From positions 1,515 through 65,514 of IMG/VR virus record IMGVR_UViG_3300044728_000202: DNA of 64,000 nt. One strand, written 5' to 3'. This document shows, piece by piece, positions 1 through 64,000 of the stretch (within the stretch, counting starts at the first letter, position 1; every line of letters begins with the position of its first letter). This DNA comes from a virus (Duplodnaviria > Caudoviricetes). The notes under the pieces are model-generated. The model saw only the letters and a list, made by a program, of their open reading frames with translations. It did no database searches and was not told the origin of the DNA. The translations under genes and the position numbers were made by a program.

Positions 1-45
1 TCGACACCGGCGCGGTCATCCACATCGCCACCGAGGGGGCGCCCG

Positions 46-201
46 ATGCTCGATGAGATCGAGGAACTGTGGAAGCTCGCGGAAGAGTGCCGCGCGTGGG
101 CTGCCGGTCTGCAGGATCGGTTTGTCGCCGATGAGTTCATCCGCCTGGCCAAGCAGCTTGACGAGATCGCCAAGCGCCTCGCCGCGAGGCTGCCGACATG
201 A
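46..201 (+). CDS. hypothetical protein, 51 aa (not in ORF track)
   Basis: Manual translation MLDEIEELWKLAEECRAWAAG...RLPT; ATGA overlap with next gene. Confidence 0.65.
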   Translation: MLDEIEELWKLAEECRAWAAGLQDRFVADEFIRLAKQLDEIAKRLAARLPT

Positions 202-470
202 GCGAGGATCCGATCGACCGGCTGCGAGCTCACGTCGAGAAGCACAAGGGCAAGGTGCTGGCACCGTTCTCGATCGCCGGGCTGACGACGCTGCTCGGAG
301 AACTCGACCGGCTGCAGGGCGCATTGGCGACCTGCCGTGAACTGCGGGAATACGACGTCAAGGTGCGCGACGCGCTCAAGGCGCAGGTCGACCGCATGTT
401 GGCCACTCGCGCCAAGGTGCTCACCGACGTGCTCACCCACGCCGGGCAGGCGAAGAAGAGGAAAAACTAG
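198..470 (+). CDS. hypothetical protein
   Basis: ORF with normal composition, coupled to upstream gene. Confidence 0.7.
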   Translation: MSEDPIDRLRAHVEKHKGKVLAPFSIAGLTTLLGELDRLQGALATCRELREYDVKVRDALKAQVDRMLATRAKVLTDVLTHAGQAKKRKN

Positions 471-503
471 CTCCCGCGAGGGCGGGGACTCCAGCGCAGC
501 CGA

Positions 504-592
504 GGCGGCAACGGGCGTGTGTAGAACAACAAGGCCGGGTTCGGGTGCCCTCGTGGGTAGGACACACTCCCCGTTAAACCCGGCAAGCCGTC
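504..592 (+). ncRNA. candidate structured RNA / leader with crossing stems
   Basis: 510-522 pairs with 562-575; 534-541 with 577-584; hairpin 546-559; closing stem 504-509/587-592. Confidence 0.4.
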
Positions 593-620
593 GCTCATTA
601 ACAGGAACAGGATCAGGACA

Positions 621-1430
621 ATGACAGCCAACACGAAATTCTACTCCCCGACCGCGCTCTCCGACAGCGAGCTCTACGCGCTCGTTCCGTCGATCTTCAC
701 GCATGGCGGCCACAAGAGCCGCTCCGAGAAGTATCGCCCCATCCCGACCATCACCGCGGTGCGCGCGCTGCGCAACGAGGGCTGGGACTGCTACGGCGCC
801 AGCCAGGCTCGCACCCGGCAGGCCGACCGCGCGCCCTACGTCAAGCACATGCTGAAGTTCCGGCACCGCGATTCCGGCCGCTCAATGCGGGTCGGCGACA
901 CGACGCTCGAAACCATCCTGACCAACGCCAACGACGGCAGCAAAGGCTACCGCCTCGACTGCGGCATCTTCCGCCTCGCCTGCCTCAACGGCATGGTGGT
1001 CAAGAGCAAGGACTTCGGCGCGCTGCTGATCCGTCACACCGGCGACGACGTCGTCGATCGCGTGCTGTCGGGCACCTACGATATTGCCCGCCACGCCGCC
1101 AAGGTGATGGAGGCGCCAGCCAAATGGTCGACCGTCCAGCTGAGCTCACGCCAGATGCGCGACCTCGCAACGTCCGCCCATGAGCTCCGCTTCGGCGACG
1201 ACGAGCGCATCAAGTCGGAACAGCTGCTGATCCCGCGGCGCCCGGCCGACATGGGCCGCGACCTCTGGACCATCTTCAACGTGGTCCAAGAAAACGTGGT
1301 TCAGGGCGGGATATCCGAGGTGTTGCCGCTGCCTGGCTCGCGCGCTTGGACGACGCGCGCTGTTCACGGGATTGACGCCAACCTGCGCCTCAACCGCCAG
1401 CTGTGGGCGGTGGCCGAGAGCTTCGCATGA
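621..1430 (+). CDS. DUF932 (DUF945) domain protein
   Basis: SRSEKYRPIPT, KHMLKFR, NANDGSKGYRLDCGIFRLACLNG, DLWTIFNVVQEN motifs. Confidence 0.85.
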   Translation: MTANTKFYSPTALSDSELYALVPSIFTHGGHKSRSEKYRPIPTITAVRALRNEGWDCYGASQARTRQADRAPYVKHMLKFRHRDSGRSMRVGDTTLETILTNANDGSKGYRLDCGIFRLACLNGMVVKSKDFGALLIRHTGDDVVDRVLSGTYDIARHAAKVMEAPAKWSTVQLSSRQMRDLATSAHELRFGDDERIKSEQLLIPRRPADMGRDLWTIFNVVQENVVQGGISEVLPLPGSRAWTTRAVHGIDANLRLNRQLWAVAESFA

Positions 1431-1624
1431 GCGCGATCACGACCATCCTCTGCGACCGCTGCCGCGACACCGTCATGCCGGACCGAAGCTATCTGCGGCT
1501 GAGCCTCGACATGTTCAGGAACGGCGATGGAGAAATCGGCGCCGTCAAGGAAGTCGACCTATGCGACCGCTGTGAGGCGACCCTGCGGCTGTGGCTGAAA
1601 AAGAAGGTGGAGATCAATGGCTGA
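1427..1624 (+). CDS. small Zn-ribbon-like hypothetical protein
   Basis: CDRC...CDRC; ATGA overlap. Confidence 0.7.
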   Translation: MSAITTILCDRCRDTVMPDRSYLRLSLDMFRNGDGEIGAVKEVDLCDRCEATLRLWLKKKVEING

Positions 1625-1811
1625 CGGATGGATCAACCCGCACGTATGCGCCTGCGGCTCCGGCCGCAGCGCCCGCTGGTTCAAGGACGCGCGCGGCATC
1701 GAGCTCTTCAAGGGCTGTGAGGTCTGCGCTCCCGATCGGCTCAAAACCTACCGGCCGGACGTCCTGACTGACGCGAACTATTGGTCTGACGAAGAGATCG
1801 AGGCCGACTGA
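1617..1811 (+). CDS. small Cys-containing hypothetical protein
   Basis: CACGSG...CEVC. Confidence 0.7.
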   Translation: MADGWINPHVCACGSGRSARWFKDARGIELFKGCEVCAPDRLKTYRPDVLTDANYWSDEEIEAD

Positions 1812-2017
1812 TGCGTGCCGACCGCCTGCCGCTGATCCTCACCTGGCTGAGCCAAGGCCATTCGATGATGGCGCTGACGATGGCGTGGCGGCTCGATGTG
1901 TCGGTCCGCACCGTCTACCGCGACGTCAACATCCTGCGCGAGCAGGGCTACCGTATCGACAGCAGCCCCGGCCACGGCGGTGGGCTGATGCTCAGAAAGA
2001 CAAGGAGAGCGGCATGA
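1811..2017 (+). CDS. stand-alone winged HTH (HTH_11-like) protein
   Basis: LDVSVRTVYRDVNILREQGYRIDSSPGHGGG matches the N-terminal wHTH of YafY/PafB-type regulators. Confidence 0.8.
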   Translation: MRADRLPLILTWLSQGHSMMALTMAWRLDVSVRTVYRDVNILREQGYRIDSSPGHGGGLMLRKTRRAA

Positions 2018-2208
2018 TCGACCTCGATAAACGACGCGAAATGGCCTGCGACGCGCTGGCCACCGCGGTCATGGACATCGCCCAGCACTTCAGCGTCTGC
2101 CCGGTGTGCTTGAGCATGGTGGTCGCCAACGCCTTCGAGCTCGACGCCGACGAAGGCAAGATTCAACATTTCGACGACAGCGTGCCAGACGGCACGACCG
2201 TCCAGTAA
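2014..2208 (+). CDS. hypothetical protein
   Basis: ATG 2014 after AAGGAG; ATGA overlap. Confidence 0.65.
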   Translation: MIDLDKRREMACDALATAVMDIAQHFSVCPVCLSMVVANAFELDADEGKIQHFDDSVPDGTTVQ

Positions 2209-2226
2209 CCAACGAAAGCAGCACAC

Positions 2227-3450
2227 ATGAACGCACATTCCTCGATCCTCGGCGGCTCCAACGCGCAGCGTCTGCTGACCTGCCCGGCGAGCTACCATGA
2301 GCAATTGAAGTCGACGGTCGCCGACATCGAGAGCATCTATGCCGCCGAAGGCACGATGCTGCACAACGTCGTCGCCGACTGCATCACCCGCAAGATCTCC
2401 GCCTCGATGCTGCGCGCCGTCGGCTACAAGACGCACCTGCCAATCATTCTCACCGAGGAGCAGACCGAGACGGTCGCCAAGGGGCTCGATGCGCTGGAGG
2501 AGATCAAGAACCGCTACCCCGGCATGTCGCCGTGGCGGGTCGCCGGGCTGGAGCTCCGCCTGCCTCTGCCAGGCGTCACCGGCGCCTTCGGCAGCGTCGA
2601 TCTGGTGCTGATCAACGACGTCGCCGTCATCATCCTTGATTGGAAATTTGGCGCCGGCGTGCCGGTCTACGCCATCTACGATCTGCCTGACGGCTCGCAG
2701 CAAGTGAACGCGCAGGCGATGTTTTACGCCTGTTGCGCGCGCGCCAAGTTCAAGCGCCGCTTCAAGGGCCGCAAGGTCGTCGTCGCCATCGTGCAGCCGC
2801 GTCTGGACCCGACCTACAGCCTGGTCGAGACCGACGAGGCGGAGCTCGCGGACTTCCATCAGGCCTTCGACAACGCCGTTCAGGAGGCGCTCGGCCGCCA
2901 CGCGCACCGCGAGCGCGGCGACCATTGCAGATTTGCAACCTGCAAATCGACCTGCCCCTTGTGGACCGGGCCGGTGTTCGATCTCGCGATTCTCGAGCCG
3001 CAGAAGGCGATGATGCGGGCCGCCGCCGAACCGGCGTCGACCGAATACGGCGCCTTCCTCTCGCATGCGCTCACCCTGGCCGAGATTGCCGAGACGTGGG
3101 CGGAAGAGATCCGCCGTCAGGCGCACGTTTTCATGGAAGACGGCGGTGCCGTTCGGGAGTGGAAATTGGTGCCCAAGCGCGGCACCCGCAAGTGGGTCGG
3201 CAGCGAGGGAACGACCGCCGAGGCGCTGATGAAGGCCGGCGTCGACCATGCCGACATCTACACCAAGCCGGAGCTCAAGAGCGTCAAGCAGGTCGAAGAC
3301 GCGATCAAGCCCAAGAAGCTCACCGTGCCGGCCGAACTGTTCACCATGGTGTCGACCGGCACCACCATCGCGCGCACGGAAGATGTGCGCCCAGAGAGCA
3401 CCCACGGAACTGTCATCAATGACCTCCGTAAGGCGCTAAAGGCTTTGTAA
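2227..3450 (+). CDS. DUF2800-family PD-(D/E)XK (Cas4-like) exonuclease
   Basis: HSSILGGSNAQRLLTCPAS, AAEGTMLH, FGSVDLV, LDWKFG, GDHCRFATCKSTCP; typical neighbour of SSB and PolA. Confidence 0.85.
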   Translation: MNAHSSILGGSNAQRLLTCPASYHEQLKSTVADIESIYAAEGTMLHNVVADCITRKISASMLRAVGYKTHLPIILTEEQTETVAKGLDALEEIKNRYPGMSPWRVAGLELRLPLPGVTGAFGSVDLVLINDVAVIILDWKFGAGVPVYAIYDLPDGSQQVNAQAMFYACCARAKFKRRFKGRKVVVAIVQPRLDPTYSLVETDEAELADFHQAFDNAVQEALGRHAHRERGDHCRFATCKSTCPLWTGPVFDLAILEPQKAMMRAAAEPASTEYGAFLSHALTLAEIAETWAEEIRRQAHVFMEDGGAVREWKLVPKRGTRKWVGSEGTTAEALMKAGVDHADIYTKPELKSVKQVEDAIKPKKLTVPAELFTMVSTGTTIARTEDVRPESTHGTVINDLRKALKAL

Positions 3451-3539
3451 GTAGCGCCCTTTCGGGGGCTTACTACGAAGTGGACGACGGCTGTCGTGCC
3501 GGCCGATGACAGGCACTTTTAACGTGATAGGAACAGGAC

Positions 3540-4283
3540 ATGGGAACTAATGTAACAACCAAGGCACCGACGGCGTTGTCGCTCGACATCGTCAGCGGGC
3601 TGGTCGGCGGCATCGCGGATTCCCGCGCATCGACGCCGATCATCGGCGGCAAGCCGCTGTTGCGCTTGCTGAAGAGCGGCGTCTGGGTCTTCGGTCAGCA
3701 GGACGACCCGGTGCAGGAAGGATCGGAGTGGGCGGTCAACCCGCTGTCGATCAAGCACGGCTGGTGCTGCTGGTCGTCCAGCCCCGACCCCAAGGTCGTC
3801 AACGAACTGCTCGGCGAGGTTCTCGCGCCGATCAGCGACAAGAAGCCGCCGATGCCCGAGCCCGTGAAGGGCTACGAGTGGAAGGAGCAGCGCGCCTTCG
3901 AGTTGAAGTGCACCAACGGCGATGATGAAGGCGCCGAGGTGCTCTACAAGACCAACTCGATCGGCGGCATGCGCGGTGTCGACAACTTCCTGGCCGAGCT
4001 CATCAAGCAGCTGCAGGAAGATCCGCTCCACCCGGTCGCGCTCGTGCGTCTGAGCGCGGCTCCCTACCAGCATCCGAAGTTCGGACAGATCTTCAATCCG
4101 ATCCTGACGATTGCTCGCTGGGCCGACATGGCCGGGGAGGTCGCCGAGGATGGCGACGACGACGGCAATGGCGGCGCCGCAGCCGCTGTGGCCGCCAAGC
4201 CGGAGCCGGAGCCGGTCAAGGCCAAGGCGCCGTTGCGCCCGGGCGCAGCACCGAAGCGCCAGCGTCCGGCCGTTCGCGCCTGA
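3540..4283 (+). CDS. putative single-stranded DNA-binding protein
   Basis: Sits between the DUF2800 nuclease and PolA; aromatic-rich beta core with acidic/low-complexity tail. Confidence 0.65.
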   Translation: MGTNVTTKAPTALSLDIVSGLVGGIADSRASTPIIGGKPLLRLLKSGVWVFGQQDDPVQEGSEWAVNPLSIKHGWCCWSSSPDPKVVNELLGEVLAPISDKKPPMPEPVKGYEWKEQRAFELKCTNGDDEGAEVLYKTNSIGGMRGVDNFLAELIKQLQEDPLHPVALVRLSAAPYQHPKFGQIFNPILTIARWADMAGEVAEDGDDDGNGGAAAAVAAKPEPEPVKAKAPLRPGAAPKRQRPAVRA

Positions 4284-4296
4284 CACTGATCTATGC

Positions 4297-4320
4297 CGGG
4301 GGTCGAGCAATCGACCCCCG
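4297..4320 (+). terminator. GC-rich hairpin with GCAA tetraloop (terminator or processing site)
   Basis: CGGGGGTCGA-GCAA-TCGACCCCCG, perfect 10-bp stem, no U tract. Confidence 0.5.
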
Positions 4321-4355
4321 CGCACCCCCGCAACCCCTGAATTGCGAGCACACCA

Positions 4356-6563
4356 ATGAATATGCGTCCCGACCTATTCGACGAGCGTGCGCCAGGCGCG
4401 ACGTTCGACATCTACAACATTGGCTGGATCGACTTCGAAACGAAGGGCAGCCTGCCGATCGCCACCGTCGGCACCGACCGCTACGCCCGCAACGCCCGCT
4501 CGCTGATGATCGGGTGGTCGATCGGCACCGACCCGGTCATCGTCACGACGGCGCAGCATTTCGAACTGCCGCTGCGCTGGGCCGACCTGCCGCACGAGCT
4601 CCGCAAGTTTTTCGACCGCGTGGCGCGCGGCGACGCCATTTTTTGCGCTCACAACGCCGGCTTCGACCGGGCGATCTGGAACTACGCCACCGAGGACTTT
4701 CCGGTCCTCGAGCCGTGGATGATCATCGACACGCGGGTTCAGGCGGCGGCGTCCGGCCTGCCGGCGGCGCTCGACGCGGCCTGCCGCTATTCCGGCGCCG
4801 AGATCCTCAAGGACACGCGCGGCAAGGATCTGATCAGGCTGTTCTGCCTTCCCGATTCGACGGCGACGCCGGACAGCCACCCGGACGAATGGCAGGACTT
4901 CCTGCGCTATGCCGGCGTCGACATTGGCGCGATGCGCGAATTGTTCCGCCGCACACGCCAGCTGCCGATCGCCGAGTGGCGCGAGTACTGGGCGGCCGAG
5001 GCGATCAACGACTACGGCGTGACGATCGACCTGCCGCTGGTCGAGGCCGCCGCCAAGATGGCGGAGGCCGACAAGCGGATCTCGGCGCGCGATCTCGACG
5101 ACCTGACCGACGGCGCCGTCGAGACGGTCGACCAGGTGCAGCGCATCATCATCTGGCTGAAGGCGCGGCTGCCCGACGACGGCGTCCACATCCTGATCTC
5201 GGAACACGAAGAGATCGACCTCGACACCGGCGAGATCCTCAAGCCACAGAAGACCTCGCTGACGCGCGATCGTGTCGTCCGGCTTCTGGCGTACCTCGAC
5301 GCCCTCGAAGCCCCCACAGAGCTCACGCGGGCCGCCCAGCGGGTGCTTCAGATCCGACTCTACGGCGGCTCGAAGACCCCGGCAAAATTCGGCAAGATGC
5401 TGACCCAGCACGTCGGCGGCGTGATCCGCGGGCAATACGTCTTCAACGGCGCTTCGCAGACCGGAAGGTTCTCCGCGAAAGGCGTGCAGGTGCACAACCT
5501 CATGCGCACCGCCTTTGATCACGAGATCGACGCGATCGACGCGCTGGTCGGCGGCGCCTCGCCCAGTGAATTCGCCGGGCTCGGCGACGACACGCCGATC
5601 TCGCGCAAGCTGTCGCTGCTGATCCGGCCGAGCCTGATCGCACCGCCCGGCCATGCATTCTGTTGGGGTGACTGGTCGAACATCGAGGCCCGCATCACAC
5701 CCTGGCTGGCCAAGGACCCGGAGGCCGATGCGCGCCTCGCGATTTTCCGGGCGGTCGACAACAAGACGGAGAAGTTCGACGTCTACACGCGCACCGCGGC
5801 ACGGCTATCGCACCTTGAGCTCGGAGAGGTCACCGAGACCATCCGCCAGCGCGGCAAGGTGGTCGAGCTCGCCTGCACATTCGGCGGCGCCCGCAACGCG
5901 CTGCTGTCGATGGCGGCGAGCTACGGCATGCACTTGACCGATCAGGAGGCTGACGCCGCAGTCGCCGTGTGGCGCGAAGAGAACCCATGGGCGCAGCGTT
6001 TCTGGGGCCGCCACGACGATCGCGGATCCTATGGCCTGTGGGGCGCCGCCAACTGCGCCATGGAGACGCCGGGGCAAGCCTTCAGCGTCGGCCGCATCGT
6101 CTATGTCTACCTGAAAGACTATCTCGGCGGATCGCTGCTTTGCCGGCTACCGAGCGGCCGCTATTTGACCTACCGCCGCATCAAGTGGGAGCGCGTCGAA
6201 GAGGTCGACGAAGAGACCGGCGTCATCACCAGTGTTCGCTATGAGCTCATGTTCAGCCGCGACATGGGCCGCATAAAGCTGTGGCCCGGGCTGCTGTGCG
6301 AGAACGCCACGCAGGCCGCCGCCGCCGACCTGATGCGCGGCACGCTGCGCCGTCTGGTCGAGACCGATTGGGAAGGCGTCGTTTCGCTGCACACCCACGA
6401 CGAGATCGTCTGCGAGGCGCCGGAGGACTTGGCCGGCTATGTCGCCGCCGAGCTCAACGACACCATGGAAGCCGGCTTCGAGTGGACGGAGGGGCTGCCG
6501 ATCGCCGCCGACACCAAGATCGGCCGCTGGTACAGCAAATCGCGGGGGTCGATCGGGTTATGA
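4356..6563 (+). CDS. family A DNA polymerase with 3'-5' exonuclease
   Basis: Exo DFET, AHNAGFDR, YAGVD; pol TGRFS, DWSNIEAR, RQRGKVVELACTFGG, HTHDEIV. Confidence 0.95.
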   Translation: MNMRPDLFDERAPGATFDIYNIGWIDFETKGSLPIATVGTDRYARNARSLMIGWSIGTDPVIVTTAQHFELPLRWADLPHELRKFFDRVARGDAIFCAHNAGFDRAIWNYATEDFPVLEPWMIIDTRVQAAASGLPAALDAACRYSGAEILKDTRGKDLIRLFCLPDSTATPDSHPDEWQDFLRYAGVDIGAMRELFRRTRQLPIAEWREYWAAEAINDYGVTIDLPLVEAAAKMAEADKRISARDLDDLTDGAVETVDQVQRIIIWLKARLPDDGVHILISEHEEIDLDTGEILKPQKTSLTRDRVVRLLAYLDALEAPTELTRAAQRVLQIRLYGGSKTPAKFGKMLTQHVGGVIRGQYVFNGASQTGRFSAKGVQVHNLMRTAFDHEIDAIDALVGGASPSEFAGLGDDTPISRKLSLLIRPSLIAPPGHAFCWGDWSNIEARITPWLAKDPEADARLAIFRAVDNKTEKFDVYTRTAARLSHLELGEVTETIRQRGKVVELACTFGGARNALLSMAASYGMHLTDQEADAAVAVWREENPWAQRFWGRHDDRGSYGLWGAANCAMETPGQAFSVGRIVYVYLKDYLGGSLLCRLPSGRYLTYRRIKWERVEEVDEETGVITSVRYELMFSRDMGRIKLWPGLLCENATQAAAADLMRGTLRRLVETDWEGVVSLHTHDEIVCEAPEDLAGYVAAELNDTMEAGFEWTEGLPIAADTKIGRWYSKSRGSIGL

Positions 6564-6994
6564 GAAAAAATACTTACCGCGACACCCCTGGCTACTCCCG
6601 CTGGAAGGGAATCAAGAACCGTTGCCTGCGACCCGAAGTCGAAGCCTTTCCTCGCTATGGCGGCCGCGGCATCACGATCTGCGAACGCTGGCTGACCTTC
6701 GCCAACTTCATCGCCGACGTCGGGTTGCCGCCGTTTCCCGGCGCCATGCTTGAGCGCGAGGACAACAGCCGTGGCTACGAGCCAGGCAATGTGTGCTGGG
6801 CGACCGCCGACGAGCAGAACCGCAACAAGCGCAACAACGTCTGGATCACCGTCGACGACGTCACGCTGGTGCGTAAGGACTGGGCGCGTAGGCTTGGTGT
6901 GAAGGATGGAGCAGTCGTCTACCAAGCCAAGAAGCGCGGCAGCTACGAGGCGGCGGTTCGCTACTTCGAGAACAAGAAGTCGGTCGGGCTATGA
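6560..6994 (+). CDS. HNH-type homing endonuclease
   Basis: YGGRGITICERW..FANFIADVG...LEREDNSRGYEPGNVCWAT..EQNRNKR; starts at ATGA overlap with pol stop. Confidence 0.85.
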   Translation: MRKNTYRDTPGYSRWKGIKNRCLRPEVEAFPRYGGRGITICERWLTFANFIADVGLPPFPGAMLEREDNSRGYEPGNVCWATADEQNRNKRNNVWITVDDVTLVRKDWARRLGVKDGAVVYQAKKRGSYEAAVRYFENKKSVGL

Positions 6995-7968
6995 AATTCG
7001 GGCTATCTCGCGACCTGGCCGCCAGCTTCGCCGGGATGGGTGACGATGAGGCGCTCATCGAGTTGCTGGAAAACCTGCCGAAGCGGCGCTGCGCGTCGGC
7101 GGCGGCGTTCCGCAACACGCTGATGGGCCACGGCTTCGTTGCGGTCAATCCGCTGTTGCTGAGCGATTCCGCCGGGACTGAACAGCAGACCCGTGGTTAC
7201 TTCCAAGCGATCGCGATGGCCATCAAGGGCGTTGTCGCCGACGGTCGCATGATCGATTTCGGCTATGTGCCGAACGCCATCATCAAGGCCGAATCGACAC
7301 GCGCTCGCGAACCCTTCGAGGCCGGCGAGTTGCTGCACCCATATGATGACGGGTGGCTCGGCTTGATGGAGTGGGAGGGCGGCTACAACGGCTATTTCGT
7401 GGTGCCGCACAGCGACAAGGGCGGCAAAGCCACCCTCGTCGTCGAGTTGTACGGCACCAAGGCGCCCGACGGCATCGACATCATCCTGATCTATGACGCC
7501 GTCTCGATCCTCCCGGCGCCCGGCGAGACACGGCTCGGGCCGTTTCCGATGAAGAGCTACCTGCGGTCGCCGGAAGAAGAGCAAGCCTCGGACCAGATGC
7601 GGGCTTCGAACAGCCTCGACCCGCTGGTCTGCATGCTGCGCATGCTGGCCGACGCATCGATCCCGGTCACCCGGTTTGAGGCGCCGGAGAAGCTGAACAA
7701 GGCGCGCGCCAAGTCCGGCAAGCTGCCGATCCCGCCGCACAATGTCGTGCACAGCGGCGACTACGTCAGCCAGATCACATCACACGCGCGTTCGCGCGCA
7801 TCCGATCGCAACGGCCATCACGCCTCGCCGATCGCCCACTGGCGCCGTTCGCACCTGCGCCACCTGCCAGGCCGCGTCGTCAAGGTTCGCTCAAGCAAGG
7901 TAAATTGGCGCGGCGAGACCGAGCTCCGCAGGTTGTTTTCGAAAATTAAGCGTGAGCTCCGGCAGTAA
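6991..7968 (+). CDS. hypothetical phage protein
   Basis: 325-aa ORF, C-terminal HASPIAHWRRSHLRHL motif. Confidence 0.8.
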   Translation: MKFGLSRDLAASFAGMGDDEALIELLENLPKRRCASAAAFRNTLMGHGFVAVNPLLLSDSAGTEQQTRGYFQAIAMAIKGVVADGRMIDFGYVPNAIIKAESTRAREPFEAGELLHPYDDGWLGLMEWEGGYNGYFVVPHSDKGGKATLVVELYGTKAPDGIDIILIYDAVSILPAPGETRLGPFPMKSYLRSPEEEQASDQMRASNSLDPLVCMLRMLADASIPVTRFEAPEKLNKARAKSGKLPIPPHNVVHSGDYVSQITSHARSRASDRNGHHASPIAHWRRSHLRHLPGRVVKVRSSKVNWRGETELRRLFSKIKRELRQ

Positions 7969-7993
7969 TTTCACGACGTGGCTCGAAAAGCAT

Positions 7994-8021
7994 TTGACAG
8001 CGGAGCCAAAGCAATTAACGT
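7994..8021 (+). promoter_or_regulatory. sigma70-like promoter
   Basis: TTGACA (7994-7999), 16 nt, TAACGT (8016-8021), intergenic. Confidence 0.6.
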
Positions 8022-8107
8022 AACTGAGAACGCCCGGCTCGGCAGCCAATCCAAAACCGGGCGTTCTCATGTACTCGTCAACTGACAGTCAACGGAGGTT
8101 TCCAATT

Positions 8108-9076
8108 ATGCTCACTGTTACGCCGAAGTCCAGCGCCGTGCTGGAAATCGAACGCTTGGGATTCGACTGGCACGAAGAGGCTCAGTTCGATCTCGCCCTC
8201 CTCTCGAAGGACCGCCGCGTCCAGGTTCGCGAGGTCGAGCACTACGCGCCGAAGGCACAGGTCGCACAGTACGCCGTGCAAATGGGCCAGACGCCGTTCC
8301 CGCCGATCATCGTCAGCAAGAACAACTGGCTGGTCGACGGCAACACCCGCGAAGAAGCGCGCGTCATGCGCAAGGAGAAGTACACGGCGGCGATCATCAT
8401 CGACGCTGATTTCACGGGCAAGGGCGGCAAGGTCGACGCACGTTTCCACGCGCTGGCCGCGACGCTCAACCAGACCGGCGGTCAGCGTCTGACCCCGGCC
8501 GAAGCCAAGGCCGCGGCCAAGAAGATCCTGTCGGTCGAGGGCTGGAAGCCGGAGCAGATCTCCCGCGCCGTCGGCATCAAGGGTTCGCTGGTGTCGCAGG
8601 TCAAGCGTGAGCTCGCCGCCGAAGGCAAGTTCGCCAAGGTCGGTTTCAACGGCAAGCTGTCGCCTGTCGTCGTCCGCGCCTTCGGTTCCGATCTCCTGAC
8701 CGGCCTCAACGACGTGCCGTTCAAGAAGCTCGCCGAGCTCGCCGTCGACGCCAACCTGGGTGCCAAGGAAGTCACCGACATCGCCAAGGAGATGAAGGCG
8801 ACCGGCTCCGACGCCGGGATGATCGGCCACGTCGACGCCAAGCGCGCCGAGATGGTCGAGCGCATCAAGGAGCACGCCCTGCTCGGCAACGGCAAGCCGG
8901 CGCCGTCGTCGATGCTGCGCCGCTCGCTCGGCATGGTCGTCAAGTATCTGGCGACGCCGTCGTCGCTGGTCGAATACTCGCCGGCCGCGATGCAGGACCA
9001 CTTCAACGCGGTCAAGGCGGCGGTCGACGTTCTGCAGCGCGTGCTGGAACTGCAGGAGGAAGCCATCAATGCTTGA
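8108..9076 (+). CDS. ParB/Srx-like N-terminal domain + HTH protein
   Basis: FPPIIVSKNNWLVDGNTREEA, then HTH; ATG 8108 follows GGAGG (ORF track starts at 8069). Confidence 0.75.
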   Translation: MLTVTPKSSAVLEIERLGFDWHEEAQFDLALLSKDRRVQVREVEHYAPKAQVAQYAVQMGQTPFPPIIVSKNNWLVDGNTREEARVMRKEKYTAAIIIDADFTGKGGKVDARFHALAATLNQTGGQRLTPAEAKAAAKKILSVEGWKPEQISRAVGIKGSLVSQVKRELAAEGKFAKVGFNGKLSPVVVRAFGSDLLTGLNDVPFKKLAELAVDANLGAKEVTDIAKEMKATGSDAGMIGHVDAKRAEMVERIKEHALLGNGKPAPSSMLRRSLGMVVKYLATPSSLVEYSPAAMQDHFNAVKAAVDVLQRVLELQEEAINA

Positions 9077-10082
9077 TCAGTCAGCGGATTACGCGCTGAT
9101 CATGCATGGCGCGATCTATCACGTCGCGCTGAAGTTGGAGGGGGCCGCACCAGCGGCCCTTTCCTTCTCTGATCTGGTGCGCGACTACTCCCACCCCAAC
9201 CCCTCGGACCTGGCCCGCGTCAAGCGCCACGAGCACATCGAGAGCGACTGGATGGCCCGACTGTGGATCATCCGCCGCGCCGTCTCGATGCTCGAGGGCC
9301 TGACCGTCGACGGCGACATGGTGTCGTTCGCCCCCGGCAACGGCTTCGACGACCTGACATGGGCGGAAGGCAAGATCGGACGGCCGCAGGCCGAGCCGGC
9401 GCTGCGTGACGCCTTCAGCCAGATTGACGGCGCCTTCGCCGACGGAATCCGCGACGGCCTCGGCGATCTTTCCGAGCTCCGCGAATCGATGCAGGCGTGG
9501 GGCTGGATCCCCGAATTCCCTGCGTTGGTCGACGAGCGTGGCGTCATCCTGGCCGGACATCGGCGCATGGCGGTCGCCAAGGAGCTCGGCATCGCGCCGG
9601 TGGTGACGGAGCTCCGGCTCGGTTTCGGCGACCCCGGCGACGCGGCCCGCTTCAAGCTGGCGATTGCCTCCAATATCGGCGGCAGGAAGCTGGGCCCGAG
9701 CGACCGCAAGCGCCTCGCCACCTATCTGTATTCCGACCCCGAATGGTCGCAGCCGAAGCTCACAGCGGCGCTCAGCGCGGCGCGTGAGCGGCCGCTCGCC
9801 GAACCACCGCCGCCGGTCAAGGTCAAGCGGCGGCCCTACGCCAAGCACGCCATCCTCGACAAGGTGAGCGATCCGATCATGGCTGAGCTCGACGTCAAGG
9901 TGCACGCGCTGATCGAGGAGGGCCTGCCGCGGCCGGATATCGCCAAGCGGCTCGGCATCGGCGAGCATATCGTGCAGCTGGCGACGCAGCGCTATGTCGG
10001 CCGGATGCAGGAACGCAACACAGTCCACGCCTGCCCGCAGTGTGGGCACATGCACGGGGGTTCTCATGCGCAAGAAATCTGA
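9069..10082 (+). CDS. second ParB-like domain protein with HTH and C-terminal Zn ribbon
   Basis: PALVDERGVILAGHRRMAVAKELG; HTH GLPRPDIAKRLGIG; CPQCGH. Confidence 0.75.
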   Translation: MLDQSADYALIMHGAIYHVALKLEGAAPAALSFSDLVRDYSHPNPSDLARVKRHEHIESDWMARLWIIRRAVSMLEGLTVDGDMVSFAPGNGFDDLTWAEGKIGRPQAEPALRDAFSQIDGAFADGIRDGLGDLSELRESMQAWGWIPEFPALVDERGVILAGHRRMAVAKELGIAPVVTELRLGFGDPGDAARFKLAIASNIGGRKLGPSDRKRLATYLYSDPEWSQPKLTAALSAARERPLAEPPPPVKVKRRPYAKHAILDKVSDPIMAELDVKVHALIEEGLPRPDIAKRLGIGEHIVQLATQRYVGRMQERNTVHACPQCGHMHGGSHAQEI

Positions 10083-11478
10083 CCTGCGCAGTTATCAGAA
10101 GCGCGTCGTCGACCACCTCTACGAGAACGACGCCGCAATGGCCGTCCTCAAGATGGGCGCGGGCAAAACCGCGTCCGTCCTCACCGCGATTGCCGATCTG
10201 ATCCATGACCACCAGATCCGCCACGCACTGATCATCGCGCCGAAGCGCGTCGCTCACATGGTGTGGCCGCAGGAGATCGGCGCCTGGGAGCATCTCAAGC
10301 ACCTGAAGTACGCCGTGCTCGACGGCGGTCCGCTGGAGCGCGAGCGCAAGCTGCAGGACGCCTCGACACGGCAAGTCACCATCATCGGCATCGACAACGT
10401 CCAGTGGCTGTGCGTGCTGCTCGACCGGATGCAGGGCGACCACCCGATCTTCGACTGCCTCGTCATCGACGAGACCAGCAAGCTCAAGGACCCGAAGAGC
10501 AAGCGCGGCAAGGCCCTGGCCCGGATCGCCGGTCGCTTCAGGAACCGCTGGGGGATGACTGGAACGCCGACGCCGAACTCGTTGCTCGACCTGTTCACGC
10601 CGATGAAGATCATCACCGACGGCGCGCTGTGGGGCAAGAGCTTCTACAAATGGCAGTCCGAGCACTTCTACCCGCTCGACCGCAAGGGCTATCGCTGGAG
10701 AGTGCTGCCCGGCCACGACGTCGGCATTCAGGACGACGCCGCCAGCGTGTCGATCGCGCTCGGCGAGAACGAGATGCCGGACCTTCCGGGTCTCAATATC
10801 CTGATCGAGGAGATTACCCTGCCCGGGCCCGCGCGGGCCACCTACAACGCCATGGAGACCAAGCTGTTCGCCCGGCTGTTCGACAAGAAGGTCGCGCCGG
10901 AGGACATCCTTGCGGCCTCTGCGGCGGTCGCTACGGGCAAGTGCGCGCAGATCGCCAACGGGTTCCTCTACGGCGACGGCAACACCGACGTGCACAAGAT
11001 CCACGACGAGAAGGAGCTATGGCTGCAGGAATTCGTCGACGACCTCGACGGCGAGCCGGTCATCATCGTCTACGAATACAAGGAAGACCTTGAGATGCTG
11101 CGCCGGCTGTTCGGCCAGGATCTCCCCTACCTTGGCGCAGGCGTCAACGACAAGGCGGCCCAGCAATTCGTCGACGCTTGGAATGCCGGCAAGCTGCCGG
11201 TCTTCGCGCTGCACCCGGCCAGCGGCGGCCACGGCCTTAACCTGCAGGCTGGTGGCTCTCGCATGGCGTGGGTGGCGCCTACCTGGTCGGCGGAGCTCTG
11301 GGATCAGACGATCGCCCGAATCCACCGGCCAGGTCAGGTCGCTCATGTGATGGTGCACGTCTGCTCGGCGATCGGGACGGTCGACGAGCTCAAGCGGCTG
11401 CGAGTGATCCAGAAGCTGAGCGCGCAGGCGGCTTTCGAGGCCTACCTCGCGGCCTCGAAGGCAGCGAACGCTGCTTGA
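10066..11478 (+). CDS. SNF2-family (SF2) helicase
   Basis: LRSYQ, MGAGKT, VIDETSKLK, MTGTPTPN, SGGHGLNLQ, QTIARIHRPGQ. Confidence 0.92.
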   Translation: MRKKSDLRSYQKRVVDHLYENDAAMAVLKMGAGKTASVLTAIADLIHDHQIRHALIIAPKRVAHMVWPQEIGAWEHLKHLKYAVLDGGPLERERKLQDASTRQVTIIGIDNVQWLCVLLDRMQGDHPIFDCLVIDETSKLKDPKSKRGKALARIAGRFRNRWGMTGTPTPNSLLDLFTPMKIITDGALWGKSFYKWQSEHFYPLDRKGYRWRVLPGHDVGIQDDAASVSIALGENEMPDLPGLNILIEEITLPGPARATYNAMETKLFARLFDKKVAPEDILAASAAVATGKCAQIANGFLYGDGNTDVHKIHDEKELWLQEFVDDLDGEPVIIVYEYKEDLEMLRRLFGQDLPYLGAGVNDKAAQQFVDAWNAGKLPVFALHPASGGHGLNLQAGGSRMAWVAPTWSAELWDQTIARIHRPGQVAHVMVHVCSAIGTVDELKRLRVIQKLSAQAAFEAYLAASKAANAA

Positions 11479-11686
11479 GCTTCGGGCGCTGGGCGCGCGG
11501 CAGCAACTGCTCGATCGGGATCTCGCGGTTGGTGAAGTCCCAGATCGCCAGCGCAACGCCGAGTGACGGGTGCACGTCGCCGTTGCGGACGCGGTTCACA
11601 TAGGACCGCGTCTTGTCGATCGTGTCAGCAAGCTGCTGGTCGACGACATCGTTCCTGATCATCCAGGTGGCCAGATCCATAGGCAT
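11390..11686 (-). CDS. Cro/CI-like XRE HTH regulator
   Basis: QQLADTIDKTRSYVNRVRNGDVHPSLGVALAI; AAAGGA RBS 6 nt before ATG 11686. Confidence 0.8.
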   Translation of the reverse strand: MPMDLATWMIRNDVVDQQLADTIDKTRSYVNRVRNGDVHPSLGVALAIWDFTNREIPIEQLLPRAQRPKLKQRSLPSRPRGRPRKPPARSASGSLAAA

Positions 11687-11703
11687 AGTCATTCCTTTCA
11701 AGT

Positions 11704-11773
11704 TCAACCCTTTGAATAATGTGTGTGCATAAGAACGTCAAGGGTTGACAGCTTGGATATATGTTCATAGGAA
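11704..11773. promoter_or_regulatory. divergent promoter region with inverted repeat
   Basis: Back-to-back TTGACG (minus, 11736-11741) and TTGACA (plus, 11745-11750); IR TCAACCCTTTGA/TCAAGGGTTGA. Confidence 0.6.
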
Positions 11774-11788
11774 CCGTTACGAAACCTG

Positions 11789-12337
11789 ATGGAGGCGACA
11801 ATCGGAAAGCGCAGCGACTTCAAGCGCATTGAGCGCGACTGCTACAACACCCCGGCCGAGGCGGTGACGCCATTGCTGCCATTCCTGCCGCCCTACACGC
11901 GGTTCGTCGAACCAGCCGCCGGTGCTGGTGCTCTGGTGCGGCACCTCGAAGCGGCAGGCGCAGGCCACCGTTGCGTATTCGCCTGCGATATCGCGCCGCG
12001 TGGGCCCGACATCGCGCATGGCGACATGCTGAATCTCAAGCCCGGCGCAGACGCAAACATGGTCATCACCAACCCGCCGTGGGAGCGTAAGCTGCTACAC
12101 GCCCTGATCCTGCATCTGCGCAGTTCCGGCCTGCCGGCCTGGCTGCTGATCGACGCCAACTGGATGTTCACGGCGCAGGCGGCGCCGTATCTGCGCTACT
12201 GCGAGCGCATCATCACGATCGGCCGGCTCCGCTGGATTCCCGGCACGACGATGACCGGCAAGGACGACTGCGCGTGGTTCCTGTTCATGCCGCCGCCGGT
12301 GCGGACCACCACCTTCCACGGCAGGGTGAAGGTATGA
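11789..12337 (+). CDS. DNA amino-methyltransferase (m6A/m4C type)
   Basis: FVEPAAGAGAL (motif I) and ITNPPW (motif IV). Confidence 0.85.
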   Translation: MEATIGKRSDFKRIERDCYNTPAEAVTPLLPFLPPYTRFVEPAAGAGALVRHLEAAGAGHRCVFACDIAPRGPDIAHGDMLNLKPGADANMVITNPPWERKLLHALILHLRSSGLPAWLLIDANWMFTAQAAPYLRYCERIITIGRLRWIPGTTMTGKDDCAWFLFMPPPVRTTTFHGRVKV

Positions 12338-12867
12338 GGATCGGCAGACCAGCCCACAAGATCGAGATGCTGCGCCAGCGACAGGCCGCCGAGACCGCCC
12401 GCAAGAAGCGCCTCGAGACGGCGCGCGAGGCGATTGCCACCGTGTCCGGCTCGGTCGCGTCGATCCACGTCGACAAGAACAAGATCACGCTCGCGAGGCT
12501 GCGCTTCATGGGCGAGGAACCCCACCCATCGCAAATGTTCACAACGGAGAATGACATGGACTTTGACTTCAACGCACACCTGCACCGGCAGCGCGACTGG
12601 TCCGAAAAGACCTTCGGCCCGGGCCCTCGCACCAAGGGGATCATCGACCACATCCGCAAGGAACTGGCCGAGATCGCCGCGGATCCGACCGACCTCGCCG
12701 AGTGGCTCGACGTCGTCACCCTGGCCCTCGACGGTGCGTGGAGGGCCGGCTACACCCCGGAGCAGATCATCGCTGCGTATGCCGCCAAGCAGGACCGCAA
12801 CGAGAGCCGCGACTGGCCGGACTGGCGCACGGCGAACGAGGACGAGGCGATCGAGCACGTCCGCTGA
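12334..12867 (+). CDS. DUF550-family dNTP pyrophosphohydrolase (MazG-like); possible internal start at 12556
   Basis: QRDWSEKTFGPGPRTKGIIDHIRKELAEI...EWLDVVTLALDGAWR...KQDRNESRDWPDW. Confidence 0.85.
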   Translation: MRIGRPAHKIEMLRQRQAAETARKKRLETAREAIATVSGSVASIHVDKNKITLARLRFMGEEPHPSQMFTTENDMDFDFNAHLHRQRDWSEKTFGPGPRTKGIIDHIRKELAEIAADPTDLAEWLDVVTLALDGAWRAGYTPEQIIAAYAAKQDRNESRDWPDWRTANEDEAIEHVR

Positions 12868-12890
12868 CAATCAAAACGAAAGGTAGGCAA

Positions 12891-13310
12891 ATGACGGAGA
12901 TGGATAATGCTTTGGCACGCGAACTGGATGTGGAGCTTAACGGGCCGGACACTGCTCCGCCGCCTGCAGGTGGACTTAGGGCAGCCATGGCAGCTGCATC
13001 GGAGCGAAAGGAGCCTGTTGCGTTCCGCCCGGCTCCAGCACCAGCGCCTCGCCCGCAAACGATTGCTGAGCAAGTCGGAAAGCTTGAGCAAATCGAACGC
13101 CAAATCGACGACCGCATCCGCCGCGAAAGCGTCGAAGCAGGATGTGAAGCGGAGCGCAAAATTACCGAAGCCCGGGCTGATTACGAGCGCACCCTGGCTG
13201 AGGAGACGGCTAGGCTGGGGCGTGAACGCGATGAGATGATTCGGCAGGCGACCGACGCCTACCACCTCAAAATGCACGAACTGGCCGCGCTGTCGCGCCG
13301 CCGTCAGTGA
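12891..13310 (+). CDS. coiled-coil hypothetical protein
   Basis: ATG 12891 after AAAGGTAGG; heptad-rich C-terminus. Confidence 0.7.
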   Translation: MTEMDNALARELDVELNGPDTAPPPAGGLRAAMAAASERKEPVAFRPAPAPAPRPQTIAEQVGKLEQIERQIDDRIRRESVEAGCEAERKITEARADYERTLAEETARLGRERDEMIRQATDAYHLKMHELAALSRRRQ

Positions 13311-13313
13311 TAG

Positions 13314-13470
13314 CCAGATCGGCGCCGAGCCGCGTCACGTAAGCGCCGGTCTGGTTGCGCCGTCGGGACCTCCAATCCCGGCGGCGCCTCGCGGGTAAAA
13401 GACGGGGCATGAGAGCCGGGCCAAGCAGCACCCCGCCCGGAGGCGCAAGCAGTCAAGACCAGCCCGCGAG
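13314..13470 (+). ncRNA. candidate small RNA, three stem domains, CCUCC loop
   Basis: Stems 13314-13325/13343-13354, 13357-13368/13376-13387, 13388-13395/13463-13470; G-U pairs favour the + strand. Confidence 0.45.
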
Positions 13471-13471
13471 C

Positions 13472-13645
13472 TCAGCCCTGCACTGGGCTGCCGAACACCT
13501 TCCAGCCCAAGATCAGGAACAGCACGAACAACAGGAGCGTGCTGCCCCAAGCGCCGTAGGGTCCGGCGAGATAGCCGCCGTGCCAGGCGAACCCGAAAAT
13601 CAGCCAGATCAACATCAGAATCCAGAAGATCAGTTGCAGGCTCAT
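13472..13645 (-). CDS. putative holin / 2-TM membrane protein, 57 aa (not in ORF track)
   Basis: MSLQLIFWILMLIWLIFGFAW...LLLFVLFLILGWKVFGSPVQG; ATGA overlap with endolysin stop. Confidence 0.75.
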   Translation of the reverse strand: MSLQLIFWILMLIWLIFGFAWHGGYLAGPYGAWGSTLLLFVLFLILGWKVFGSPVQG

Positions 13646-14340
13646 GCGCGTGCTCCTTCCAAAGCTGCCTTGACGTCAGCGCGCAGCCGTTCGCCGCATG
13701 CGTGAGCGCCACTGAGCTCCGGTGCCCATGACAGCCGGGTGAAGTCCCATTTGCCGGATTGATCGATGCCGAGCGTGTCCTCGACCTCGGCGTGCGACAG
13801 CACGGTGCTGGAAGTCACCGCAATCCCGTAGAACATGCACAGCTGGGCGATGCCGGCGCACATGTGCTCCCACTGGATCGCGGTCATCGGGTAGATCCCC
13901 GAGTAGAACGGGCTCTCGGTGGCGCCGCTCATGCACGCCACCGACACGCCGATCGAGCCGGAGTTGCAGTTCTTGCAGTGCGCCGCGTAGCCGTCGTTGT
14001 CAGACGTGCTTTCGTTGGCGTCCACCGGGTTGTCACCCCTGACTGCGTCGCCGTCGCCGGACCAGATGAAGTGGTAGTGCTCGCGATCGACGCTGCTGAC
14101 GTTATGCGAACCGGCGGTCCAGTGGGCGATGATCCTGACCATCTTGGAGGATGGCGGTAGCCACTCCGATGGCAGTTCGTGAATGTCGGAGGGCGGCGGG
14201 GAGCCCGGCACGCCGGTCGCCTTCAATGAATCGAGGCTGGCCGACAGCGAATTCGGACCGAAGTCGCCGTCGGCGGCGCCGGGGTCGTAGCCGGCCGCCT
14301 TCAGCGCGTTCTGCCATTCCGTCACATGCGACTTGCCCAT
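13642..14340 (-). CDS. endolysin: PG-binding domain + N-acetylmuramoyl-L-alanine amidase
   Basis: WQNALKAAGYDPGAADGDFG; IIAHWTAG, YHFI, AHCKNCNSGSIGV, SHAEV. Confidence 0.9.
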   Translation of the reverse strand: MGKSHVTEWQNALKAAGYDPGAADGDFGPNSLSASLDSLKATGVPGSPPPSDIHELPSEWLPPSSKMVRIIAHWTAGSHNVSSVDREHYHFIWSGDGDAVRGDNPVDANESTSDNDGYAAHCKNCNSGSIGVSVACMSGATESPFYSGIYPMTAIQWEHMCAGIAQLCMFYGIAVTSSTVLSHAEVEDTLGIDQSGKWDFTRLSWAPELSGAHACGERLRADVKAALEGARA

Positions 14341-14349
14341 GGCTTCACC

Positions 14350-14634
14350 TTACGGGTTGATGTTGAGCTTCTTCGTCATCACGTCGACGATCCGATCGAT
14401 GCTCTGCCTGTTGGTCTCGGTCTGCTGTTGCAGGATCGTGATCCTGTCGTCCATCTTGGCCAGCCGCTCGACCGTGTAGGCCGCCCCGCGGGTCTCCATG
14501 ATCGACACCCGGGTCTCCAGCTTGACCATGTAGGCCAGCACGCTGGCGCCCGCCGCGCCAATCGCCAACGCCTGGGCGATCAGGAAGTAGACCAGCGTCG
14601 AGTTGTCCCTGACCCACGTCTTGAGCTCCGTCAT
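14350..14634 (-). CDS. single-TM coiled-coil lysis protein (holin/antiholin or spanin-like)
   Basis: One N-terminal hydrophobic helix then coiled coil, directly upstream of endolysin. Confidence 0.6.
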   Translation of the reverse strand: MTELKTWVRDNSTLVYFLIAQALAIGAAGASVLAYMVKLETRVSIMETRGAAYTVERLAKMDDRITILQQQTETNRQSIDRIVDVMTKKLNINP

Positions 14635-17600
14635 TCGGCGTACCCCGGCAGCCCGGATTCCAGCCGACGCCGCAATGCCTCGTTCGAAATGTAGACGCCG
14701 TCGCCGCGCTTGCGCTGCGCCTCGGCGATGGCGTGGTGCTTGACCGACGCCGACAGCGACGAGCTCTTGATCGGCATGGTGCGCCCGAACGCCGATTTGT
14801 TGAAGCTGCGGATCTTGGCCAGCGCCTCCACCCGCCCCTCGGTATCGCCGGTCTTAACGGCGGCCGCGTAGGAGTTGATGTAGGCCTGACGGTTGACCTT
14901 GATGCGCCGCTCGGCGCTCTTCATCGCGCCGGTCTTGGCCCACTGCTCGGCCAGGTGCGCCGGCGTGAAGCCCATCGCCTGCGAGATGCCGGCCCACCAG
15001 CCGACGTCCTCGGGCGCCATCACCGTCTCGCCGCTGCCGGTGACCAGCCCCTCGGTCATCAGGCCGTAAGCCTTCATCAGATCCTTGAAGACCTTTGGCG
15101 ACGCCGTCTGCACGCCCGACCACAGCCCCTCCTCGGGGATCTTGTAGGCGCCTTGCAGCACCTTCTCGACGATCGCCGTCGGAGCTCCGACCATCTGGGT
15201 GAGCAGCCACAGATAGGTGTCCTCGCCGGTCTCGAGATCCTTGTTGGGCGAGCGGAACCATATGTCCGGCATGCCGACCCGCGAGGTCAGATCGACGCCG
15301 GTCATGGCGCCGACCGCGCCGTGCAGGATGACGTTGCCGAGCACCGGCCCGAACATATCGAGCACGGCGCTTTCGAACTTCGCCTGCACTTCGAAGGGGT
15401 CGTCCTCCGGCTCGTCGCCGCCGAAGATCGCCGCGAACAGGGTCGACATCACGCCATAGGCAAAGAACGCCGTGTTGTAGCCCGCTACAGCGGTTCCGCC
15501 GGCGACCAGTGCCTGCATGCCCAGAATGCCGCCAAGCTGGTAGCGCGCCTCCCTGCGGGCCTGTGGCGTATCTCCCTTGAACGACTGGTGGATGTCCCGA
15601 CCAAGTCGATAGATCATGTTGACCTGGTAGGAGCGCATCGACATCAGAACGCGCGAAACCGGGCCTTGCATCATCCGCGGCCGGCTCGAATTGGAATAGT
15701 CGAAGTGCGTGCGCCAGGTCATGTCCGAGGCAATGTCGATCGCCTCGGCCGGTGTGCGGCCTTCCTCGATCGCCAGCCGGAAGGCGGCGAGCGCGGTGAC
15801 CCGGCGGTTGATGACCTCGGCCTTATGGAAAAGTATCCCAAGCTTGGCCATCACATAGGACTTGGTCGGCGAATAGGTCAGGCCGGTCTCGCCGACACCT
15901 TGGATGTCGACGCTCTGCGTGCGGTCGATGACGCCGGATTCCTCCCACGCCCGCATCGCCGCCTCTTCCGAATTGTTGAGGCCGCTGTCGGAGATTGCGT
16001 TCTTGGCCGCCCGGGTGATCGCTGCGGCCGCCTTGGTCATGCTGCCGAAGCGGCCGGCGAGCACCGGGATTCCAACCATCGGCGTCTGCGCCAGATTGAC
16101 CATGGCGGCCGCCGGCGACAGGCCGAGATAGTAGGCGAACGCCGACATCGAGGCCCACTGCGCCCAGTTCTTGCCGGTCGGGTTCATCACCCACTTGTGG
16201 CGCTTGTTGAGCTCGTCAGACAGCCGCGTCGCCGGCATCTGTTGGTCCTGCGGCGCCTCGCGCGCCGCCTCGGCGGCCTGATCGGTCAGATCCTCGAGCT
16301 TCAGCCCGTGCTGCAGCCGCGCCATCTGGTGGGCGGCGTGGAACATGTGGTTGGCGTAGACGCGCAGCGCGTCGGCGCTGTGGCCCTCGATCATCTTGCG
16401 GTGCAGTTTGCGGCTGCGCACCGACTGCGCCGGCATGGTGCGGAGGTAGCGCTGCCAGATGGCGTCCATGATGGCGCCCTTGGTCGGAATATTGGGCAGC
16501 ATCTGTTCGATCTCGGCGATGAACGAAGGCTTGGCGGCTTGCGTCTGGTCGCTGGTCTTCTCGGGCAGCACGCCGGTCTCGACGGTGTGCCCGGCCGGCA
16601 GCCCGGCGCGCACCGCCTTCTCGTTCTCCTGCATTTCGAACTGGCTCTCGGCCAGCGCGAAGTGGACCAGCTTGCCCGCCGCGTCGCGCTCGGAAACGAA
16701 GTAGGTTCCGAACCGGCCGAGCGGGAAATACGGCGGCTTGAGCTTGTTGGTCTCCAGCCGCAGCCGGAGCTCGGCGACGGTCGAACGGGTACGGCGGCGG
16801 CCCTGCAGCCGCTCACGATCGGCGGCCTCGTTTAGCAAACGCCGCTCCTCGGCGTGCTCGGCAGCGGTGGTCAGGCCGTTGGCGTGGCGCAGATCGGCGT
16901 CGCGCAGCTTGCGGCCGAGTTGCCGCTCGCGCTTGCGATCGGCGATGTCCTGTACCTCCTGCACATTGGCGAGCAGGATCTGGTCGAGCTTGTCGTTCTG
17001 CTCGGTGTAGGAATCGCGGACCTCGCGATAGAGCTCCTGAAAGCCGGTAGGCAGCGCAAGGAAGCGGTTGCGCAGGTCGGCATAGTCCGGCTTCAGCATG
17101 TCGTTGAGATCGTCGGGGTCGGTCTCCGCCTTGGTGGCGTCGTGCATCAGCAGAGCCAGGTTGACGGCGTGAGCTCGGCCGCCGCGCGCCGCCAGCTTGC
17201 GCCACTTCTGCACGGTCTTGTCGGCGCTGCGGTGGATGCCGTCGCGGAACGTATCCATGATCCGCTTTTCTTTGATGTAGTCCTCGACGTGCGCCTTGAT
17301 GGAGGCCGGGGCCAGGTCGGGGAAGTAGTTGAGGTAGACGGCGCCGAGCGCCGCCGGCGTCATCTTCGACCAGACGCTCTTGATGCGGTCGAGGAAGCGC
17401 TGCTCGGTCGGATGCGCGATCGTGTTGATGACCGGCGTGACGACGCCGCGGAACAGCCGCCCGATGTCGGGCGCCTCTAGCCCTGGTTCTGAAACATCTC
17501 CGGCAGTTCCGCCTCGTGCTCCGCCGTCCACTCCTTTGGCAGATCCTTGTCGTAGGCCGACTCCAGATATTGTTCTCTCGTAAGTGGAAGGTTGGATTCC

Positions 17601-26450: not shown

Positions 26451-27685
26451 TAGCGGGTGATCCCGATCTGCGCGACCTGCGCCGCCCGCATGATGTCCGG
26501 CGGCCACTGTTCCGGCGGGATGCCCGCCTGCGTCAGCGCCTGACCGACCTGCTGCGGGTTGACGCCTTGCTTGATGGCCTGCGACGCCTGCGCCAGATAT
26601 TGCTGCTTGTCGCTGTCCGGCACCTGGCTGGTGGCGTCGACCGGCGACGCCGCCTGCCCGCCGATCGGCTCGGCCGGCGCGGCGGCCGGCGCCTGCGACA
26701 CCTCGTCGAGCGGTGCCTGTACGCCAAGCTGTTCGTCGGTCGGCTGCTCCTCGTCGGCCGGAGCCGGCGCCGCCGCGTCGCTGGCCGGCGTGTCGAACTG
26801 CACCTGTTGGCCGGTATCCGGGTCGACCGCGACCTGCGGCTCGGCCGGCGCTGCGCCGCCCCTTCCGAAGCGGGCGTCGACGATCTGCTTGGCCATCGCC
26901 TCGCGCTGTTCCGGCGTCATGGCGCCGACCTCTTCGTCGAGCAGCGCGCTCTCTTCGATGCGCTTGCGCTCTTCCTGAACGGCGTTCTGGTACTGCGCCT
27001 GCGTCAGCGCGCCGGTGCCGACGCCGAGCTCAGCCTCGGCCGCCTTCTTGCGGACGTGGGTGCGGACTTCGAGATCCGCCTTGGACTCGGCCGCCTTGGT
27101 CGCCTCCTGCATTTCGAAGGCGGCCTGCGGGTTGGCGAGGTTTGAGAAGAAGCTCGCCAGATCGTCGACGGCGACGTTCTTGGTGTGCTCCTTGCCGTCC
27201 GGCGTGTTGAACGTCAGCCGGTAGCCCGTAACCTGGCCGGCTTCCTCGTCGTAGTATTCGGCCGCCGACAGCTTGCCGTCGATGCCGTAGCCCTTGGTGT
27301 TGGCGGCCGAGGTCATGTCGGCGATGCCGCCCTCGATGTCGCCGGACTGCAGCTTGCCGAGGCCGCTGGTGAACTTCTTGGCGGCGCGCTTGGTGGTCGA
27401 GCTCTCCGCCCAGTCCACCCACGCCTGCGCCTTGGCGGGGTCGCCCTCCTCGAGATATCGGTTGGCGATCAGCGGCACCATCTCGTTGGCGTAGCGCGAC
27501 ATGAAGTCGCCCGGCTCGGCGGTGCCGGCCGCTACGTCGGCGTCATATTGCGCCTTGCCCTCCTGGGTGATGCCCTCGACGTCGCTTTCCAGCTTGTGCT
27601 GCTTGCGAATGCCGCGGATCCGATCGCCCAGATCGATACCCTGCGAGAAGCCCTGCGCGAAGGCTCCCAGCGCGATGCCCAGCAT
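26450..27685 (-). CDS. putative internal virion (ejection) protein
   Basis: Helical Ala/Gln-rich protein between pilot protein and giant protein. Confidence 0.7.
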   Translation of the reverse strand: MLGIALGAFAQGFSQGIDLGDRIRGIRKQHKLESDVEGITQEGKAQYDADVAAGTAEPGDFMSRYANEMVPLIANRYLEEGDPAKAQAWVDWAESSTTKRAAKKFTSGLGKLQSGDIEGGIADMTSAANTKGYGIDGKLSAAEYYDEEAGQVTGYRLTFNTPDGKEHTKNVAVDDLASFFSNLANPQAAFEMQEATKAAESKADLEVRTHVRKKAAEAELGVGTGALTQAQYQNAVQEERKRIEESALLDEEVGAMTPEQREAMAKQIVDARFGRGGAAPAEPQVAVDPDTGQQVQFDTPASDAAAPAPADEEQPTDEQLGVQAPLDEVSQAPAAAPAEPIGGQAASPVDATSQVPDSDKQQYLAQASQAIKQGVNPQQVGQALTQAGIPPEQWPPDIMRAAQVAQIGITR

Positions 27686-27686
27686 G

Positions 27687-28940
27687 TCATGCCCTCCTGA
27701 TGCCGTATGCTTGCGCCGACACGCCCGGCTTGGCGGTCGTCATCTTGACGGCGCGCGCCTTGGCCGGTGACTGCGAGGCGCGGCGTGGAGCCGGCTGCGG
27801 CTTCTTGGCCTTGGCCTTCGACGGCCCCTTCTTGCCGCCGAGCGAACGGTCGATCTTCGACACTTTGTGGTCAAGATCCTGCACCGCCTTCATGGTGATG
27901 CCGATGGCGTCCTGCAGGTCGATCGTCCCGGTGTCCGGCTGGCCGGTCGCCTTGGCGTAGTGATCGGACATCGTGCCGATGTGCTCCTTGGCGCCGCCGT
28001 CGGCACCGGGCCGGTTGTCCTTGTATCGGTAGGTCGAGACCGGCATTTCCTTGACCGCCTTGAGGCCGTCGCCCTTCTTGACCTTCTTGATGCCGGTCTT
28101 CGCCTTGCGGCTCGACAGGCCGATCGCCGCGCCGCCGATGGTGCCGATGGCGCTCCAGATGCCGGAAGAGTTGGCTGCCTTGGCCTCCTGCTCCTTGCCC
28201 CACGCATCGAGTTGCAGACCGTACTGGTTGAGCAATGTCGACGCCTGGCCGGCGTAGCCCTGTTGGGCGCCGCCGAACCCCTGATGCACGCCCTGCGCGT
28301 TGGAGTTGGAGATCTGTTGGTTGGACTGGTTCATGCCGACGGCCGACGAGCCGGCAGCCAGCGCCGCGCCGGTGCCGGCGGCGGCCTGCGCCGGCAGGCC
28401 GGCGTACATGTTGGCGACGTCGGCCTTCAGCGCGAGGCCCTTGTCGCGCATGGCTGTTCTGGCTGCGTTCCCGGCGCCTGCCGTCGCGGCGGCCGTGCCG
28501 AGCTCGCCAGCCCGCTTGATGCCGGCGTAGCGGCCCGATCCGGGCTTGATGCCCATCGCCGAGCTCTCGCGATCGGCTTGAGCTCGGGCGGCCGCGGCTT
28601 CGGTCTGAACGCCGGTGCGCGCCTCGGCGGCGGCCTGCGCCTGCCGCTCGGGCGACGAATAGGACAGCGCCTCCTTGGCGAAGGCGTCCTGCGCGCCCCA
28701 GCCCTCTTTCTCGTAGCGGGCGCGGTCCTTCTTGGCGTTGGCCAAGCTCATGTCGCCGATGCCGAGTTGCTGCTCGGTGACGCGCTTGGTCAGCTTGTCG
28801 AGCTCGACCTGCCGGGCGGTCGAGGTCTTGAATGAATCTTTGGCAAAGCCAAGCCACTGCTCGCCGAGAGCCGCCTGCTTAAGGGCTGCCGCGCCGATCT
28901 GTGGGTCTGGGGAGGGTGCGCTGCCGCCGCCTTTGCCCAT
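27687..28940 (-). CDS. DNA-transfer/pilot protein with C-terminal Peptidase_S74-like chaperone segment
   Basis: MGKGGGSAPSPDPQIG, Gly/Ala-rich body, LSSRKAKTGIKKV...MPVSTYRYK...HIGTMSD. Confidence 0.7.
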   Translation of the reverse strand: MGKGGGSAPSPDPQIGAAALKQAALGEQWLGFAKDSFKTSTARQVELDKLTKRVTEQQLGIGDMSLANAKKDRARYEKEGWGAQDAFAKEALSYSSPERQAQAAAEARTGVQTEAAAARAQADRESSAMGIKPGSGRYAGIKRAGELGTAAATAGAGNAARTAMRDKGLALKADVANMYAGLPAQAAAGTGAALAAGSSAVGMNQSNQQISNSNAQGVHQGFGGAQQGYAGQASTLLNQYGLQLDAWGKEQEAKAANSSGIWSAIGTIGGAAIGLSSRKAKTGIKKVKKGDGLKAVKEMPVSTYRYKDNRPGADGGAKEHIGTMSDHYAKATGQPDTGTIDLQDAIGITMKAVQDLDHKVSKIDRSLGGKKGPSKAKAKKPQPAPRRASQSPAKARAVKMTTAKPGVSAQAYGIRRA

Positions 28941-28961
28941 CGCAGGACTCCTTGCGAGCCC

Positions 28962-28974
28962 GCACTTCCTGCGC
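28962..28974 (-). promoter_or_regulatory. conserved late-leader box (CsrA-type hairpin), copy 1
   Basis: Minus strand GCGCAGGAAGTGC; preceded by TTGCCG-16-TATAAC (29017-28990). Confidence 0.65.
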
Positions 28975-28990
28975 CGGGTGGTTCAGGCCG

Positions 28991-29443
28991 TTATACAGCC
29001 ATCGACCGCATCGGCAAAGTGATCCACCTGCAGTCCTCGTTCAGCATGCCGTAGAGCAGCAAATCCTCGCCGTCGCGGCCGGCTTTGCGGAGCACGCCTT
29101 CCAGCTTCCAGCAACCGAAATGCTTGACGAAGCGCAGCGACGCCTTGTTGTTCTTCGACACCAGGCAGGAGATCCGCGGGAACCCCAGCTGCAGGAACGG
29201 GTAGGCCATCGCCCGGATGATGAACTCGCGGGTCAACCAAGGGGTGCCTGGCGTGCCGATCACCGTCATCAGGCAGTCGTTGTCGGAGAAGGTGTCGAAC
29301 ACGACGACACCGCGGATCTCGCCGTTGACCTCCTTGGCGATGACCTTGGCGTCCGGTCGAAGGCGGTGGCCCTGCCCGAGCATCGCCTTGGCCCAGTTGG
29401 TCAGCCGCTCGGTCTCCTCGTCGTCGTAGACGTACTCGATCAC
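28991..29443 (-). CDS. GNAT-fold phage tail-region protein (DUF2824-like)
   Basis: YPFLQLGFPRISCLVSKNNKASLRFVKHFG.WKLEGVLRKA. Confidence 0.8.
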   Translation of the reverse strand: MIEYVYDDEETERLTNWAKAMLGQGHRLRPDAKVIAKEVNGEIRGVVVFDTFSDNDCLMTVIGTPGTPWLTREFIIRAMAYPFLQLGFPRISCLVSKNNKASLRFVKHFGCWKLEGVLRKAGRDGEDLLLYGMLNEDCRWITLPMRSMAV

Positions 29444-29835
29444 TTGTCGCCGGTCAGCCGCTTGCGCAGCGCCTCCGACGCCACGAACAGCATCAGGTGG
29501 ACGCGATTGACCTCGGCGATCAGCTTCAAATGCCGGTCCAGCATGCCGTTGTAATTGGCGATGAACGAATTGAATTCTGCCTCGGTCGGCGGCTCGCCGC
29601 CGGTGATCGGCACCATCTTGACGACCGCCAGCCCGAGCTTCTCGGTCGGGATGTGCTGTGGCATCTGCAGGATGCCGATCAGATCTTCGACGCGGACGGC
29701 GGCTTGGCGGCGGTGCGCGACGCGGCGGCCGGCGAGGATGTTCAGCGTTTCCTGGTCGAGCCGCTGCTGCTCGGTGAAGGCGTTGCGGTTGTCCTTCTGC
29801 CGATCGAGCTCCGGCCGATTGGTATGCGAGTCCAT
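29440..29835 (-). CDS. hypothetical virion protein
   Basis: ATG 29835 overlapping upstream TGA; real-looking C-terminal part of ORF 29440..30762. Confidence 0.7.
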   Translation of the reverse strand: MDSHTNRPELDRQKDNRNAFTEQQRLDQETLNILAGRRVAHRRQAAVRVEDLIGILQMPQHIPTEKLGLAVVKMVPITGGEPPTEAEFNSFIANYNGMLDRHLKLIAEVNRVHLMLFVASEALRKRLTGDK

Positions 29836-31718
29836 CAGGGTTGCCGCTTGAGATCGTCCATCGTCTTGGCCAGGGTGAACCGGAAGATGCGACCGTTCGT
29901 GTGAACGTCGATCTCCCATGTGCGCGCCTTGAAGCCGGATGGCAAGCGCACCGGCTTGTTGACCTCGGTGATGAAGATCGGCAGCAGCTTCTTGTCGGCG
30001 TAGATGCCGACCGAGACGGTGGTCTGGCCGGCGGTCGCCGTCGAATCGCCGTTGGCGCCGGTGACGACGGCGCCGCGGGGCAGCCGCAACAGCCAGTCGC
30101 CGCTCATCGGAACGCAGTCCTCGCCACCCATCTTCTCGCCGACGACGATCAGGTTTTCGTCGAAGGTGCCGTTGAGGTCGCCGCCGATGCTCATCAGCTG
30201 GCCGTTGGGGTAGCGCGTCTTCATCGCGATGTTGTTGGCGTCGATGGTCGCTGCGATCTGGTTGGCGACGATATCCGGGCTGGTGGTCTCGGGGTTGACG
30301 ATGCCGTCGATCAGGAAGGCGCCGTAGCTCTCGGGGTAGGGCAGCACGAACTCTTTCGACTTCCAGTAGAGATATTTCGACAGAGCTCCCGGGGCGTCCA
30401 ATTGGCGGATTTCGGCCTTGCCGGTCGGCACGTAGAACAGCGCCGATTCGACCACATCGTAGAGCGCGGCCTGGGCGGTGGTTCCGGCGCGCAACAAGAA
30501 TGATTGCCCACTGAGGTCGATCAGCAGCGCGCCGCGATCGAGCGAGCCGTCCGGCCGCGGCGTGTCGTAGAAGGCGCAATAGCGGCCGTTGTACTGCGCG
30601 CCGATCATGGTCTCGGGCGTCATCGCCGCCCAGTCGTGGCGCGAGAAGATGTTGGAGGTGGCGACGCCGACAGATCCGTCGGCGCGGGCCACGACGACGC
30701 CTTCGTTCGAAGCGTAGGCGACGGCATAGCCGAGGTCGACCAGCGTGCGCTTGCCGATGCACGGCAGGTTCTGCTCGAGCTTTTGCGACGCCATGCTGTC
30801 CGGCTGCGTTCCGGCCACGACGTAGGGCTGGCCCTTGGTGGCGACCAGCAAGGTCATGCCCATCGCGCCGAGCGCGACGATCTCGTAGTCGACGGTGATG
30901 ATGTATTTCTCGGGCCAGGCGTGCGGCTTGTAGGGCTCGGAGAAGTACAGCTTCTTGCCGTCGAACGCCGCCATCATGCCATTTGGTAGCGCTGTCAGGC
31001 CGAGCAGCGTGTCGGGCGGGGCGTTATAGGCGATCGAAGGACACGGCTCGGCGGTGGCGTCGACGGCGATGCTGTCGACATAATCCGCAGCGGTGACGCC
31101 GCGCTGGGCGATCAGGTAGAAGTAGGTGCCCGCCGCGCCCGTCTGAAGCCGATAGATGCGCTGGTAGACGACACCGCGCGCCGGCCCGGTCGGCAGCGTG
31201 AAGCCGCTCAGCGTGACGGTATTGCCGGGCTGCCAGTCGATCAGGTTGGAGACCGGCGACGGCTCGCTTTCCTCTTGGATGCCATTCACCACCGGGATCT
31301 CGGTGACGTAGGTGTAGATGTACTGGCGGCTCTGGATATCGCCGCTGCCGGTGCCGCCCTTGGCCGCAGTGAGCTTGGTCAGCGGCCGCGGCACCGCGAG
31401 GTTGTAGACCGACGTGCCGGTCCGCATCTTCGGAACGCCGTCGCCGGTGTAGTAGATCCGGTCCTCGTCGACCGGCGCCGGAACGCAGTCGACGTCGTTG
31501 GCCCAGCCGATCCATGTGTCGAGATATTTGTAGATGGTCTTCCAGTTGGTCGCTGCGGCCGGCGAGCGGAACACCGATTCGCGGAAAGGCGTCAGGCCGC
31601 CATCGTCGAGGCGGACGTCGAAGGCCGACTGCGCCGCGGTCTCGGGCATCAGCCGCGGGATGATGTGCGGCTGCTCGCCCTGAAATCCGGTGATGACGAT
31701 GACCGGCGCCGAGGGCAT
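29835..31718 (-). CDS. tail nozzle / stabilisation protein (beta-propeller)
   Basis: GFQGEQPHIIPRLMP, LYFSEPYKPHAWP, EQNLPCIGKRT; TAATG overlap start. Confidence 0.75.
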   Translation of the reverse strand: MPSAPVIVITGFQGEQPHIIPRLMPETAAQSAFDVRLDDGGLTPFRESVFRSPAAATNWKTIYKYLDTWIGWANDVDCVPAPVDEDRIYYTGDGVPKMRTGTSVYNLAVPRPLTKLTAAKGGTGSGDIQSRQYIYTYVTEIPVVNGIQEESEPSPVSNLIDWQPGNTVTLSGFTLPTGPARGVVYQRIYRLQTGAAGTYFYLIAQRGVTAADYVDSIAVDATAEPCPSIAYNAPPDTLLGLTALPNGMMAAFDGKKLYFSEPYKPHAWPEKYIITVDYEIVALGAMGMTLLVATKGQPYVVAGTQPDSMASQKLEQNLPCIGKRTLVDLGYAVAYASNEGVVVARADGSVGVATSNIFSRHDWAAMTPETMIGAQYNGRYCAFYDTPRPDGSLDRGALLIDLSGQSFLLRAGTTAQAALYDVVESALFYVPTGKAEIRQLDAPGALSKYLYWKSKEFVLPYPESYGAFLIDGIVNPETTSPDIVANQIAATIDANNIAMKTRYPNGQLMSIGGDLNGTFDENLIVVGEKMGGEDCVPMSGDWLLRLPRGAVVTGANGDSTATAGQTTVSVGIYADKKLLPIFITEVNKPVRLPSGFKARTWEIDVHTNGRIFRFTLAKTMDDLKRQP

Positions 31719-32947
31719 TAGATGTACCTGATCATCTTGTTGAGGATGATGGTCGGCTGGACGTTGTTGTGCGGCTTGTCGGAGCCGACCGAGGCGGTGT
31801 CGCCGACCAGCGAGTGGACGTGCTCGCCGGCGCCGCTGACGGCCAGTGTGTTGAGCTTGTTGCCGTTGCCCCACTCGTAGCCGGGCGCCTGCGCGCCAGT
31901 CAGGGTCGAGTAATTGTGGGTGTGGTCGCCCTCGCCGGTCTTGGTCCTGGCCGTCGCCGTGGCGAGGTTGTGGACGTGCGCCGAGATCTGCGAATCGAGC
32001 AGCGTGTGCGTCTCGAAGCCGCCGACCGCGCCGAGCGTGTCGCCGTTGATGCCGCCGACGGTGCTGGCGGTCGGATTGGTCAGGCGGTTGGCCGAGCCGC
32101 CAGCGCCCATGTTGTCCTTGCCAGCGACGACACGGCCGCGCAGGTCAGGGAGCCGGTATTGCGTGGCCGGCAGCGCGGCCTCGGTGTAGGTCCGCCCGAT
32201 CACCGCGTAGAGCGCGTAATAGGTGCTTCCGGCGGCGCCGTAGGTCAGCGCGCGACCGTCGCATAGCAACCACCCCGATGGCAGCTTGGTGTCTGGGCCG
32301 GCGAAGTCGAAGACGGTGCCGATCGGAATGTCTTCCGGCGCGACGTTCCAGACGCGGGTCCACGCGCCCCAGACGCTGTTGACCTTCTGCCGGCGCCAGC
32401 GCTCGTCGCTGTTGTAGCGTTGCCATTCCTGCAGCTGGACTGCCGCCGAGGCGACGTCGCACTTTAGCCAGGCGTAGTAGTCGACCGGCGTGTTGGTGAC
32501 GCCGGTCGGCAGCCAATAGGTGCCGGATTCGGTGACCAGATTGGCGTCGCCATCGGTGCCGAGGCTCATCTCGGTGGCGCGCAGGCGCGGCGGCAGGCGT
32601 GGGTCAGGGACGATGCCCTTGGTCAGCGAGCCGGCGTCCGACGTCGCTTCGAGCAGAGCTCCGGCGGTGAGACGGACCTCGACCCGGGAATTCAGCGGGA
32701 AGCCGCGCTTGGCGGTGCCCTCCTGACCGCGCACCACCGTCAGCGTGACGCCGGTGCGCGACGTGCAGCGCATGATCTCGCGGTTACCGACATTGTCGGT
32801 GATGGTGACCGGGAACCACTGGTCGGTGGCGACCGCAGCGACGGGGAACCGCGACTCATCGCCCGACGTGATCTTGATCGTCGTGATCGTTGTGTCGATC
32901 GGCTGGGCGAGCAGCGAAATTGCGTTGTTGGTCAGCTGCATTGACAT
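31718..32947 (-). CDS. tail fibre protein with collar domain
   Basis: PIGTVFDFAG...GWLLCDG...LPDLRGRV; HxH motifs; ends HNNVQPTIILNKMIRY. Confidence 0.85.
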   Translation of the reverse strand: MSMQLTNNAISLLAQPIDTTITTIKITSGDESRFPVAAVATDQWFPVTITDNVGNREIMRCTSRTGVTLTVVRGQEGTAKRGFPLNSRVEVRLTAGALLEATSDAGSLTKGIVPDPRLPPRLRATEMSLGTDGDANLVTESGTYWLPTGVTNTPVDYYAWLKCDVASAAVQLQEWQRYNSDERWRRQKVNSVWGAWTRVWNVAPEDIPIGTVFDFAGPDTKLPSGWLLCDGRALTYGAAGSTYYALYAVIGRTYTEAALPATQYRLPDLRGRVVAGKDNMGAGGSANRLTNPTASTVGGINGDTLGAVGGFETHTLLDSQISAHVHNLATATARTKTGEGDHTHNYSTLTGAQAPGYEWGNGNKLNTLAVSGAGEHVHSLVGDTASVGSDKPHNNVQPTIILNKMIRYI

Positions 32948-32970
32948 GGCGGAACCCGTCCTGGGGCGCC

Positions 32971-32983
32971 GCACGTCCTGCGC
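32971..32983 (-). promoter_or_regulatory. conserved late-leader box (CsrA-type hairpin), copy 2
   Basis: Minus strand GCGCAGGACGTGC; second CAGGACG hairpin at 32955-32965 overlaps the RBS. Confidence 0.65.
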
Positions 32984-33023
32984 TGGCTATATCTCGACTA
33001 TAGCAGCCTGCGCCGCCGCCTTG

Positions 33024-33386
33024 CTATCCCGCCAGCTTGACGGGCGGCGGGGCAGTGTTCGAAGGGACCGGCAGCGCGTTGGCAAGGGCGTTGGCGCGCG
33101 CATCCCAGATCGCCGCGATGGCTTTCTCGATGTCGGCGTCCTTCGGCGCTTCCGCACCGCCGTCCTGCAGCGCCTTGCCGACCACCGCGTCGGTGGCGAC
33201 GTGCTGGGCGAGCAGGATGGCGTTCTCGTCGCCGCACAGCACGCGGTTGGCGTAAGCCGCCCGGTTGGTGCGGTTGGGCTGACCCGCCCCTTCAGCAGCG
33301 ACGGACTGCGCGACCTTGAGGGCGGCGAAGCTGACCCGCATGTAGAACGAGGGATCGCTCGCCGCAGTTACGATAGCCAGGCTCAT
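33024..33386 (-). CDS. hypothetical protein
   Basis: ATG 33386 overlapping upstream TGA. Confidence 0.7.
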   Translation of the reverse strand: MSLAIVTAASDPSFYMRVSFAALKVAQSVAAEGAGQPNRTNRAAYANRVLCGDENAILLAQHVATDAVVGKALQDGGAEAPKDADIEKAIAAIWDARANALANALPVPSNTAPPPVKLAG

Positions 33387-33700
33387 CACAGACCTCCCGC
33401 CTTGAGCGCGTCTTTGATCGTGACGCTCTTGTACAACTGATTGCCCTCCGGCGCCTCGCCGATGTTCTTGGCGATCAACGGCGTCGACGCCTTCAACTCG
33501 ATCACCCATTTGTCTTCGTCCGGGTGCCAGACCGCGGTCATGCGCTTGGCGTCCGGCAGGAAAGGCGGCACTTCAAGCGTCGAATGGGCCGGGATCAGGT
33601 ATCGCCCCGGCTCCATCGGGTCAGGATCAGCCGACGACGTGGTGTTGGTGTAGGCGAAGGTGTCAGGGTCGTAATTGTAAGCCACAAGCGGCATTGGCAT
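33386..33700 (-). CDS. tail fibre assembly chaperone (Tfa-like)
   Basis: YNYDPDTFAY...ADPDPMEPGRYLIPAHSTLEVPP directly after tail fibre. Confidence 0.8.
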   Translation of the reverse strand: MPMPLVAYNYDPDTFAYTNTTSSADPDPMEPGRYLIPAHSTLEVPPFLPDAKRMTAVWHPDEDKWVIELKASTPLIAKNIGEAPEGNQLYKSVTIKDALKAGGL

Positions 33701-33710
33701 GGCGGTCTCC

Positions 33711-35528
33711 TCAATAGCTGATGCACGCCAGCAAGGCGTAGTTCATGGGGCGCGTCTCGTTGGGGGCGACCGGCGCCGTGCTGGCGGCGACTGTAACAGC
33801 AACCGTGTGACTATGTGTAGCCGACATCGCGCCGGTGCTGCCAGTGATAGCGTGCGTATGTGCAGCCGAACGGCCGCCGGACGACGAGGCGTTGTCAGCG
33901 AAGGTGTGGGTGTGGCCGACCGAGTTGCCGCCGGTGGTGCCGGCAACGGCGACGGTGTGCGTGTGCGCAGCGCCGGTCGAGTTTGTCGCCGTGGTGGTGC
34001 CCAGCGTCAAGGTGCCGTTGGTCCACGAATACTGCAACGTGCCGCCACTGGTGTAGATGAGATATCCGGTGCCAGACGCCGGGGCGTGAGCATGGTTGGC
34101 GCTGGCGTTGCCGGTCGCCGAGGCATTGTCGGCGAAGGCGTGCGTATGGTTGGCGCTGACGCCGGCCGTGGTGCCCGAGACCGCGGTCGTATGGGTGTGG
34201 TCGGCGCTTTCAGTGCCGGTCACCAGCGTGCCGACAGGGTGCGTGTGGTCGGCGCTGGCGTTGCCCGAGGAGCCGGTGGCGGTGTGGGTGTGCGATTCGA
34301 CGCCGTGGTCCTGGAACGAGCCAAAAGCCCGGCTGGTGTCCAAGCCGCGGGCGTCGTCCCAGCCGCGGATGAAAGTGCCGCGCAGGTCGGGCAAGGCGAA
34401 GGTCGTCGAGCCGTCGCCAGCGCCCCATGTCGTGCCGATCGACGCGAACAGGTTGGCGTAGGTGACGCGGCTGACCAGCGCGCCGTTGGCCTTGAGCCAG
34501 CCCAGAGGTGGCGTGCTGCGGGCGAAGTACGCCACCTGACCGGCGGCGTTCTCACTCATCCAGGGGCTCCAGACGCCGCTGTAACGCCCGCGTTTCCATG
34601 TGCCTAAAGCAGGAGTTCCGGTCGCCGAGTAGGGGTATGCGTACTGGGTGATTTGAGCGCCGCCGTAGACGAGGTTCTGCACGTAGAACCAGTACCCCGG
34701 CACGGGGGCGTTGAGGGCTGTCGAGCCGATCAGCAGCCCGTGCCAGCCCGGCGCCACGACGTTGTTGAAATCGGTGGTGTCGGTGGTGGGCGCTACCGGC
34801 AAACCCGGCGCCGACACCGGCACGGGAACGTTGTTGAAATCGATGACGACGCGCAGCGCCGTCAGGTCGCCGCCGCCAAGCTTGATCGCCACCGGGATGG
34901 TGAACCAGCCGCTGTTGTTGACGGTCGGCCCGGTGGTCCTGAACTGCTTGTACTTGGAGGTCGGAGCGGCCTTGTCCTGAAGCAGGATCAGCGAGCCGGT
35001 TTCGAGCGCCGCCAACTGGACGCCGAGGTTGGCGTTGCCCGCGTTGGTAGCGGATATGAACAGCTGGGTGGTGCTGTTCTGAGTGGCGTTGTTGAACCGC
35101 ACCTCGGCGGCCGCCGGCGGGCCTGCGGTGCCAGCGTTCCACGTCCACTCACCGCCAACGCCGCCGCCGGTCGCCTCGACCCAGGCATTGTTGTTGCGGC
35201 CGAACGTGGCTCCCGTGGCCGGTGCGTCGACCATGATCAGCGCTGCGGTCAGCCGGAGCTCGGCGGGAGAACTGACCGGGAAAGCCTTCGCCGTGGTGCC
35301 TTCGCGAGCTCGCGTCACCGTCAGCGAGTTGCCGCTGCGGGCGGTGCAGTACACGATCTCGTAGAGCGTGCTGGTGTTCGGATCGACGATGGTGAGAGGG
35401 AAGAAATCGCCGGCTGTCGGCGACGGGAACTTGGCCGCGTCGACCGTCTGAATGGTGATCGTCGTCGCCGCAGCCGTGATCGCGGCGCCGAGCGTCGACG
35501 AGGCGTTGTTGGCGAAGATGACGGCCAT
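33711..35528 (-). CDS. tail fibre protein with collar domain and HxH needle repeats
   Basis: AGQVAYFARSTPPLGWLKANG...LPDLRGTFIRGWD; about eight HxH motifs; ETRPMNYALLACISY. Confidence 0.88.
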   Translation of the reverse strand: MAVIFANNASSTLGAAITAAATTITIQTVDAAKFPSPTAGDFFPLTIVDPNTSTLYEIVYCTARSGNSLTVTRAREGTTAKAFPVSSPAELRLTAALIMVDAPATGATFGRNNNAWVEATGGGVGGEWTWNAGTAGPPAAAEVRFNNATQNSTTQLFISATNAGNANLGVQLAALETGSLILLQDKAAPTSKYKQFRTTGPTVNNSGWFTIPVAIKLGGGDLTALRVVIDFNNVPVPVSAPGLPVAPTTDTTDFNNVVAPGWHGLLIGSTALNAPVPGYWFYVQNLVYGGAQITQYAYPYSATGTPALGTWKRGRYSGVWSPWMSENAAGQVAYFARSTPPLGWLKANGALVSRVTYANLFASIGTTWGAGDGSTTFALPDLRGTFIRGWDDARGLDTSRAFGSFQDHGVESHTHTATGSSGNASADHTHPVGTLVTGTESADHTHTTAVSGTTAGVSANHTHAFADNASATGNASANHAHAPASGTGYLIYTSGGTLQYSWTNGTLTLGTTTATNSTGAAHTHTVAVAGTTGGNSVGHTHTFADNASSSGGRSAAHTHAITGSTGAMSATHSHTVAVTVAASTAPVAPNETRPMNYALLACISY

Positions 35529-35531
35529 CGG

Positions 35532-35828
35532 CTACTCGTCCTTGATCTGCAGGACGAAACGGGCCTCCTTGATGCGGCCAGCCATCGTCGTGGCGAACAC
35601 CGCAATCTCGCTGACATCGCCGTTGACGCCGCCGAATACCCAGACGCGGACGACCTGCGAGGTGACCTCGATGACGTCGATGGAGAAGCTGACGTCGGGG
35701 GATGTCACCGACGCCGTGGCGCTGGAAATGACGTCGTCGTCGGTCAGCCACTTGCCATAGTCGATGTCGTAATCGAGCCGATCGGCCGAGGTCTTTTCGA
35801 GGTTCGCGAGGGCGGCGGCGGTTGTCAC
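35532..35828 (-). CDS. fibre-tail adaptor-like protein
   Basis: KTSADRLDYDIDYGKWL..DDVISSATA. Confidence 0.6.
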   Translation of the reverse strand: MTTAAALANLEKTSADRLDYDIDYGKWLTDDDVISSATASVTSPDVSFSIDVIEVTSQVVRVWVFGGVNGDVSEIAVFATTMAGRIKEARFVLQIKDE

Positions 35829-36418
35829 TTCAGCACGTCATCTTTCTGCCGGGCGAGCGTGGGCACGGCGGCCGGCACGTTGACCTTGCGGTATTCGGCT
35901 TGCAGAGCCAGGCGGCGACCCATGCCGAACGGCACGTTGATGCGCCTGACCATCTTCCAGCGGCTGATGAAGGTGCGTTCGAACAGGCCGTTGAGCTCGA
36001 CGCCGAGGCCCATCGTCCCGGCGAACGAGGCGAAGGTATTGACCCGGCCGAGCATGAAGATCGTGGATTCGGAGAGACCGCCGAGCGTGAAAGCCTGCGT
36101 CGCCTCTGCGTGAGTATCGACGACGGTCTCGCTGTGGCCGCCCAGCGTGTGGCCATAGGTGAGCGCGGAGTGGGCCGGCAGCTGGACGGTAGACTTGCCG
36201 CCCATCGAGTGGATGTAGTCGAGCTTGGTGATCCTGACCGGCAAGGTGACGGGAGCTCGCAGGAACCCCATGTCGCGGACCTGCGTGGCCTTGACGGACG
36301 CGCCGAGGGAAACGGCAGCCGTGCCGGAGATATCGGTCGAAAACCGTTCACCGCCAGCGACTGGATAGTAGTTGACCTCACGGTCATTGATCGCCCCTCT
36401 GAGCGGCGCCAGCGCCAC
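35825..36418 (-). CDS. hypothetical tail-region protein
   Basis: Coupled ORF in structural operon. Confidence 0.65.
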   Translation of the reverse strand: MALAPLRGAINDREVNYYPVAGGERFSTDISGTAAVSLGASVKATQVRDMGFLRAPVTLPVRITKLDYIHSMGGKSTVQLPAHSALTYGHTLGGHSETVVDTHAEATQAFTLGGLSESTIFMLGRVNTFASFAGTMGLGVELNGLFERTFISRWKMVRRINVPFGMGRRLALQAEYRKVNVPAAVPTLARQKDDVLK

Positions 36419-36419
36419 T

Positions 36420-36836
36420 TTAGATCACCGTTGCCTGCAGCTTGCTCGGGTTGATGACGCATTCGTCGGACGGCGCCAGCGTCTTCGACACATCGAGCGC
36501 GCCGTAGATGTACATCTGCCCGCCGACCAGCGCGTTCCACAGCGCGAAGTGGGTGATGACCAGCGGCACCGGACCGTCCATGATGCCGTATTCCATGCGC
36601 TGCGCGTTGGCGGTCAGCTTGCCGGACGACGGCGTGAACGCCGTGTCGATCAGCCCGCCGAACGACGGATCGACGCGCTTGTAGGCGGGCCACGCCGACA
36701 GCGACACCTCGTTGGCGCCGGTGACGGTCGGGTCGGCGGTGTGCAGCGACACCCACAACCTGACTGGTGGCACCGGCACGACACCGCGCAGGTAGCAGTT
36801 GAGGATCGAATCGCCGATCAGGACTGAAGCTGGCAT
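36420..36836 (-). CDS. tail-associated hypothetical protein
   Basis: LWVSLHTADPT..GANEVS...YKRV. Confidence 0.65.
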   Translation of the reverse strand: MPASVLIGDSILNCYLRGVVPVPPVRLWVSLHTADPTVTGANEVSLSAWPAYKRVDPSFGGLIDTAFTPSSGKLTANAQRMEYGIMDGPVPLVITHFALWNALVGGQMYIYGALDVSKTLAPSDECVINPSKLQATVI

Positions 36837-37459
36837 CAGAAAAACGCTCCCTTGGTGCGCAGCCGTGCGCCGGGCTGGCCTTTGGTGTGCTCGACCTTCA
36901 GCGATGCGAGCTTGGATCGGAACTCGGAGATTAGCGCGGCACCGAGGTTCGGGTTGGCGAAGGAGGCGGTCGGCAGCATCAGCATCATGCCGGCCGCGCC
37001 ACGGCCGACGGTGGTGGCGTGCAGGCCGACCAGGACGTCAGGCAGCGTCTGCGCGTTCAGCGACGGCTGCAGCACCAAGCGGATCTGGGCAGTGCCCTTT
37101 TCGCGCGGCCAGAACGACATCAGCCGCGGGTTGGTCTGGGTGATGAAACGCGCCGACCCGGGCGCGGCTTCGCGGTCCCAACCGGGGTGGCTCTCGTCGA
37201 GCCAGCCGACGGTGACCGCCTGCAGATCGTGGTTGTTGAGGCGTGCCGCCTGGATCTCGACAATCTCGGCGTCGGGCACGGTGATGATCGGCTGCGCTTC
37301 GGGAACCACCACCTGAACGTCGTGCCAGACGCGCCACAGCCGCGCCGAATGGCAGAGCTCGCGGCACGCCTCGATGATGTAGCGCAGCGCGATCGGCTCC
37401 GGCGCGCTCGGCGCGAAGGGCAGGATCTGCGGCAGGAGCTCGTCGATCGCGCGCGTCAT
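36836..37459 (-). CDS. head-tail adaptor / tail tubular protein
   Basis: LLPQILPFAPSAPEPIAL...ACRELC...W; position. Confidence 0.7.
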   Translation of the reverse strand: MTRAIDELLPQILPFAPSAPEPIALRYIIEACRELCHSARLWRVWHDVQVVVPEAQPIITVPDAEIVEIQAARLNNHDLQAVTVGWLDESHPGWDREAAPGSARFITQTNPRLMSFWPREKGTAQIRLVLQPSLNAQTLPDVLVGLHATTVGRGAAGMMLMLPTASFANPNLGAALISEFRSKLASLKVEHTKGQPGARLRTKGAFF

Positions 37460-38229
37460 CAGCGTTTCGCATTCGGGCTATGCGCCTGCTCGACCTGCAC
37501 TTTCATGCCGATCGCAGTCGCGAACTGTTGGTAGTGGACAGCGGCGCGGCCGGAGGCGCCGTCGATGTCGTCCTTCATCTGGCAGCGGTACAGGACGTAG
37601 TCGAGGATCGGCACCGAGTACGGCTCTGGCAGGCCGATCTGTTGATTGAACGACTGCGGCTGCGTCAGCTTGTAGCCCTGCGGATTGGGCACCGGCAGGA
37701 TCGCCTTGATCGGCTGCGGCAGGACGCCGGCTTCCACTTCGACATAGCCGGTGCCGTCATTGCCCGGGTAGACGAAGAACTCCAACGGCACCGTCTCGTT
37801 GAAGGTGAAGTTACGGACCTCGCGCTTCTGTTGGAGGATCGCCTTGTTGTGCCAGTTGGGGTCCTGCGCATCGAGCAGGGCGCGGTCGACGGCCTTGATC
37901 ATGCGGCCGCCGGCGGTCGTCGTGACGACGCCGTTGCTGTCCAGCGCGACGGTGACGTTGCGCAGCACGTTGAGCAGCGTCAGCGGGTAGGCGCCGCCGG
38001 TGAAGGTGCCGGTCGACGCCGGGTTCAGGCCGTAAGGGTTGAGGGTCTGGCGGGTGCCGGCCGCCAGTTTGACGATCAGCGTCTTCGAACTGGCCGATGG
38101 CTTGGCCAGAACGATGGCGCGGGTCGCCTCGTTGATCCACTCGCATAGCTCAGCGCACGGCCACCGAACGAAGTCGGTGTCATTGAGCAGCACCGCTGCC
38201 CGGGTCATAATCTCCGTGCCGGTTGGCAT
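37459..38229 (-). CDS. DUF6682-like head-tail adaptor
   Basis: LLNDTDFVRWPCAELCEWINEA...KPSA...ILDYVLYR. Confidence 0.75.
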   Translation of the reverse strand: MPTGTEIMTRAAVLLNDTDFVRWPCAELCEWINEATRAIVLAKPSASSKTLIVKLAAGTRQTLNPYGLNPASTGTFTGGAYPLTLLNVLRNVTVALDSNGVVTTTAGGRMIKAVDRALLDAQDPNWHNKAILQQKREVRNFTFNETVPLEFFVYPGNDGTGYVEVEAGVLPQPIKAILPVPNPQGYKLTQPQSFNQQIGLPEPYSVPILDYVLYRCQMKDDIDGASGRAAVHYQQFATAIGMKVQVEQAHSPNAKR

Positions 38230-38232
38230 TCA

Positions 38233-38946
38233 TCACCTTGCGAGCTTTTTGGCCTGTCCAAGCCAGTCGTCGCGGGCTGAGCGGCCGCCCAGTCCGAGTT
38301 CCTCATCGAGTGCGGCGAGCTCCTTCTTGTTGAGCTTGGCTAGCGCGCGAACGTCGCCGATGCCGGCCTTCTGCAACCGCGTCTCGAGCGCCGGCCCGAC
38401 GCCGATAATGTCGGTCAACGGAATGTCGTTCTCGTCATCGCCGCCCAGCTGCTCGAGATCGGCCAGCGGCGCCTCGGTGAAGCTGAAGTCGAGCGACCGC
38501 GATTCGCCGCCGTCGGGGCCGCGCAACAGCACCGGATAAGACCCGGCGACACTCGCCGTCGACGGCTTGACGATCGTGGTGACCTCGCTCGAGGAGACGA
38601 ACGTCGTCGGCTCCTCGCCGCCGTTGAAGACGATCAGCGTTTCGGCCGTAAAGCCGTTGCCGTAGCAATGCAGCGTGACGTCCTCGCTGCCGATCTCGGC
38701 GGTGTCGGGCGACAGGACATCGAGCGAGAGCCCAGTCGGTGGCGGGTTGCCGCCACCCGGCACCCATGGGTCGGTATTGTCCTTGTTGACCGCCCGGTAG
38801 TGGTCAACGACGGCCAGGAACACCTTGACGTGCTTGTCGATCCAGACCTCGGCGACATAGCGCCCGAACTGGTCCGGCAGGAATTCATAGATGACCCCGC
38901 CGACCTCCTCGGTGACCGGACCGTAGGTGCATTCAATCGTTGCCAT
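38233..38946 (-). CDS. Ig-like (IPT/TIG) + helix-hairpin-helix protein
   Basis: LSPDTAEIGSEDVTLHCYGNGF; PLTDIIGVGPALETRLQKAGI. Confidence 0.7.
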   Translation of the reverse strand: MATIECTYGPVTEEVGGVIYEFLPDQFGRYVAEVWIDKHVKVFLAVVDHYRAVNKDNTDPWVPGGGNPPPTGLSLDVLSPDTAEIGSEDVTLHCYGNGFTAETLIVFNGGEEPTTFVSSSEVTTIVKPSTASVAGSYPVLLRGPDGGESRSLDFSFTEAPLADLEQLGGDDENDIPLTDIIGVGPALETRLQKAGIGDVRALAKLNKKELAALDEELGLGGRSARDDWLGQAKKLAR

Positions 38947-38949
38947 CGC

Positions 38950-39093
38950 TCAACCCTTCCGCTTTCCACGGCTCTTCAGCGGCGGCCGCACCGGCGGCGG
39001 CGCTTTGACTGCCTTGCCCACCTTTACCGTGCCGCCGGTGTCTGAGCGATAGGCTGCCCCCCTCGACATCCACGGCGTCGATTTCTTGGCCAT
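38950..39093 (-). CDS. small basic protein, 47 aa (not in ORF track)
   Basis: MAKKSTPWMSRGAAYRSDTGGTVKVGKAVKAPPPVRPPLKSRGKRKG. Confidence 0.6.
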   Translation of the reverse strand: MAKKSTPWMSRGAAYRSDTGGTVKVGKAVKAPPPVRPPLKSRGKRKG

Positions 39094-39098
39094 CGGTC

Positions 39099-40388
39099 TC
39101 ACCACCTCTTCTTGAACACGCTGTCGACGTCGACCTTCTTCTTCAGCCGGTCGCCTTTCGGCGCCACGGCAACCGCCTTGACGGAGGCGACGGGTTGACG
39201 GACCACCCTGCCGGCCTTGGCCGTGCTCTGGTTGGCGGGGGCACGGCTGGCCTGGTCGGCCCTCGCCGAACGCTGCCTGGCGGCCGCCATCGCCGCGTCG
39301 AGTTTCTGTTGCTGGGTGAACTTGTTGGGCGCCACCGTGGCGCTGCTGACCGACTTGACCGTCGGCGGCGTCAGCGGAAGCTTGCCTTGCGGCACGCCCG
39401 GAGCGTTGCCGACATTGGCGGGCCGACCCGCCTGCTTGACGCTGGCGTGGGTGATCTGCGGGCCGCGCGGCGACGGCGACTTGGTCACCAGATCCATGCG
39501 CTTGCGCGTGTCCATGACGTCGGCAGCGGTGCGCGCCGGGTCGGCGGCATATTGCGGCTTCGGCGGGAACAGCACCTTGTCACGGACCGACGTCAGCAGA
39601 CTGGAGACCGGCTTGCGCGGTGTCGTTCCGGTGCTGCCGACATTGTCCGGCCGCTTGGCCATCGGCGTCGGCCGGTTGCCGACATTGTCAGGCGGCCGGT
39701 TGACCGGGCGCAGCGTCGGATGCTGGCCGGCTGCAACCTTGGCCTTGGCCTTCTCGAGATAGCCGCGCGCCGCGGGCGACAGGCCGGGGTCGGGCTTGGC
39801 GAAAGCAGTCGGCTTGGGTGGCGTGTTGCGGTCCATCTGCCGCTTCGCGGAGATGTCCTTGACGTTCTGCCGGGCCTTGTCCATCGCCGTTTTGGTCGCC
39901 GCCTTGCGCTCGTCGGGCGTGCGCTGCTCGGTCGGTCCGAAATAGACCGGCTTCTGAGCTCGCGGCGCCGGCGTGTTGCCGACATTGTCGGGCCGGTTCG
40001 ACGACGGCGGATACGGCTTGCGGGTCGGGGTCGGCACGTCGGAGGAGACGGAAGCGTTGGGGCCGCGCGGCGCGCTCTTGGGCAGCGGCACGCCCTTGTC
40101 CGGCAGCCCGGAGGCGGCCGAGCGCGGTGCGGGCTTTGGCAGGACCGTGGTCTTCTTGGCCAGCGTGGTCGGCGCCGATCCGCCCTTCGGCTTGACGGCG
40201 GCCATCGTCGACTTGGCCGTGCCACCGCTGGCCAGCTTGGTGCTGTAGCTCTTGCCGCCGAAGGTGAAATTCTTGGCGCCCTTGGCCTTCTGGCGCGCGA
40301 ACTCCTTGTCGAACGCCTTGCCGCCCTTCGAACGACCTTTCTTGCGCGATGCGGCCAACTCTGCCTCCGTGCCTATGAACAGGCCCAC
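39099..40388 (-). CDS. Lys/Arg/Pro-rich low-complexity protein with RPDNVG repeats
   Basis: Four RP(P)(D/A)NVG repeats; N-terminal AFDKEFARQKAKGAKNFTFGGKSYST. Confidence 0.75.
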   Translation of the reverse strand: MGLFIGTEAELAASRKKGRSKGGKAFDKEFARQKAKGAKNFTFGGKSYSTKLASGGTAKSTMAAVKPKGGSAPTTLAKKTTVLPKPAPRSAASGLPDKGVPLPKSAPRGPNASVSSDVPTPTRKPYPPSSNRPDNVGNTPAPRAQKPVYFGPTEQRTPDERKAATKTAMDKARQNVKDISAKRQMDRNTPPKPTAFAKPDPGLSPAARGYLEKAKAKVAAGQHPTLRPVNRPPDNVGNRPTPMAKRPDNVGSTGTTPRKPVSSLLTSVRDKVLFPPKPQYAADPARTAADVMDTRKRMDLVTKSPSPRGPQITHASVKQAGRPANVGNAPGVPQGKLPLTPPTVKSVSSATVAPNKFTQQQKLDAAMAAARQRSARADQASRAPANQSTAKAGRVVRQPVASVKAVAVAPKGDRLKKKVDVDSVFKKRW

Positions 40389-40390
40389 GT

Positions 40391-40690
40391 TCAGTCCTTC
40401 TCGTTAAACCACTTCAGGCCTTTTTGCCCGCCGCGAACGTCGACACTGCCCTTCTTCTTGCCTTGCAGCACGTCGAGACCGCGCATGATCGACTCGGTCC
40501 CTGCCTCGCTCTTCTCGATGATATTCAGATCGTGGCGCCGATCGAAAGACCGATCCATGCTGCCGGTCAGGAACTTGCGAGTGTCCTTGGCAACCGGATG
40601 GTCCTTACCGAAACGCGCTTCGAGCTCCTCGGTGCTCTTGAGAAGCTCACGCTCCGGTTTCGGTGCGGGGCGCCCAATGCCGGTCGGCAT
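40391..40690 (-). CDS. small charged hypothetical protein
   Basis: Ends KGLKWFNEKD. Confidence 0.7.
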   Translation of the reverse strand: MPTGIGRPAPKPERELLKSTEELEARFGKDHPVAKDTRKFLTGSMDRSFDRRHDLNIIEKSEAGTESIMRGLDVLQGKKKGSVDVRGGQKGLKWFNEKD

Positions 40691-40693
40691 GGC

Positions 40694-41326
40694 TCAGTCG
40701 TCGCCTCCCCTGAACCACTTCAGCCCCTTGGTATTGTGGACGCTGTTGCGCTTCTTGGCGGTCGCCACGGTTTCGCCGCGACGGTAGGCGGTCGAGTTGA
40801 CGCGGCCCTCTTCCTTGGCCAGGCGACGCGCCGCCCGATCGCGCGCATTGTCGCCGCCGCCGCGCTGTGACGACATGCGGCGGTTCTCTTCCGCGTAAAG
40901 CTGGTCGAAGCGGGCGTCGCGGCCGTTGCCGCCGCCGCCCGAACTGGCGACCGGAGCTCGCACCGTCGTGGTCTTGGTGACCGACGGTCCGCGTGGCTTG
41001 CTGGTCTTGGGGCCCTTCGGCGTCGACGGCTTCACCGGATCGGCCAGGCCCTCGACCGTGCGGATCGGCTGGCCGCCGACGGTCTCGCCCTTGAGCTCGT
41101 CCCAGACCTCGCCAAGGAAGCTGCGCTTGCCGGTCTTGTAGTCGTCGGCGCGGCGGCTGTCGGGCTTGTACTTGAATTTCTTGTTGGTGCCGTAGAGATC
41201 GACGTCCGGCTTCGGATCCTTGATCTCATCACCCGTCAGGGTGTGGGTCTTCAACCAATTGTAGCCCTTGCCGATGCCGGTGCCGACATCGCCGAGCGTC
41301 CAGGGTTTGATTTCTTTCGGGGCCAA
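40694..41326 (-). CDS. basic hypothetical protein (TTG start)
   Basis: GAGGAG RBS 9 nt before TTG; ends KGLKWFRGGDD. Confidence 0.7.
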   Translation of the reverse strand: MAPKEIKPWTLGDVGTGIGKGYNWLKTHTLTGDEIKDPKPDVDLYGTNKKFKYKPDSRRADDYKTGKRSFLGEVWDELKGETVGGQPIRTVEGLADPVKPSTPKGPKTSKPRGPSVTKTTTVRAPVASSGGGGNGRDARFDQLYAEENRRMSSQRGGGDNARDRAARRLAKEEGRVNSTAYRRGETVATAKKRNSVHNTKGLKWFRGGDD

Positions 41327-41335
41327 GACCTTAAA

Positions 41336-41401
41336 CTCCTCTTCAAACGATGCCGGCGGCCATCGGAGCCTGAAGAGGAGGCCGGTCCCGAGGGCCGCCG
41401 G
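41336..41401 (-). promoter_or_regulatory. RBS-sequestering pseudoknot or switch
   Basis: 10-bp stem 41336-41345/41371-41380 crosses 9-bp stem 41353-41361/41393-41401. Confidence 0.5.
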
Positions 41402-41437
41402 TTATAGCCTGAGTACCTTGCCCGGTTTGCGCCGAAC

Positions 41438-41923
41438 TCAGGCAACCATCCAGACGCCCAGCGTGACGGATTGAATCGTCGCGGCCGAGATGGCGCCTGC
41501 AGTGACAATGGCGAGCTCCCGCTCATAGCCGACCGGATTGATCGCAAAGCCGGTCGTCGCGCTCATGCGCGTAGCGGAGGCCGCTGCGACGGACGCAGCC
41601 GCGAACAGTTCGGAGCCGACGGTGCGTGCCGCGAGATCGGCGGCGCTATTCGAACCGGGAGGCGCCGCAGGCGTGCGGGTGTCGGCGACGACGCCCGCGT
41701 TGACCGTGACACCGGCTCCGACAGCGCTGCTTTCCAGCACGGCGTCGACGATGCGGCAGCCGGGCGGAAGAACGCCGATGCCGATGGTCGTGCCGATCGC
41801 CGTGTTGGCGGGGATGTTGGCGGTGAAACGGTTGTAGATGACGTCACCGGCAGACTGCGGATAGGCGACCGCCTGCGTGCCCGCGACCGCGGGACCCCTG
41901 ACGTATGCTCCAGCGATAGCCAT
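41438..41923 (-). CDS. capsid decoration/cement protein
   Basis: Directly after capsid gene; IGVLPPGCRIVDAVL motif; AAGGAG RBS. Confidence 0.7.
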   Translation of the reverse strand: MAIAGAYVRGPAVAGTQAVAYPQSAGDVIYNRFTANIPANTAIGTTIGIGVLPPGCRIVDAVLESSAVGAGVTVNAGVVADTRTPAAPPGSNSAADLAARTVGSELFAAASVAAASATRMSATTGFAINPVGYERELAIVTAGAISAATIQSVTLGVWMVA

Positions 41924-41933
41924 AGATTTCTCC

Positions 41934-43034
41934 TTACGGGTTCGGGTCCTTGGCGGCGGTGTCGATCGACAGGATGCCGAAATCCTTGCCGTTGAAGCGG
42001 GTCTTCTTGACACCCATGATGACGCCGGCCGCGACCTTCGGCTCGTTGCCGTGGTCGGACATCTCTTCGGTCCAGGTGAACCGCAGCCCACCCGCCGAAC
42101 CATATGCGCAGACGCCTGCCTGGCGGCCCATGAACAGGGCGCGGGCGGCGAGCACGTTGGAGCCTGCGCCGTAGTCGTTGAAGCGGATGACGCTCTCGTG
42201 GCTGTGCAGGACGACGTTGTCGATCATTCCGAGGCCGCCCTTGAAGATCGGGTTGTTGCGGCCTTCCGCCTGCGCGGCTGCCTTCTGGATGTCGAGCCAG
42301 CCACCGGCGTCCGAAATGCGGAGGTCGTGTTCCTGGAACGGCGACATGACGAGCACGTAGTGCTGCTCGCCGTCAATCGAGATCGCGATCATATTGGCCG
42401 TGGTCGGATCCATCGCCCTCATCATCGTCGCCTTGACGGCGGCGCGCTCGACGACGGCGCGGGTCATGGTGTCGCCAACGACCAGCGTGTTCTTGGCGTT
42501 GCCGGTGCCGCCGTAGAGGATGTGGCCGGCGTCGGGAGCATCGATGGTGTTGCCGGCAAAGCCGGTCCAAGTGATGTCCTCGACGTAGTCCTGGTTGATG
42601 CCGCGAGCTCCGCTCAGATAGATGAAATTCAGCTGGTCGATGTACTGCGACCAATAATCCGAAAGGCGGTCGCGCGCGATCGAGCGGATGTTGTGTAGAG
42701 TGCGCTTGCGGCTCATCTTGCCGCCAGCGGAGACACCATGCCGCATTTGATCGATGTAGACCTGGTCGGTGAAGAACCGGAGATTCTCCTCCTTGCCCTC
42801 CAGTCGGTTGTCGCCCGTGGTCGGCTTATTGCGGAGTTGCACCGACAGATCGAAGCTGATGGTGTCGCCGGCGTCCGATTCAAGGTCCGTGAGACGCTGG
42901 ATCACTCCGTTGTCGGACTCCGATACGAACTTGCGATCGAAGTAGCCCTTCGACAGGATGTCGAGGAAAAGCTGACCTGACCAGCGCTTGACGGCCTTGG
43001 GATCGCCGAACGGGATTGTGGTGGGACCAGCCAT
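41934..43034 (-). CDS. major capsid protein, N4-gp56 (DUF4043) family
   Basis: FGDPKAVKRWS, DLESDAGDTISFDL, LEGKEENLRF, ARALFMGRQA, GVKKTRFNGKDFG; GGAGG RBS. Confidence 0.93.
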   Translation of the reverse strand: MAGPTTIPFGDPKAVKRWSGQLFLDILSKGYFDRKFVSESDNGVIQRLTDLESDAGDTISFDLSVQLRNKPTTGDNRLEGKEENLRFFTDQVYIDQMRHGVSAGGKMSRKRTLHNIRSIARDRLSDYWSQYIDQLNFIYLSGARGINQDYVEDITWTGFAGNTIDAPDAGHILYGGTGNAKNTLVVGDTMTRAVVERAAVKATMMRAMDPTTANMIAISIDGEQHYVLVMSPFQEHDLRISDAGGWLDIQKAAAQAEGRNNPIFKGGLGMIDNVVLHSHESVIRFNDYGAGSNVLAARALFMGRQAGVCAYGSAGGLRFTWTEEMSDHGNEPKVAAGVIMGVKKTRFNGKDFGILSIDTAAKDPNP

Positions 43035-43058
43035 GACGTGCAACCTCCAGGTGGGTCA

Positions 43059-43071
43059 GCACGTCCTGCGC
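43059..43071 (-). promoter_or_regulatory. conserved late-leader box (CsrA-type hairpin), copy 3
   Basis: Minus strand GCGCAGGACGTGC; preceded by TTGCCG-17-TATTTC (43109-43081). Confidence 0.65.
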
Positions 43072-43122
43072 TTTTGCGAAGAAATACTTCGAAACGATCG
43101 CGACGGCAAGCGCCGCCGCGAA

Positions 43123-43479
43123 TCAGACGGTGACGGAGTTGTCGAGCACCGTCAGGAACAGCCGATCGGCGCTCTGCGGCACCGGCCACATCGACGTGCC
43201 GGATCGGAATTTGACGTAGCTGACGGCGATGGCCGACTCGCCACTCAGCGACACCGCGCGGCCGAGGCCGTCGCAGACCAGCGCGATCTCCTTGCCGTCC
43301 GAATGGAACAGACTGTCGAAGTGGATGCCGTCGACCGACACCATGAAGGTCAACGGAGCGGTGTCCCAGGCGGTCGGCATGACGATGCGGACCGGCCGCC
43401 CGGCGGTGAAATTAGCGATCTCTGAAAGCGATTCGCCCGCCCGGATGATCGGACCGTCGATGATGACCAGCTGTGCCAT
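43123..43479 (-). CDS. hypothetical head-region protein
   Basis: IRAGESLSE...VRIVMPTAW..APLTFMVSVDG. Confidence 0.7.
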   Translation of the reverse strand: MAQLVIIDGPIIRAGESLSEIANFTAGRPVRIVMPTAWDTAPLTFMVSVDGIHFDSLFHSDGKEIALVCDGLGRAVSLSGESAIAVSYVKFRSGTSMWPVPQSADRLFLTVLDNSVTV

Positions 43480-43488
43480 GCGAGCCTC

Positions 43489-43704
43489 CTAAGCCACTGA
43501 GCGGAAGTCCTCGAGCACGCGCTTGGGCACGCCGGTGATGCCGTGCGTGTAGCGTGCCGGAACGATGCCGTGAGCGAGCATGCGCAGCGGCAGGTCGGTG
43601 AAGAACGCCAGCTTCACCATCGAACCGGATTTCTGCTCGACACGCACCGCAGCGACGTCGCCGATTTCCATGCCCTCGCCGACGCGCAGCGTTTTAGAAA
43701 ACAT
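43489..43704 (-). CDS. csrA: CsrA/RsmA-like RNA-binding protein (divergent)
   Basis: MFSKTLRVGEGMEIGDVAAVRVEQKSGSMV vs E. coli [30 protein letters not shown]: 13/30 identical by manual alignment; C-terminal HREE absent. Confidence 0.7.
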   Translation of the reverse strand: MFSKTLRVGEGMEIGDVAAVRVEQKSGSMVKLAFFTDLPLRMLAHGIVPARYTHGITGVPKRVLEDFRSVA

Positions 43705-43706
43705 TG

Positions 43707-44657
43707 CTAGCCTCCTTGCAGGTAGAATTCGCGGTCGGCCGGCGACAGCCGCGCCAACGCCTTCTCGAAATCGACGCCCTTGAGCTTGTCGAGACGCGCG
43801 AACTTGTTGGGCGCCACCACCTGTTGGGCGTCGGCGGCCGGGATGTCGTTGAGGCTGGGCGGCATCTCGCGATGCTTGCCGTTGCCGTTGAGCTTCTTCT
43901 TGGCCTTCGGCGGCTTGGCCGGCGTCAGTTCGCCGAGCTCGGCGACGATCTTCTTGTGCGCCGCGTCGAGGATCTTCGGGTCGGTCGGGTTGGTGCTGGC
44001 GGCCTGCAGCTTGCGCACCGTCACGTCGAGCAATTCGTGCCGCATCGAGCCGTCCTTGTATTCGGGGTGCGAGATCAGGAACAGCGGGATGGTGGTGTTG
44101 AACCAGGTGTTGATCGTCGTCTCGGAGGACATGCGCGCGACGGCGCGCTTCTCCTTGAGCATGTCGAGCTCGGCGGCAAGCGCCTTCGACTGATCGCGCA
44201 TCTCCTTGGCGGTGATCTCGCCGTCGTCGAACTTGGTGGCGATCTCGTCGAGGGCCGTGTCGATCGCAGCGAAGCGCGCCTCTTCCTCCTTGGTCAACTT
44301 CAAGGCCGGTGGCGGCGACGGCCGCAGGTCGGCGTCCTCGTCCTCCTCTTCCGGCTCGGGTTCCGGCTCCGGGTCGTCCTCGGCACCGGCGTCGTCGCCG
44401 GCGTCAGGCTCGTCGTTGTCGTCCTCCTCCGGCTCGGGTTCCGGCTCCGGCTCGGGCTCTTCGTCTTCCTCCGGCTCCGGCTCGGGTTCCGGCTCCGGCT
44501 TGAGCTCGGCTTCCGGCTCGCCGGCGGCCGCCGCGGCGATCTGCGCGTCCTCGGCCGCCATCTCTGCTTCGAGCTCGGCCTGGTATTCCTTCAGGCCAAT
44601 GCGCTCCTCGTCGGTGAGCATCGCGAGCTCATCGTCGGATATCTTCAGTCCTGCCAT
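43707..44657 (-). CDS. capsid scaffolding protein
   Basis: Acidic, (EP)n repeats, coiled coil; between portal and capsid. Confidence 0.75.
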   Translation of the reverse strand: MAGLKISDDELAMLTDEERIGLKEYQAELEAEMAAEDAQIAAAAAGEPEAELKPEPEPEPEPEEDEEPEPEPEPEPEEDDNDEPDAGDDAGAEDDPEPEPEPEEEDEDADLRPSPPPALKLTKEEEARFAAIDTALDEIATKFDDGEITAKEMRDQSKALAAELDMLKEKRAVARMSSETTINTWFNTTIPLFLISHPEYKDGSMRHELLDVTVRKLQAASTNPTDPKILDAAHKKIVAELGELTPAKPPKAKKKLNGNGKHREMPPSLNDIPAADAQQVVAPNKFARLDKLKGVDFEKALARLSPADREFYLQGG

Positions 44658-44670
44658 TGTCGTGTCCTCT

Positions 44671-47073
44671 TCATGCGGGCGGCGGCCCGCCTATTCCCAA
44701 CTGTTGCTCGGGTCCCGCTCCGGGCTGCGGGGGTTGCTGCTGTTGCACGCCGGGCTGCTCCTGCTCGGCCTGCGCCTGTTGCGCGGCGGCGGCTTGCTGC
44801 TGTTGCGCTGCCGCTTGCTGCTCCTGTGCTGCCTGCAGCTGGGCCAGCTGCGCGGCCTCCTTGTCGGATTTGCTGACGAAGCCACTTTCCGACAAAATGT
44901 AATCCGCCACCTGGGCGGCGGCCGGCACGGCAATCGCCACCTGCGCGGCGTCCAGCGCCTTCTGCTGAGCATCGACGTTGTGGCCGGGGATCTTGGCCAG
45001 CGCCTCTTGCGCCAGCGCCATGGTCTGCTCGGCCTTGGCCTGCGCCGAACGGGCGTCGCCGATCGCCTTCTGCAGGTTGGCCTCGAGCATGGCTTGCTGC
45101 ATCTGCGACTGCTTGGCCATCGCAGCCATGCGCTGCTGATCCTCCGGCGAAGGGTTCTCCTTCTCCTCGGGGTCGAATTGGCCGGTGACGCCGCGGATGC
45201 GCTTGACGATCTCGTCGCGGTTCGGAAGGTCCATGTTCTCGACGGCCAGGTCGAGCAGCTGGATCGAGATCTCCGGCGGCAGCCGCGTCATCGCCTCCAT
45301 GAGCTCGTCGGCGGCGGCCTGCCGGATGGTCGCGTGCCAGGCGGATTCGGAGATGATGTAGTCGGCCTTGGTGCGGGTAATATCGTTTTCAGGGAGCCCG
45401 TCGTTGACCTCGACATAGTCGGACTTGCCGCGCATCGAGGTGATGCGGAACTGCTTCGGCTCGTCCATGAACTGCTCGATATTGGCAAGCTGCTTTTCGC
45501 CGTGCACCTGTTGGGCGAACAACAAATTGTCGAACAATTTAGCAGTGGCCAGGCTGCCCTGATCCTGCCTACGTTGTATCGCCACGCCTGACGTGGCGTT
45601 GGTCTTGCGGCCGAGCAATTCGTCGGTGACGCCGCTGGCCTGTTGGATCATGGCGATGTCGCGTGACATCAATTCGAGGTGCCATTGCGCCAGATCACGA
45701 TCAGCGTTGAGGATGATCTCCTTGCCTGGCACCTTGCGGATAATGGCGTCGGGCCGGCTGACCTCGTCCTGAAATTCCTCGAAGGTCATATCGTCGGGAA
45801 GGGCGTCGTAATCCATTATGATCTTCGACGTCGAGAGGATGTGCAGAGCCTTGGAGGCGCGTTTGTTCACATCGACTTGGATGTCCTTGAGGCGACGGAT
45901 CACACCGTAGGGGGCGCCGTCCTTGCCACGCCGATAGCCCCAGATCGGGGTGAGCGGGAAGCGGTTGTGGCGGTAGGGACTTGGCGAGAACCACAGCATC
46001 CCGGCGTCGACGAATAGACCGACATGCATGCGCATGACGGTCTTCTCGACGACCTCGGATTCACCTTGCTCGACCTGATCCTTGTGGCCGCCCGACTGCG
46101 GGTCGAACAGTTCGCCGGAGAACTCGCCGCCACGCATCTTGCCGGCGGTGACCGGGCGCTTGTACCAGCCCTCGATGATCCTGACGCGCAGCCGCTGGAA
46201 GCCATCGACTAGCCGGTTGGATGCCGTCCCATAGATCTGGTCGAGGGCGTTCTCCTGGCTGTCCATCGCCTCGTCGCCGTACTCGTCGTGCTGCATGAAG
46301 TCGTCGGCGTTGGTCGCCGAGGATCTGAGAATGTCAGCGCGGTCGGGAAACAGGGCGATAGCGACGTCGAGGTCCACCCATTTGGAGCGGAAGATGTACC
46401 TTCCGTCTTCAACGTCGAGGTTTGTGGCGGCCGTATCGTGAAGGACATTGCGCCAGCTTTCGTAGCGTGTGTAGAGCGGCTCGTCCTCGCCGTCGCCGTC
46501 ATAGCCGTCCTCGATCCAGCCGATGCCGACCTTGATCGAATCCTCGAAGGCGCGCGAAATGTGGAAGTGCTCGCGATTGACGTCGCTGAGATACTTCATC
46601 AACGCGGTCTTGTTGGCGGCGGGCTTGGAATGCTGCTTCTTGCGCGGCAGCACTTTGAAATCGGTGCGTGATCGCTTCTGCGAGCCGGTGATCCAGTCGA
46701 TGCTGGTCGAGATCACGTTGTAGACCAGCGGCACCTGGCCGCGGTCTTCCAGCTGCGCCGCGTCGGCCTCGCTCCACTGGATGTTGTCGTAGAAGTCCTC
46801 GTCCTCCGCCATCTCGGCGCGGTTCTCGGTCTGCCGCTCGAGCTCGTTGGCGTAGCAGGCCAGCATCTGGCTGTGCAGTTCCAACATTTCCGGGGCGTCG
46901 AGGTTCTTGCTCTTGCCCCTGCCGCTGCCGCCGCTGTTGCTGCGATCGGGCTGGGTCAGGGCGGTGCGGGGGTTCTGCGAGGCCGGCATCGGGTCGCCAT
47001 AGCCGCCGCTCTCGCGGTCGCGCCTGGCCCTCACAGAGCCATCGCGCGCCCGCAGGTCAAACATCTGTGCCAT
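44671..47073 (-). CDS. portal protein (P22-like)
   Basis: EDEDFYDNIQW, RGQVPLVYN, FPLTPIWGY...PYGVIRRLKDIQ..VNKR, NATSGVAIQRRQ. Confidence 0.92.
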   Translation of the reverse strand: MAQMFDLRARDGSVRARRDRESGGYGDPMPASQNPRTALTQPDRSNSGGSGRGKSKNLDAPEMLELHSQMLACYANELERQTENRAEMAEDEDFYDNIQWSEADAAQLEDRGQVPLVYNVISTSIDWITGSQKRSRTDFKVLPRKKQHSKPAANKTALMKYLSDVNREHFHISRAFEDSIKVGIGWIEDGYDGDGEDEPLYTRYESWRNVLHDTAATNLDVEDGRYIFRSKWVDLDVAIALFPDRADILRSSATNADDFMQHDEYGDEAMDSQENALDQIYGTASNRLVDGFQRLRVRIIEGWYKRPVTAGKMRGGEFSGELFDPQSGGHKDQVEQGESEVVEKTVMRMHVGLFVDAGMLWFSPSPYRHNRFPLTPIWGYRRGKDGAPYGVIRRLKDIQVDVNKRASKALHILSTSKIIMDYDALPDDMTFEEFQDEVSRPDAIIRKVPGKEIILNADRDLAQWHLELMSRDIAMIQQASGVTDELLGRKTNATSGVAIQRRQDQGSLATAKLFDNLLFAQQVHGEKQLANIEQFMDEPKQFRITSMRGKSDYVEVNDGLPENDITRTKADYIISESAWHATIRQAAADELMEAMTRLPPEISIQLLDLAVENMDLPNRDEIVKRIRGVTGQFDPEEKENPSPEDQQRMAAMAKQSQMQQAMLEANLQKAIGDARSAQAKAEQTMALAQEALAKIPGHNVDAQQKALDAAQVAIAVPAAAQVADYILSESGFVSKSDKEAAQLAQLQAAQEQQAAAQQQQAAAAQQAQAEQEQPGVQQQQPPQPGAGPEQQLGIGGPPPA

Positions 47074-47074
47074 G

Positions 47075-47482
47075 TCAGATCTCGACCTCCGTCGTTCCCG
47101 TGAGCTCGTTGCGCAGCGTCACGTCGGCAACCGGGTCGACGTGCTCTTCCGCATCTGGCGGTCGCGGCGGCATGGCGACGAGGTCGGCCATGCGCGAATT
47201 GACCAGCGACACCAGCTTGAAAACGTTGTCGGGATTGAGCGGATCGATGCCCAGCTTCAGCAGCATGTTGACGGCGGGCTGGGCGGGCGAGCCGATCGTC
47301 TCGGACCAGCGCCACGCATCCTCGAGCGGGATGACGCATGGGCGCGGAGCTCCGCTGGCGCGCGTGATGGCCATGCACGGCCGCCAGCGCCCATCGATCT
47401 TTACCCAGGTCCCTGAAGCGACAAGGCCATAGCGGGTGACCGCCCACAGCCGTTTGTCGAGGTCGAGGATGTGATCTTCCAA
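47075..47482 (-). CDS. hypothetical protein
   Basis: 135-aa ORF directly upstream of portal. Confidence 0.7.
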   Translation of the reverse strand: MEDHILDLDKRLWAVTRYGLVASGTWVKIDGRWRPCMAITRASGAPRPCVIPLEDAWRWSETIGSPAQPAVNMLLKLGIDPLNPDNVFKLVSLVNSRMADLVAMPPRPPDAEEHVDPVADVTLRNELTGTTEVEI

Positions 47483-47537
47483 AGCGCGTTGTCCGAACTT
47501 CCGGGCAAGGCCAGGCGCGCTTGATGCGTGTTTTCCG

Positions 47538-47816
47538 CTATTTAGCCGAGTCTGTAAACTGTTCCGATGTACGGGTCATAAACACCCACGCCGCGCGGGC
47601 CCGGCGGCAGTCGTCGTCGGAGCCGATTTCGATGAACTCCGCGGCGGTCGGCCGCCGGAGATAGCCGTGCTCGAAGATCAGCCACTCGCCGCAGGCGAAG
47701 CACACCGTCGCGTCGCCGTCGACCGGGGCGCATTCCTCGCCATCGGTGGCATTGGTGGCGCGGTCGTGGCGAGTGCCGCACCACGCGCAATTCGAGTAGA
47801 AGACGTGCCCGGTCAC
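47538..47816 (-). CDS. Zn-finger-like hypothetical protein
   Basis: GTG 47816 (GTGA overlap); CAWC...CFAC. Confidence 0.65.
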   Translation of the reverse strand: MTGHVFYSNCAWCGTRHDRATNATDGEECAPVDGDATVCFACGEWLIFEHGYLRRPTAAEFIEIGSDDDCRRARAAWVFMTRTSEQFTDSAK

Positions 47817-48088
47817 GTTTCGATCGGCCACATGAACAGCGGCGTGTTCTCGCCCATCCACGCGCCGGTGGTGTTGAAGGTGAAGGTCTCCATCGCCTCC
47901 TCTTGGTCCATGCCGTCGCGCTGCATCAGGATCTCGATGCACTTGTTGCAGTCGTAGACCACCAGCGACGGCTGACCGCAGCGCTCGGCGACGCCGATGA
48001 TGGCGTCTTCAAACCCATCGGCGAGCAGCGCCTCCTCGTTGTGCGCGGCGACCCATTCGCGGACGATCTCGATCTCTTTCGGCGTCAT
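47813..48088 (-). CDS. hypothetical phage protein
   Basis: LLADGFEDAIIG...VVYD...FNTTGAWMGENTP. Confidence 0.8.
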   Translation of the reverse strand: MTPKEIEIVREWVAAHNEEALLADGFEDAIIGVAERCGQPSLVVYDCNKCIEILMQRDGMDQEEAMETFTFNTTGAWMGENTPLFMWPIET

Positions 48089-48252
48089 CGGTTGTGCCTG
48101 TGATAGGTGCGGTTGTAGCCGGTCGGTGCTTTGTCACCCAGCTTCACCTCGTCGATGATGCGCTGGATCGCCACTGACGGCAGCGGTGGTAGCTGCAGCG
48201 GCAACTTCTCGACCTTCGGTTGCTTCTTCACAAATTTACGTGGGTGCCTCAC
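48085..48252 (-). CDS. YhhA-like triceptide (cyclophane RiPP) precursor peptide, 55 aa (not in ORF track)
   Basis: MRHPRKFVKKQPKVEKLPLQLPPLPSVAIQRIIDEVKLGDKAPTGYNRTYHRHNR; GTGA and ATGA overlaps on both sides. Confidence 0.75.
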   Translation of the reverse strand: MRHPRKFVKKQPKVEKLPLQLPPLPSVAIQRIIDEVKLGDKAPTGYNRTYHRHNR

Positions 48253-48329
48253 TGCAGCACCCACAGCAGCACGATCACCAGCACGACGCCGGCGATAAAC
48301 CAGGTTCCCCAGGCTTCCGGCCGCATCAT
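48249..48329 (-). CDS. 26-aa single-TM peptide (not in ORF track)
   Basis: MMRPEAWGTWFIAGVVLVIVLLWVLQ; overlaps both neighbours by 4 nt. Confidence 0.55.
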   Translation of the reverse strand: MMRPEAWGTWFIAGVVLVIVLLWVLQ

Positions 48330-49291
48330 GCCCGCCTCACCGGCGCCGGGCGCGAGAAGGTGACCGGCACGACGGTGTTGTCGAGGGTATCGTCCTGCAC
48401 CGTCGGGTAGACGATGAAGTCGATCCAGCCGATCGTCGGCGAGACGATCTGCACGGTCCAGCTGCTGGTGCCGAGCGCGATGTTGTCACCCTGGATGACC
48501 AGATCGAGCATCGGCGATTGATCGACCGCGGCGAAGTCGATGCGCGAGATGCGCAGCGTGTCGACCGACAGGTTCGGGTGCAGCAGCATGCCGTTGGCCG
48601 GCTCCCAAGGCGGCTCGCTTGCCGGCTTGGCGTATATCCATTCGGCGGTGGTGGTCGGCAGTGGCGTCGGCGGCGTCGGCGGCTCCGGCAGCACCTCGGC
48701 GGCGGGCGTGAAGGTGACGACGACCAGACCGGCAACAGCGGCCTGATCGCTCGGGCTGATCAGGAAATCAAACCAGCGCGCCTCTGGGGTGCTGTGGTAG
48801 GCGACGGCGTCGACCGTCCACGTCACCGCGTCGATGGCGATGAAGTCGCCGGGCTTGACCAGTTCCAGCATCGAGGTCTGGTCGAGCGCGGCGCCGTCGA
48901 TGGCGGCCACCGACAGCGTCTTCAGCGTCAAATTGCCCTGGATGATCTGGCCGTCGATCGGCAGCCCGCCGTCCGGCTTGGAATAGTTCCAAGGCGCAGC
49001 GGTGGTGGTCAGGCGTGGCGGCTCCGGCGGGATGACGTCCGATGGGATCTCGTCGGCGGTGCCGGCGGGTGCCTGCAGCACCGCCGGGTGGGTGATGATG
49101 AGCTCATAGGCATCGGCCAGCGGCGCGGTCATCAGCATCAGGTAGCTCTGCAGCGACGGCCGGTCGACGACGCCGCTGACCACGATCTCGACCATCGATG
49201 GGCTGTCGAGCACGGTGTAGGCCTCGACCGGCTCGCTGAACGGGGCGATCGGCGCGTCGTCTGTGATGATCGCCATGATCTTGATGGCCAT
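48326..49291 (-). CDS. hypothetical protein with two tandem ~90-aa repeats
   Basis: TTTAAPWNYSKP...GDFIAID...WTV...WFDF repeated as TTTAEWIYAKP...GDNIALG...WTV...WIDF. Confidence 0.8.
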   Translation of the reverse strand: MAIKIMAIITDDAPIAPFSEPVEAYTVLDSPSMVEIVVSGVVDRPSLQSYLMLMTAPLADAYELIITHPAVLQAPAGTADEIPSDVIPPEPPRLTTTAAPWNYSKPDGGLPIDGQIIQGNLTLKTLSVAAIDGAALDQTSMLELVKPGDFIAIDAVTWTVDAVAYHSTPEARWFDFLISPSDQAAVAGLVVVTFTPAAEVLPEPPTPPTPLPTTTAEWIYAKPASEPPWEPANGMLLHPNLSVDTLRISRIDFAAVDQSPMLDLVIQGDNIALGTSSWTVQIVSPTIGWIDFIVYPTVQDDTLDNTVVPVTFSRPAPVRRA

Positions 49292-49339
49292 ACCGTTCCC
49301 CTTGTGCGAAGCGTAACGTTCTTTTGTACGGAGGCGATA

Positions 49340-50077
49340 TTGTCATTAACCAAAGCGCTTGGCGAGCTCGCCCAGCAATTCAACCCACAACAGAACGTCA
49401 TCACATTCCATTGCCCGCCGGGCCTGCTCGGCGCGGTGGCGCCGCCGCAGCCTGCCGGCGACATCCTGCCGGACTGGTACAAGAAACTGCCAGCGGTCGA
49501 CCCGGAGGTGGTGACGGTCGAGGTCTGGGGCGTCACCGTCAAACGCTGCATGCCGTTTCTCGACGCGCTGACCAGCGGCTGGGTGCTGACGCTGCCGGCC
49601 GAGGTGCATTGCGAGGTGTCGGCCGACGGCCAGACCGTCAGCCACAAGCACAACATGCCGTTCAACCTGATCGACGGCCACTTGGGCTACCAGGTCAAAG
49701 GCTCGCACTGGGGCGAGACGCCGCCGTTGAAATTCAACAATGTGTGGACGATCAAGACGCCGCGCGGCTGGTCTTGCCTGTTCGTGCCGCTGCTCAACCG
49801 CCAGCACAAATGGTTCTCGGCGGCGAGCGGGTTGGTCGACACCGACGTCTACCATCACCCCGTCAACCTGCCGTTCTTCATGCTGCCGGAGGCGTATGGC
49901 AAGAGCTTCACGCTGGCCAAGGGCACGCCGCTGGTGCAGGTCATCCCGGTCAAGCGTTCCAATTTCCGGGCGGACATCCGCGAAGCGACGTCGCAGGAGA
50001 ACCGTGCCACCGACAATGCGGCGCTGAACCTGCGCGCCGAGGCCGGCTGGTACAGGAAGTTCGTGCGCGTCCGCTAG
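49340..50077 (+). CDS. DUF6065-like / dUTPase-like fold protein
   Basis: GGAGG + TTG 49340; TVKRCMPFLDALTSGW, KFNNVWTIKTPRGWSCLF, GLVDTD, KGTPLVQVIPVKR. Confidence 0.65.
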   Translation: MSLTKALGELAQQFNPQQNVITFHCPPGLLGAVAPPQPAGDILPDWYKKLPAVDPEVVTVEVWGVTVKRCMPFLDALTSGWVLTLPAEVHCEVSADGQTVSHKHNMPFNLIDGHLGYQVKGSHWGETPPLKFNNVWTIKTPRGWSCLFVPLLNRQHKWFSAASGLVDTDVYHHPVNLPFFMLPEAYGKSFTLAKGTPLVQVIPVKRSNFRADIREATSQENRATDNAALNLRAEAGWYRKFVRVR

Positions 50078-50259
50078 GACCAGCGGCGGTAGGCAACGAT
50101 GTCGTCGGGTTGCTGCAGATGCTCCCAGCGCAGCGACGACACCTTGCGCGCCTTGCCCTCCGAGCCGTCCCTGAACTTGACGATGACCGGCGCGTCGGGC
50201 GGTGTCGGCGCCTTGTCGCCCGCCTGCCAGTCGATCCAGCCGCTCAGCGTGTCAGCCAT
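50074..50259 (-). CDS. hypothetical protein
   Basis: MADTLSGWIDW...VIVKFRDG...WEH...DIVAYR. Confidence 0.7.
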   Translation of the reverse strand: MADTLSGWIDWQAGDKAPTPPDAPVIVKFRDGSEGKARKVSSLRWEHLQQPDDIVAYRRWS

Positions 50260-50261
50260 GG

Positions 50262-50450
50262 CTAGCCCCAGACCGCCCAGATGATGCCGGCGCAAATGAT
50301 GATCGCCACCGCCTCGGCGATCACGCCGGCGATGACGCCGCGCAGGAACAGGTGTTCTTCGCGTGGCAGCGGCGCATACCAATCGTTGGGATTGATGTGC
50401 TCGCTCGGTTCCCAGTCGTAGGCCCGCGGCCGTTCCTTTTCGTGGATCAT
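50262..50450 (-). CDS. small membrane protein
   Basis: C-terminal hydrophobic helix. Confidence 0.6.
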   Translation of the reverse strand: MIHEKERPRAYDWEPSEHINPNDWYAPLPREEHLFLRGVIAGVIAEAVAIIICAGIIWAVWG

Positions 50451-50728
50451 GCCGGGACGTCGGGCACGGCCGGCGGCGCGGCTGGCGGCACCGGCTGGCG
50501 GTGCTCGAGCGACTGCCGTGCTTCGATCAGCAGCGTGCGCGCCTCTTCCAGAAGCTGGCGGATGGTCGCGGCGATCATCTCGACGCGGTCGAAGCGAGCT
50601 CCGACATAGTCGATCGCCGCCTCCGGCGGCTGCGTTGCGGTCTCGTGCTCATTGCCGTTGCTCACAGGCTTGCTCCCGTCGTTGATGTTGCTGTGGACCA
50701 TGATGATGTGGCCGGTCTTGTTACGCAT
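50447..50728 (-). CDS. hypothetical protein
   Basis: Coupled ORF. Confidence 0.55.
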   Translation of the reverse strand: MRNKTGHIIMVHSNINDGSKPVSNGNEHETATQPPEAAIDYVGARFDRVEMIAATIRQLLEEARTLLIEARQSLEHRQPVPPAAPPAVPDVPA

Positions 50729-50906
50729 CTTCGATGGTCCTCGCCACCTCGTCCAGCGCCTCGGCCTGGCTGAGCGCCCGATCTTTGGTACGGGGGAGAT
50801 CGAACGCCACCGCCTGCTCGCGATAGAACGCCGCGGTTTTGCGAACGATGTCGACGCAACGCTTGCGCTCGACCTGGGCTTCCGACAACCCGCGGGTGTT
50901 GCTCAC
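50721..50906 (-). CDS. hypothetical protein
   Basis: GTG 50906, GTGA overlap. Confidence 0.55.
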   Translation of the reverse strand: MSNTRGLSEAQVERKRCVDIVRKTAAFYREQAVAFDLPRTKDRALSQAEALDEVARTIEDA

Positions 50907-51049
50907 GCCAGCCTCACGAGACACAGCATCAGCAACAGCGCGCCGAGGCCGGCGACGCAGGCCCCGACCAGCGCCAGCGCCAGCCAGAACAACGCGGGGT
51001 GGACCATGATGGTGCCGCGCTCGACGTTCCAGTAGGTCAGCGGTTTCAT
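50903..51049 (-). CDS. small membrane protein
   Basis: ATG 51049 overlaps terL stop; hydrophobic C-terminus. Confidence 0.55.
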   Translation of the reverse strand: MKPLTYWNVERGTIMVHPALFWLALALVGACVAGLGALLLMLCLVRLA

Positions 51050-52614
51050 GCGGCCAGTCCTGACCTGTTCCTGCGGGGCGTCCAGCGGCCGGCGCCGGCA
51101 CCGAAGCGCAGGTGGCGGATCTGCGCGTGCTGGCGGATCGCATCGGCGGCGTGCTGGTGGCCATTCTTGGCAACCAGCGGCATCCAGACGCCCATGCGGT
51201 CGTTCCACTGCTTGGAGAAGCCTTCGAGGTGGCGCAGCCCTAGCGAGCATTTCTCGGCGTCGATGTAGTAGGTCGAGAACGCCTCGCGCAGCTGGTCGAT
51301 CGCATCTGGGACGTGAGGCGTTCGTTGCACGGTCTCGAGATTCGACATACCGAGATCACGCAACAGGTCGACGTAAGTCTTGAGGTGCTCCGCACCAGGA
51401 CGACGATGGTTCGCATCGTGGGGAAGATAATGCCACCCATAGACATATGGCCGCTCCCGCAACTCCCTGACGTAGAAACTCGGCGGCTCCGACGCTGCCT
51501 CGATATAGTCGATGAAGTGCTGGCCTGGCCCAAAATCCTGGTGAAACCAGATCGCGGTGTCGTCGGAGGTGCCGAGATCCCAGAAGGTGTTGACCGGCCG
51601 ACCGGGGTCGTAGGGCACGCGGGTGATGCGCCGCTCGACCCGAGCTCGCGACAGCTGCGCCGACAGCCATAGCCCGTCGGTCGAGACGGTAAACGCCTCT
51701 TCCAGCGTCGACGGGTACTGGCTGAACATCTTGGCCTGATCGTCGCCGAACAGGTTGAGGCGGGTGAGCACGTACCAGGCGCGCTTCTCCAGCGAGATCG
51801 GCCGGTTGATCTCGCCCTCCAGCCGCCAGAAGTAGGCTTCGTCGATCGGCGAGATCACTGCGGCGGCCGGATCCGCTTCGTACTCCGGGGCGTCCCACCA
51901 GCTGGCGAAGTGCAGCTTCCACTCGAGCGCGGAGGGCGTGCGCTTGGTCTCGTCGTGGCGCTGAGCATTTCGGACCATGTCGGCGAAGATGCCGTAGGGC
52001 GTCTCCATGGTGCTCTCGATGCAAGTAATTCCATGGCGATCAACGGATGGAAGCGATCCGGTTTGAATTTCGGTGGCACGGTCGGGATACCTCTGGCAGA
52101 TCTTGCCGTATTCGGAGACGTGCAGATATTGCAGCGTTGTGCCGCGGGTGCTGGTCGCGACGATCAAAGAGCTATCGGTATTGAAGGCGAGCTCGGTCTT
52201 GGTCAGGTACTTCAGCCCGACCATTTCTTTGACGACCGGCGGCAGCTTGTCCCAGGCGAAGCGCACCTTCTGCTCGAAGATGACGCGGGCCGTGTCCTCG
52301 TCCTGGGCGATGATCGCGGCCTGGGTGTTCGGCTGGAACAGGCAGGCATCCAGCATCATCAGCTGGATGACGGTGGAGAAGCCGCGCTGCCGCGCCTTGG
52401 GGATCAGGTTCCTGTAGTGGATGGCGCTCAAGAAGCGCTGCTGTTCCGGCCACGGGTGGAAGGTCACCACTTTGCCGCGCTTGTCGGTGATCTTGTAGAG
52501 GTGGTTCAGCCGCCAGTGGGCGTCGCCGATCGCCGCGCTCATCTCCTCCGGCTTGAGCTCCTCAAACGGCTTGCCCCAGTAGGACGGCAACTGCTTGACG
52601 TTACGCTGCAGCAC
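51046..52614 (-). CDS. terL: terminase large subunit
   Basis: PKARQRGFST (Walker A), LHVSEYG (Walker B), IESTME, FWDLGTSDDTAIWF, HYLPHD, HAADA. Confidence 0.95.
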   Translation of the reverse strand: MLQRNVKQLPSYWGKPFEELKPEEMSAAIGDAHWRLNHLYKITDKRGKVVTFHPWPEQQRFLSAIHYRNLIPKARQRGFSTVIQLMMLDACLFQPNTQAAIIAQDEDTARVIFEQKVRFAWDKLPPVVKEMVGLKYLTKTELAFNTDSSLIVATSTRGTTLQYLHVSEYGKICQRYPDRATEIQTGSLPSVDRHGITCIESTMETPYGIFADMVRNAQRHDETKRTPSALEWKLHFASWWDAPEYEADPAAAVISPIDEAYFWRLEGEINRPISLEKRAWYVLTRLNLFGDDQAKMFSQYPSTLEEAFTVSTDGLWLSAQLSRARVERRITRVPYDPGRPVNTFWDLGTSDDTAIWFHQDFGPGQHFIDYIEAASEPPSFYVRELRERPYVYGWHYLPHDANHRRPGAEHLKTYVDLLRDLGMSNLETVQRTPHVPDAIDQLREAFSTYYIDAEKCSLGLRHLEGFSKQWNDRMGVWMPLVAKNGHQHAADAIRQHAQIRHLRFGAGAGRWTPRRNRSGLAA

Positions 52615-52828
52615 TGGCTTCCTCCCGCAGCACTTCCAGCAAAACGCTGGCGATGTCGAACTTCTGGCGGGCGGCGTGCTCGGCCTCCCAGTAATTGGCC
52701 GGCGGGGTGTTCTTGTTGGCGGCGCAGTCGGCGATCACGCGGTCGAGCTTGCGGCGCAGCACCAGCCACTCCTCGCAATAGCGGCTGGCGACCTTGGCGG
52801 CGGCCGCGACGGACGGATCAGCCGACAT
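52601..52828 (-). CDS. hypothetical protein
   Basis: Coupled ORF upstream of terL. Confidence 0.6.
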
Positions 52829-53198
52829 AGCGAGTGACCATCCATGGCGCGAAGCCGCGCAGTTCGTGCGGCGAGAAGTCGCCCCAATGGCCGGTGAACT
52901 GCATGGCGCGGTCGTCGATGGTGAGGAAGGCGGGCGGCTTTTCGTGCGCGAACTCGAGCCGGATGATATCGGGCCAACCCTGGGCGACCAGCCAGTGGCG
53001 CATGTTGGCGATGCCGTCGGGGTCCTTGGAACGGGAGGAGTAGACGACCAGCGTGAAATACTTCTGCGCCTCGATCGCCCACTCCCAGAAGCCTTTGGTC
53101 ACCGTCCCGTAGATCTCGCCGCGGCGCCAGCCATGCTCGTAGGAGTGGATGACGCCGTCGAAATCGAGGCACAGGATCGGCAGGCCGGCTTCAGGCAT
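52818..53198 (-). CDS. HAD-superfamily hydrolase
   Basis: [30 protein letters not shown]. Confidence 0.85.
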
Positions 53199-53571
53199 TG
53201 CTGAGCTTCTCTCGCAAGGCGTAGCCCTCGAATTTCCAGATCTGGCGGATGGCGTCCTCCATGGCGAACTTCTTGCCGAGCTCGGGGTTGAAATTGCCGG
53301 AATCAGCCGGCGCGCTCTGGCCGACAATAGCGAAACCATTCTCGAGCACCAGCACACAAATGGTCATATGTGGAAGCACCACCGGGTTGATGTACTGCTC
53401 GTGGCGGATCTTGGCGAGAATGCTGTCGAGCGACACGCGGTTCGGCGTCTTCTGCACGGCCCTGCTCTCGTCGTCGGTCATGCGAACGCTGGACAGGCCG
53501 GTGCGGTCCTGGCGCTGTTCATCGGTCTCGGTGGCGGCTTCGACGGCAGTGGTGACGGGCTGGTCTGACAT
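53191..53571 (-). CDS. N4 Gp49 / Sf6 gp66 family protein
   Basis: [59 protein letters not shown]. Confidence 0.85.
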
Positions 53572-53613
53572 GGTTTGTCCTCGCAGGTTGAAGGGAACAG
53601 GGGTGGTGTAATG

Positions 53614-53629
53614 CGTTTCACGTGAAACG
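53614..53629. promoter_or_regulatory. parS: parS centromere-like palindrome
   Basis: CGTTTCACGTGAAACG, perfect palindrome, 14/16 to TGTTTCACGTGAAACA. Confidence 0.8.
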
Positions 53630-53760
53630 ACCACCCGGTAGATGGGACCCTATACTTGTTAAACAATCTTTTTGGGTCGATTTTTTGGATCGGCTCAATA
53701 TGAGCCGGAGGCTGACGCAGTAATCATTGGAATCCGATCACGGGACTCCAACGCCTATCC

Positions 53761-53995
53761 AGATGCCACCCCCCTGCCGCCAGGCAGGGGCCAGGTATCT
53801 AAGCGTGAGCGCAGCGAACTCCGCTTAAGCGCGAGCGAAGCGAGCAAGCAAGGAAAGCGTGAGCGAAGCGAACACATTATGCGCGAGCGAAGCGAGCGCC
53901 GCGCCCCTCGCTGCGCTCGGCCCTCGCTCCCGCTCGCGCCTCGCTGCGCTCGGGCGCCGCGCTGCGCGCCTCGCTCCCGCTCGCCGCGCAGCGCC
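53761..53995. repeat. GC-rich GAGC/CGCT repeat and hairpin region
   Basis: GCGAGCGAAGCGAGC x2, CCTCGCTGCGCTCGG x2, CCTCGCTCCCGCTCGC x2; hairpin 53761-53800. Confidence 0.7.
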
Positions 53996-54041
53996 AAGGG
54001 TGTGCTTGCGCCCCCGGATCTATACTTGCGCAATACTTTGG

Positions 54042-54728
54042 CTAGTCATCCGGCCCGGGTTCGCCCGGATCATGGTCGATTACCGGGCCGCGGCCGTCCT
54101 CGATCGCCGGCCGGATGACGCTGCCCTGCGCCGCTATCTGCTGGAACAGCTGTTGCAACGGCGTATCCATGCCCAGCTGCACGCGCTCGGCAAAGGCGCC
54201 GACCTTGATGTGCTTGCCCAGGAGCTCAAGCCGGCGCGCGCGGTCGACCAGCACCACATCGGTCTGGATCCCGATTTCCGTCGCACGGTCCTTGCCGCGG
54301 CCGTAAAGCTTGGTGGTCCTGATGGTCGACACAAGCCCGCGGCGCCACACCTCCGGCCATTGCGGGACGGGCAAAAGGTCGCCGGCTGCGTCGTAAAGGT
54401 CGCGCGCGTCGGCGTTCACCTCGTCGAGCAAACGGCGCAAAACGAAGTCCGCATCGACCTCGGTTCGGGCGGTCCGCGCAGCCTGGAGCTCAGCAACACG
54501 CAAGCGAACTTTCGAATCTCTTAGGAGGTTAGTGCCCTGAATATCGGCTGACCTGGGGCTGTAGCCGGAACGGCGTGCGGCCGCGCTGGCGTTTAGATCC
54601 TTCAGGTATTCGTGGCAGAAACGCTCGCGCTGTGGGGTTAGCGGCCGGTCGACAGGGGCAGCGTTGCGGCGCCTAGCAAGCCCGCCAGCGAGCGCGGACG
54701 GTTGGGCGGCTGTCTTGGTGCTCGGCAT
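54042..54728 (-). CDS. terS: terminase small subunit
   Basis: LTPQRERFCHEYLKDLNASAAARRSGYS, DADFVLRRL, RLELLGKH. Confidence 0.93.
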   Translation of the reverse strand: MPSTKTAAQPSALAGGLARRRNAAPVDRPLTPQRERFCHEYLKDLNASAAARRSGYSPRSADIQGTNLLRDSKVRLRVAELQAARTARTEVDADFVLRRLLDEVNADARDLYDAAGDLLPVPQWPEVWRRGLVSTIRTTKLYGRGKDRATEIGIQTDVVLVDRARRLELLGKHIKVGAFAERVQLGMDTPLQQLFQQIAAQGSVIRPAIEDGRGPVIDHDPGEPGPDD

Positions 54729-54768
54729 GCTCGGCGTGCGTCCTGTGGGTCGCTGGCCGGCATAGCAC

Positions 54769-54800
54769 AAACGAAAGCGCCCGGCACGAGGCCGGGCGCT
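54769..54800 (-). terminator. rho-independent terminator
   Basis: 10-bp stem AGCGCCCGGC/GCCGGGCGCT followed by a T-rich run (TTCGTTTG) on minus strand. Confidence 0.75.
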
Positions 54801-54821
54801 GTGGTCGGATCCTGGCTGAGC

Positions 54822-54914
54822 TCAGCGGCGGCGGCTGATGCAGAACGAAAAGCACAGGCGCCCGATGCGCACGAAGCGCAGGCCGCCGACGCGCCGCGTC
54901 GAGAGGCGGATCAC
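54822..54914 (-). CDS. 30-aa basic peptide (not in ORF track)
   Basis: MIRLSTRRVGGLRFVRIGRLCFSFCISRRR; GTGA overlap. Confidence 0.55.
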   Translation of the reverse strand: MIRLSTRRVGGLRFVRIGRLCFSFCISRRR

Positions 54915-55759
54915 CCTGCATGCTCCACCATGGGCCAGGCGGTCCGGTCGTGGCTGGCGTTCGATATGATCGCCGTTTCACGTCCAAAACGCTTGGCGGT
55001 CGCGCCGTGCGCCACGATCACCATGCTGACCTTGGCCTTCGCCCGCAGGCCGCCGCAGGCGCGACAGGTGGCGCAATCGGTGCGCTTGCCTGCCTCGGCG
55101 CTGGCCGGACAAACCGCCTCGCGCTTGGCAAGCACGGGCTCGGCCGCGGTCCTGACGCGGAAGGTGCGCCAGCCGCGTGCGTGCGCCTCCTCCAGGTCGC
55201 CGACGCTATCGGCCGACGCCATGCACAGGAAACGGAACGGCGCAAAGCGCCCGTTGCGCCACTGGTGGGTGTAGCCGTTGACGGCCGCCGCCTTGACGGT
55301 GCAACGGCGCCACAGCTGATAAGGCGCCGCCACCGGGTCGCCATACGTGCCCGCCCTGAAGGCGAGGCCGGCAAATAGCTCGGTGAGGATCGCCGGGTCG
55401 TAATCCACGCCCGGGCGGGCATAGCGGCCGCGCTGGTAGGCGCCCCACACGGACATAACGCTGCGCCCCACGTTGACGTAGCAGGTGCGCACGCCATTGG
55501 CGTCCGGCCGGTGCAGGCAATCGCCGCACACGCTCGCATCCAGCCCCAGCCGCAAGGCTGCGATCGGGTCGACGTCGCTGCGAATGATGAAGCTCTGCGT
55601 CATGCGCCCGGTCTTGGCGTTGGCTGACGCCTGGGTGATCTTGTTGACGATCACGACGACGGGGGCGCCGTCGAGCATCGACGGGCCCTCATAAAGCACG
55701 ATGCCGCACCATGTGCCCTTGCGCATGGCCTTGAGCATGTCTGAAGCTGAGCGGATCAC
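54911..55759 (-). CDS. Cys-rich conserved phage protein (possible Fe-S/Zn enzyme)
   Basis: NAKTGRMTQSFI, VCGDCLHR...CYV, RAGTYGDP, GYTHQW, CPAS...CATCRAC. Confidence 0.8.
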   Translation of the reverse strand: MIRSASDMLKAMRKGTWCGIVLYEGPSMLDGAPVVVIVNKITQASANAKTGRMTQSFIIRSDVDPIAALRLGLDASVCGDCLHRPDANGVRTCYVNVGRSVMSVWGAYQRGRYARPGVDYDPAILTELFAGLAFRAGTYGDPVAAPYQLWRRCTVKAAAVNGYTHQWRNGRFAPFRFLCMASADSVGDLEEAHARGWRTFRVRTAAEPVLAKREAVCPASAEAGKRTDCATCRACGGLRAKAKVSMVIVAHGATAKRFGRETAIISNASHDRTAWPMVEHAG

Positions 55760-56292
55760 GAGCGCACCGCCTTTCCGTCGATGCGGATGACCGGGTAAAC
55801 GCCCAAGGTGTCGACCACAGCGATGCGCTTGGCCTTCTCCCAGGTCATGGCGATGACATCAGCCCGGCGGGCGGTATCGAAGCGCCGCGGGCCAGCCTGT
55901 GCGACGCTGCCGTCGACCACAATGACGTAGCGGATGCCACGGGAACCGGGCTCGCGCTTGACGACGGCAATGCCGGCCTCGTGCTCGGCCGCTTCCTCGG
56001 CCGCGAGCTCGGCCTGATAATCGGGCTCCGGCCGGGGCGGCGCCGGCTCGTTGACGGGCCAGGGATATGCCCGGATGTCGAAGCAGGCGTGATCCTGCAG
56101 CATGCAGGTGATGGCAAAAATCGGCGTGCTGTAGCTGCGCGAGCAACCAAAGCCGTCGATGTAAACGTAATAACGGTCCGCCTTGCCCTCGCCCTGGCTG
56201 TCGACCTTGACGGTGACGACCAGATCATTGCGGCGGAAACGCTCGACCTTGTGGTCGCAGGAAACGAGGAAAGTCAGGTTCTCGGTGGTCAT
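55756..56292 (-). CDS. hypothetical protein
   Basis: ATG 56292 below promoter/operator. Confidence 0.7.
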   Translation of the reverse strand: MTTENLTFLVSCDHKVERFRRNDLVVTVKVDSQGEGKADRYYVYIDGFGCSRSYSTPIFAITCMLQDHACFDIRAYPWPVNEPAPPRPEPDYQAELAAEEAAEHEAGIAVVKREPGSRGIRYVIVVDGSVAQAGPRRFDTARRADVIAMTWEKAKRIAVVDTLGVYPVIRIDGKAVRS

Positions 56293-56340
56293 CGGGGTAA
56301 CTCCAAACGGTTGCAGGTCCGGGGCGGCCATCCGCCCCAG

Positions 56341-56374
56341 AAATGTACATAAACACATATCAGCCCGGCGTCAA
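56341..56374 (-). promoter_or_regulatory. operator copy A + promoter
   Basis: AAATGTACATAAACACATAT (56341-56360); TTGACG on minus at 56374-56369. Confidence 0.7.
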
Positions 56375-56610
56375 CGACTATATGGGCCGTGCCATGCCTC
56401 GGCTGCATCAGCGTGCTCGGCGAACATCATTGCCTTGACGCAATCGGCCAGCCTCGAGATCCGCAAGCCCTCGTGCGCACGGTCCTGCTCACGCTCGGCC
56501 TGGAACGCCTCGCAAGCCTCGTGGATCAGCCGATCGTGCAGCCGCGCACGATCGGCGAAACCCATGTCGATCGCCTCGCTCAGCGTCTCGTGAAAGTCGC
56601 GCTTGGCCAT
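56371..56610 (-). CDS. hypothetical protein
   Basis: 79-aa ORF in early small-gene array. Confidence 0.7.
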   Translation of the reverse strand: MAKRDFHETLSEAIDMGFADRARLHDRLIHEACEAFQAEREQDRAHEGLRISRLADCVKAMMFAEHADAAEAWHGPYSR

Positions 56611-56613
56611 TGG

Positions 56614-57060
56614 TCAGAACTCCCCAAGCCCTTCGGCGACATAGTCGGCAACCATGCGGTGCTCGCGCTGTGCCTTGTCGTGCTCGTCATTGAGCTCGGC
56701 GCACCGCGCCGTGGCGCTGTCGTGGGCCAGGTAGCCCGACGCTGCGCGCTTGGTGTGCCGGTCCCAAACCATCCAGCTGCGCGGGTAGCGCAGGACGTGG
56801 AAGCGGGGCAGGCGCAAAGCCGCGACGCGCTCGCGCTCGGCCTTGCGCTGTGCGGCCTTGCTGATGCCGTAGGCGATGCCATCGGCGAACAGCCGGAAGC
56901 TGTCGGCGCCGATGGTGAAGCCGGCGACATGCGTCGACCGGCCGACGGTAAAGATGTGGCCGGTGACATTGCCGCTCGGGCCGGTGATAAATTCCACCGT
57001 GCCCTTGCCGAAACGCGCGTGCAGATCTGCAAGCGCTTCGGTGACGCTGATCGTGTTCAT
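56614..57060 (-). CDS. hypothetical protein
   Basis: ATG 57060, ATGA overlap. Confidence 0.7.
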   Translation of the reverse strand: MNTISVTEALADLHARFGKGTVEFITGPSGNVTGHIFTVGRSTHVAGFTIGADSFRLFADGIAYGISKAAQRKAERERVAALRLPRFHVLRYPRSWMVWDRHTKRAASGYLAHDSATARCAELNDEHDKAQREHRMVADYVAEGLGEF

Positions 57061-57983
57061 TGGTCGTTTTCCTCTTCGGTGTTGAGCTCTGCCGCTTCGG
57101 CGGCCAGTGCTTCGGCTGCTGCTATTCTCAGGTGTTCCAAGCCCCAGTTGCTGGCGCAGATCGGGCCGACGACGGCCGCAACCGAAACCTCGTGACGGAG
57201 CACGATGCCGCAGCAACAACAGGCCTTGAACTTGGTCGCGAACTTGATCGCCTCGCCGGTCGGATCCACCGCCACCGCACGCAATGCCTCGGTGACGTCC
57301 GGGGCATCGCGTCCGGCCAGGAACCGGCCGCCCACGATCTTGCCGCAATAGGCCTTGTCGTCGGTCCGCTTCACGTACAAGGCGCCCGGGTTCTTGCCGC
57401 CCGCCGGCGCCTTGCTGATGGTGATCTCCGTTGTGCGGAATATCGGGCGCTTGGCGATACGCTCGCCGGCCTTGGCAAACAGCGCTTCGATCGCGCTGAT
57501 GTTGTCGATGACCGGCGCCGCCGCCATCCTGGCTGCGGAGCTCTGGGCGACGCGCTCGGCCTTGCCGGCGTCGAGCTTGGCCAGCATGGCGGTGGCCTTC
57601 TCGACATCCCACGGCTTCAAGGTGCCGTAGGTGTCGACCTTGCTGAGCAGGGATTGCGCGTAGTTGTTCCAGCCCTGAATTTCTTCGAGGCGGGCAACCA
57701 ACGCCATCTGGCTGCGCTTTTCGTTCGCCTCGTTCTCATCGCGTGTCGCACGCGCCTTCGAGGCGGCCGCCGATCGCATGCCGACGCGGCCCTTGCCCTT
57801 GCAGCGGAAGCACTCGCCCCACCGCACGCGGCCGGAGCCGCCGCACTTCGGGCAGGCGACAAGCGCCGCCTCGCCGCCGTTGACGATCGATGCACGCTGC
57901 CGGATCTCGGCGTTGCGATCGGCCGGCGTCGCATCCATGTCGTCGCCGAAGTCGAAATTGGTGGGCTCGCGTCCCGCGTTCAT
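57057..57983 (-). CDS. DnaJ-type Zn finger + DUF6011-like protein
   Basis: CPKCGGSG...CFRCKGKG; C-terminal CCCCGIVLRHEVSVAAVVGPICA. Confidence 0.75.
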   Translation of the reverse strand: MNAGREPTNFDFGDDMDATPADRNAEIRQRASIVNGGEAALVACPKCGGSGRVRWGECFRCKGKGRVGMRSAAASKARATRDENEANEKRSQMALVARLEEIQGWNNYAQSLLSKVDTYGTLKPWDVEKATAMLAKLDAGKAERVAQSSAARMAAAPVIDNISAIEALFAKAGERIAKRPIFRTTEITISKAPAGGKNPGALYVKRTDDKAYCGKIVGGRFLAGRDAPDVTEALRAVAVDPTGEAIKFATKFKACCCCGIVLRHEVSVAAVVGPICASNWGLEHLRIAAAEALAAEAAELNTEEENDQ

Positions 57984-58003
57984 GTCCGTATTCCCTTCAA
58001 AAC

Positions 58004-58048
58004 AAATGCACATAAACGCATATATCGCGAGCCCGGCGCCGATGTCAA
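58004..58048 (-). promoter_or_regulatory. operator copy B + promoter
   Basis: AAATGCACATAAACGCATAT (58004-58023); TTGACA on minus at 58048-58043. Confidence 0.7.
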
Positions 58049-58251
58049 GCCTTGCCGGCCGCCTTGTTTACGATGCCGGCCGCCTCGGCCAGGGTGATGG
58101 CAATGCCGGACTTGCGCCGGTCGATTGCTCGGTTGTGCTCGGTGACGAGATCCTGCGCCGTCAGCCAATCGAGGAAGCCGCCCACCGGGCGGCCCTCGCT
58201 GGTGATGATCCTGGCTTCGGCCTTGCTTCGGAATTGCAGCGACCAGGTCAT
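58045..58251 (-). CDS. hypothetical protein
   Basis: ATG 58251, ATGA overlap. Confidence 0.6.
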   Translation of the reverse strand: MTWSLQFRSKAEARIITSEGRPVGGFLDWLTAQDLVTEHNRAIDRRKSGIAITLAEAAGIVNKAAGKA

Positions 58252-58472
58252 GGTCGGTTCCAATATTCGTCGCCGCCGGTGGCGGCGTAGGCTGGTTGCC
58301 CAATCTCCGCCGCCGCGCCGTGGATGTCCTCGCCGCCGGCGACCCATGGCAGGGTGTCGTCGCCGACCATTGCCTCGGCGGCTTCGACCGCGGCCTCGAT
58401 GCTGTCGGCCTCGACCTCGACCTCGACCGTTTGCTCGATGTAGCGTTGCAGGCAGACCCGATATTTGATCAT
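58248..58472 (-). CDS. hypothetical protein
   Basis: MIKYRVCLQRYIEQTVEVEVEADSIEAAVEAA. Confidence 0.65.
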   Translation of the reverse strand: MIKYRVCLQRYIEQTVEVEVEADSIEAAVEAAEAMVGDDTLPWVAGGEDIHGAAAEIGQPAYAATGGDEYWNRP

Positions 58473-58648
58473 TGCACCGGCTCCCATATGCAGAGCAGGC
58501 CGGCAGGCGACGGCTGCACGCTCCAGGTTCCCATGGCGCAATCGTCCTCGGCGCCGACGATGCGGACGCAGGACAACACGAGCAGGACCGCGAGAGCGTA
58601 GGCCGTTGCCGCGATCACGCGGACGTGGCTGAGCGTTTCCGGCTTCAT
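58469..58648 (-). CDS. small membrane/secreted protein
   Basis: Hydrophobic N-terminal helix; ATGA overlaps. Confidence 0.55.
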   Translation of the reverse strand: MKPETLSHVRVIAATAYALAVLLVLSCVRIVGAEDDCAMGTWSVQPSPAGLLCIWEPVQ

Positions 58649-58875
58649 ACCGCCACCCCCATCTTTACCGTGAGCTCGGCGGCATGCGCCTCGTCGCCGC
58701 GGTGCTCCCACCAATGATAATCGGAGCGGTCGGCGCTCTGGTGGATCTCAAACGGGTCCAGCCAGTCGTTGATCTCGACGAACTCGCGACGGTTGCCACG
58801 ATCGTCGTAACGCTTAACCACGACAGCGTCGGGCGGTAGCTTCTGCAGGCGTTCGATTAGTTCCTTGACGGTCAT
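58645..58875 (-). CDS. hypothetical protein
   Basis: MTVKELIERLQKLPPDAVVV, a common phage N-terminus; CAGGAGG RBS. Confidence 0.75.
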   Translation of the reverse strand: MTVKELIERLQKLPPDAVVVKRYDDRGNRREFVEINDWLDPFEIHQSADRSDYHWWEHRGDEAHAAELTVKMGVAV

Positions 58876-58941
58876 GTGATGCGCCTCCTGTGCGCCGGTT
58901 TACCCTACCCTGGCGCCGGCCGGTTGCCGGTCGCCATCGAT

Positions 58942-58961
58942 AAATGTACATAAGCGCATAT
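58942..58961. promoter_or_regulatory. operator copy C
   Basis: AAATGTACATAAGCGCATAT. Confidence 0.7.
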
Positions 58962-58981
58962 TGGGGGAGGCTGCAAGGGGG

Positions 58982-59010
58982 GCGGCGAAAATAGCCGCTG
59001 TTTTCGCCGC
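58982..59010. terminator. inverted repeat, possible terminator
   Basis: GCGGCGAAAA / TTTTCGCCGC. Confidence 0.45.
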
Positions 59011-59143
59011 GCGCCGCGGGCGGCAGGCGAGCGCCTGGGCGCGAGCTCGGCCGCGGGCGGCGCGGGCGGCGCGGGCGCGCAGGCGCTGGCGCGCGCGCCC
59101 GGACGGACGGGTAAGTGTTTGCGGTTACACGCTCACCAAAACG

Positions 59144-59347
59144 CTATTTTGCGATCGGCAGGATCTCAAGCACGTCAGGCGGGGTGAAGCCTGAGATGTC
59201 GCGCTTGCTGAGCTCGGCGCGCATGGCGACGGCCTTCGGGTCTTGCGACGTCAACACCCAATCGGTGAGCTCCTGTAGTGCCCGCGGATCAGGTGATTTC
59301 AGGGTGGCGACAGTGCGGCCGTCATGCATGGTGCGGTAGGGTTTCAC
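59144..59347 (-). CDS. hypothetical protein
   Basis: GTG start after AAGGA. Confidence 0.6.
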   Translation of the reverse strand: MKPYRTMHDGRTVATLKSPDPRALQELTDWVLTSQDPKAVAMRAELSKRDISGFTPPDVLEILPIAK

Positions 59348-59387
59348 GCTGGTTTCCTTCTTGCGGGCGCGGGGGCGGGGTCAACGT

Positions 59388-59540
59388 TTGTCCCCCTGTC
59401 ACCCCCCTCGCGCGCGGGACACAGAGATACATAAGAGACTAGATATATACCCTTTACATATACATACATTATGGGTGACAGGGGGACAATAATACAGAAA
59501 ACATAACAAAAACAAAAACTTATCGATTGTCACCCACTTC
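59388..59540. other. putative replication origin
   Basis: Perfect 17-bp IR 59388-59404/59473-59489 around a largely AT-rich spacer, downstream of the primase gene. Confidence 0.65.
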
Positions 59541-59584
59541 AACGTTGGGGGGCAAAACGGGGGCCAGGGGGCCAGTTCCGCCCC

Positions 59585-62245
59585 TCACTCTGCAAGTTTC
59601 ACGCTGTGAAGCAGTTTGTTGAACGCTTTTGTCGGCGCGTCGATGACAGCTTGCGCCTTGTCCAGCTGCTGTTTGATCTCGCGGGGGTCAGCCTTCGTCC
59701 ACTTCCGCGCAGCCTCGTCAGAGAACGCAAACACCGGCTCGCGATTGTCGTCGCCGCTGCCATAGCGCGTCTTCCAATTCTGTTCCTTCGGCCGCTTGAC
59801 GCCGATCCTGTGCCCCTGCGCGAAGGTGTGCTTCTTGACCATGTCGTCGTAGTCGGTGTTGCGCGTCTGCGCCATGAACCGGGTCAGCGTCACGACCTGC
59901 GACATGCAATAGAGCTCGGTCGCTGTTTCGAGCTTTGCGACCGCCGCCTCCCATGCGTGATCCAGCGCCGTCTTGCCTGCCTCGATCATCAACTCGCGGC
60001 CGCGGAACATCGGCGCCATGTAGGGGTTGAACACGCTGCGGTCCTGCTCCACCGCGCTGTCGCGCAGATAGCGATAGAGCGCGCCGATGTTGGCAGGCAC
60101 CGCCATCCACGCCCGATAATCGGCGATCTGCTCTGCGCTCATTTGCGGGCCGTTCATCAGCACAGCGAAGCGACGGTCAGCGTCGTCCAGCGGCAGCCCG
60201 CTGATGTGGTTGGAGAAGATCAGCGTCGACACCGCGGCGCGCGTGAAATAGGCATCGACGCCCTTCGGCTCGACCCGGAAAGGCACTTCATGGTTGGGCT
60301 CGACGAAGTCCTTCAACGCCTCGCGTGCTGCGTTGCGGCCCGCCCATTTGTGCGCCTCGATCGACGCGGCCTCGTTGACGTGCAGGAGCAGGCGCCCCTC
60401 CACTTCGGCATTGAATTTGCTCCCACCCGATATGTTCGCGTAGGGCATCGACACGACGAACTTCTCGCCAAGCACCATCTGCAGCGTCTGCGCAAGCAGC
60501 CCACGCCCGGCGCCGTTGTCGCGCGCGATCATCGCCACGGCGACCATGCGCCAGTGCGGCTGCTGCACCAGCAATCGCGCCCAGTTCATAAACCATGCAC
60601 GCTCGTCATCCTCGACCAGAAGCCCGCGCATGCGTGTCTCAAAGGGCGCGATCGTGCCGCCGCTGCCCGGATGCACCGGCGCCTGGTAGCGGTTGAGGTA
60701 GCGCAGCCCATCCTCGCGAAAGATCGGCCGTTCGAGCTCCGGCCGCATGCGGATCCCATGCACCTCGATTTGCTCGGGCCGCGCCAGCCAGGTGTCGACC
60801 GGATTGACGCGCGTCACGCCGCCGCGCGGTCCGATCCGGTCGTAGCCGTATTTGACCATGCTCAAGCGCAGCGTCATCAGGCTGACCGGCTTGTAGAATT
60901 CACCGTCGGGGTGGATGCTGACGATGCCTCCCCCGCCGCGGCCGTTGAAGGCGCTGCCATAGTAGGCGATGTTGCCAAGCAGCCAGTCTACCGCATGGTC
61001 GTGCGTCGCCTCGCCGAAGATCGTTCGGTCGATCTCATCCATGCGCACCGACGCCCGCGGCGGTGTCTCCTCAGTGTCGGGCGCCTCTGTCGATTGCGAT
61101 TCCGACGCCGGCTCGGGCTGCAGCGCGGCCAGCACGGCGCGGGTTTCGTCGCTGAGCTCGACCGGCGGCTGCGGCGCCTCGCTCTCCATGTAGTGGCGGC
61201 GGCCGTCCTTGGCCCAGTTGACGACGACGATGCGGCCGGTGATCGACCGATATAGCTTGCAGTTTGCGCTCGACTTCGAGCCCGACAGCGTCGACGCGAG
61301 GCAGCCGTATATGCCGTGCTCGGCGCCCATTGCCAGGCCCGGCGCGAGCTCGCCGATCGTCGCCATGTCGGCGTCCTTCGGATAGAACTCGGTGGCGTCG
61401 GTGAGGTCATAGGACACTTCCCCGCCAGTGTCCTGCGGCTCCGGTATCAGCGTGAGGTGCTTGGCCAGGACGGCGTTGGCGCGGTCGATCAGCGGGCCCG
61501 GGCCCAGCGGCAGCAAGGGAAGGTCAGAGACTTTCGTGTTCCACGGCGCCCGATCGCCGCAATGGTAATCGCGGCCGGGCGAGTGTTCGCCCTCATATTG
61601 GAAGTGCCGGCCCTTCGACAGCGGTCCGTAGATCTCGAGCTTCTGCGGCTCGAGCTTGGCCGTCGCGGCGCGGATCGCAGTGAGGCGAGCTTCATGCTCG
61701 TCGCCGTCGCGTTCCGGCATTGCGTAGGCCGCCGCGAGCTCCGACAGCACTTCCGGGTGGGCGGTGTAGCTGTGCGTCTTGTGGTGGCGGAAAGGGAGCT
61801 CGGTGCGGAAGAACAGCGCCTGCGTCACCGCGCCGCTGTCGCGCATCACCGCGCTGTTGAACGCCTCGGGGTCGACCTCGAAGAAGTCATCGAGCACGAG
61901 GTCGGATATTTCTGCGATCGTGATGTCCGAATCGTAAACGGCCAATTGGCCCTCGACGCGGACGCCGGTGCCGTCCCATTTGAGCCCGCGCCATTCGGCC
62001 AGGGTCTCGATCGCCGTCACCGTGCCGGCGATGCGCGGCCAGTTGTAGCAGCCCTTTTTGTGGTGCGTCGGGATGATTGGCCAGCCGTTGCGCGCGGCAG
62101 CGATGCGATGATCGAACAGTGCATGGGTATTGCGCTTGCGGCGTGATCCGCCTAGTTGTTCCGTCATGTTCTGGTCCTTTTCGGTAAGGGTCGGAGCAAG
62201 TTCTGGTCCTTTTAGGAGGGTCGGAGCAAAGCTTTGCTCCGTCAA
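59585..62245 (-). CDS. primase-polymerase / SF3 (DUF5906-like) helicase; alternative start ATG 62167
   Basis: NGWPIIP prim-pol start; GAGRG P-loop, KFNAEVEGRLLLHVNEA, RVEPKGVDAY, LPLDDADRRF. Confidence 0.85.
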   Translation of the reverse strand: MTEQSFAPTLLKGPELAPTLTEKDQNMTEQLGGSRRKRNTHALFDHRIAAARNGWPIIPTHHKKGCYNWPRIAGTVTAIETLAEWRGLKWDGTGVRVEGQLAVYDSDITIAEISDLVLDDFFEVDPEAFNSAVMRDSGAVTQALFFRTELPFRHHKTHSYTAHPEVLSELAAAYAMPERDGDEHEARLTAIRAATAKLEPQKLEIYGPLSKGRHFQYEGEHSPGRDYHCGDRAPWNTKVSDLPLLPLGPGPLIDRANAVLAKHLTLIPEPQDTGGEVSYDLTDATEFYPKDADMATIGELAPGLAMGAEHGIYGCLASTLSGSKSSANCKLYRSITGRIVVVNWAKDGRRHYMESEAPQPPVELSDETRAVLAALQPEPASESQSTEAPDTEETPPRASVRMDEIDRTIFGEATHDHAVDWLLGNIAYYGSAFNGRGGGGIVSIHPDGEFYKPVSLMTLRLSMVKYGYDRIGPRGGVTRVNPVDTWLARPEQIEVHGIRMRPELERPIFREDGLRYLNRYQAPVHPGSGGTIAPFETRMRGLLVEDDERAWFMNWARLLVQQPHWRMVAVAMIARDNGAGRGLLAQTLQMVLGEKFVVSMPYANISGGSKFNAEVEGRLLLHVNEAASIEAHKWAGRNAAREALKDFVEPNHEVPFRVEPKGVDAYFTRAAVSTLIFSNHISGLPLDDADRRFAVLMNGPQMSAEQIADYRAWMAVPANIGALYRYLRDSAVEQDRSVFNPYMAPMFRGRELMIEAGKTALDHAWEAAVAKLETATELYCMSQVVTLTRFMAQTRNTDYDDMVKKHTFAQGHRIGVKRPKEQNWKTRYGSGDDNREPVFAFSDEAARKWTKADPREIKQQLDKAQAVIDAPTKAFNKLLHSVKLAE
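62222..62241. repeat. perfect 20-bp palindrome next to a ~31-bp tandem duplication
   Basis: CGGAGCAAAGCTTTGCTCCG; duplication 62169-62200/62201-62231. Confidence 0.8.
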
Positions 62246-62301
62246 TCAGGGTTGGTGGGCGAGCTCTTTGAGGCCGGAGGCGCTGAAATCGCCTTCGGCC
62301 T

Positions 62302-62652
62302 TCATTTTTTGTTCCGGGGTAGGGCCGCACTGCTCTTCAGGTCAGGCGCGTTTTGTACGCCCGCCGCGGCGTCACGGTCAATCAGCCGATCGACGTCGGC
62401 TAAGTTCTTCACAACCGCCACCTCGGCACCGAGCGCAATATACGCTGCGTGGCGTGTGCTCTGGTGTTTCGTGGTGTGCGAGCGCCGCGGCTTTTTCACT
62501 TCGACAAAGATGACGCGGCCGCCTGGCAGCACGCATGTGCGGTCGAAATAACCGCGCGTTCCGAGCGCGATCGTCTTCTCGGCGATGCCGCCGGCCGCCT
62601 CGACGCGCTTCACCAGATAATCCTCGACGACATTTTCAAGCACTGTTGACAC
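62302..62652 (-). CDS. VRR-NUC domain nuclease
   Basis: LENVVEDYLVKRVEAAGG...GYFDRTCVLPGGRVIFVEVKKP...Q...H...LGAEVAVV. Confidence 0.9.
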   Translation of the reverse strand: MSTVLENVVEDYLVKRVEAAGGIAEKTIALGTRGYFDRTCVLPGGRVIFVEVKKPRRSHTTKHQSTRHAAYIALGAEVAVVKNLADVDRLIDRDAAAGVQNAPDLKSSAALPRNKK

Positions 62653-62674
62653 CGCACATAATTACGTTTATTTC
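62646..62674 (+). promoter_or_regulatory. sigma70-like promoter of the early + strand operon
   Basis: TTGACA-17-TATTTC; ACATAA cores nearby. Confidence 0.55.
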
Positions 62675-62718
62675 GTCGGACATAAACAGCTGACAGGTAC
62701 TATGCAAGGTGAATTGAT

Positions 62719-63153
62719 ATGACTGACCTCACGCCAAAATTCCGTGACAAAACGACCTTCTCCTGCGACGAGCTCGACAGCGCCCTGTGCGCTTGGGAGG
62801 TGATGATAGACTGGCATTCGAGCCGTCTGTCGGTCGAGCACCAATCCGACGCACGCAAGGCGATGAACATCTGGTGGGCCGGCTACGGCACCTCCGCCAT
62901 GCGCGACGTCGCCCAGCAAGCCGGCTCCATCTGCAACGACGTCTACCAGCACATGAAGGGGCAGGATTGCCTGTTCAACGAATCCTTCGACTGGGAGTTC
63001 GTCCCGGCCGTGCTGGCGCGCATCTCTTGGGACCAGCTGGTTCGTGACAATCTCTTGTCCGGGCCCGTCTATGCGCCCGACGTCGGCGCCATCTTCGACG
63101 CCATGCTGGCCGCCAACCCGGACGATTTCAGCAAGATCGAGGCGGTGACGTGA
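62719..63153 (+). CDS. hypothetical protein
   Basis: AAGGTG RBS; 144-aa ORF. Confidence 0.75.
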   Translation: MTDLTPKFRDKTTFSCDELDSALCAWEVMIDWHSSRLSVEHQSDARKAMNIWWAGYGTSAMRDVAQQAGSICNDVYQHMKGQDCLFNESFDWEFVPAVLARISWDQLVRDNLLSGPVYAPDVGAIFDAMLAANPDDFSKIEAVT

Positions 63154-63704
63154 TGCCACGCAACAAGCTCCCCGCCATCCCGTTCAACGCCGGCCACCCC
63201 GACGGTGGCGTCAAGCCGATCCCCATGTCTCCGCAGGAGGAAGCAGACCGCCTGCCGATGCACCCGCTGCTTGGCCGCTGGATGGCCTGCAATTGCGGCT
63301 CGCCGTCCTGCCGCCGCGTCTACCCGACGCGAATGGGGACGTTCAGCCAGGGCACCGGCTTCGAGCTCGAAGAGGCGCAGTCGCTGGTCGCCGAACTGAT
63401 CAAGGTCTGGCAGGTCACCGAGCTCCGTCACCTCAACGACACGCTACAGCGCCGCAACGACAGGCTGATACTGGCCTTCGCCGATCTGTCCGAAGAGATC
63501 GCCGAGATGCGCCGGCAACTCAAGAAGCGGCAGCCGCGCAGCGCCCGCAAGATCGACAGCGACATCGACAAGCTACGCAAGTCGATCGACCGCTTCGACA
63601 CCATCATCGGCAGGCAGGAAGAGATCCGGCGCCTGCGCGCCATGCTCGCCGCGATCGAAGCGGCCGCCAAGAAGGTACACGACGATGCCAACCAAGACAT
63701 TTGA
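63150..63704 (+). CDS. hypothetical coiled-coil protein
   Basis: GTGA overlap; CNCGSPSC then coiled coil. Confidence 0.7.
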   Translation: MMPRNKLPAIPFNAGHPDGGVKPIPMSPQEEADRLPMHPLLGRWMACNCGSPSCRRVYPTRMGTFSQGTGFELEEAQSLVAELIKVWQVTELRHLNDTLQRRNDRLILAFADLSEEIAEMRRQLKKRQPRSARKIDSDIDKLRKSIDRFDTIIGRQEEIRRLRAMLAAIEAAAKKVHDDANQDI

Positions 63705-63915
63705 GAAGCTCGCCATGCCGATGGACAACGCCACTTGGTGGAAGGAGGCGCGTCGCGCCGCCCGCTGGTGGTGGTCCTATGAGGAGCTCGTCGACGATGC
63801 CTGCGAGAACCTCAAGTTCCTGCAGGCGCAGGGCGCCGACCCTTACGATGCCGTCAAAGGCGTCGGCCAGGAGCTCGACCTGCACGAATTCGGGCCGGCT
63901 TTCGGAAGTTGGTGA
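63685..63915 (+). CDS. hypothetical protein
   Basis: 76-aa ORF. Confidence 0.65.
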   Translation: MPTKTFEKLAMPMDNATWWKEARRAARWWWSYEELVDDACENLKFLQAQGADPYDAVKGVGQELDLHEFGPAFGSW

Positions 63916-63919
63916 AGTG

Positions 63920-64000
63920 ATGGCGCGCACAGGCAAAGGCCGCTGGCCGAAACTCACCCTGATGGAACGGCTTCTTGCCCGGACCATCAAGACCGACACC
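63920..64000 (+). CDS. partial ORF, possibly start of an HNH endonuclease
   Basis: MARTGKGRWPKLTLMERLLARTIKTDT runs off the window. Confidence 0.4.
   Translation, partial: MARTGKGRWPKLTLMERLLARTIKTDT

Follow-up and report, generated by a model that had tools for sequence, protein, structure and literature searches.

A putative two-state leader RNA on late genes of a Bcep22-like phage and its relatives, co-inherited with a CsrA-like gene

Three late-gene leaders in one phage

The DNA analysed here, a 64,000-nt stretch of a viral genome (the window), comes from a Bcep22-like (Lessievirus-type) podophage with a P22-like portal, a PF13252 capsid, a giant virion protein and a csrA-like gene in its head module. 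Its capsid gene shares 70-74% DNA identity with those of PBC5, BcepMigl and BcepIL02, and BcepIL02 gp49, which belongs to the same csrA family, adjoins the capsid gene. The nearest prophages reside in Alphaproteobacteria. A search for related genomes seeded with the CsrA-like protein of the window (P0001) found none; the comparison set comprised about 120 related phages and prophages.

A short box, GCGCAGGA(C/A)GTGC, occurs exactly three times in the window, always on the minus strand and always in the intergenic leader of a late gene, with 24, 23 and 21 nt separating it from the ATG of the capsid, tail-fibre and 417-aa virion protein genes, respectively (Table 1). There are no exact copies elsewhere in the 65.5-kb virus record. 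When up to one mismatch is allowed, seven matches are observed in the window against 0.86 expected, a number reached in none of 100 shuffles. Those with one mismatch, at 4895, 24062, 28286 and 56788, lie within genes or in antisense and were therefore not counted as members. The window scan and folding bear out the initial annotation as to the three positions, the hairpin with its 4-bp stem (-3.1 kcal/mol), and a second GGA in each Shine-Dalgarno (SD) region, which lies 18, 17 and 18 nt from the GGA of the box. The annotation had also listed a related CAGGACG ahead of terS (54739-54745). This copy lacks the flanking stem and sits about 10 nt ahead of the ATG, and is consequently most likely an SD region or a chance occurrence.

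Table 1. Features of the late-gene leaders and the CsrA-like gene in the window
Feature	Sequence	Position	Strand	Remarks
CsrA-like gene (P0001)		43489..43704	-	71 aa; candidate trans-acting factor, two genes upstream of capsid
Promoter-like element	TTGCCG-17 nt-TATTTC	43081..43109	-	Ends 9 nt ahead of box 1; putative
Box 1	GCGCAGGACGTGC	43059..43071	-	Capsid mRNA 5′ leader hairpin; exact match, -3.1 kcal/mol; homologous boxes in capsid leaders of relatives
SD of capsid gene	GGAGG	43044..43048	-	Enclosed in a loop when box and anti-box pair
Anti-box of capsid leader	GCACGTC	43035..43041	-	Adjoins capsid AUG (43034-43032); pairs with box GACGUGC; MFE fold -21.1 kcal/mol
Major capsid gene		41934..43034	-	Pfam PF13252 (Phage_capsid_3) E 1e-65; PHROG 334 E 1e-121; main proposed target
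Box 2	GCGCAGGACGTGC	32971..32983	-	Leader of tail-fibre gene 31718-32947; exact match
Box 3	GCGCAGGAAGTGC	28962..28974	-	Leader of 417-aa virion protein gene 27687-28940; exact match
Anti-box of 417-aa gene leader	TCCTGCG	28941..28947	-	Adjoins AUG of the 417-aa gene; pairs with box CGCAGGA; MFE fold -23.4 kcal/mol, z = -2.7

The gene behind box 2 is a tail fibre by its match to PHROG 8469, and one relative (L009) carries the same box ahead of its own fibre gene. The 417-aa product, labelled a pilot protein in the initial annotation, carries a Peptidase_S74 domain and hits PHROG 8003 ('virion structural protein'); it more closely resembles a fibre or a spike. Its 'MGKGS...' homologues in L023 and L052 also have boxes in front.

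A hairpin with a variable loop

Counting the window phage and its relatives, we recovered the box family in about 100 lineages, with about four to five copies in each complete genome, ahead of capsid, fibre, virion-protein and endolysin genes. Throughout, the element is a hairpin with a stem of 4-5 bp, supported by compensatory changes, and a loop of the form A-N-G-A-(N), where N is G, U or A. With the core CGCA-N-GA-(N)-GYG held fixed, the flanks pair in 94 of 97 leader copies, compared with 56 of 121 non-leader copies, and the flanking pairs of leader copies include all four Watson-Crick types as well as G-U. One alignment (A1) contains a conserved G-U pair and a compensatory change from G-C to U-A. 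Elsewhere whole stems have been swapped and the loop kept, as in GGCUC-AGGA-GGGCC and CCGC-AUGAC-GUGG. The copies are strongly biased towards one strand (115 sense, 15 antisense). Pairing, compensatory changes and strand bias together identify the box as an RNA-level leader element common to several late genes. A search of the whole window against Rfam 15 gave no match at the gathering score, with only noise in the capsid leader (E 0.4-4) and no sign of a CsrB-like sponge RNA. A covariance model (R1) fitted to boxes of 12 nt with long loops did not pick up the leader in the window at E <= 1.

CAGGA(U/A/C)G loops are the repeat of CsrB and RsmZ that is bound by CsrA, and the initial annotation had assigned the box to this type. 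The family does not bear this out. The three window loops read AGGA(C/A), but homologous boxes in relatives have AUGA, AAGA, ACGA, AUCA or AUAC, so that GGA is one variant among several, and a strictly conserved GGA in the loop, as expected of a CsrA site, was not found across relatives. One genome carries both an AAGA and an AUGA box, which shows that GGA is not the conserved determinant.

This variability also bears on the idea that the boxes serve host CsrA, either to control late genes or to titrate the protein in the manner of CsrB. The window loops are indeed identical to CsrB repeats, CAGGA(C/A)G, but AGA or UGA replaces GGA in many relatives, even within single genomes. Further, the likely hosts are Alphaproteobacteria, and a chromosomal csrA is missing from S. 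meliloti as well as from the B. cepacia complex (PMC7366521). With hosts of this kind, and with the nearest prophages in Alphaproteobacteria, the phage protein is the one constant candidate reader. Acinetobacter does have csrA, yet prophages of the family there lack the box. A role for host CsrA is hardly credible on this evidence.

A helix that closes the start site

The box, in some leaders together with flanking bases, can pair with a stretch that ends immediately ahead of the AUG or takes it in, and relatives show compensatory changes in this pairing. The start-hiding pairings GACGUGC/GCACGUC and CGCAGGA/UCCUGCG put forward in the initial annotation are real, and lie within the minimum-energy folds of their leaders. 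The minimum-energy fold of the box 2 leader also pairs the box with the AUG, and all three window leaders fold into the start-closing form at -20 to -23 kcal/mol. Across the family, five of the eight pairs of the closing helix have compensatory changes, a covariation that none of 500 shuffles reached and that slid controls did not match. The duplex between box and start region has a mean z of -2.2 over 84 non-redundant leaders, 61% of them at z < -2. Some leaders have only a weak helix or none, among them L031, L074:6706 and those of the L077 type, in which a box abuts the SD. Hairpin and closing helix are mutually exclusive and both are conserved in relatives, which supports this part of the initial annotation.

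The closed state is costly to open. Opening the capsid start region takes about 13 kcal/mol where the box is present (n=85), compared with 2-12 kcal/mol in seven relatives without it, and computations in which the hairpin is held formed lower the cost by 4-11 kcal/mol. The distance from box to ATG varies from 21 to 48 nt across relatives.

Two of the window leaders share a -35 element, TTGCCG, followed by TATTTC or TATAAC, as the initial annotation had described; the second reads TTGCCG-16-TATAAC. A simple sigma70 consensus scan of the window called neither, so we infer the capsid-leader promoter, as we do the transcription start sites. Four relatives (L006, L007, L009 and L011) keep the hexamers and vary the spacer, and across the family boxes lie 9-15 nt downstream of sigma70-like -10 elements. 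Such a position might suit a DNA operator read by a phage regulator of transcription, for instance a repressor silencing late promoters in lysogens, and several relatives are proviruses. However, the conserved G-U pair and the G-U variants in the stem would count as mismatches in a DNA site, and what the compensatory changes keep is the pairing, not the sequence. The partner element tracks the AUG, at a spacing from the box that varies, and the copies are strongly strand-biased. We regard an operator as very improbable.

A diverged CsrA-like protein

The gene that the initial annotation had placed two genes upstream of the capsid is there, and its product is recognisable mainly in the company of its homologues. 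P0001 alone matches PHROG 8397 ('CsrA-like regulator') over residues 3-32 at E 1e-5, and does not match Pfam CsrA (PF02599) at E < 0.01. It matches an HMM of the phage family at E 2e-17, and a profile of 51 phage homologues, P0001 included, matches RsmE (2jpp, E 8e-11) and CsrA (1y00, E 3e-7). One family member, JC1 gp47, matches Pfam CsrA (PMC9144972). Membership in a diverged CsrA family thus appears to hold at the level of the family and is a weak call for the single sequence. The AlphaFold2 model of P0001 (alignment A4, pLDDT 82.5) has strands at 2-6, 11-14, 18-21, 30-34 and 40-42 and a helix at 62-70, the CsrA-family architecture of about 60-75 aa with five beta strands and then a C-terminal helix. 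CsrA is a strand-swapped, interlocked homodimer, which makes fold searches with a monomer model uninformative; Foldseek and VIA-align did not recover CsrA with the P0001 monomer, and RsmN (4kji) scored Z 2.1.

We compared the residues through which CsrA contacts RNA, namely L2, L4, R6 and R7 in beta1 and V40, V42 and R44 in beta5. In beta1, L2 is found in 33 of the 51 sequences, position 4 is hydrophobic, position 6 is L rather than R, and position 7 is R or K in 38 of 51. In beta5, I, V or L occupies the column of window residue 40, and about two-thirds of the sequences have R at either of two adjacent columns. Beta5 of P0001 reads LPLRM, its arginine falling in line with R44 or one position off depending on the aligner. 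The R6 and R44 positions are therefore not conserved in the phage family. A link between loop base N and Arg44 was considered and rejected, since N differs between boxes of one genome, and also between L023 and L052 despite near-identical beta5 segments. Because the conserved loop differs from the canonical GGA motif, CsrA-type recognition of A-N-G-A-(N) cannot simply be assumed.

Box and gene are inherited together

Among the 97 lineages of the capsid tree in which both could be scored, box and csrA-like gene are jointly present or jointly absent in all 97. The initial annotation had proposed this check, and a search for relatives with the box and no csrA, which it would have taken as refutation, turned up none. 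The joint changes on the tree number only two or three, too few for a sign test to reach significance. The gene is found in every locus with sufficient upstream DNA, usually directly ahead of the capsid promoter and box. In PBC5, L023, L052 and the Devosia, Rhizobium and Shinella prophages the gene has moved by about 30 kb, and both gene and box are kept. Both are missing from Paracoccus phage KLEP18-1, from the Acinetobacter prophages, where the sole csrA is a host copy elsewhere, and from the clade of L127-130.

Alternatively, the box/anti-box leader could act alone or with some other factor, to stabilise the 5′ end against RNase E, to tune translation or to be bound by a host protein or a different phage protein, while the CsrA-like protein acts on host mRNAs as a moron or in defence suppression. 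The published view of phage csrA as a tool for host manipulation (PMC9144972, PMC8450108) favours such a division of labour, as does the want of a conserved GGA in the loop, and co-inheritance could come from shared membership of the head module. Yet the association of box and gene outlasts relocation of the gene, and in L129 and L130 both were lost while the scaffold-like gene was retained. The loop sequence is conserved over hosts from Acinetobacter relatives to Rhizobiales and from 33 to 65% GC, which points to a phage-borne reader. We consider an independent leader unlikely.

A proposed translational switch

These observations suggest that virion proteins are under a translational switch that the phage itself supplies. 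That the protein binds the RNA, and in which direction it acts, we infer, and we see about an even chance that the CsrA-like protein captures the nascent hairpin and so holds the start site open. The box would then be the 5′-proximal part of a two-state leader RNA on several late mRNAs, encoding capsid, fibre and virion protein here, and endolysin as well in relatives. In the first state the small hairpin would form, with its 4-5 bp stem and A-N-G-A-(N) loop; in the second, part of the box, with flanks in some leaders, would pair with the spacer and AUG 20-45 nt downstream, closing the ribosome-binding region. The CsrA-like protein, produced from the portal-scaffold transcription unit just upstream, would bind the nascent hairpin at the exit of RNA polymerase. 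The closing helix would thereby be prevented and translation turned on, and the 5′ end might also be protected. The outcome would be a phage-autonomous switch by which capsid, fibre and lysis proteins are made only once late expression is under way.

The same element and protein could also work with the opposite sign, a CsrA-like dimer bridging the box and the GGA or ANGA of the SD region and repressing translation. Repression is CsrA's commonest mode of action, and the 17-18 nt between box GGA and SD GGA in the window is near the optimum that Mercante et al. (2009) reportedly found for dual-site CsrA binding. This constant gap in the window clade accords no less well with classic CsrA bridging repression than with activation, and L077, L082, L083 and L085 have a second box immediately next to an SD. 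Repression could serve as feedback, in which free protein not yet in assembling particles limits capsid and fibre synthesis; JC1 gp47 has been found in virions, by one peptide only (PMC9144972). Against this, the start region is closed even with no protein bound, and opening it costs about 13 kcal/mol, so that a repressor would add little. Major capsid protein is needed in bulk late in infection, and the variable distance from box to ATG confines the 18-nt spacing to one clade. Bridging repression seems to us unlikely.

For activation, we tentatively entertain a fuller version, which we hold less likely than not: a self-contained translational timer, in which the phage protein, a diverged member of the CsrA family, would read a changed RNA code (a tetra- or pentaloop of the form A-N-G-A, on a stem that contains G-U). 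It would capture the 5′-terminal hairpin during transcription and unlock self-closed capsid, fibre and lysis mRNAs, whose products would be made after portal and scaffold. The pair would be inherited, moved and lost together across phages that infect Alpha-, Beta-, Gamma- and Deltaproteobacteria, some of these hosts having no CsrA of their own. Of the regulon as first annotated, the leader element, its two folds and the co-occurrence with csrA survive, and the CsrB-type site and the terS member do not.

The csrA-like gene itself was already annotated. The RNA element and regulon appear to be undescribed, and literature searches on the box strings and on phage-CsrA control of late genes returned nothing relevant. 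The leader motif is widespread, in about 100 lineages here, with covariation supporting both alternative helices. If the proposal is true, CsrA-type control would extend to hosts without CsrA, and a variant recognition motif, ANGA as opposed to GGA, is suggested. In practical terms, the pair might provide a compact orthogonal protein-RNA switch and aid late promoter and leader annotation in therapeutic Burkholderia and Ralstonia phages.

Comparison with known systems

The nearest counterparts are CsrA and RsmA-RsmE (E. coli CsrA; P. fluorescens RsmE-hcnA, 2jpp). They share with the phage system a small protein of ~60-70 aa, in which five beta strands in the same order precede a C-terminal helix, a profile match, and as target a loop rich in purines that tops a short stem in the 5′ leader, close to the SD or overlapping it; the window loops even read CAGGA(C/A)G. 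In contrast, the protein here is phage-encoded and so diverged that the window copy misses Pfam CsrA, R6 and R44 are not conserved in its family, the conserved loop is A-N-G-A-(N) of 4-5 nt rather than A-N-G-G-A, the proposed targets are the phage's own late genes, and the Rfam search of the window showed no CsrB-like sponge RNA.

Activation by E. coli CsrA, through opening of the ymdA hairpin or protection of the flhDC 5′ end from RNase E, likewise has a CsrA-family protein near the 5′ end opening an SD-sequestering structure or blocking RNase E. That protein is a global host regulator with GGA sites, however, and not part of a dedicated, co-inherited protein-element pair. Phage Mu Com, a small protein that binds the mom leader beside a start-hiding stem and activates translation of a late gene, follows the same logic as the activation we propose, but it is a zinc-finger protein unrelated to CsrA with one target gene, whereas here there are three to five leaders per genome and an alternative hairpin.

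For over ten years phage csrA genes have been listed as morons or possible defence suppressors, and we know of no target for them. The 'CsrA' of Bcep22, BcepIL02, DC1 and JC1, and copies on plasmids and ICEs, represent the same gene family and genomic position, described only as morons or as host or defence modulators of unknown function, with no cis target within the phage proposed (PMC9144972, PMC7366521, PMC8450108). A conserved cis element in the phages' own late leaders gives these genes a concrete, testable job.

The phage and its late genes

The window covers nearly all of a virus record rated complete (65.5 kb, 65% GC), and every one of its late genes lies on the minus strand. The capsid region shares 70-74% DNA identity with Sinorhizobium phage PBC5 and Burkholderia Bcep22-like phages, while the closest prophages belong to Alphaproteobacteria (Phyllobacterium at 73%, then Rhizobium, Shinella and Devosia). 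The 417-aa product of a gene initially annotated as a pilot protein matches PHROG 8003 ('virion structural protein'), and its residues 276-325 form a Peptidase_S74 (endosialidase chaperone) domain. The pilot label is therefore probably wrong, and a fibre or spike protein is more likely.

Features of the window discussed in the text
Feature	Position	Strand	Remarks
P22-like portal	44671-47073	-	late gene
PF13252 capsid	41934-43034	-	late gene
Tail-fibre genes with collar domains, internal virion protein, terminase subunits		-	other late genes
3958-aa ORF	14631-26507	-	giant virion or DarB-like protein typical of Bcep22-like phage group
417-aa virion protein gene	27687-28940	-	PHROG 8003
71-aa ORF	43489-43704	-	CsrA-like gene
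Box 1	43059-43071	-	before capsid gene
Box 2	32971-32983	-	before tail-fibre gene
Box 3	28962-28974	-	before 417-aa virion protein gene
Box 3 promoter-like element	28990-29017	-	-10 element TATAAC
Acyl-CoA N-acyltransferase gene	28991-29443	-	PHROG 4470
Weak variant hairpin	49459-49471	-	CGGC-AGGAU-GUCG
321-aa gene	48326-49291
GC-rich hairpin	54768-54799	-	upstream of terS

A conserved leader hairpin

The initial annotation had described a hairpin, here termed the box, in three late-gene leaders. All three were confirmed in place, and the element proved far broader than reported once related loci were compared. Within the window, GCGCAGGAMGTGC occurs exactly three times, always on the minus strand, ending 24 nt (capsid), 23 nt (fibre gene) and 21 nt (417-aa virion protein) before the ATG. 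Allowing up to one mismatch gave 7 matches against 0.86 expected, a number reached in 0 of 100 shuffles; the one-mismatch matches lie within genes or antisense and are not leader boxes. Of the minus-strand gaps, 18 exceed 30 nt, and the canonical hairpin is confined to the three that hold boxes 1-3. A 'related' CAGGACG before terS, formerly counted with the set, has no stem and is probably merely the terS SD region.

The window holds other elements as well. About 40 nt before the terS ATG stands the GC-rich hairpin (GCGCCCGGC-ctcgt-GCCGGGCGC, then TTTCGTTTG), which resembles an intrinsic terminator that separates terS from the genes upstream of it. The weak variant hairpin precedes the 321-aa gene by 168 nt, within a gap of 395 nt. 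The promoter-like element of box 3 falls inside the 3' end of the acyl-CoA N-acyltransferase gene, and its -10 element includes that gene's stop codon.

The comparison set drew 80 loci from IMG/VR and 38 from prophages, each with a capsid relative (38-99% identity), and also included published phages. GCGCA-N-GA-(N)-GTGC or a variant is present in nearly all of its capsid leaders, PBC5 and BcepIL02 included. Loops are AGGA, AUGA or AAGA, and rarely ACGA, AUCA or AUAC; AAGA and AUGA boxes even occur together in one genome. GGA is not conserved among these loops, and the box is not the GGA, CsrB-type site that had been proposed.

A comparison that fixed the core and left the flanks free showed the outer flanking bases paired in 94 of 97 copies from leaders: G-C (76), U-A (8), A-U (3), C-G (2) and G-U (5). 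Among non-leader copies the figure was 56 of 121. In an alignment of the box hairpins, all but one of 49 sequences can form the four core pairs, and G3-U11 is retained in 46 of 49. In some lineages an entirely different stem surrounds an unchanged loop (GGCUC-AGGA-GGGCC; GGCU-AUGAC-GGCC). Judged from these alignments, the stem is conserved as pairing, not as sequence. The G-U pairs, the compensatory changes and a strand bias of 115:15 argue for an RNA element rather than a DNA operator.

A tandem pair of boxes, spaced about 26-33 nt, occurs in some capsid leaders (L065/L066:9918 and 9944; L125; L146). In PBC5 (L091, record positions 961-972), a box-like GCGCATGAGTGC holds the annotated integrase start codon and is preceded by three TGTGGGTA repeats. 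Rather than being a leader box, this sequence probably arose by chance or belongs to an att/operator region.

A proposed late-gene regulon

Each complete relative has 4-5 boxes, against 0-1 with a reversed-pattern control. Boxes stand 21-48 nt before the ATG of genes for the capsid, a divergently transcribed endolysin, fibres, a PHROG 8003 protein and a large virion protein. They follow sigma70-like -10 hexamers by 9-15 nt, a spacing from which we infer that the box would fall roughly at transcript positions +2 to +9.

In one clade (L032, L043, L044, L048, L050, L051, L053, L055, L056), the late promoters share TTGCA(A/T)-17 nt-GAAAAT, some 40-60 nt ahead of the capsid box. A conserved AACCA-like core within the promoter spacer may be a transcription-factor site additional to the RNA element. 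A different geometry, which could mean repression there, is seen at L077:8767, L082:2227, L083:4222 and L085:2730. In these, a second box without a closing helix, UCGCA-N-GA-GUGA, sits immediately next to the SD (AGGAG) of a gene that is probably scaffold-like and precedes the capsid by about 1.2-1.35 kb.

The CsrA-like gene and its inheritance with the box

The 71-aa ORF falls short of a Pfam CsrA match; it matches the PHROG 'CsrA-like regulator', and iterated HMM searches found its family in essentially every comparison locus. A profile of this family hits the structures of RsmE and CsrA at E 8e-11 to 1e-6, and an AlphaFold2 model places the secondary-structure elements in CsrA order. At the RNA-contact positions, the sequence has diverged. 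The gene is already annotated in Bcep22-like phages, where it was termed a moron or possible defence modulator and assigned no target (PMC9144972, PMC7366521, PMC8450108).

The distance from the end of the gene to the capsid ATG is about 100-150 nt in most genomes, which places promoter and box directly 3' of the gene. PBC5-type genomes keep both box and gene, with the capsid about 30 kb from the portal-scaffold-csrA block. There (L002 = PBC5, L014, L015, L019, L023, L052), capsid and endolysin diverge from back-to-back promoters, with one box after each. Neither box nor gene was found in the complete genome of Paracoccus phage KLEP18-1, in the L127-130 clade, or in two Acinetobacter prophages, in whose genomes the only csrA is the canonical host copy beside aspartokinase. 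Despite this absence, L129 and L130 retain the scaffold-like gene.

On the capsid tree, box and gene states agree in 97 of 97 scored lineages, none of which has the box and lacks the gene. Joint changes number three, two of them on well-supported branches, which is too few for a significance test. Even so, the distribution is what a dependent pair would be expected to show.

A helix that closes the start codon

Bases just before the AUG are complementary to part of the box, and in some leaders to its flanking bases. Since the hairpin and this closing helix share nucleotides, they are mutually exclusive. Minimum-energy folds of the three window leaders (-21.1, -20.2 and -23.4 kcal/mol) pair the box with the spacer and AUG, not as the small hairpin (-3.1 kcal/mol). 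Compensatory changes between box and start region recur across relatives (GGAGCGCC/GGCGCUCC, GGAAGUGCC/GGCACUUCC, GAGGUGCUCC/GGAGCACCUC). When 44 sites were realigned to a covariance model of the helix, 5 of 8 pairs showed double changes, 0 of 500 shuffles reached the observed covariation and slid registers scored lower, with the caveat that this alignment was fitted to the model. Independently of that model, box-to-start-region duplexes in 84 non-redundant box leaders had a mean z of -2.2 against shuffled start regions.

Activation or repression

The energy needed to open the capsid start region is about 13 kcal/mol where the leader has a box (n=85) and 2-12 kcal/mol in the seven leaders without one. 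De Smit and van Duin reportedly established an inverse relation between start-site structure and translation. On these modelled energies, the box-bearing start is therefore too closed for bulk structural protein unless opened by something. If the small hairpin is held, at a cost of 4.5-11.6 kcal/mol, the start region becomes 4-11 kcal/mol cheaper to open. Further, the box is transcribed 20-45 nt ahead of its pairing partner, so a protein on the nascent hairpin could decide the leader fold during transcription.

The CsrA-like protein might instead repress by CsrA-style bridging, and the 17-18 nt between box GGA and SD GGA in the window's clade speaks for this. The closed capsid start, its cheaper opening with the hairpin held and the earlier transcription of the box lead us to favour activation by capture of the nascent hairpin, with both binding and direction predicted. 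The initial reading survives in outline (RNA switch, late regulon, link to csrA) but errs in its details, the CsrB-type site and the membership of terS. The activation logic of this proposed capture resembles that of phage Mu Com on mom mRNA.

What the first reader, a model, noticed from the sequence alone, without database searches (positions are those of the whole stretch)
48085..48252. Phage-encoded YhhA-like triceptide RiPP precursor with no maturase nearby
Seen: an unlisted 55-codon gene, coupled on both sides, ending ...LPSVAIQRIIDEVKLGDKAPTG-YNRTYHRHNR-stop, i.e. three aromatic-X-Arg motifs (YNR, YHR, HNR). Known, from memory of the family: YhhA precursors have a YxRxHxRHxR-type C-terminal core and an RLIxEV-like leader, and are cross-linked into three-residue cyclophanes by radical SAM/SPASM YhhB. 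No SPASM enzyme or 2OG-Fe(II) oxygenase is visible in the window. Inference: the phage either borrows a host maturase to make a modified peptide or expresses a decoy/mimic that interferes with a host RiPP system, possibly a defence-linked one. I know of no described case of this.
Basis: partly seen in the sequence, partly recalled or inferred. Interest (0 to 1): 0.86.

Follow-up and report, generated by a model that had tools for sequence, protein, structure and literature searches.

The report
Orphan YhhA peptide precursor in phage
A complete 65.5-kb phage carries the small precursor gene of a ring-crosslinked bacterial peptide (YhhA) but none of the enzymes that process it. Bacteria keep that gene beside a Septu anti-phage nuclease, so the phage copy most likely plugs into, and probably disarms, that immune module.

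Summary
Window 48085..48252 (-) is a 55-codon gene, overlapping its neighbours at both ends. It matches NCBIfam NF041705 (YhhA cyclophane RiPP precursor) over the whole model at 48.3 bits (cut-off 36).

The whole phage record (65,514 bp, CheckV 100%) has no radical SAM, SPASM, YhhB, YhhC or HExxH gene.

In 31 bacterial genome loci the same peptide sits beside:
- YhhB in 30
- YhhC in 31
- an HExxH hydroxylase in 29
- PtuB in 27 and PtuA in 28, a Septu anti-phage pair of one PtuA lineage

Copies without these enzymes occur only in viral or phage-like contigs, in at least nine phage backgrounds. They cluster on the peptide tree. Their leader box and their three aromatic-X-Arg triplets are under purifying selection (dN/dS about 0.01-0.35).

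Among 80 IMG/VR relatives found with the portal protein, only the two closest carry the gene. It lies in a variable slot between terminase and portal.

Best reading (about 0.45): a functional mimic of host YhhA, matured by host enzymes, that keeps the linked PtuAB nuclease silent. That function is inferred, not shown, and the host is unknown.

This scan had already noted the Yhh-Septu link and one other orphan phage YhhA on other DNA. I found no paper describing either.

The parts
48085..48252 (-). yhhA-like gene: 55 codons plus stop, GTG start
   Evidence: ORF and sequence. NF041705 at 48.3 bits against a cut-off of 36, covering the full model. Homologues in other phages and in bacteria.
48145..48177 (-). 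leader box SVAIQRIIDEV (residues 26-36)
   Evidence: S, V, A, R and E are invariant in alignment A1. The same box is present in the bacterial precursors that sit beside YhhB. It is under purifying selection in phage copies.
48088..48117 (-). core YNR-T-YHR-HNR (residues 46-55): three aromatic-X-Arg triplets at the C-terminus
   Evidence: Invariant in A1. Identical to the core of most bacterial copies. YhhB chemistry on Tyr/His-X-Arg is described in PMC11002830 and PMC11499958.
48249..48329 (-). 26-codon transmembrane mini-ORF (MMRPEAWGTWFIAGVVLVIVLLWVLQ). Its ATG overlaps the stop of the 321-aa gene and its TGA overlaps the yhhA start.
   Evidence: Sequence. A homologous mini-ORF, GTGA-coupled to yhhA, occurs in the unrelated phage contig L039, and a similar one in L003. 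None is present in the 31 bacterial yhh loci.
47813..48088 (-). 91-aa gene (phrog_13182), ATGA-coupled downstream of yhhA
   Evidence: PHROG hit at 2e-24. It follows yhhA in window-type phages and in L004. It also occurs without yhhA in near relatives, and its family has 4897 cluster representatives. So it is not an obligate partner.
48326..49291 (-). 321-aa gene with an internal repeat, first gene of this minus-strand run; function unknown
   Evidence: ORF. No family hit. Present with yhhA in L003, L044, L047 and L049, and absent from the next relatives.
44671..47073 (-). portal gene, lower edge of the accessory slot
   Evidence: Annotated as portal in related phages. Its relatives are listed.
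51046..52614 (-). large terminase gene, upper edge of the accessory slot
   Evidence: phrog_2 and phrog_26724. In distant relatives terL, the 135-aa gene and portal are contiguous.

Best explanation
The gene encodes a genuine YhhA-family precursor. It has a leader box that the cyclophane-forming radical SAM enzyme YhhB should recognise, and a C-terminal core of three aromatic-X-Arg triplets.

The phage has no YhhB, YhhC or HExxH hydroxylase, so any maturation must be done by the enzymes of a host that owns a yhh cassette. In bacteria that cassette has no conserved exporter or protease next to it. It is joined to its own lineage of the Septu ATPase-nuclease pair PtuA/PtuB.

I propose that the matured host peptide is the intracellular regulator that keeps PtuAB silent, much as the retron Ec78 RT-msDNA sequesters its PtuAB. 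Loss of the peptide during infection would release the nuclease. The phage copy, made from phage transcripts and matured by the host's pre-existing enzymes, would replace the lost peptide and block the abortive response. On this reading it is an anti-defence mimic of an antitoxin-like peptide.

Shown here: family membership; orphan status in a complete phage genome; recurrence in many phages under purifying selection; the Yhh-Septu linkage in bacteria.

Inferred: maturation by the host; binding to or control of PtuAB; the direction of the effect.
For: 1. Membership. NF041705 at 48.3 bits against a cut-off of 36, full model.

2. Orphan. No PF04055, PF13186, NF041707, NF041706 or TIGR04267 in the 65.5-kb record, rated 100% complete. 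The nearby DUF6065 gene folds like a dUTPase barrel, not a 2OG oxygenase.

3. Host-side context. In 31 bacterial genome loci the neighbours are YhhB in 30, YhhC in 31, HExxH in 29, PtuB in 27 and PtuA in 28. PtuA proteins from L024 and six further loci (seven lineages in all) each match the same PADLOC model PDLC00304 at 1e-135 to 1e-154, far above the next model. All 10 metagenome loci with at least 3.6 kb of downstream flank also have PtuB and PtuA.

4. Orphans are viral. All 6 IMG/VR loci and 12 of 37 metagenome loci lack every system gene. Their contexts are strings of small genes with terminases, Mor, Acb2/Tad1-hairpin, GapR and a DUF2800 exonuclease. There are at least nine backgrounds. 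No orphan was found among the 31 bacterial genome loci.

5. Selection. The leader box plus core of the orphans has dN/dS of 0.01-0.35, with dS often saturated. A divergent phage copy (L007: FDR-A-HNR-HNR) still keeps three triplets. Conservation of the core as well as the leader fits a peptide that is actually matured and used. The orphan label needs 4 changes on the tree against 14.6 in shuffles, with 0 of 500 shuffles as low.

6. Accessory and patchy. Of 80 IMG/VR relatives found with the portal protein, only the two closest have the gene. The next ones have terL, the 91-aa gene, the 135-aa gene and portal. Distant ones have terL, the 135-aa gene and portal directly. YhhB is itself rare: 4 of 301 sampled Sphingomonadales species.

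7. Precedents. PtuAB sequestered by an accessory module in retron Ec78 (PMC12819146). Phage antitoxin mimics: pseudo-ToxI (PMC3475682) and the DarTG mimic (PMC11481870), both. Phage-borne PqqA (PMC7678222).
Against: - No host is known, so it is not shown that this phage ever meets a yhh-Septu cell.
- There are no expression or mass-spectrometry data.
- Nothing shows that any YhhA peptide touches PtuAB. The linkage is genomic only.
- The gene sits between terminase and portal, probably in a late transcript, whereas many anti-defence genes are early.
- Loci were retrieved with patterns taken from the leader and core, so conservation of those parts is partly built into the sample. The synonymous divergence is not.
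- The peptide tree rests on 34 columns and is weakly resolved.
- No copy was found in 50,697 sequenced phage isolates, so no culturable test system is at hand.
Confidence: 0.45

Rival explanations
1. Decoy or jammer. The phage peptide binds host YhhB (and YhhC/HExxH) through its leader and outcompetes the host precursor. The host then cannot make a matured peptide that the Septu module needs as activator or cofactor. This is still anti-defence, but by starving the system rather than feeding it.
For: The leader box is fully conserved in phage copies. Phage copies form their own sequence type, with a ..DAPLxG linker or an added C-terminal Ser, and very different N-termini: basic, proline-rich or HTH-fused. 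The host cassette is defence-linked.
Against: A pure jammer needs only the leader. Yet the three triplets of the core are as conserved in phages as in bacteria, and mostly identical to the bacterial core. With the same core the phage peptide would be turned into the same product.
Confidence: 0.2
2. Host-matured peptide with a role unrelated to Septu. The phage tops up a host peptide for some metabolic or physiological benefit (as phage PqqA does for PQQ), or uses the cationic cyclophane product for host takeover or exclusion of other phages. On this reading the Septu neighbourhood is a defence-island coincidence.
For: Phage PqqA is a precedent for carrying only the precursor (PMC7678222). The function of YhhA triceptides is not stated in any of the papers I could read. 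The gene lies in a late-looking operon.
Against: The yhh-PtuAB pairing holds across at least six phyla with one PtuA lineage and fixed gene order. That is more than island neighbourhood. No exporter or protease is conserved beside the cassette. YhhB is rare and patchy like a defence gene.
Confidence: 0.15
3. The peptide acts unmodified, for example as a basic nucleic-acid- or protein-binding tail. Or it is a passenger picked up from a host, with no current function.
For: No maturase is on the phage. GC3 is lower than in neighbouring genes, which would fit recent acquisition. No isolated phage carries it.
Against: Purifying selection acts across many phage backgrounds with saturated synonymous change. 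There are independent genomic contexts. The leader box, whose only known role is recognition by the maturase, is retained. A conserved two-gene cassette with a TM mini-ORF is shared by unrelated phages.
Confidence: 0.1

Closest known systems
YhhA/YhhB/YhhC triceptide pathway (three-residue cyclophane RiPPs; Sugiyama et al., JACS 2022, doi 10.1021/jacs.2c00521, as cited in PMC11002830, PMC11499958 and PMC12186529; NCBIfam NF041705, NF041707, NF041706)
   Same: The precursor matches the family model over its whole length. It has the same leader box and the same three Tyr/His-X-Arg triplets at the C-terminus.
   Different: It is encoded by a phage, with no YhhB, YhhC or HExxH anywhere in the genome. 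It has a basic N-terminus and a shorter ..KAPTG linker. A 26-aa membrane mini-ORF precedes it that bacterial loci lack.
Phage-borne PqqA, the PQQ precursor peptide in Lake Baikal methylotroph phages (PMC7678222)
   Same: A phage carries a small precursor peptide of a pathway that needs a radical SAM enzyme (PqqE). The same contig is not reported to encode that enzyme.
   Different: PqqA feeds cofactor synthesis and is read as a metabolic auxiliary gene. Another viral group in that paper does encode radical SAM proteins. YhhA belongs to a cassette tied to an immune nuclease, and its product has no known metabolic role.
Phage-encoded antitoxin mimics: PhiTE pseudo-ToxI RNA against ToxIN (PMC3475682) and the ICP1 antitoxin mimic against DarTG (PMC11481870)
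   Same: The phage makes a copy of the host's own neutralising component, so that an abortive-infection toxin stays silent.
   Different: Those mimics act directly as RNA or protein. Here the mimic would first have to be modified by host enzymes. No toxin-antitoxin behaviour of Yhh-PtuAB has been shown.
Retron Ec78/Eco7 with PtuAB (PMC12819146, PMC12673091) and the phage T5 anti-retron factor Rad (bioRxiv 10.1101/2023.03.15.532788)
   Same: A Septu PtuAB pair is co-opted as the effector of an accessory module that holds it in check until infection. Phages carry counter-measures.
   Different: The accessory module there is RT-ncRNA-msDNA. Here it would be a cross-linked, hydroxylated peptide and its three maturases.

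Membership tests
YhhA cyclophane RiPP precursor (NF041705) | Score over the curated cut-off of the equivalog model, across its full length | tested here: met
   48.3 bits against a cut-off of 36, E 8.2e-13, model positions 1-33 of 33. The same hit comes from a six-frame search of the genome.
YhhA cyclophane RiPP precursor (NF041705) | Three aromatic-X-Arg triplets at the extreme C-terminus | tested here: met
   YNR, YHR and HNR followed by the stop. Aligned with 31 bacterial precursors that sit beside YhhB.
YhhA cyclophane RiPP precursor (NF041705) | Conserved leader box S-V-A-x-x-R-x-I-x-E-V, 8-13 residues before the core | tested here: met
   SVAIQRIIDEV with a 9-residue linker. Bacterial copies have 9-13 residues.
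YhhA cyclophane RiPP precursor (NF041705) | Encoded next to the radical SAM/SPASM maturase YhhB | tested here: not met
   No NF041707, PF04055 or PF13186 anywhere in the 65.5-kb record. Bacterial loci have YhhB adjacent in 30 of 31.
YhhA cyclophane RiPP precursor (NF041705) | Encoded with the 2OG oxygenase YhhC (and usually an HExxH hydroxylase) | tested here: not met
   No NF041706 or TIGR04267 in the record. The nearby DUF6065 protein has a dUTPase-like fold.
YhhA cyclophane RiPP precursor (NF041705) | Peptide is actually cross-linked (C-C cyclophanes) | not testable with these tools
   Needs co-expression and mass spectrometry or NMR.
Phage anti-defence gene (functional class) | Accessory gene, patchy among close relatives, sitting in a variable slot | tested here: met
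   Present in only 2 of 80 IMG/VR relatives found with the portal protein. It lies in an insert between terL and portal that near relatives lack.
Phage anti-defence gene (functional class) | Has a counterpart in, or a target that is, a bacterial defence system | tested here: inconclusive
   The bacterial homologue is part of a cassette linked to Septu PtuAB. No interaction or defence phenotype was tested.
Phage anti-defence gene (functional class) | Relieves a defence phenotype | not testable with these tools
   Needs plaque assays on hosts with and without yhh-Septu.

The most novel reading that the evidence does not exclude
Triceptides of the YhhA type are intracellular regulators that gate a Septu nuclease, which would make this a RiPP-controlled immune system. 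Phages defeat it by encoding only the precursor peptide and letting the host's own radical SAM and hydroxylase enzymes turn it into the silencing ligand. That would be a new kind of anti-defence: a mimic that must be post-translationally matured by the host it disarms.
Probability: 0.4. Interest if true: 0.9.

Novelty: new variant of a known kind. Interest (0 to 1): 0.78.

Why it matters
No biological role for YhhA triceptides is given in the papers I could read. Two independent lines of genomic evidence now point to the same place.

- Bacteria weld the yhh cassette to a Septu nuclease.
- Unrelated phages keep a maturase-less copy of the precursor under purifying selection.

Together they give a concrete, testable hypothesis for what this peptide class does inside the cell, and for how a Septu variant is controlled. 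They also suggest a new way for phages to escape immunity, by borrowing host peptide-modifying enzymes. Earlier notes of this scan report a similar pattern for FxsA-type precursors in phages. I did not check those notes. If they hold, the principle may be general.

Tried and rejected
Not attempted by other means.
- tblastn of the peptide against 50,697 phage isolates and 72,556 plasmids: no match at E <= 1. Sensitivity for a 33-residue conserved part is limited.
- Longer fused forms of the peptide: none at E <= 0.01 (weak evidence).
- Host identification. There are no tRNA genes. The major capsid protein was not found in five yhh-bearing sphingomonad genomes. GC of 65%, the Q-R-(L/I)-I leader variant shared with sphingomonad copies and alphaproteobacterial best hits of the DUF6065 gene only hint at an alphaproteobacterial host.
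- Temperate lifestyle: no integrase or resolvase.
- DUF6065 gene as a hidden oxygenase: rejected, dUTPase-like fold.
- The 91-aa neighbour as a leader-binding (PqqD-like) partner. The model is confident (pLDDT 95). Foldseek gave nothing at E <= 0.001, and the best VIA-align Z was 3.4, with PqqD and TbiB1 at 2.4-2.6, which is noise level. The gene also occurs without yhhA. The idea was dropped.
- Acb2/Tad1 domain in this genome: none.
- Promoter and terminator scan around the gene: nothing above chance.
- Error on my side: searches scanned the plus-strand gene at 49.3-50.1 kb in a wrong frame. This was corrected.

Full report
**What is in the sequence.**

On the minus strand, 48085..48252 is an open frame of 55 codons plus stop. 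Its GTG start overlaps the TGA of a 26-codon hydrophobic mini-ORF (48249..48329). That mini-ORF's own ATG overlaps the stop of a 321-codon gene (48326..49291). The stop of the 55-codon frame overlaps the ATG of a 91-codon gene (47813..48088). That gene is in turn GTGA-coupled to an unlisted 92-codon zinc-ribbon ORF (47538..47816).

The product ends in a leader box SVAIQRIIDEV, a nine-residue linker and YNR-T-YHR-HNR. Against NCBIfam it matches only NF041705, the YhhA cyclophane RiPP precursor. The match is E 8.2e-13 and 48.3 bits against a curated cut-off of 36, over all 33 model positions.

**The genome.**

- The window is bases 1515-65514 of a 65,514-bp IMG/VR virus record that CheckV rates 100% complete.
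- It has a major capsid (PF13252), portal, large terminase, family A DNA polymerase, SNF2 helicase, primase, a PD-(D/E)XK exonuclease and a 3958-codon ORF.
- Its nearest sequenced relatives at about 67% DNA identity are Sinorhizobium PBC5, Agrobacterium Atu_ph08, Ralstonia GP4-like and two 'Microcystis' phages.
- No integrase, resolvase or tRNA gene was found.
- Searches of the whole record for Radical_SAM, SPASM, YhhB, YhhC and the HExxH hydroxylase found nothing, even at E of 1 to 10.
- The one plus-strand gene nearby (49340..50077, DUF6065) models with pLDDT 81 as a dUTPase-like barrel, not a cupin oxygenase.

The precursor is thus orphan in a complete phage genome.

**What the family looks like in bacteria.**

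A pattern scan of one genome per species returned 31 bacterial loci from Pseudomonadota, Binatota, Nitrospirota, Acidobacteriota, Thermodesulfobacteriota and Actinomycetota. Clustering of neighbouring ORFs gave these counts out of 31 loci:

| Neighbour | Loci |
|---|---|
| Radical SAM protein, directly beside the peptide | 30 |
| 2OG oxygenase | 31 |
| HExxH protein | 29 |
| HNH protein (convergent) | 27 |
| ATPase (convergent) | 28 |

These were identified as follows:
- YhhB: NF041707, 482-502 bits, cut-off 445.
- YhhC: NF041706, 239 bits.
- An aKG-HExxH beta-hydroxylase: TIGR04267.
- PtuB and PtuA of Septu: PADLOC PDLC00339 at 5e-87 and PDLC00304 at 1e-154.

PtuA proteins from six further loci in six lineages all match PDLC00304 at 1e-135 to 1e-149. 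The next model is about 75 orders of magnitude weaker. So the Yhh-linked Septu is one lineage that travels with the cassette.

No exporter or protease is conserved there. In metagenomes, 25 of 37 loci had YhhB and/or YhhC next door. All ten with enough downstream flank had PtuB and PtuA. YhhB itself is rare: 4 of 301 sampled Sphingomonadales species.

I found no paper in the searchable library that links cyclophane RiPPs with Septu.

**The orphan copies are a phage phenomenon.**

- All six IMG/VR loci and 12 of 37 metagenome loci lack every system gene.
- None of the 31 loci in bacterial genomes is of this kind.
- Contexts read from gene tables are phage-like. They are runs of small co-directional genes with terminases, Mor, an Acb2/Tad1-hairpin protein, TROVE, GapR, a Zeta-toxin-domain protein and a DUF2800 exonuclease.
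- There are at least nine different backgrounds.

The orphans share sequence traits: Q-R-(I/L)-I-D-E-V, a ..DAPLxG linker or an extra C-terminal Ser. They need only 4 label changes on the peptide tree, against 14.6 in shuffles (0 of 500 shuffles as low). The tree has only 34 columns and is weakly resolved.

Over the leader box plus core, pairwise dN/dS among orphans is 0.01-0.35, with synonymous sites often saturated. A divergent phage copy still keeps three triplets, FDR-A-HNR-HNR. The retrieval patterns were drawn from the leader and core, which inflates apparent conservation. The synonymous divergence shows that the constraint is at the protein level.

**Place in the phage.**

Eighty IMG/VR relatives found with the portal protein were compared.
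- Distant relatives (50-56% portal identity) have terminase, the 135-aa gene and portal in direct succession.
- Relatives at 71-78% add the 91-aa gene.
- Only the two closest (89-91%), like the window itself, carry the further insert with the 321-aa gene, the mini-ORF, yhhA and DUF6065.

The gene is therefore a recent accessory acquisition in a variable slot. The 26-aa membrane mini-ORF with its GTGA junction recurs in the unrelated contig L039 (MRTRPEAFGTWLVAVVVLVLILLWIGVL), and a similar one in L003. It is absent from all bacterial loci.

In five phage backgrounds the last 22 bases of the gene and the ATGA junction are identical, although the downstream genes differ. That suggests a small mobile cassette.

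**How it most likely works.**

The leader box has no known role other than recognition by the maturase, and the core is identical to that of most bacterial copies. So the simplest reading is that the peptide is matured by host YhhB, YhhC and HExxH.

The host cassette is welded to PtuAB, and PtuAB can be held in check by an accessory module until infection (retron Ec78, PMC12819146). I therefore propose that matured YhhA silences PtuAB, and that the phage copy keeps it silenced. This is analogous to pseudo-ToxI or the DarTG antitoxin mimic. I give this 0.45.

The rivals are:
- A leader-only jammer of YhhB (0.2). It is weakened by the conserved core.
- A host-matured peptide with a Septu-independent role, as with phage PqqA (PMC7678222) (0.15).
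- An unmodified or neutral passenger (0.1).

None of the functional steps is shown. The host is unknown, and complex prediction and read mapping were not available.

**Relation to earlier notes of this scan.**

The scan had already recorded the Yhh-Septu linkage on other genomes, and one other orphan YhhA in a soil phage. It had also recorded orphan FxsA, lanthipeptide-type and PqqA precursors in phages. I reached the first two points independently here with my own searches. The FxsA and lanthipeptide notes were not checked. The PqqA note led me to a paper, which I read.

**Verdict.**

This is a true member of a known precursor family in an unprecedented setting: phage-borne, without a maturase, recurrent and under selection. 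It has a defensible but untested anti-defence mechanism. I class it as a new variant of a known kind, with interest 0.78.

Noticed in passing
window 48249..48329 (-); L039 about 7950..8034; L003 about 9820..9906: A 26-28-residue single-helix membrane mini-ORF precedes phage yhhA. It is GTGA-coupled in the window and in the unrelated contig L039, at about 65% identity. No such ORF is present in the 31 bacterial yhh loci. Its function is unknown.
   Followed up: partly
window 48085..48106 and the same place in L003, L004, L039, L042: The last 22 bases of the gene (..CACAGGCACAAC(C/A)GATGAC, with one A for C in L042, and rare AGG/CGA Arg codons) and the ATGA overlap with the next gene are the same in five phage backgrounds. 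The downstream genes there are unrelated. This looks like a cassette boundary or recombination joint.
   Followed up: partly
window 49340..50077 (+): This is the only plus-strand gene in a minus-strand block. It has a TTG start with a GGAGG site 5 nt upstream. It belongs to DUF6065/phrog_7084, with 1461 homologues, many from alphaproteobacterial MAGs. The AF2 model (pLDDT 81) resembles trimeric dUTPase/dCTP deaminase barrels (Foldseek E 1e-4).
   Followed up: yes
window 47813..48088 (-): This 91-aa protein (phrog_13182) belongs to a very large family that the Atlas labels viral only: 4897 cluster representatives at E <= 0.001. The AF2 model is very confident (pLDDT 95), yet no PDB fold match rises above noise.
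   Followed up: yes
window 47538..47816 (-): An unlisted 92-codon ORF with two CxxC pairs (zinc-ribbon-like). Its GC3 is 0.84 and it is GTGA-coupled to the 91-aa gene. The longer listed ORF (134 aa) overlaps the 91-aa gene with GC3 of 0.42, so it probably starts too early.
   Followed up: partly
window 14631..26507 (-): A single ORF of 3958 codons with GC3 of 0.86. From memory, giant virion proteins of this kind occur in Bcep22-like podophages; I did not check this.
   Followed up: no
L082 405..680 (P0010) and L064: Two independent contigs encode a YhhA leader and core fused behind a roughly 60-residue HTH_11-like domain (weak Pfam hit). Other phage copies carry Cys-rich or proline-rich N-termini. 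The YhhA tail seems to be portable.
   Followed up: no
L039 4458..4823: An Acb2/Tad1-hairpin protein, a known anti-CBASS/anti-Thoeris sponge fold, lies 3.2 kb upstream of the orphan yhhA in the same run of small genes.
   Followed up: no
L036 (Pseudomonadales MAG): This is the one bacterial locus without a detectable YhhB beside the peptide, although YhhC and PtuA are present. It may be a decayed or rearranged cassette.
   Followed up: no
window 48326..49291 (-): This 321-aa protein has two roughly 110-residue internal repeats joined by a proline-rich linker and no family hit. It was acquired together with yhhA in this phage lineage.
   Followed up: no
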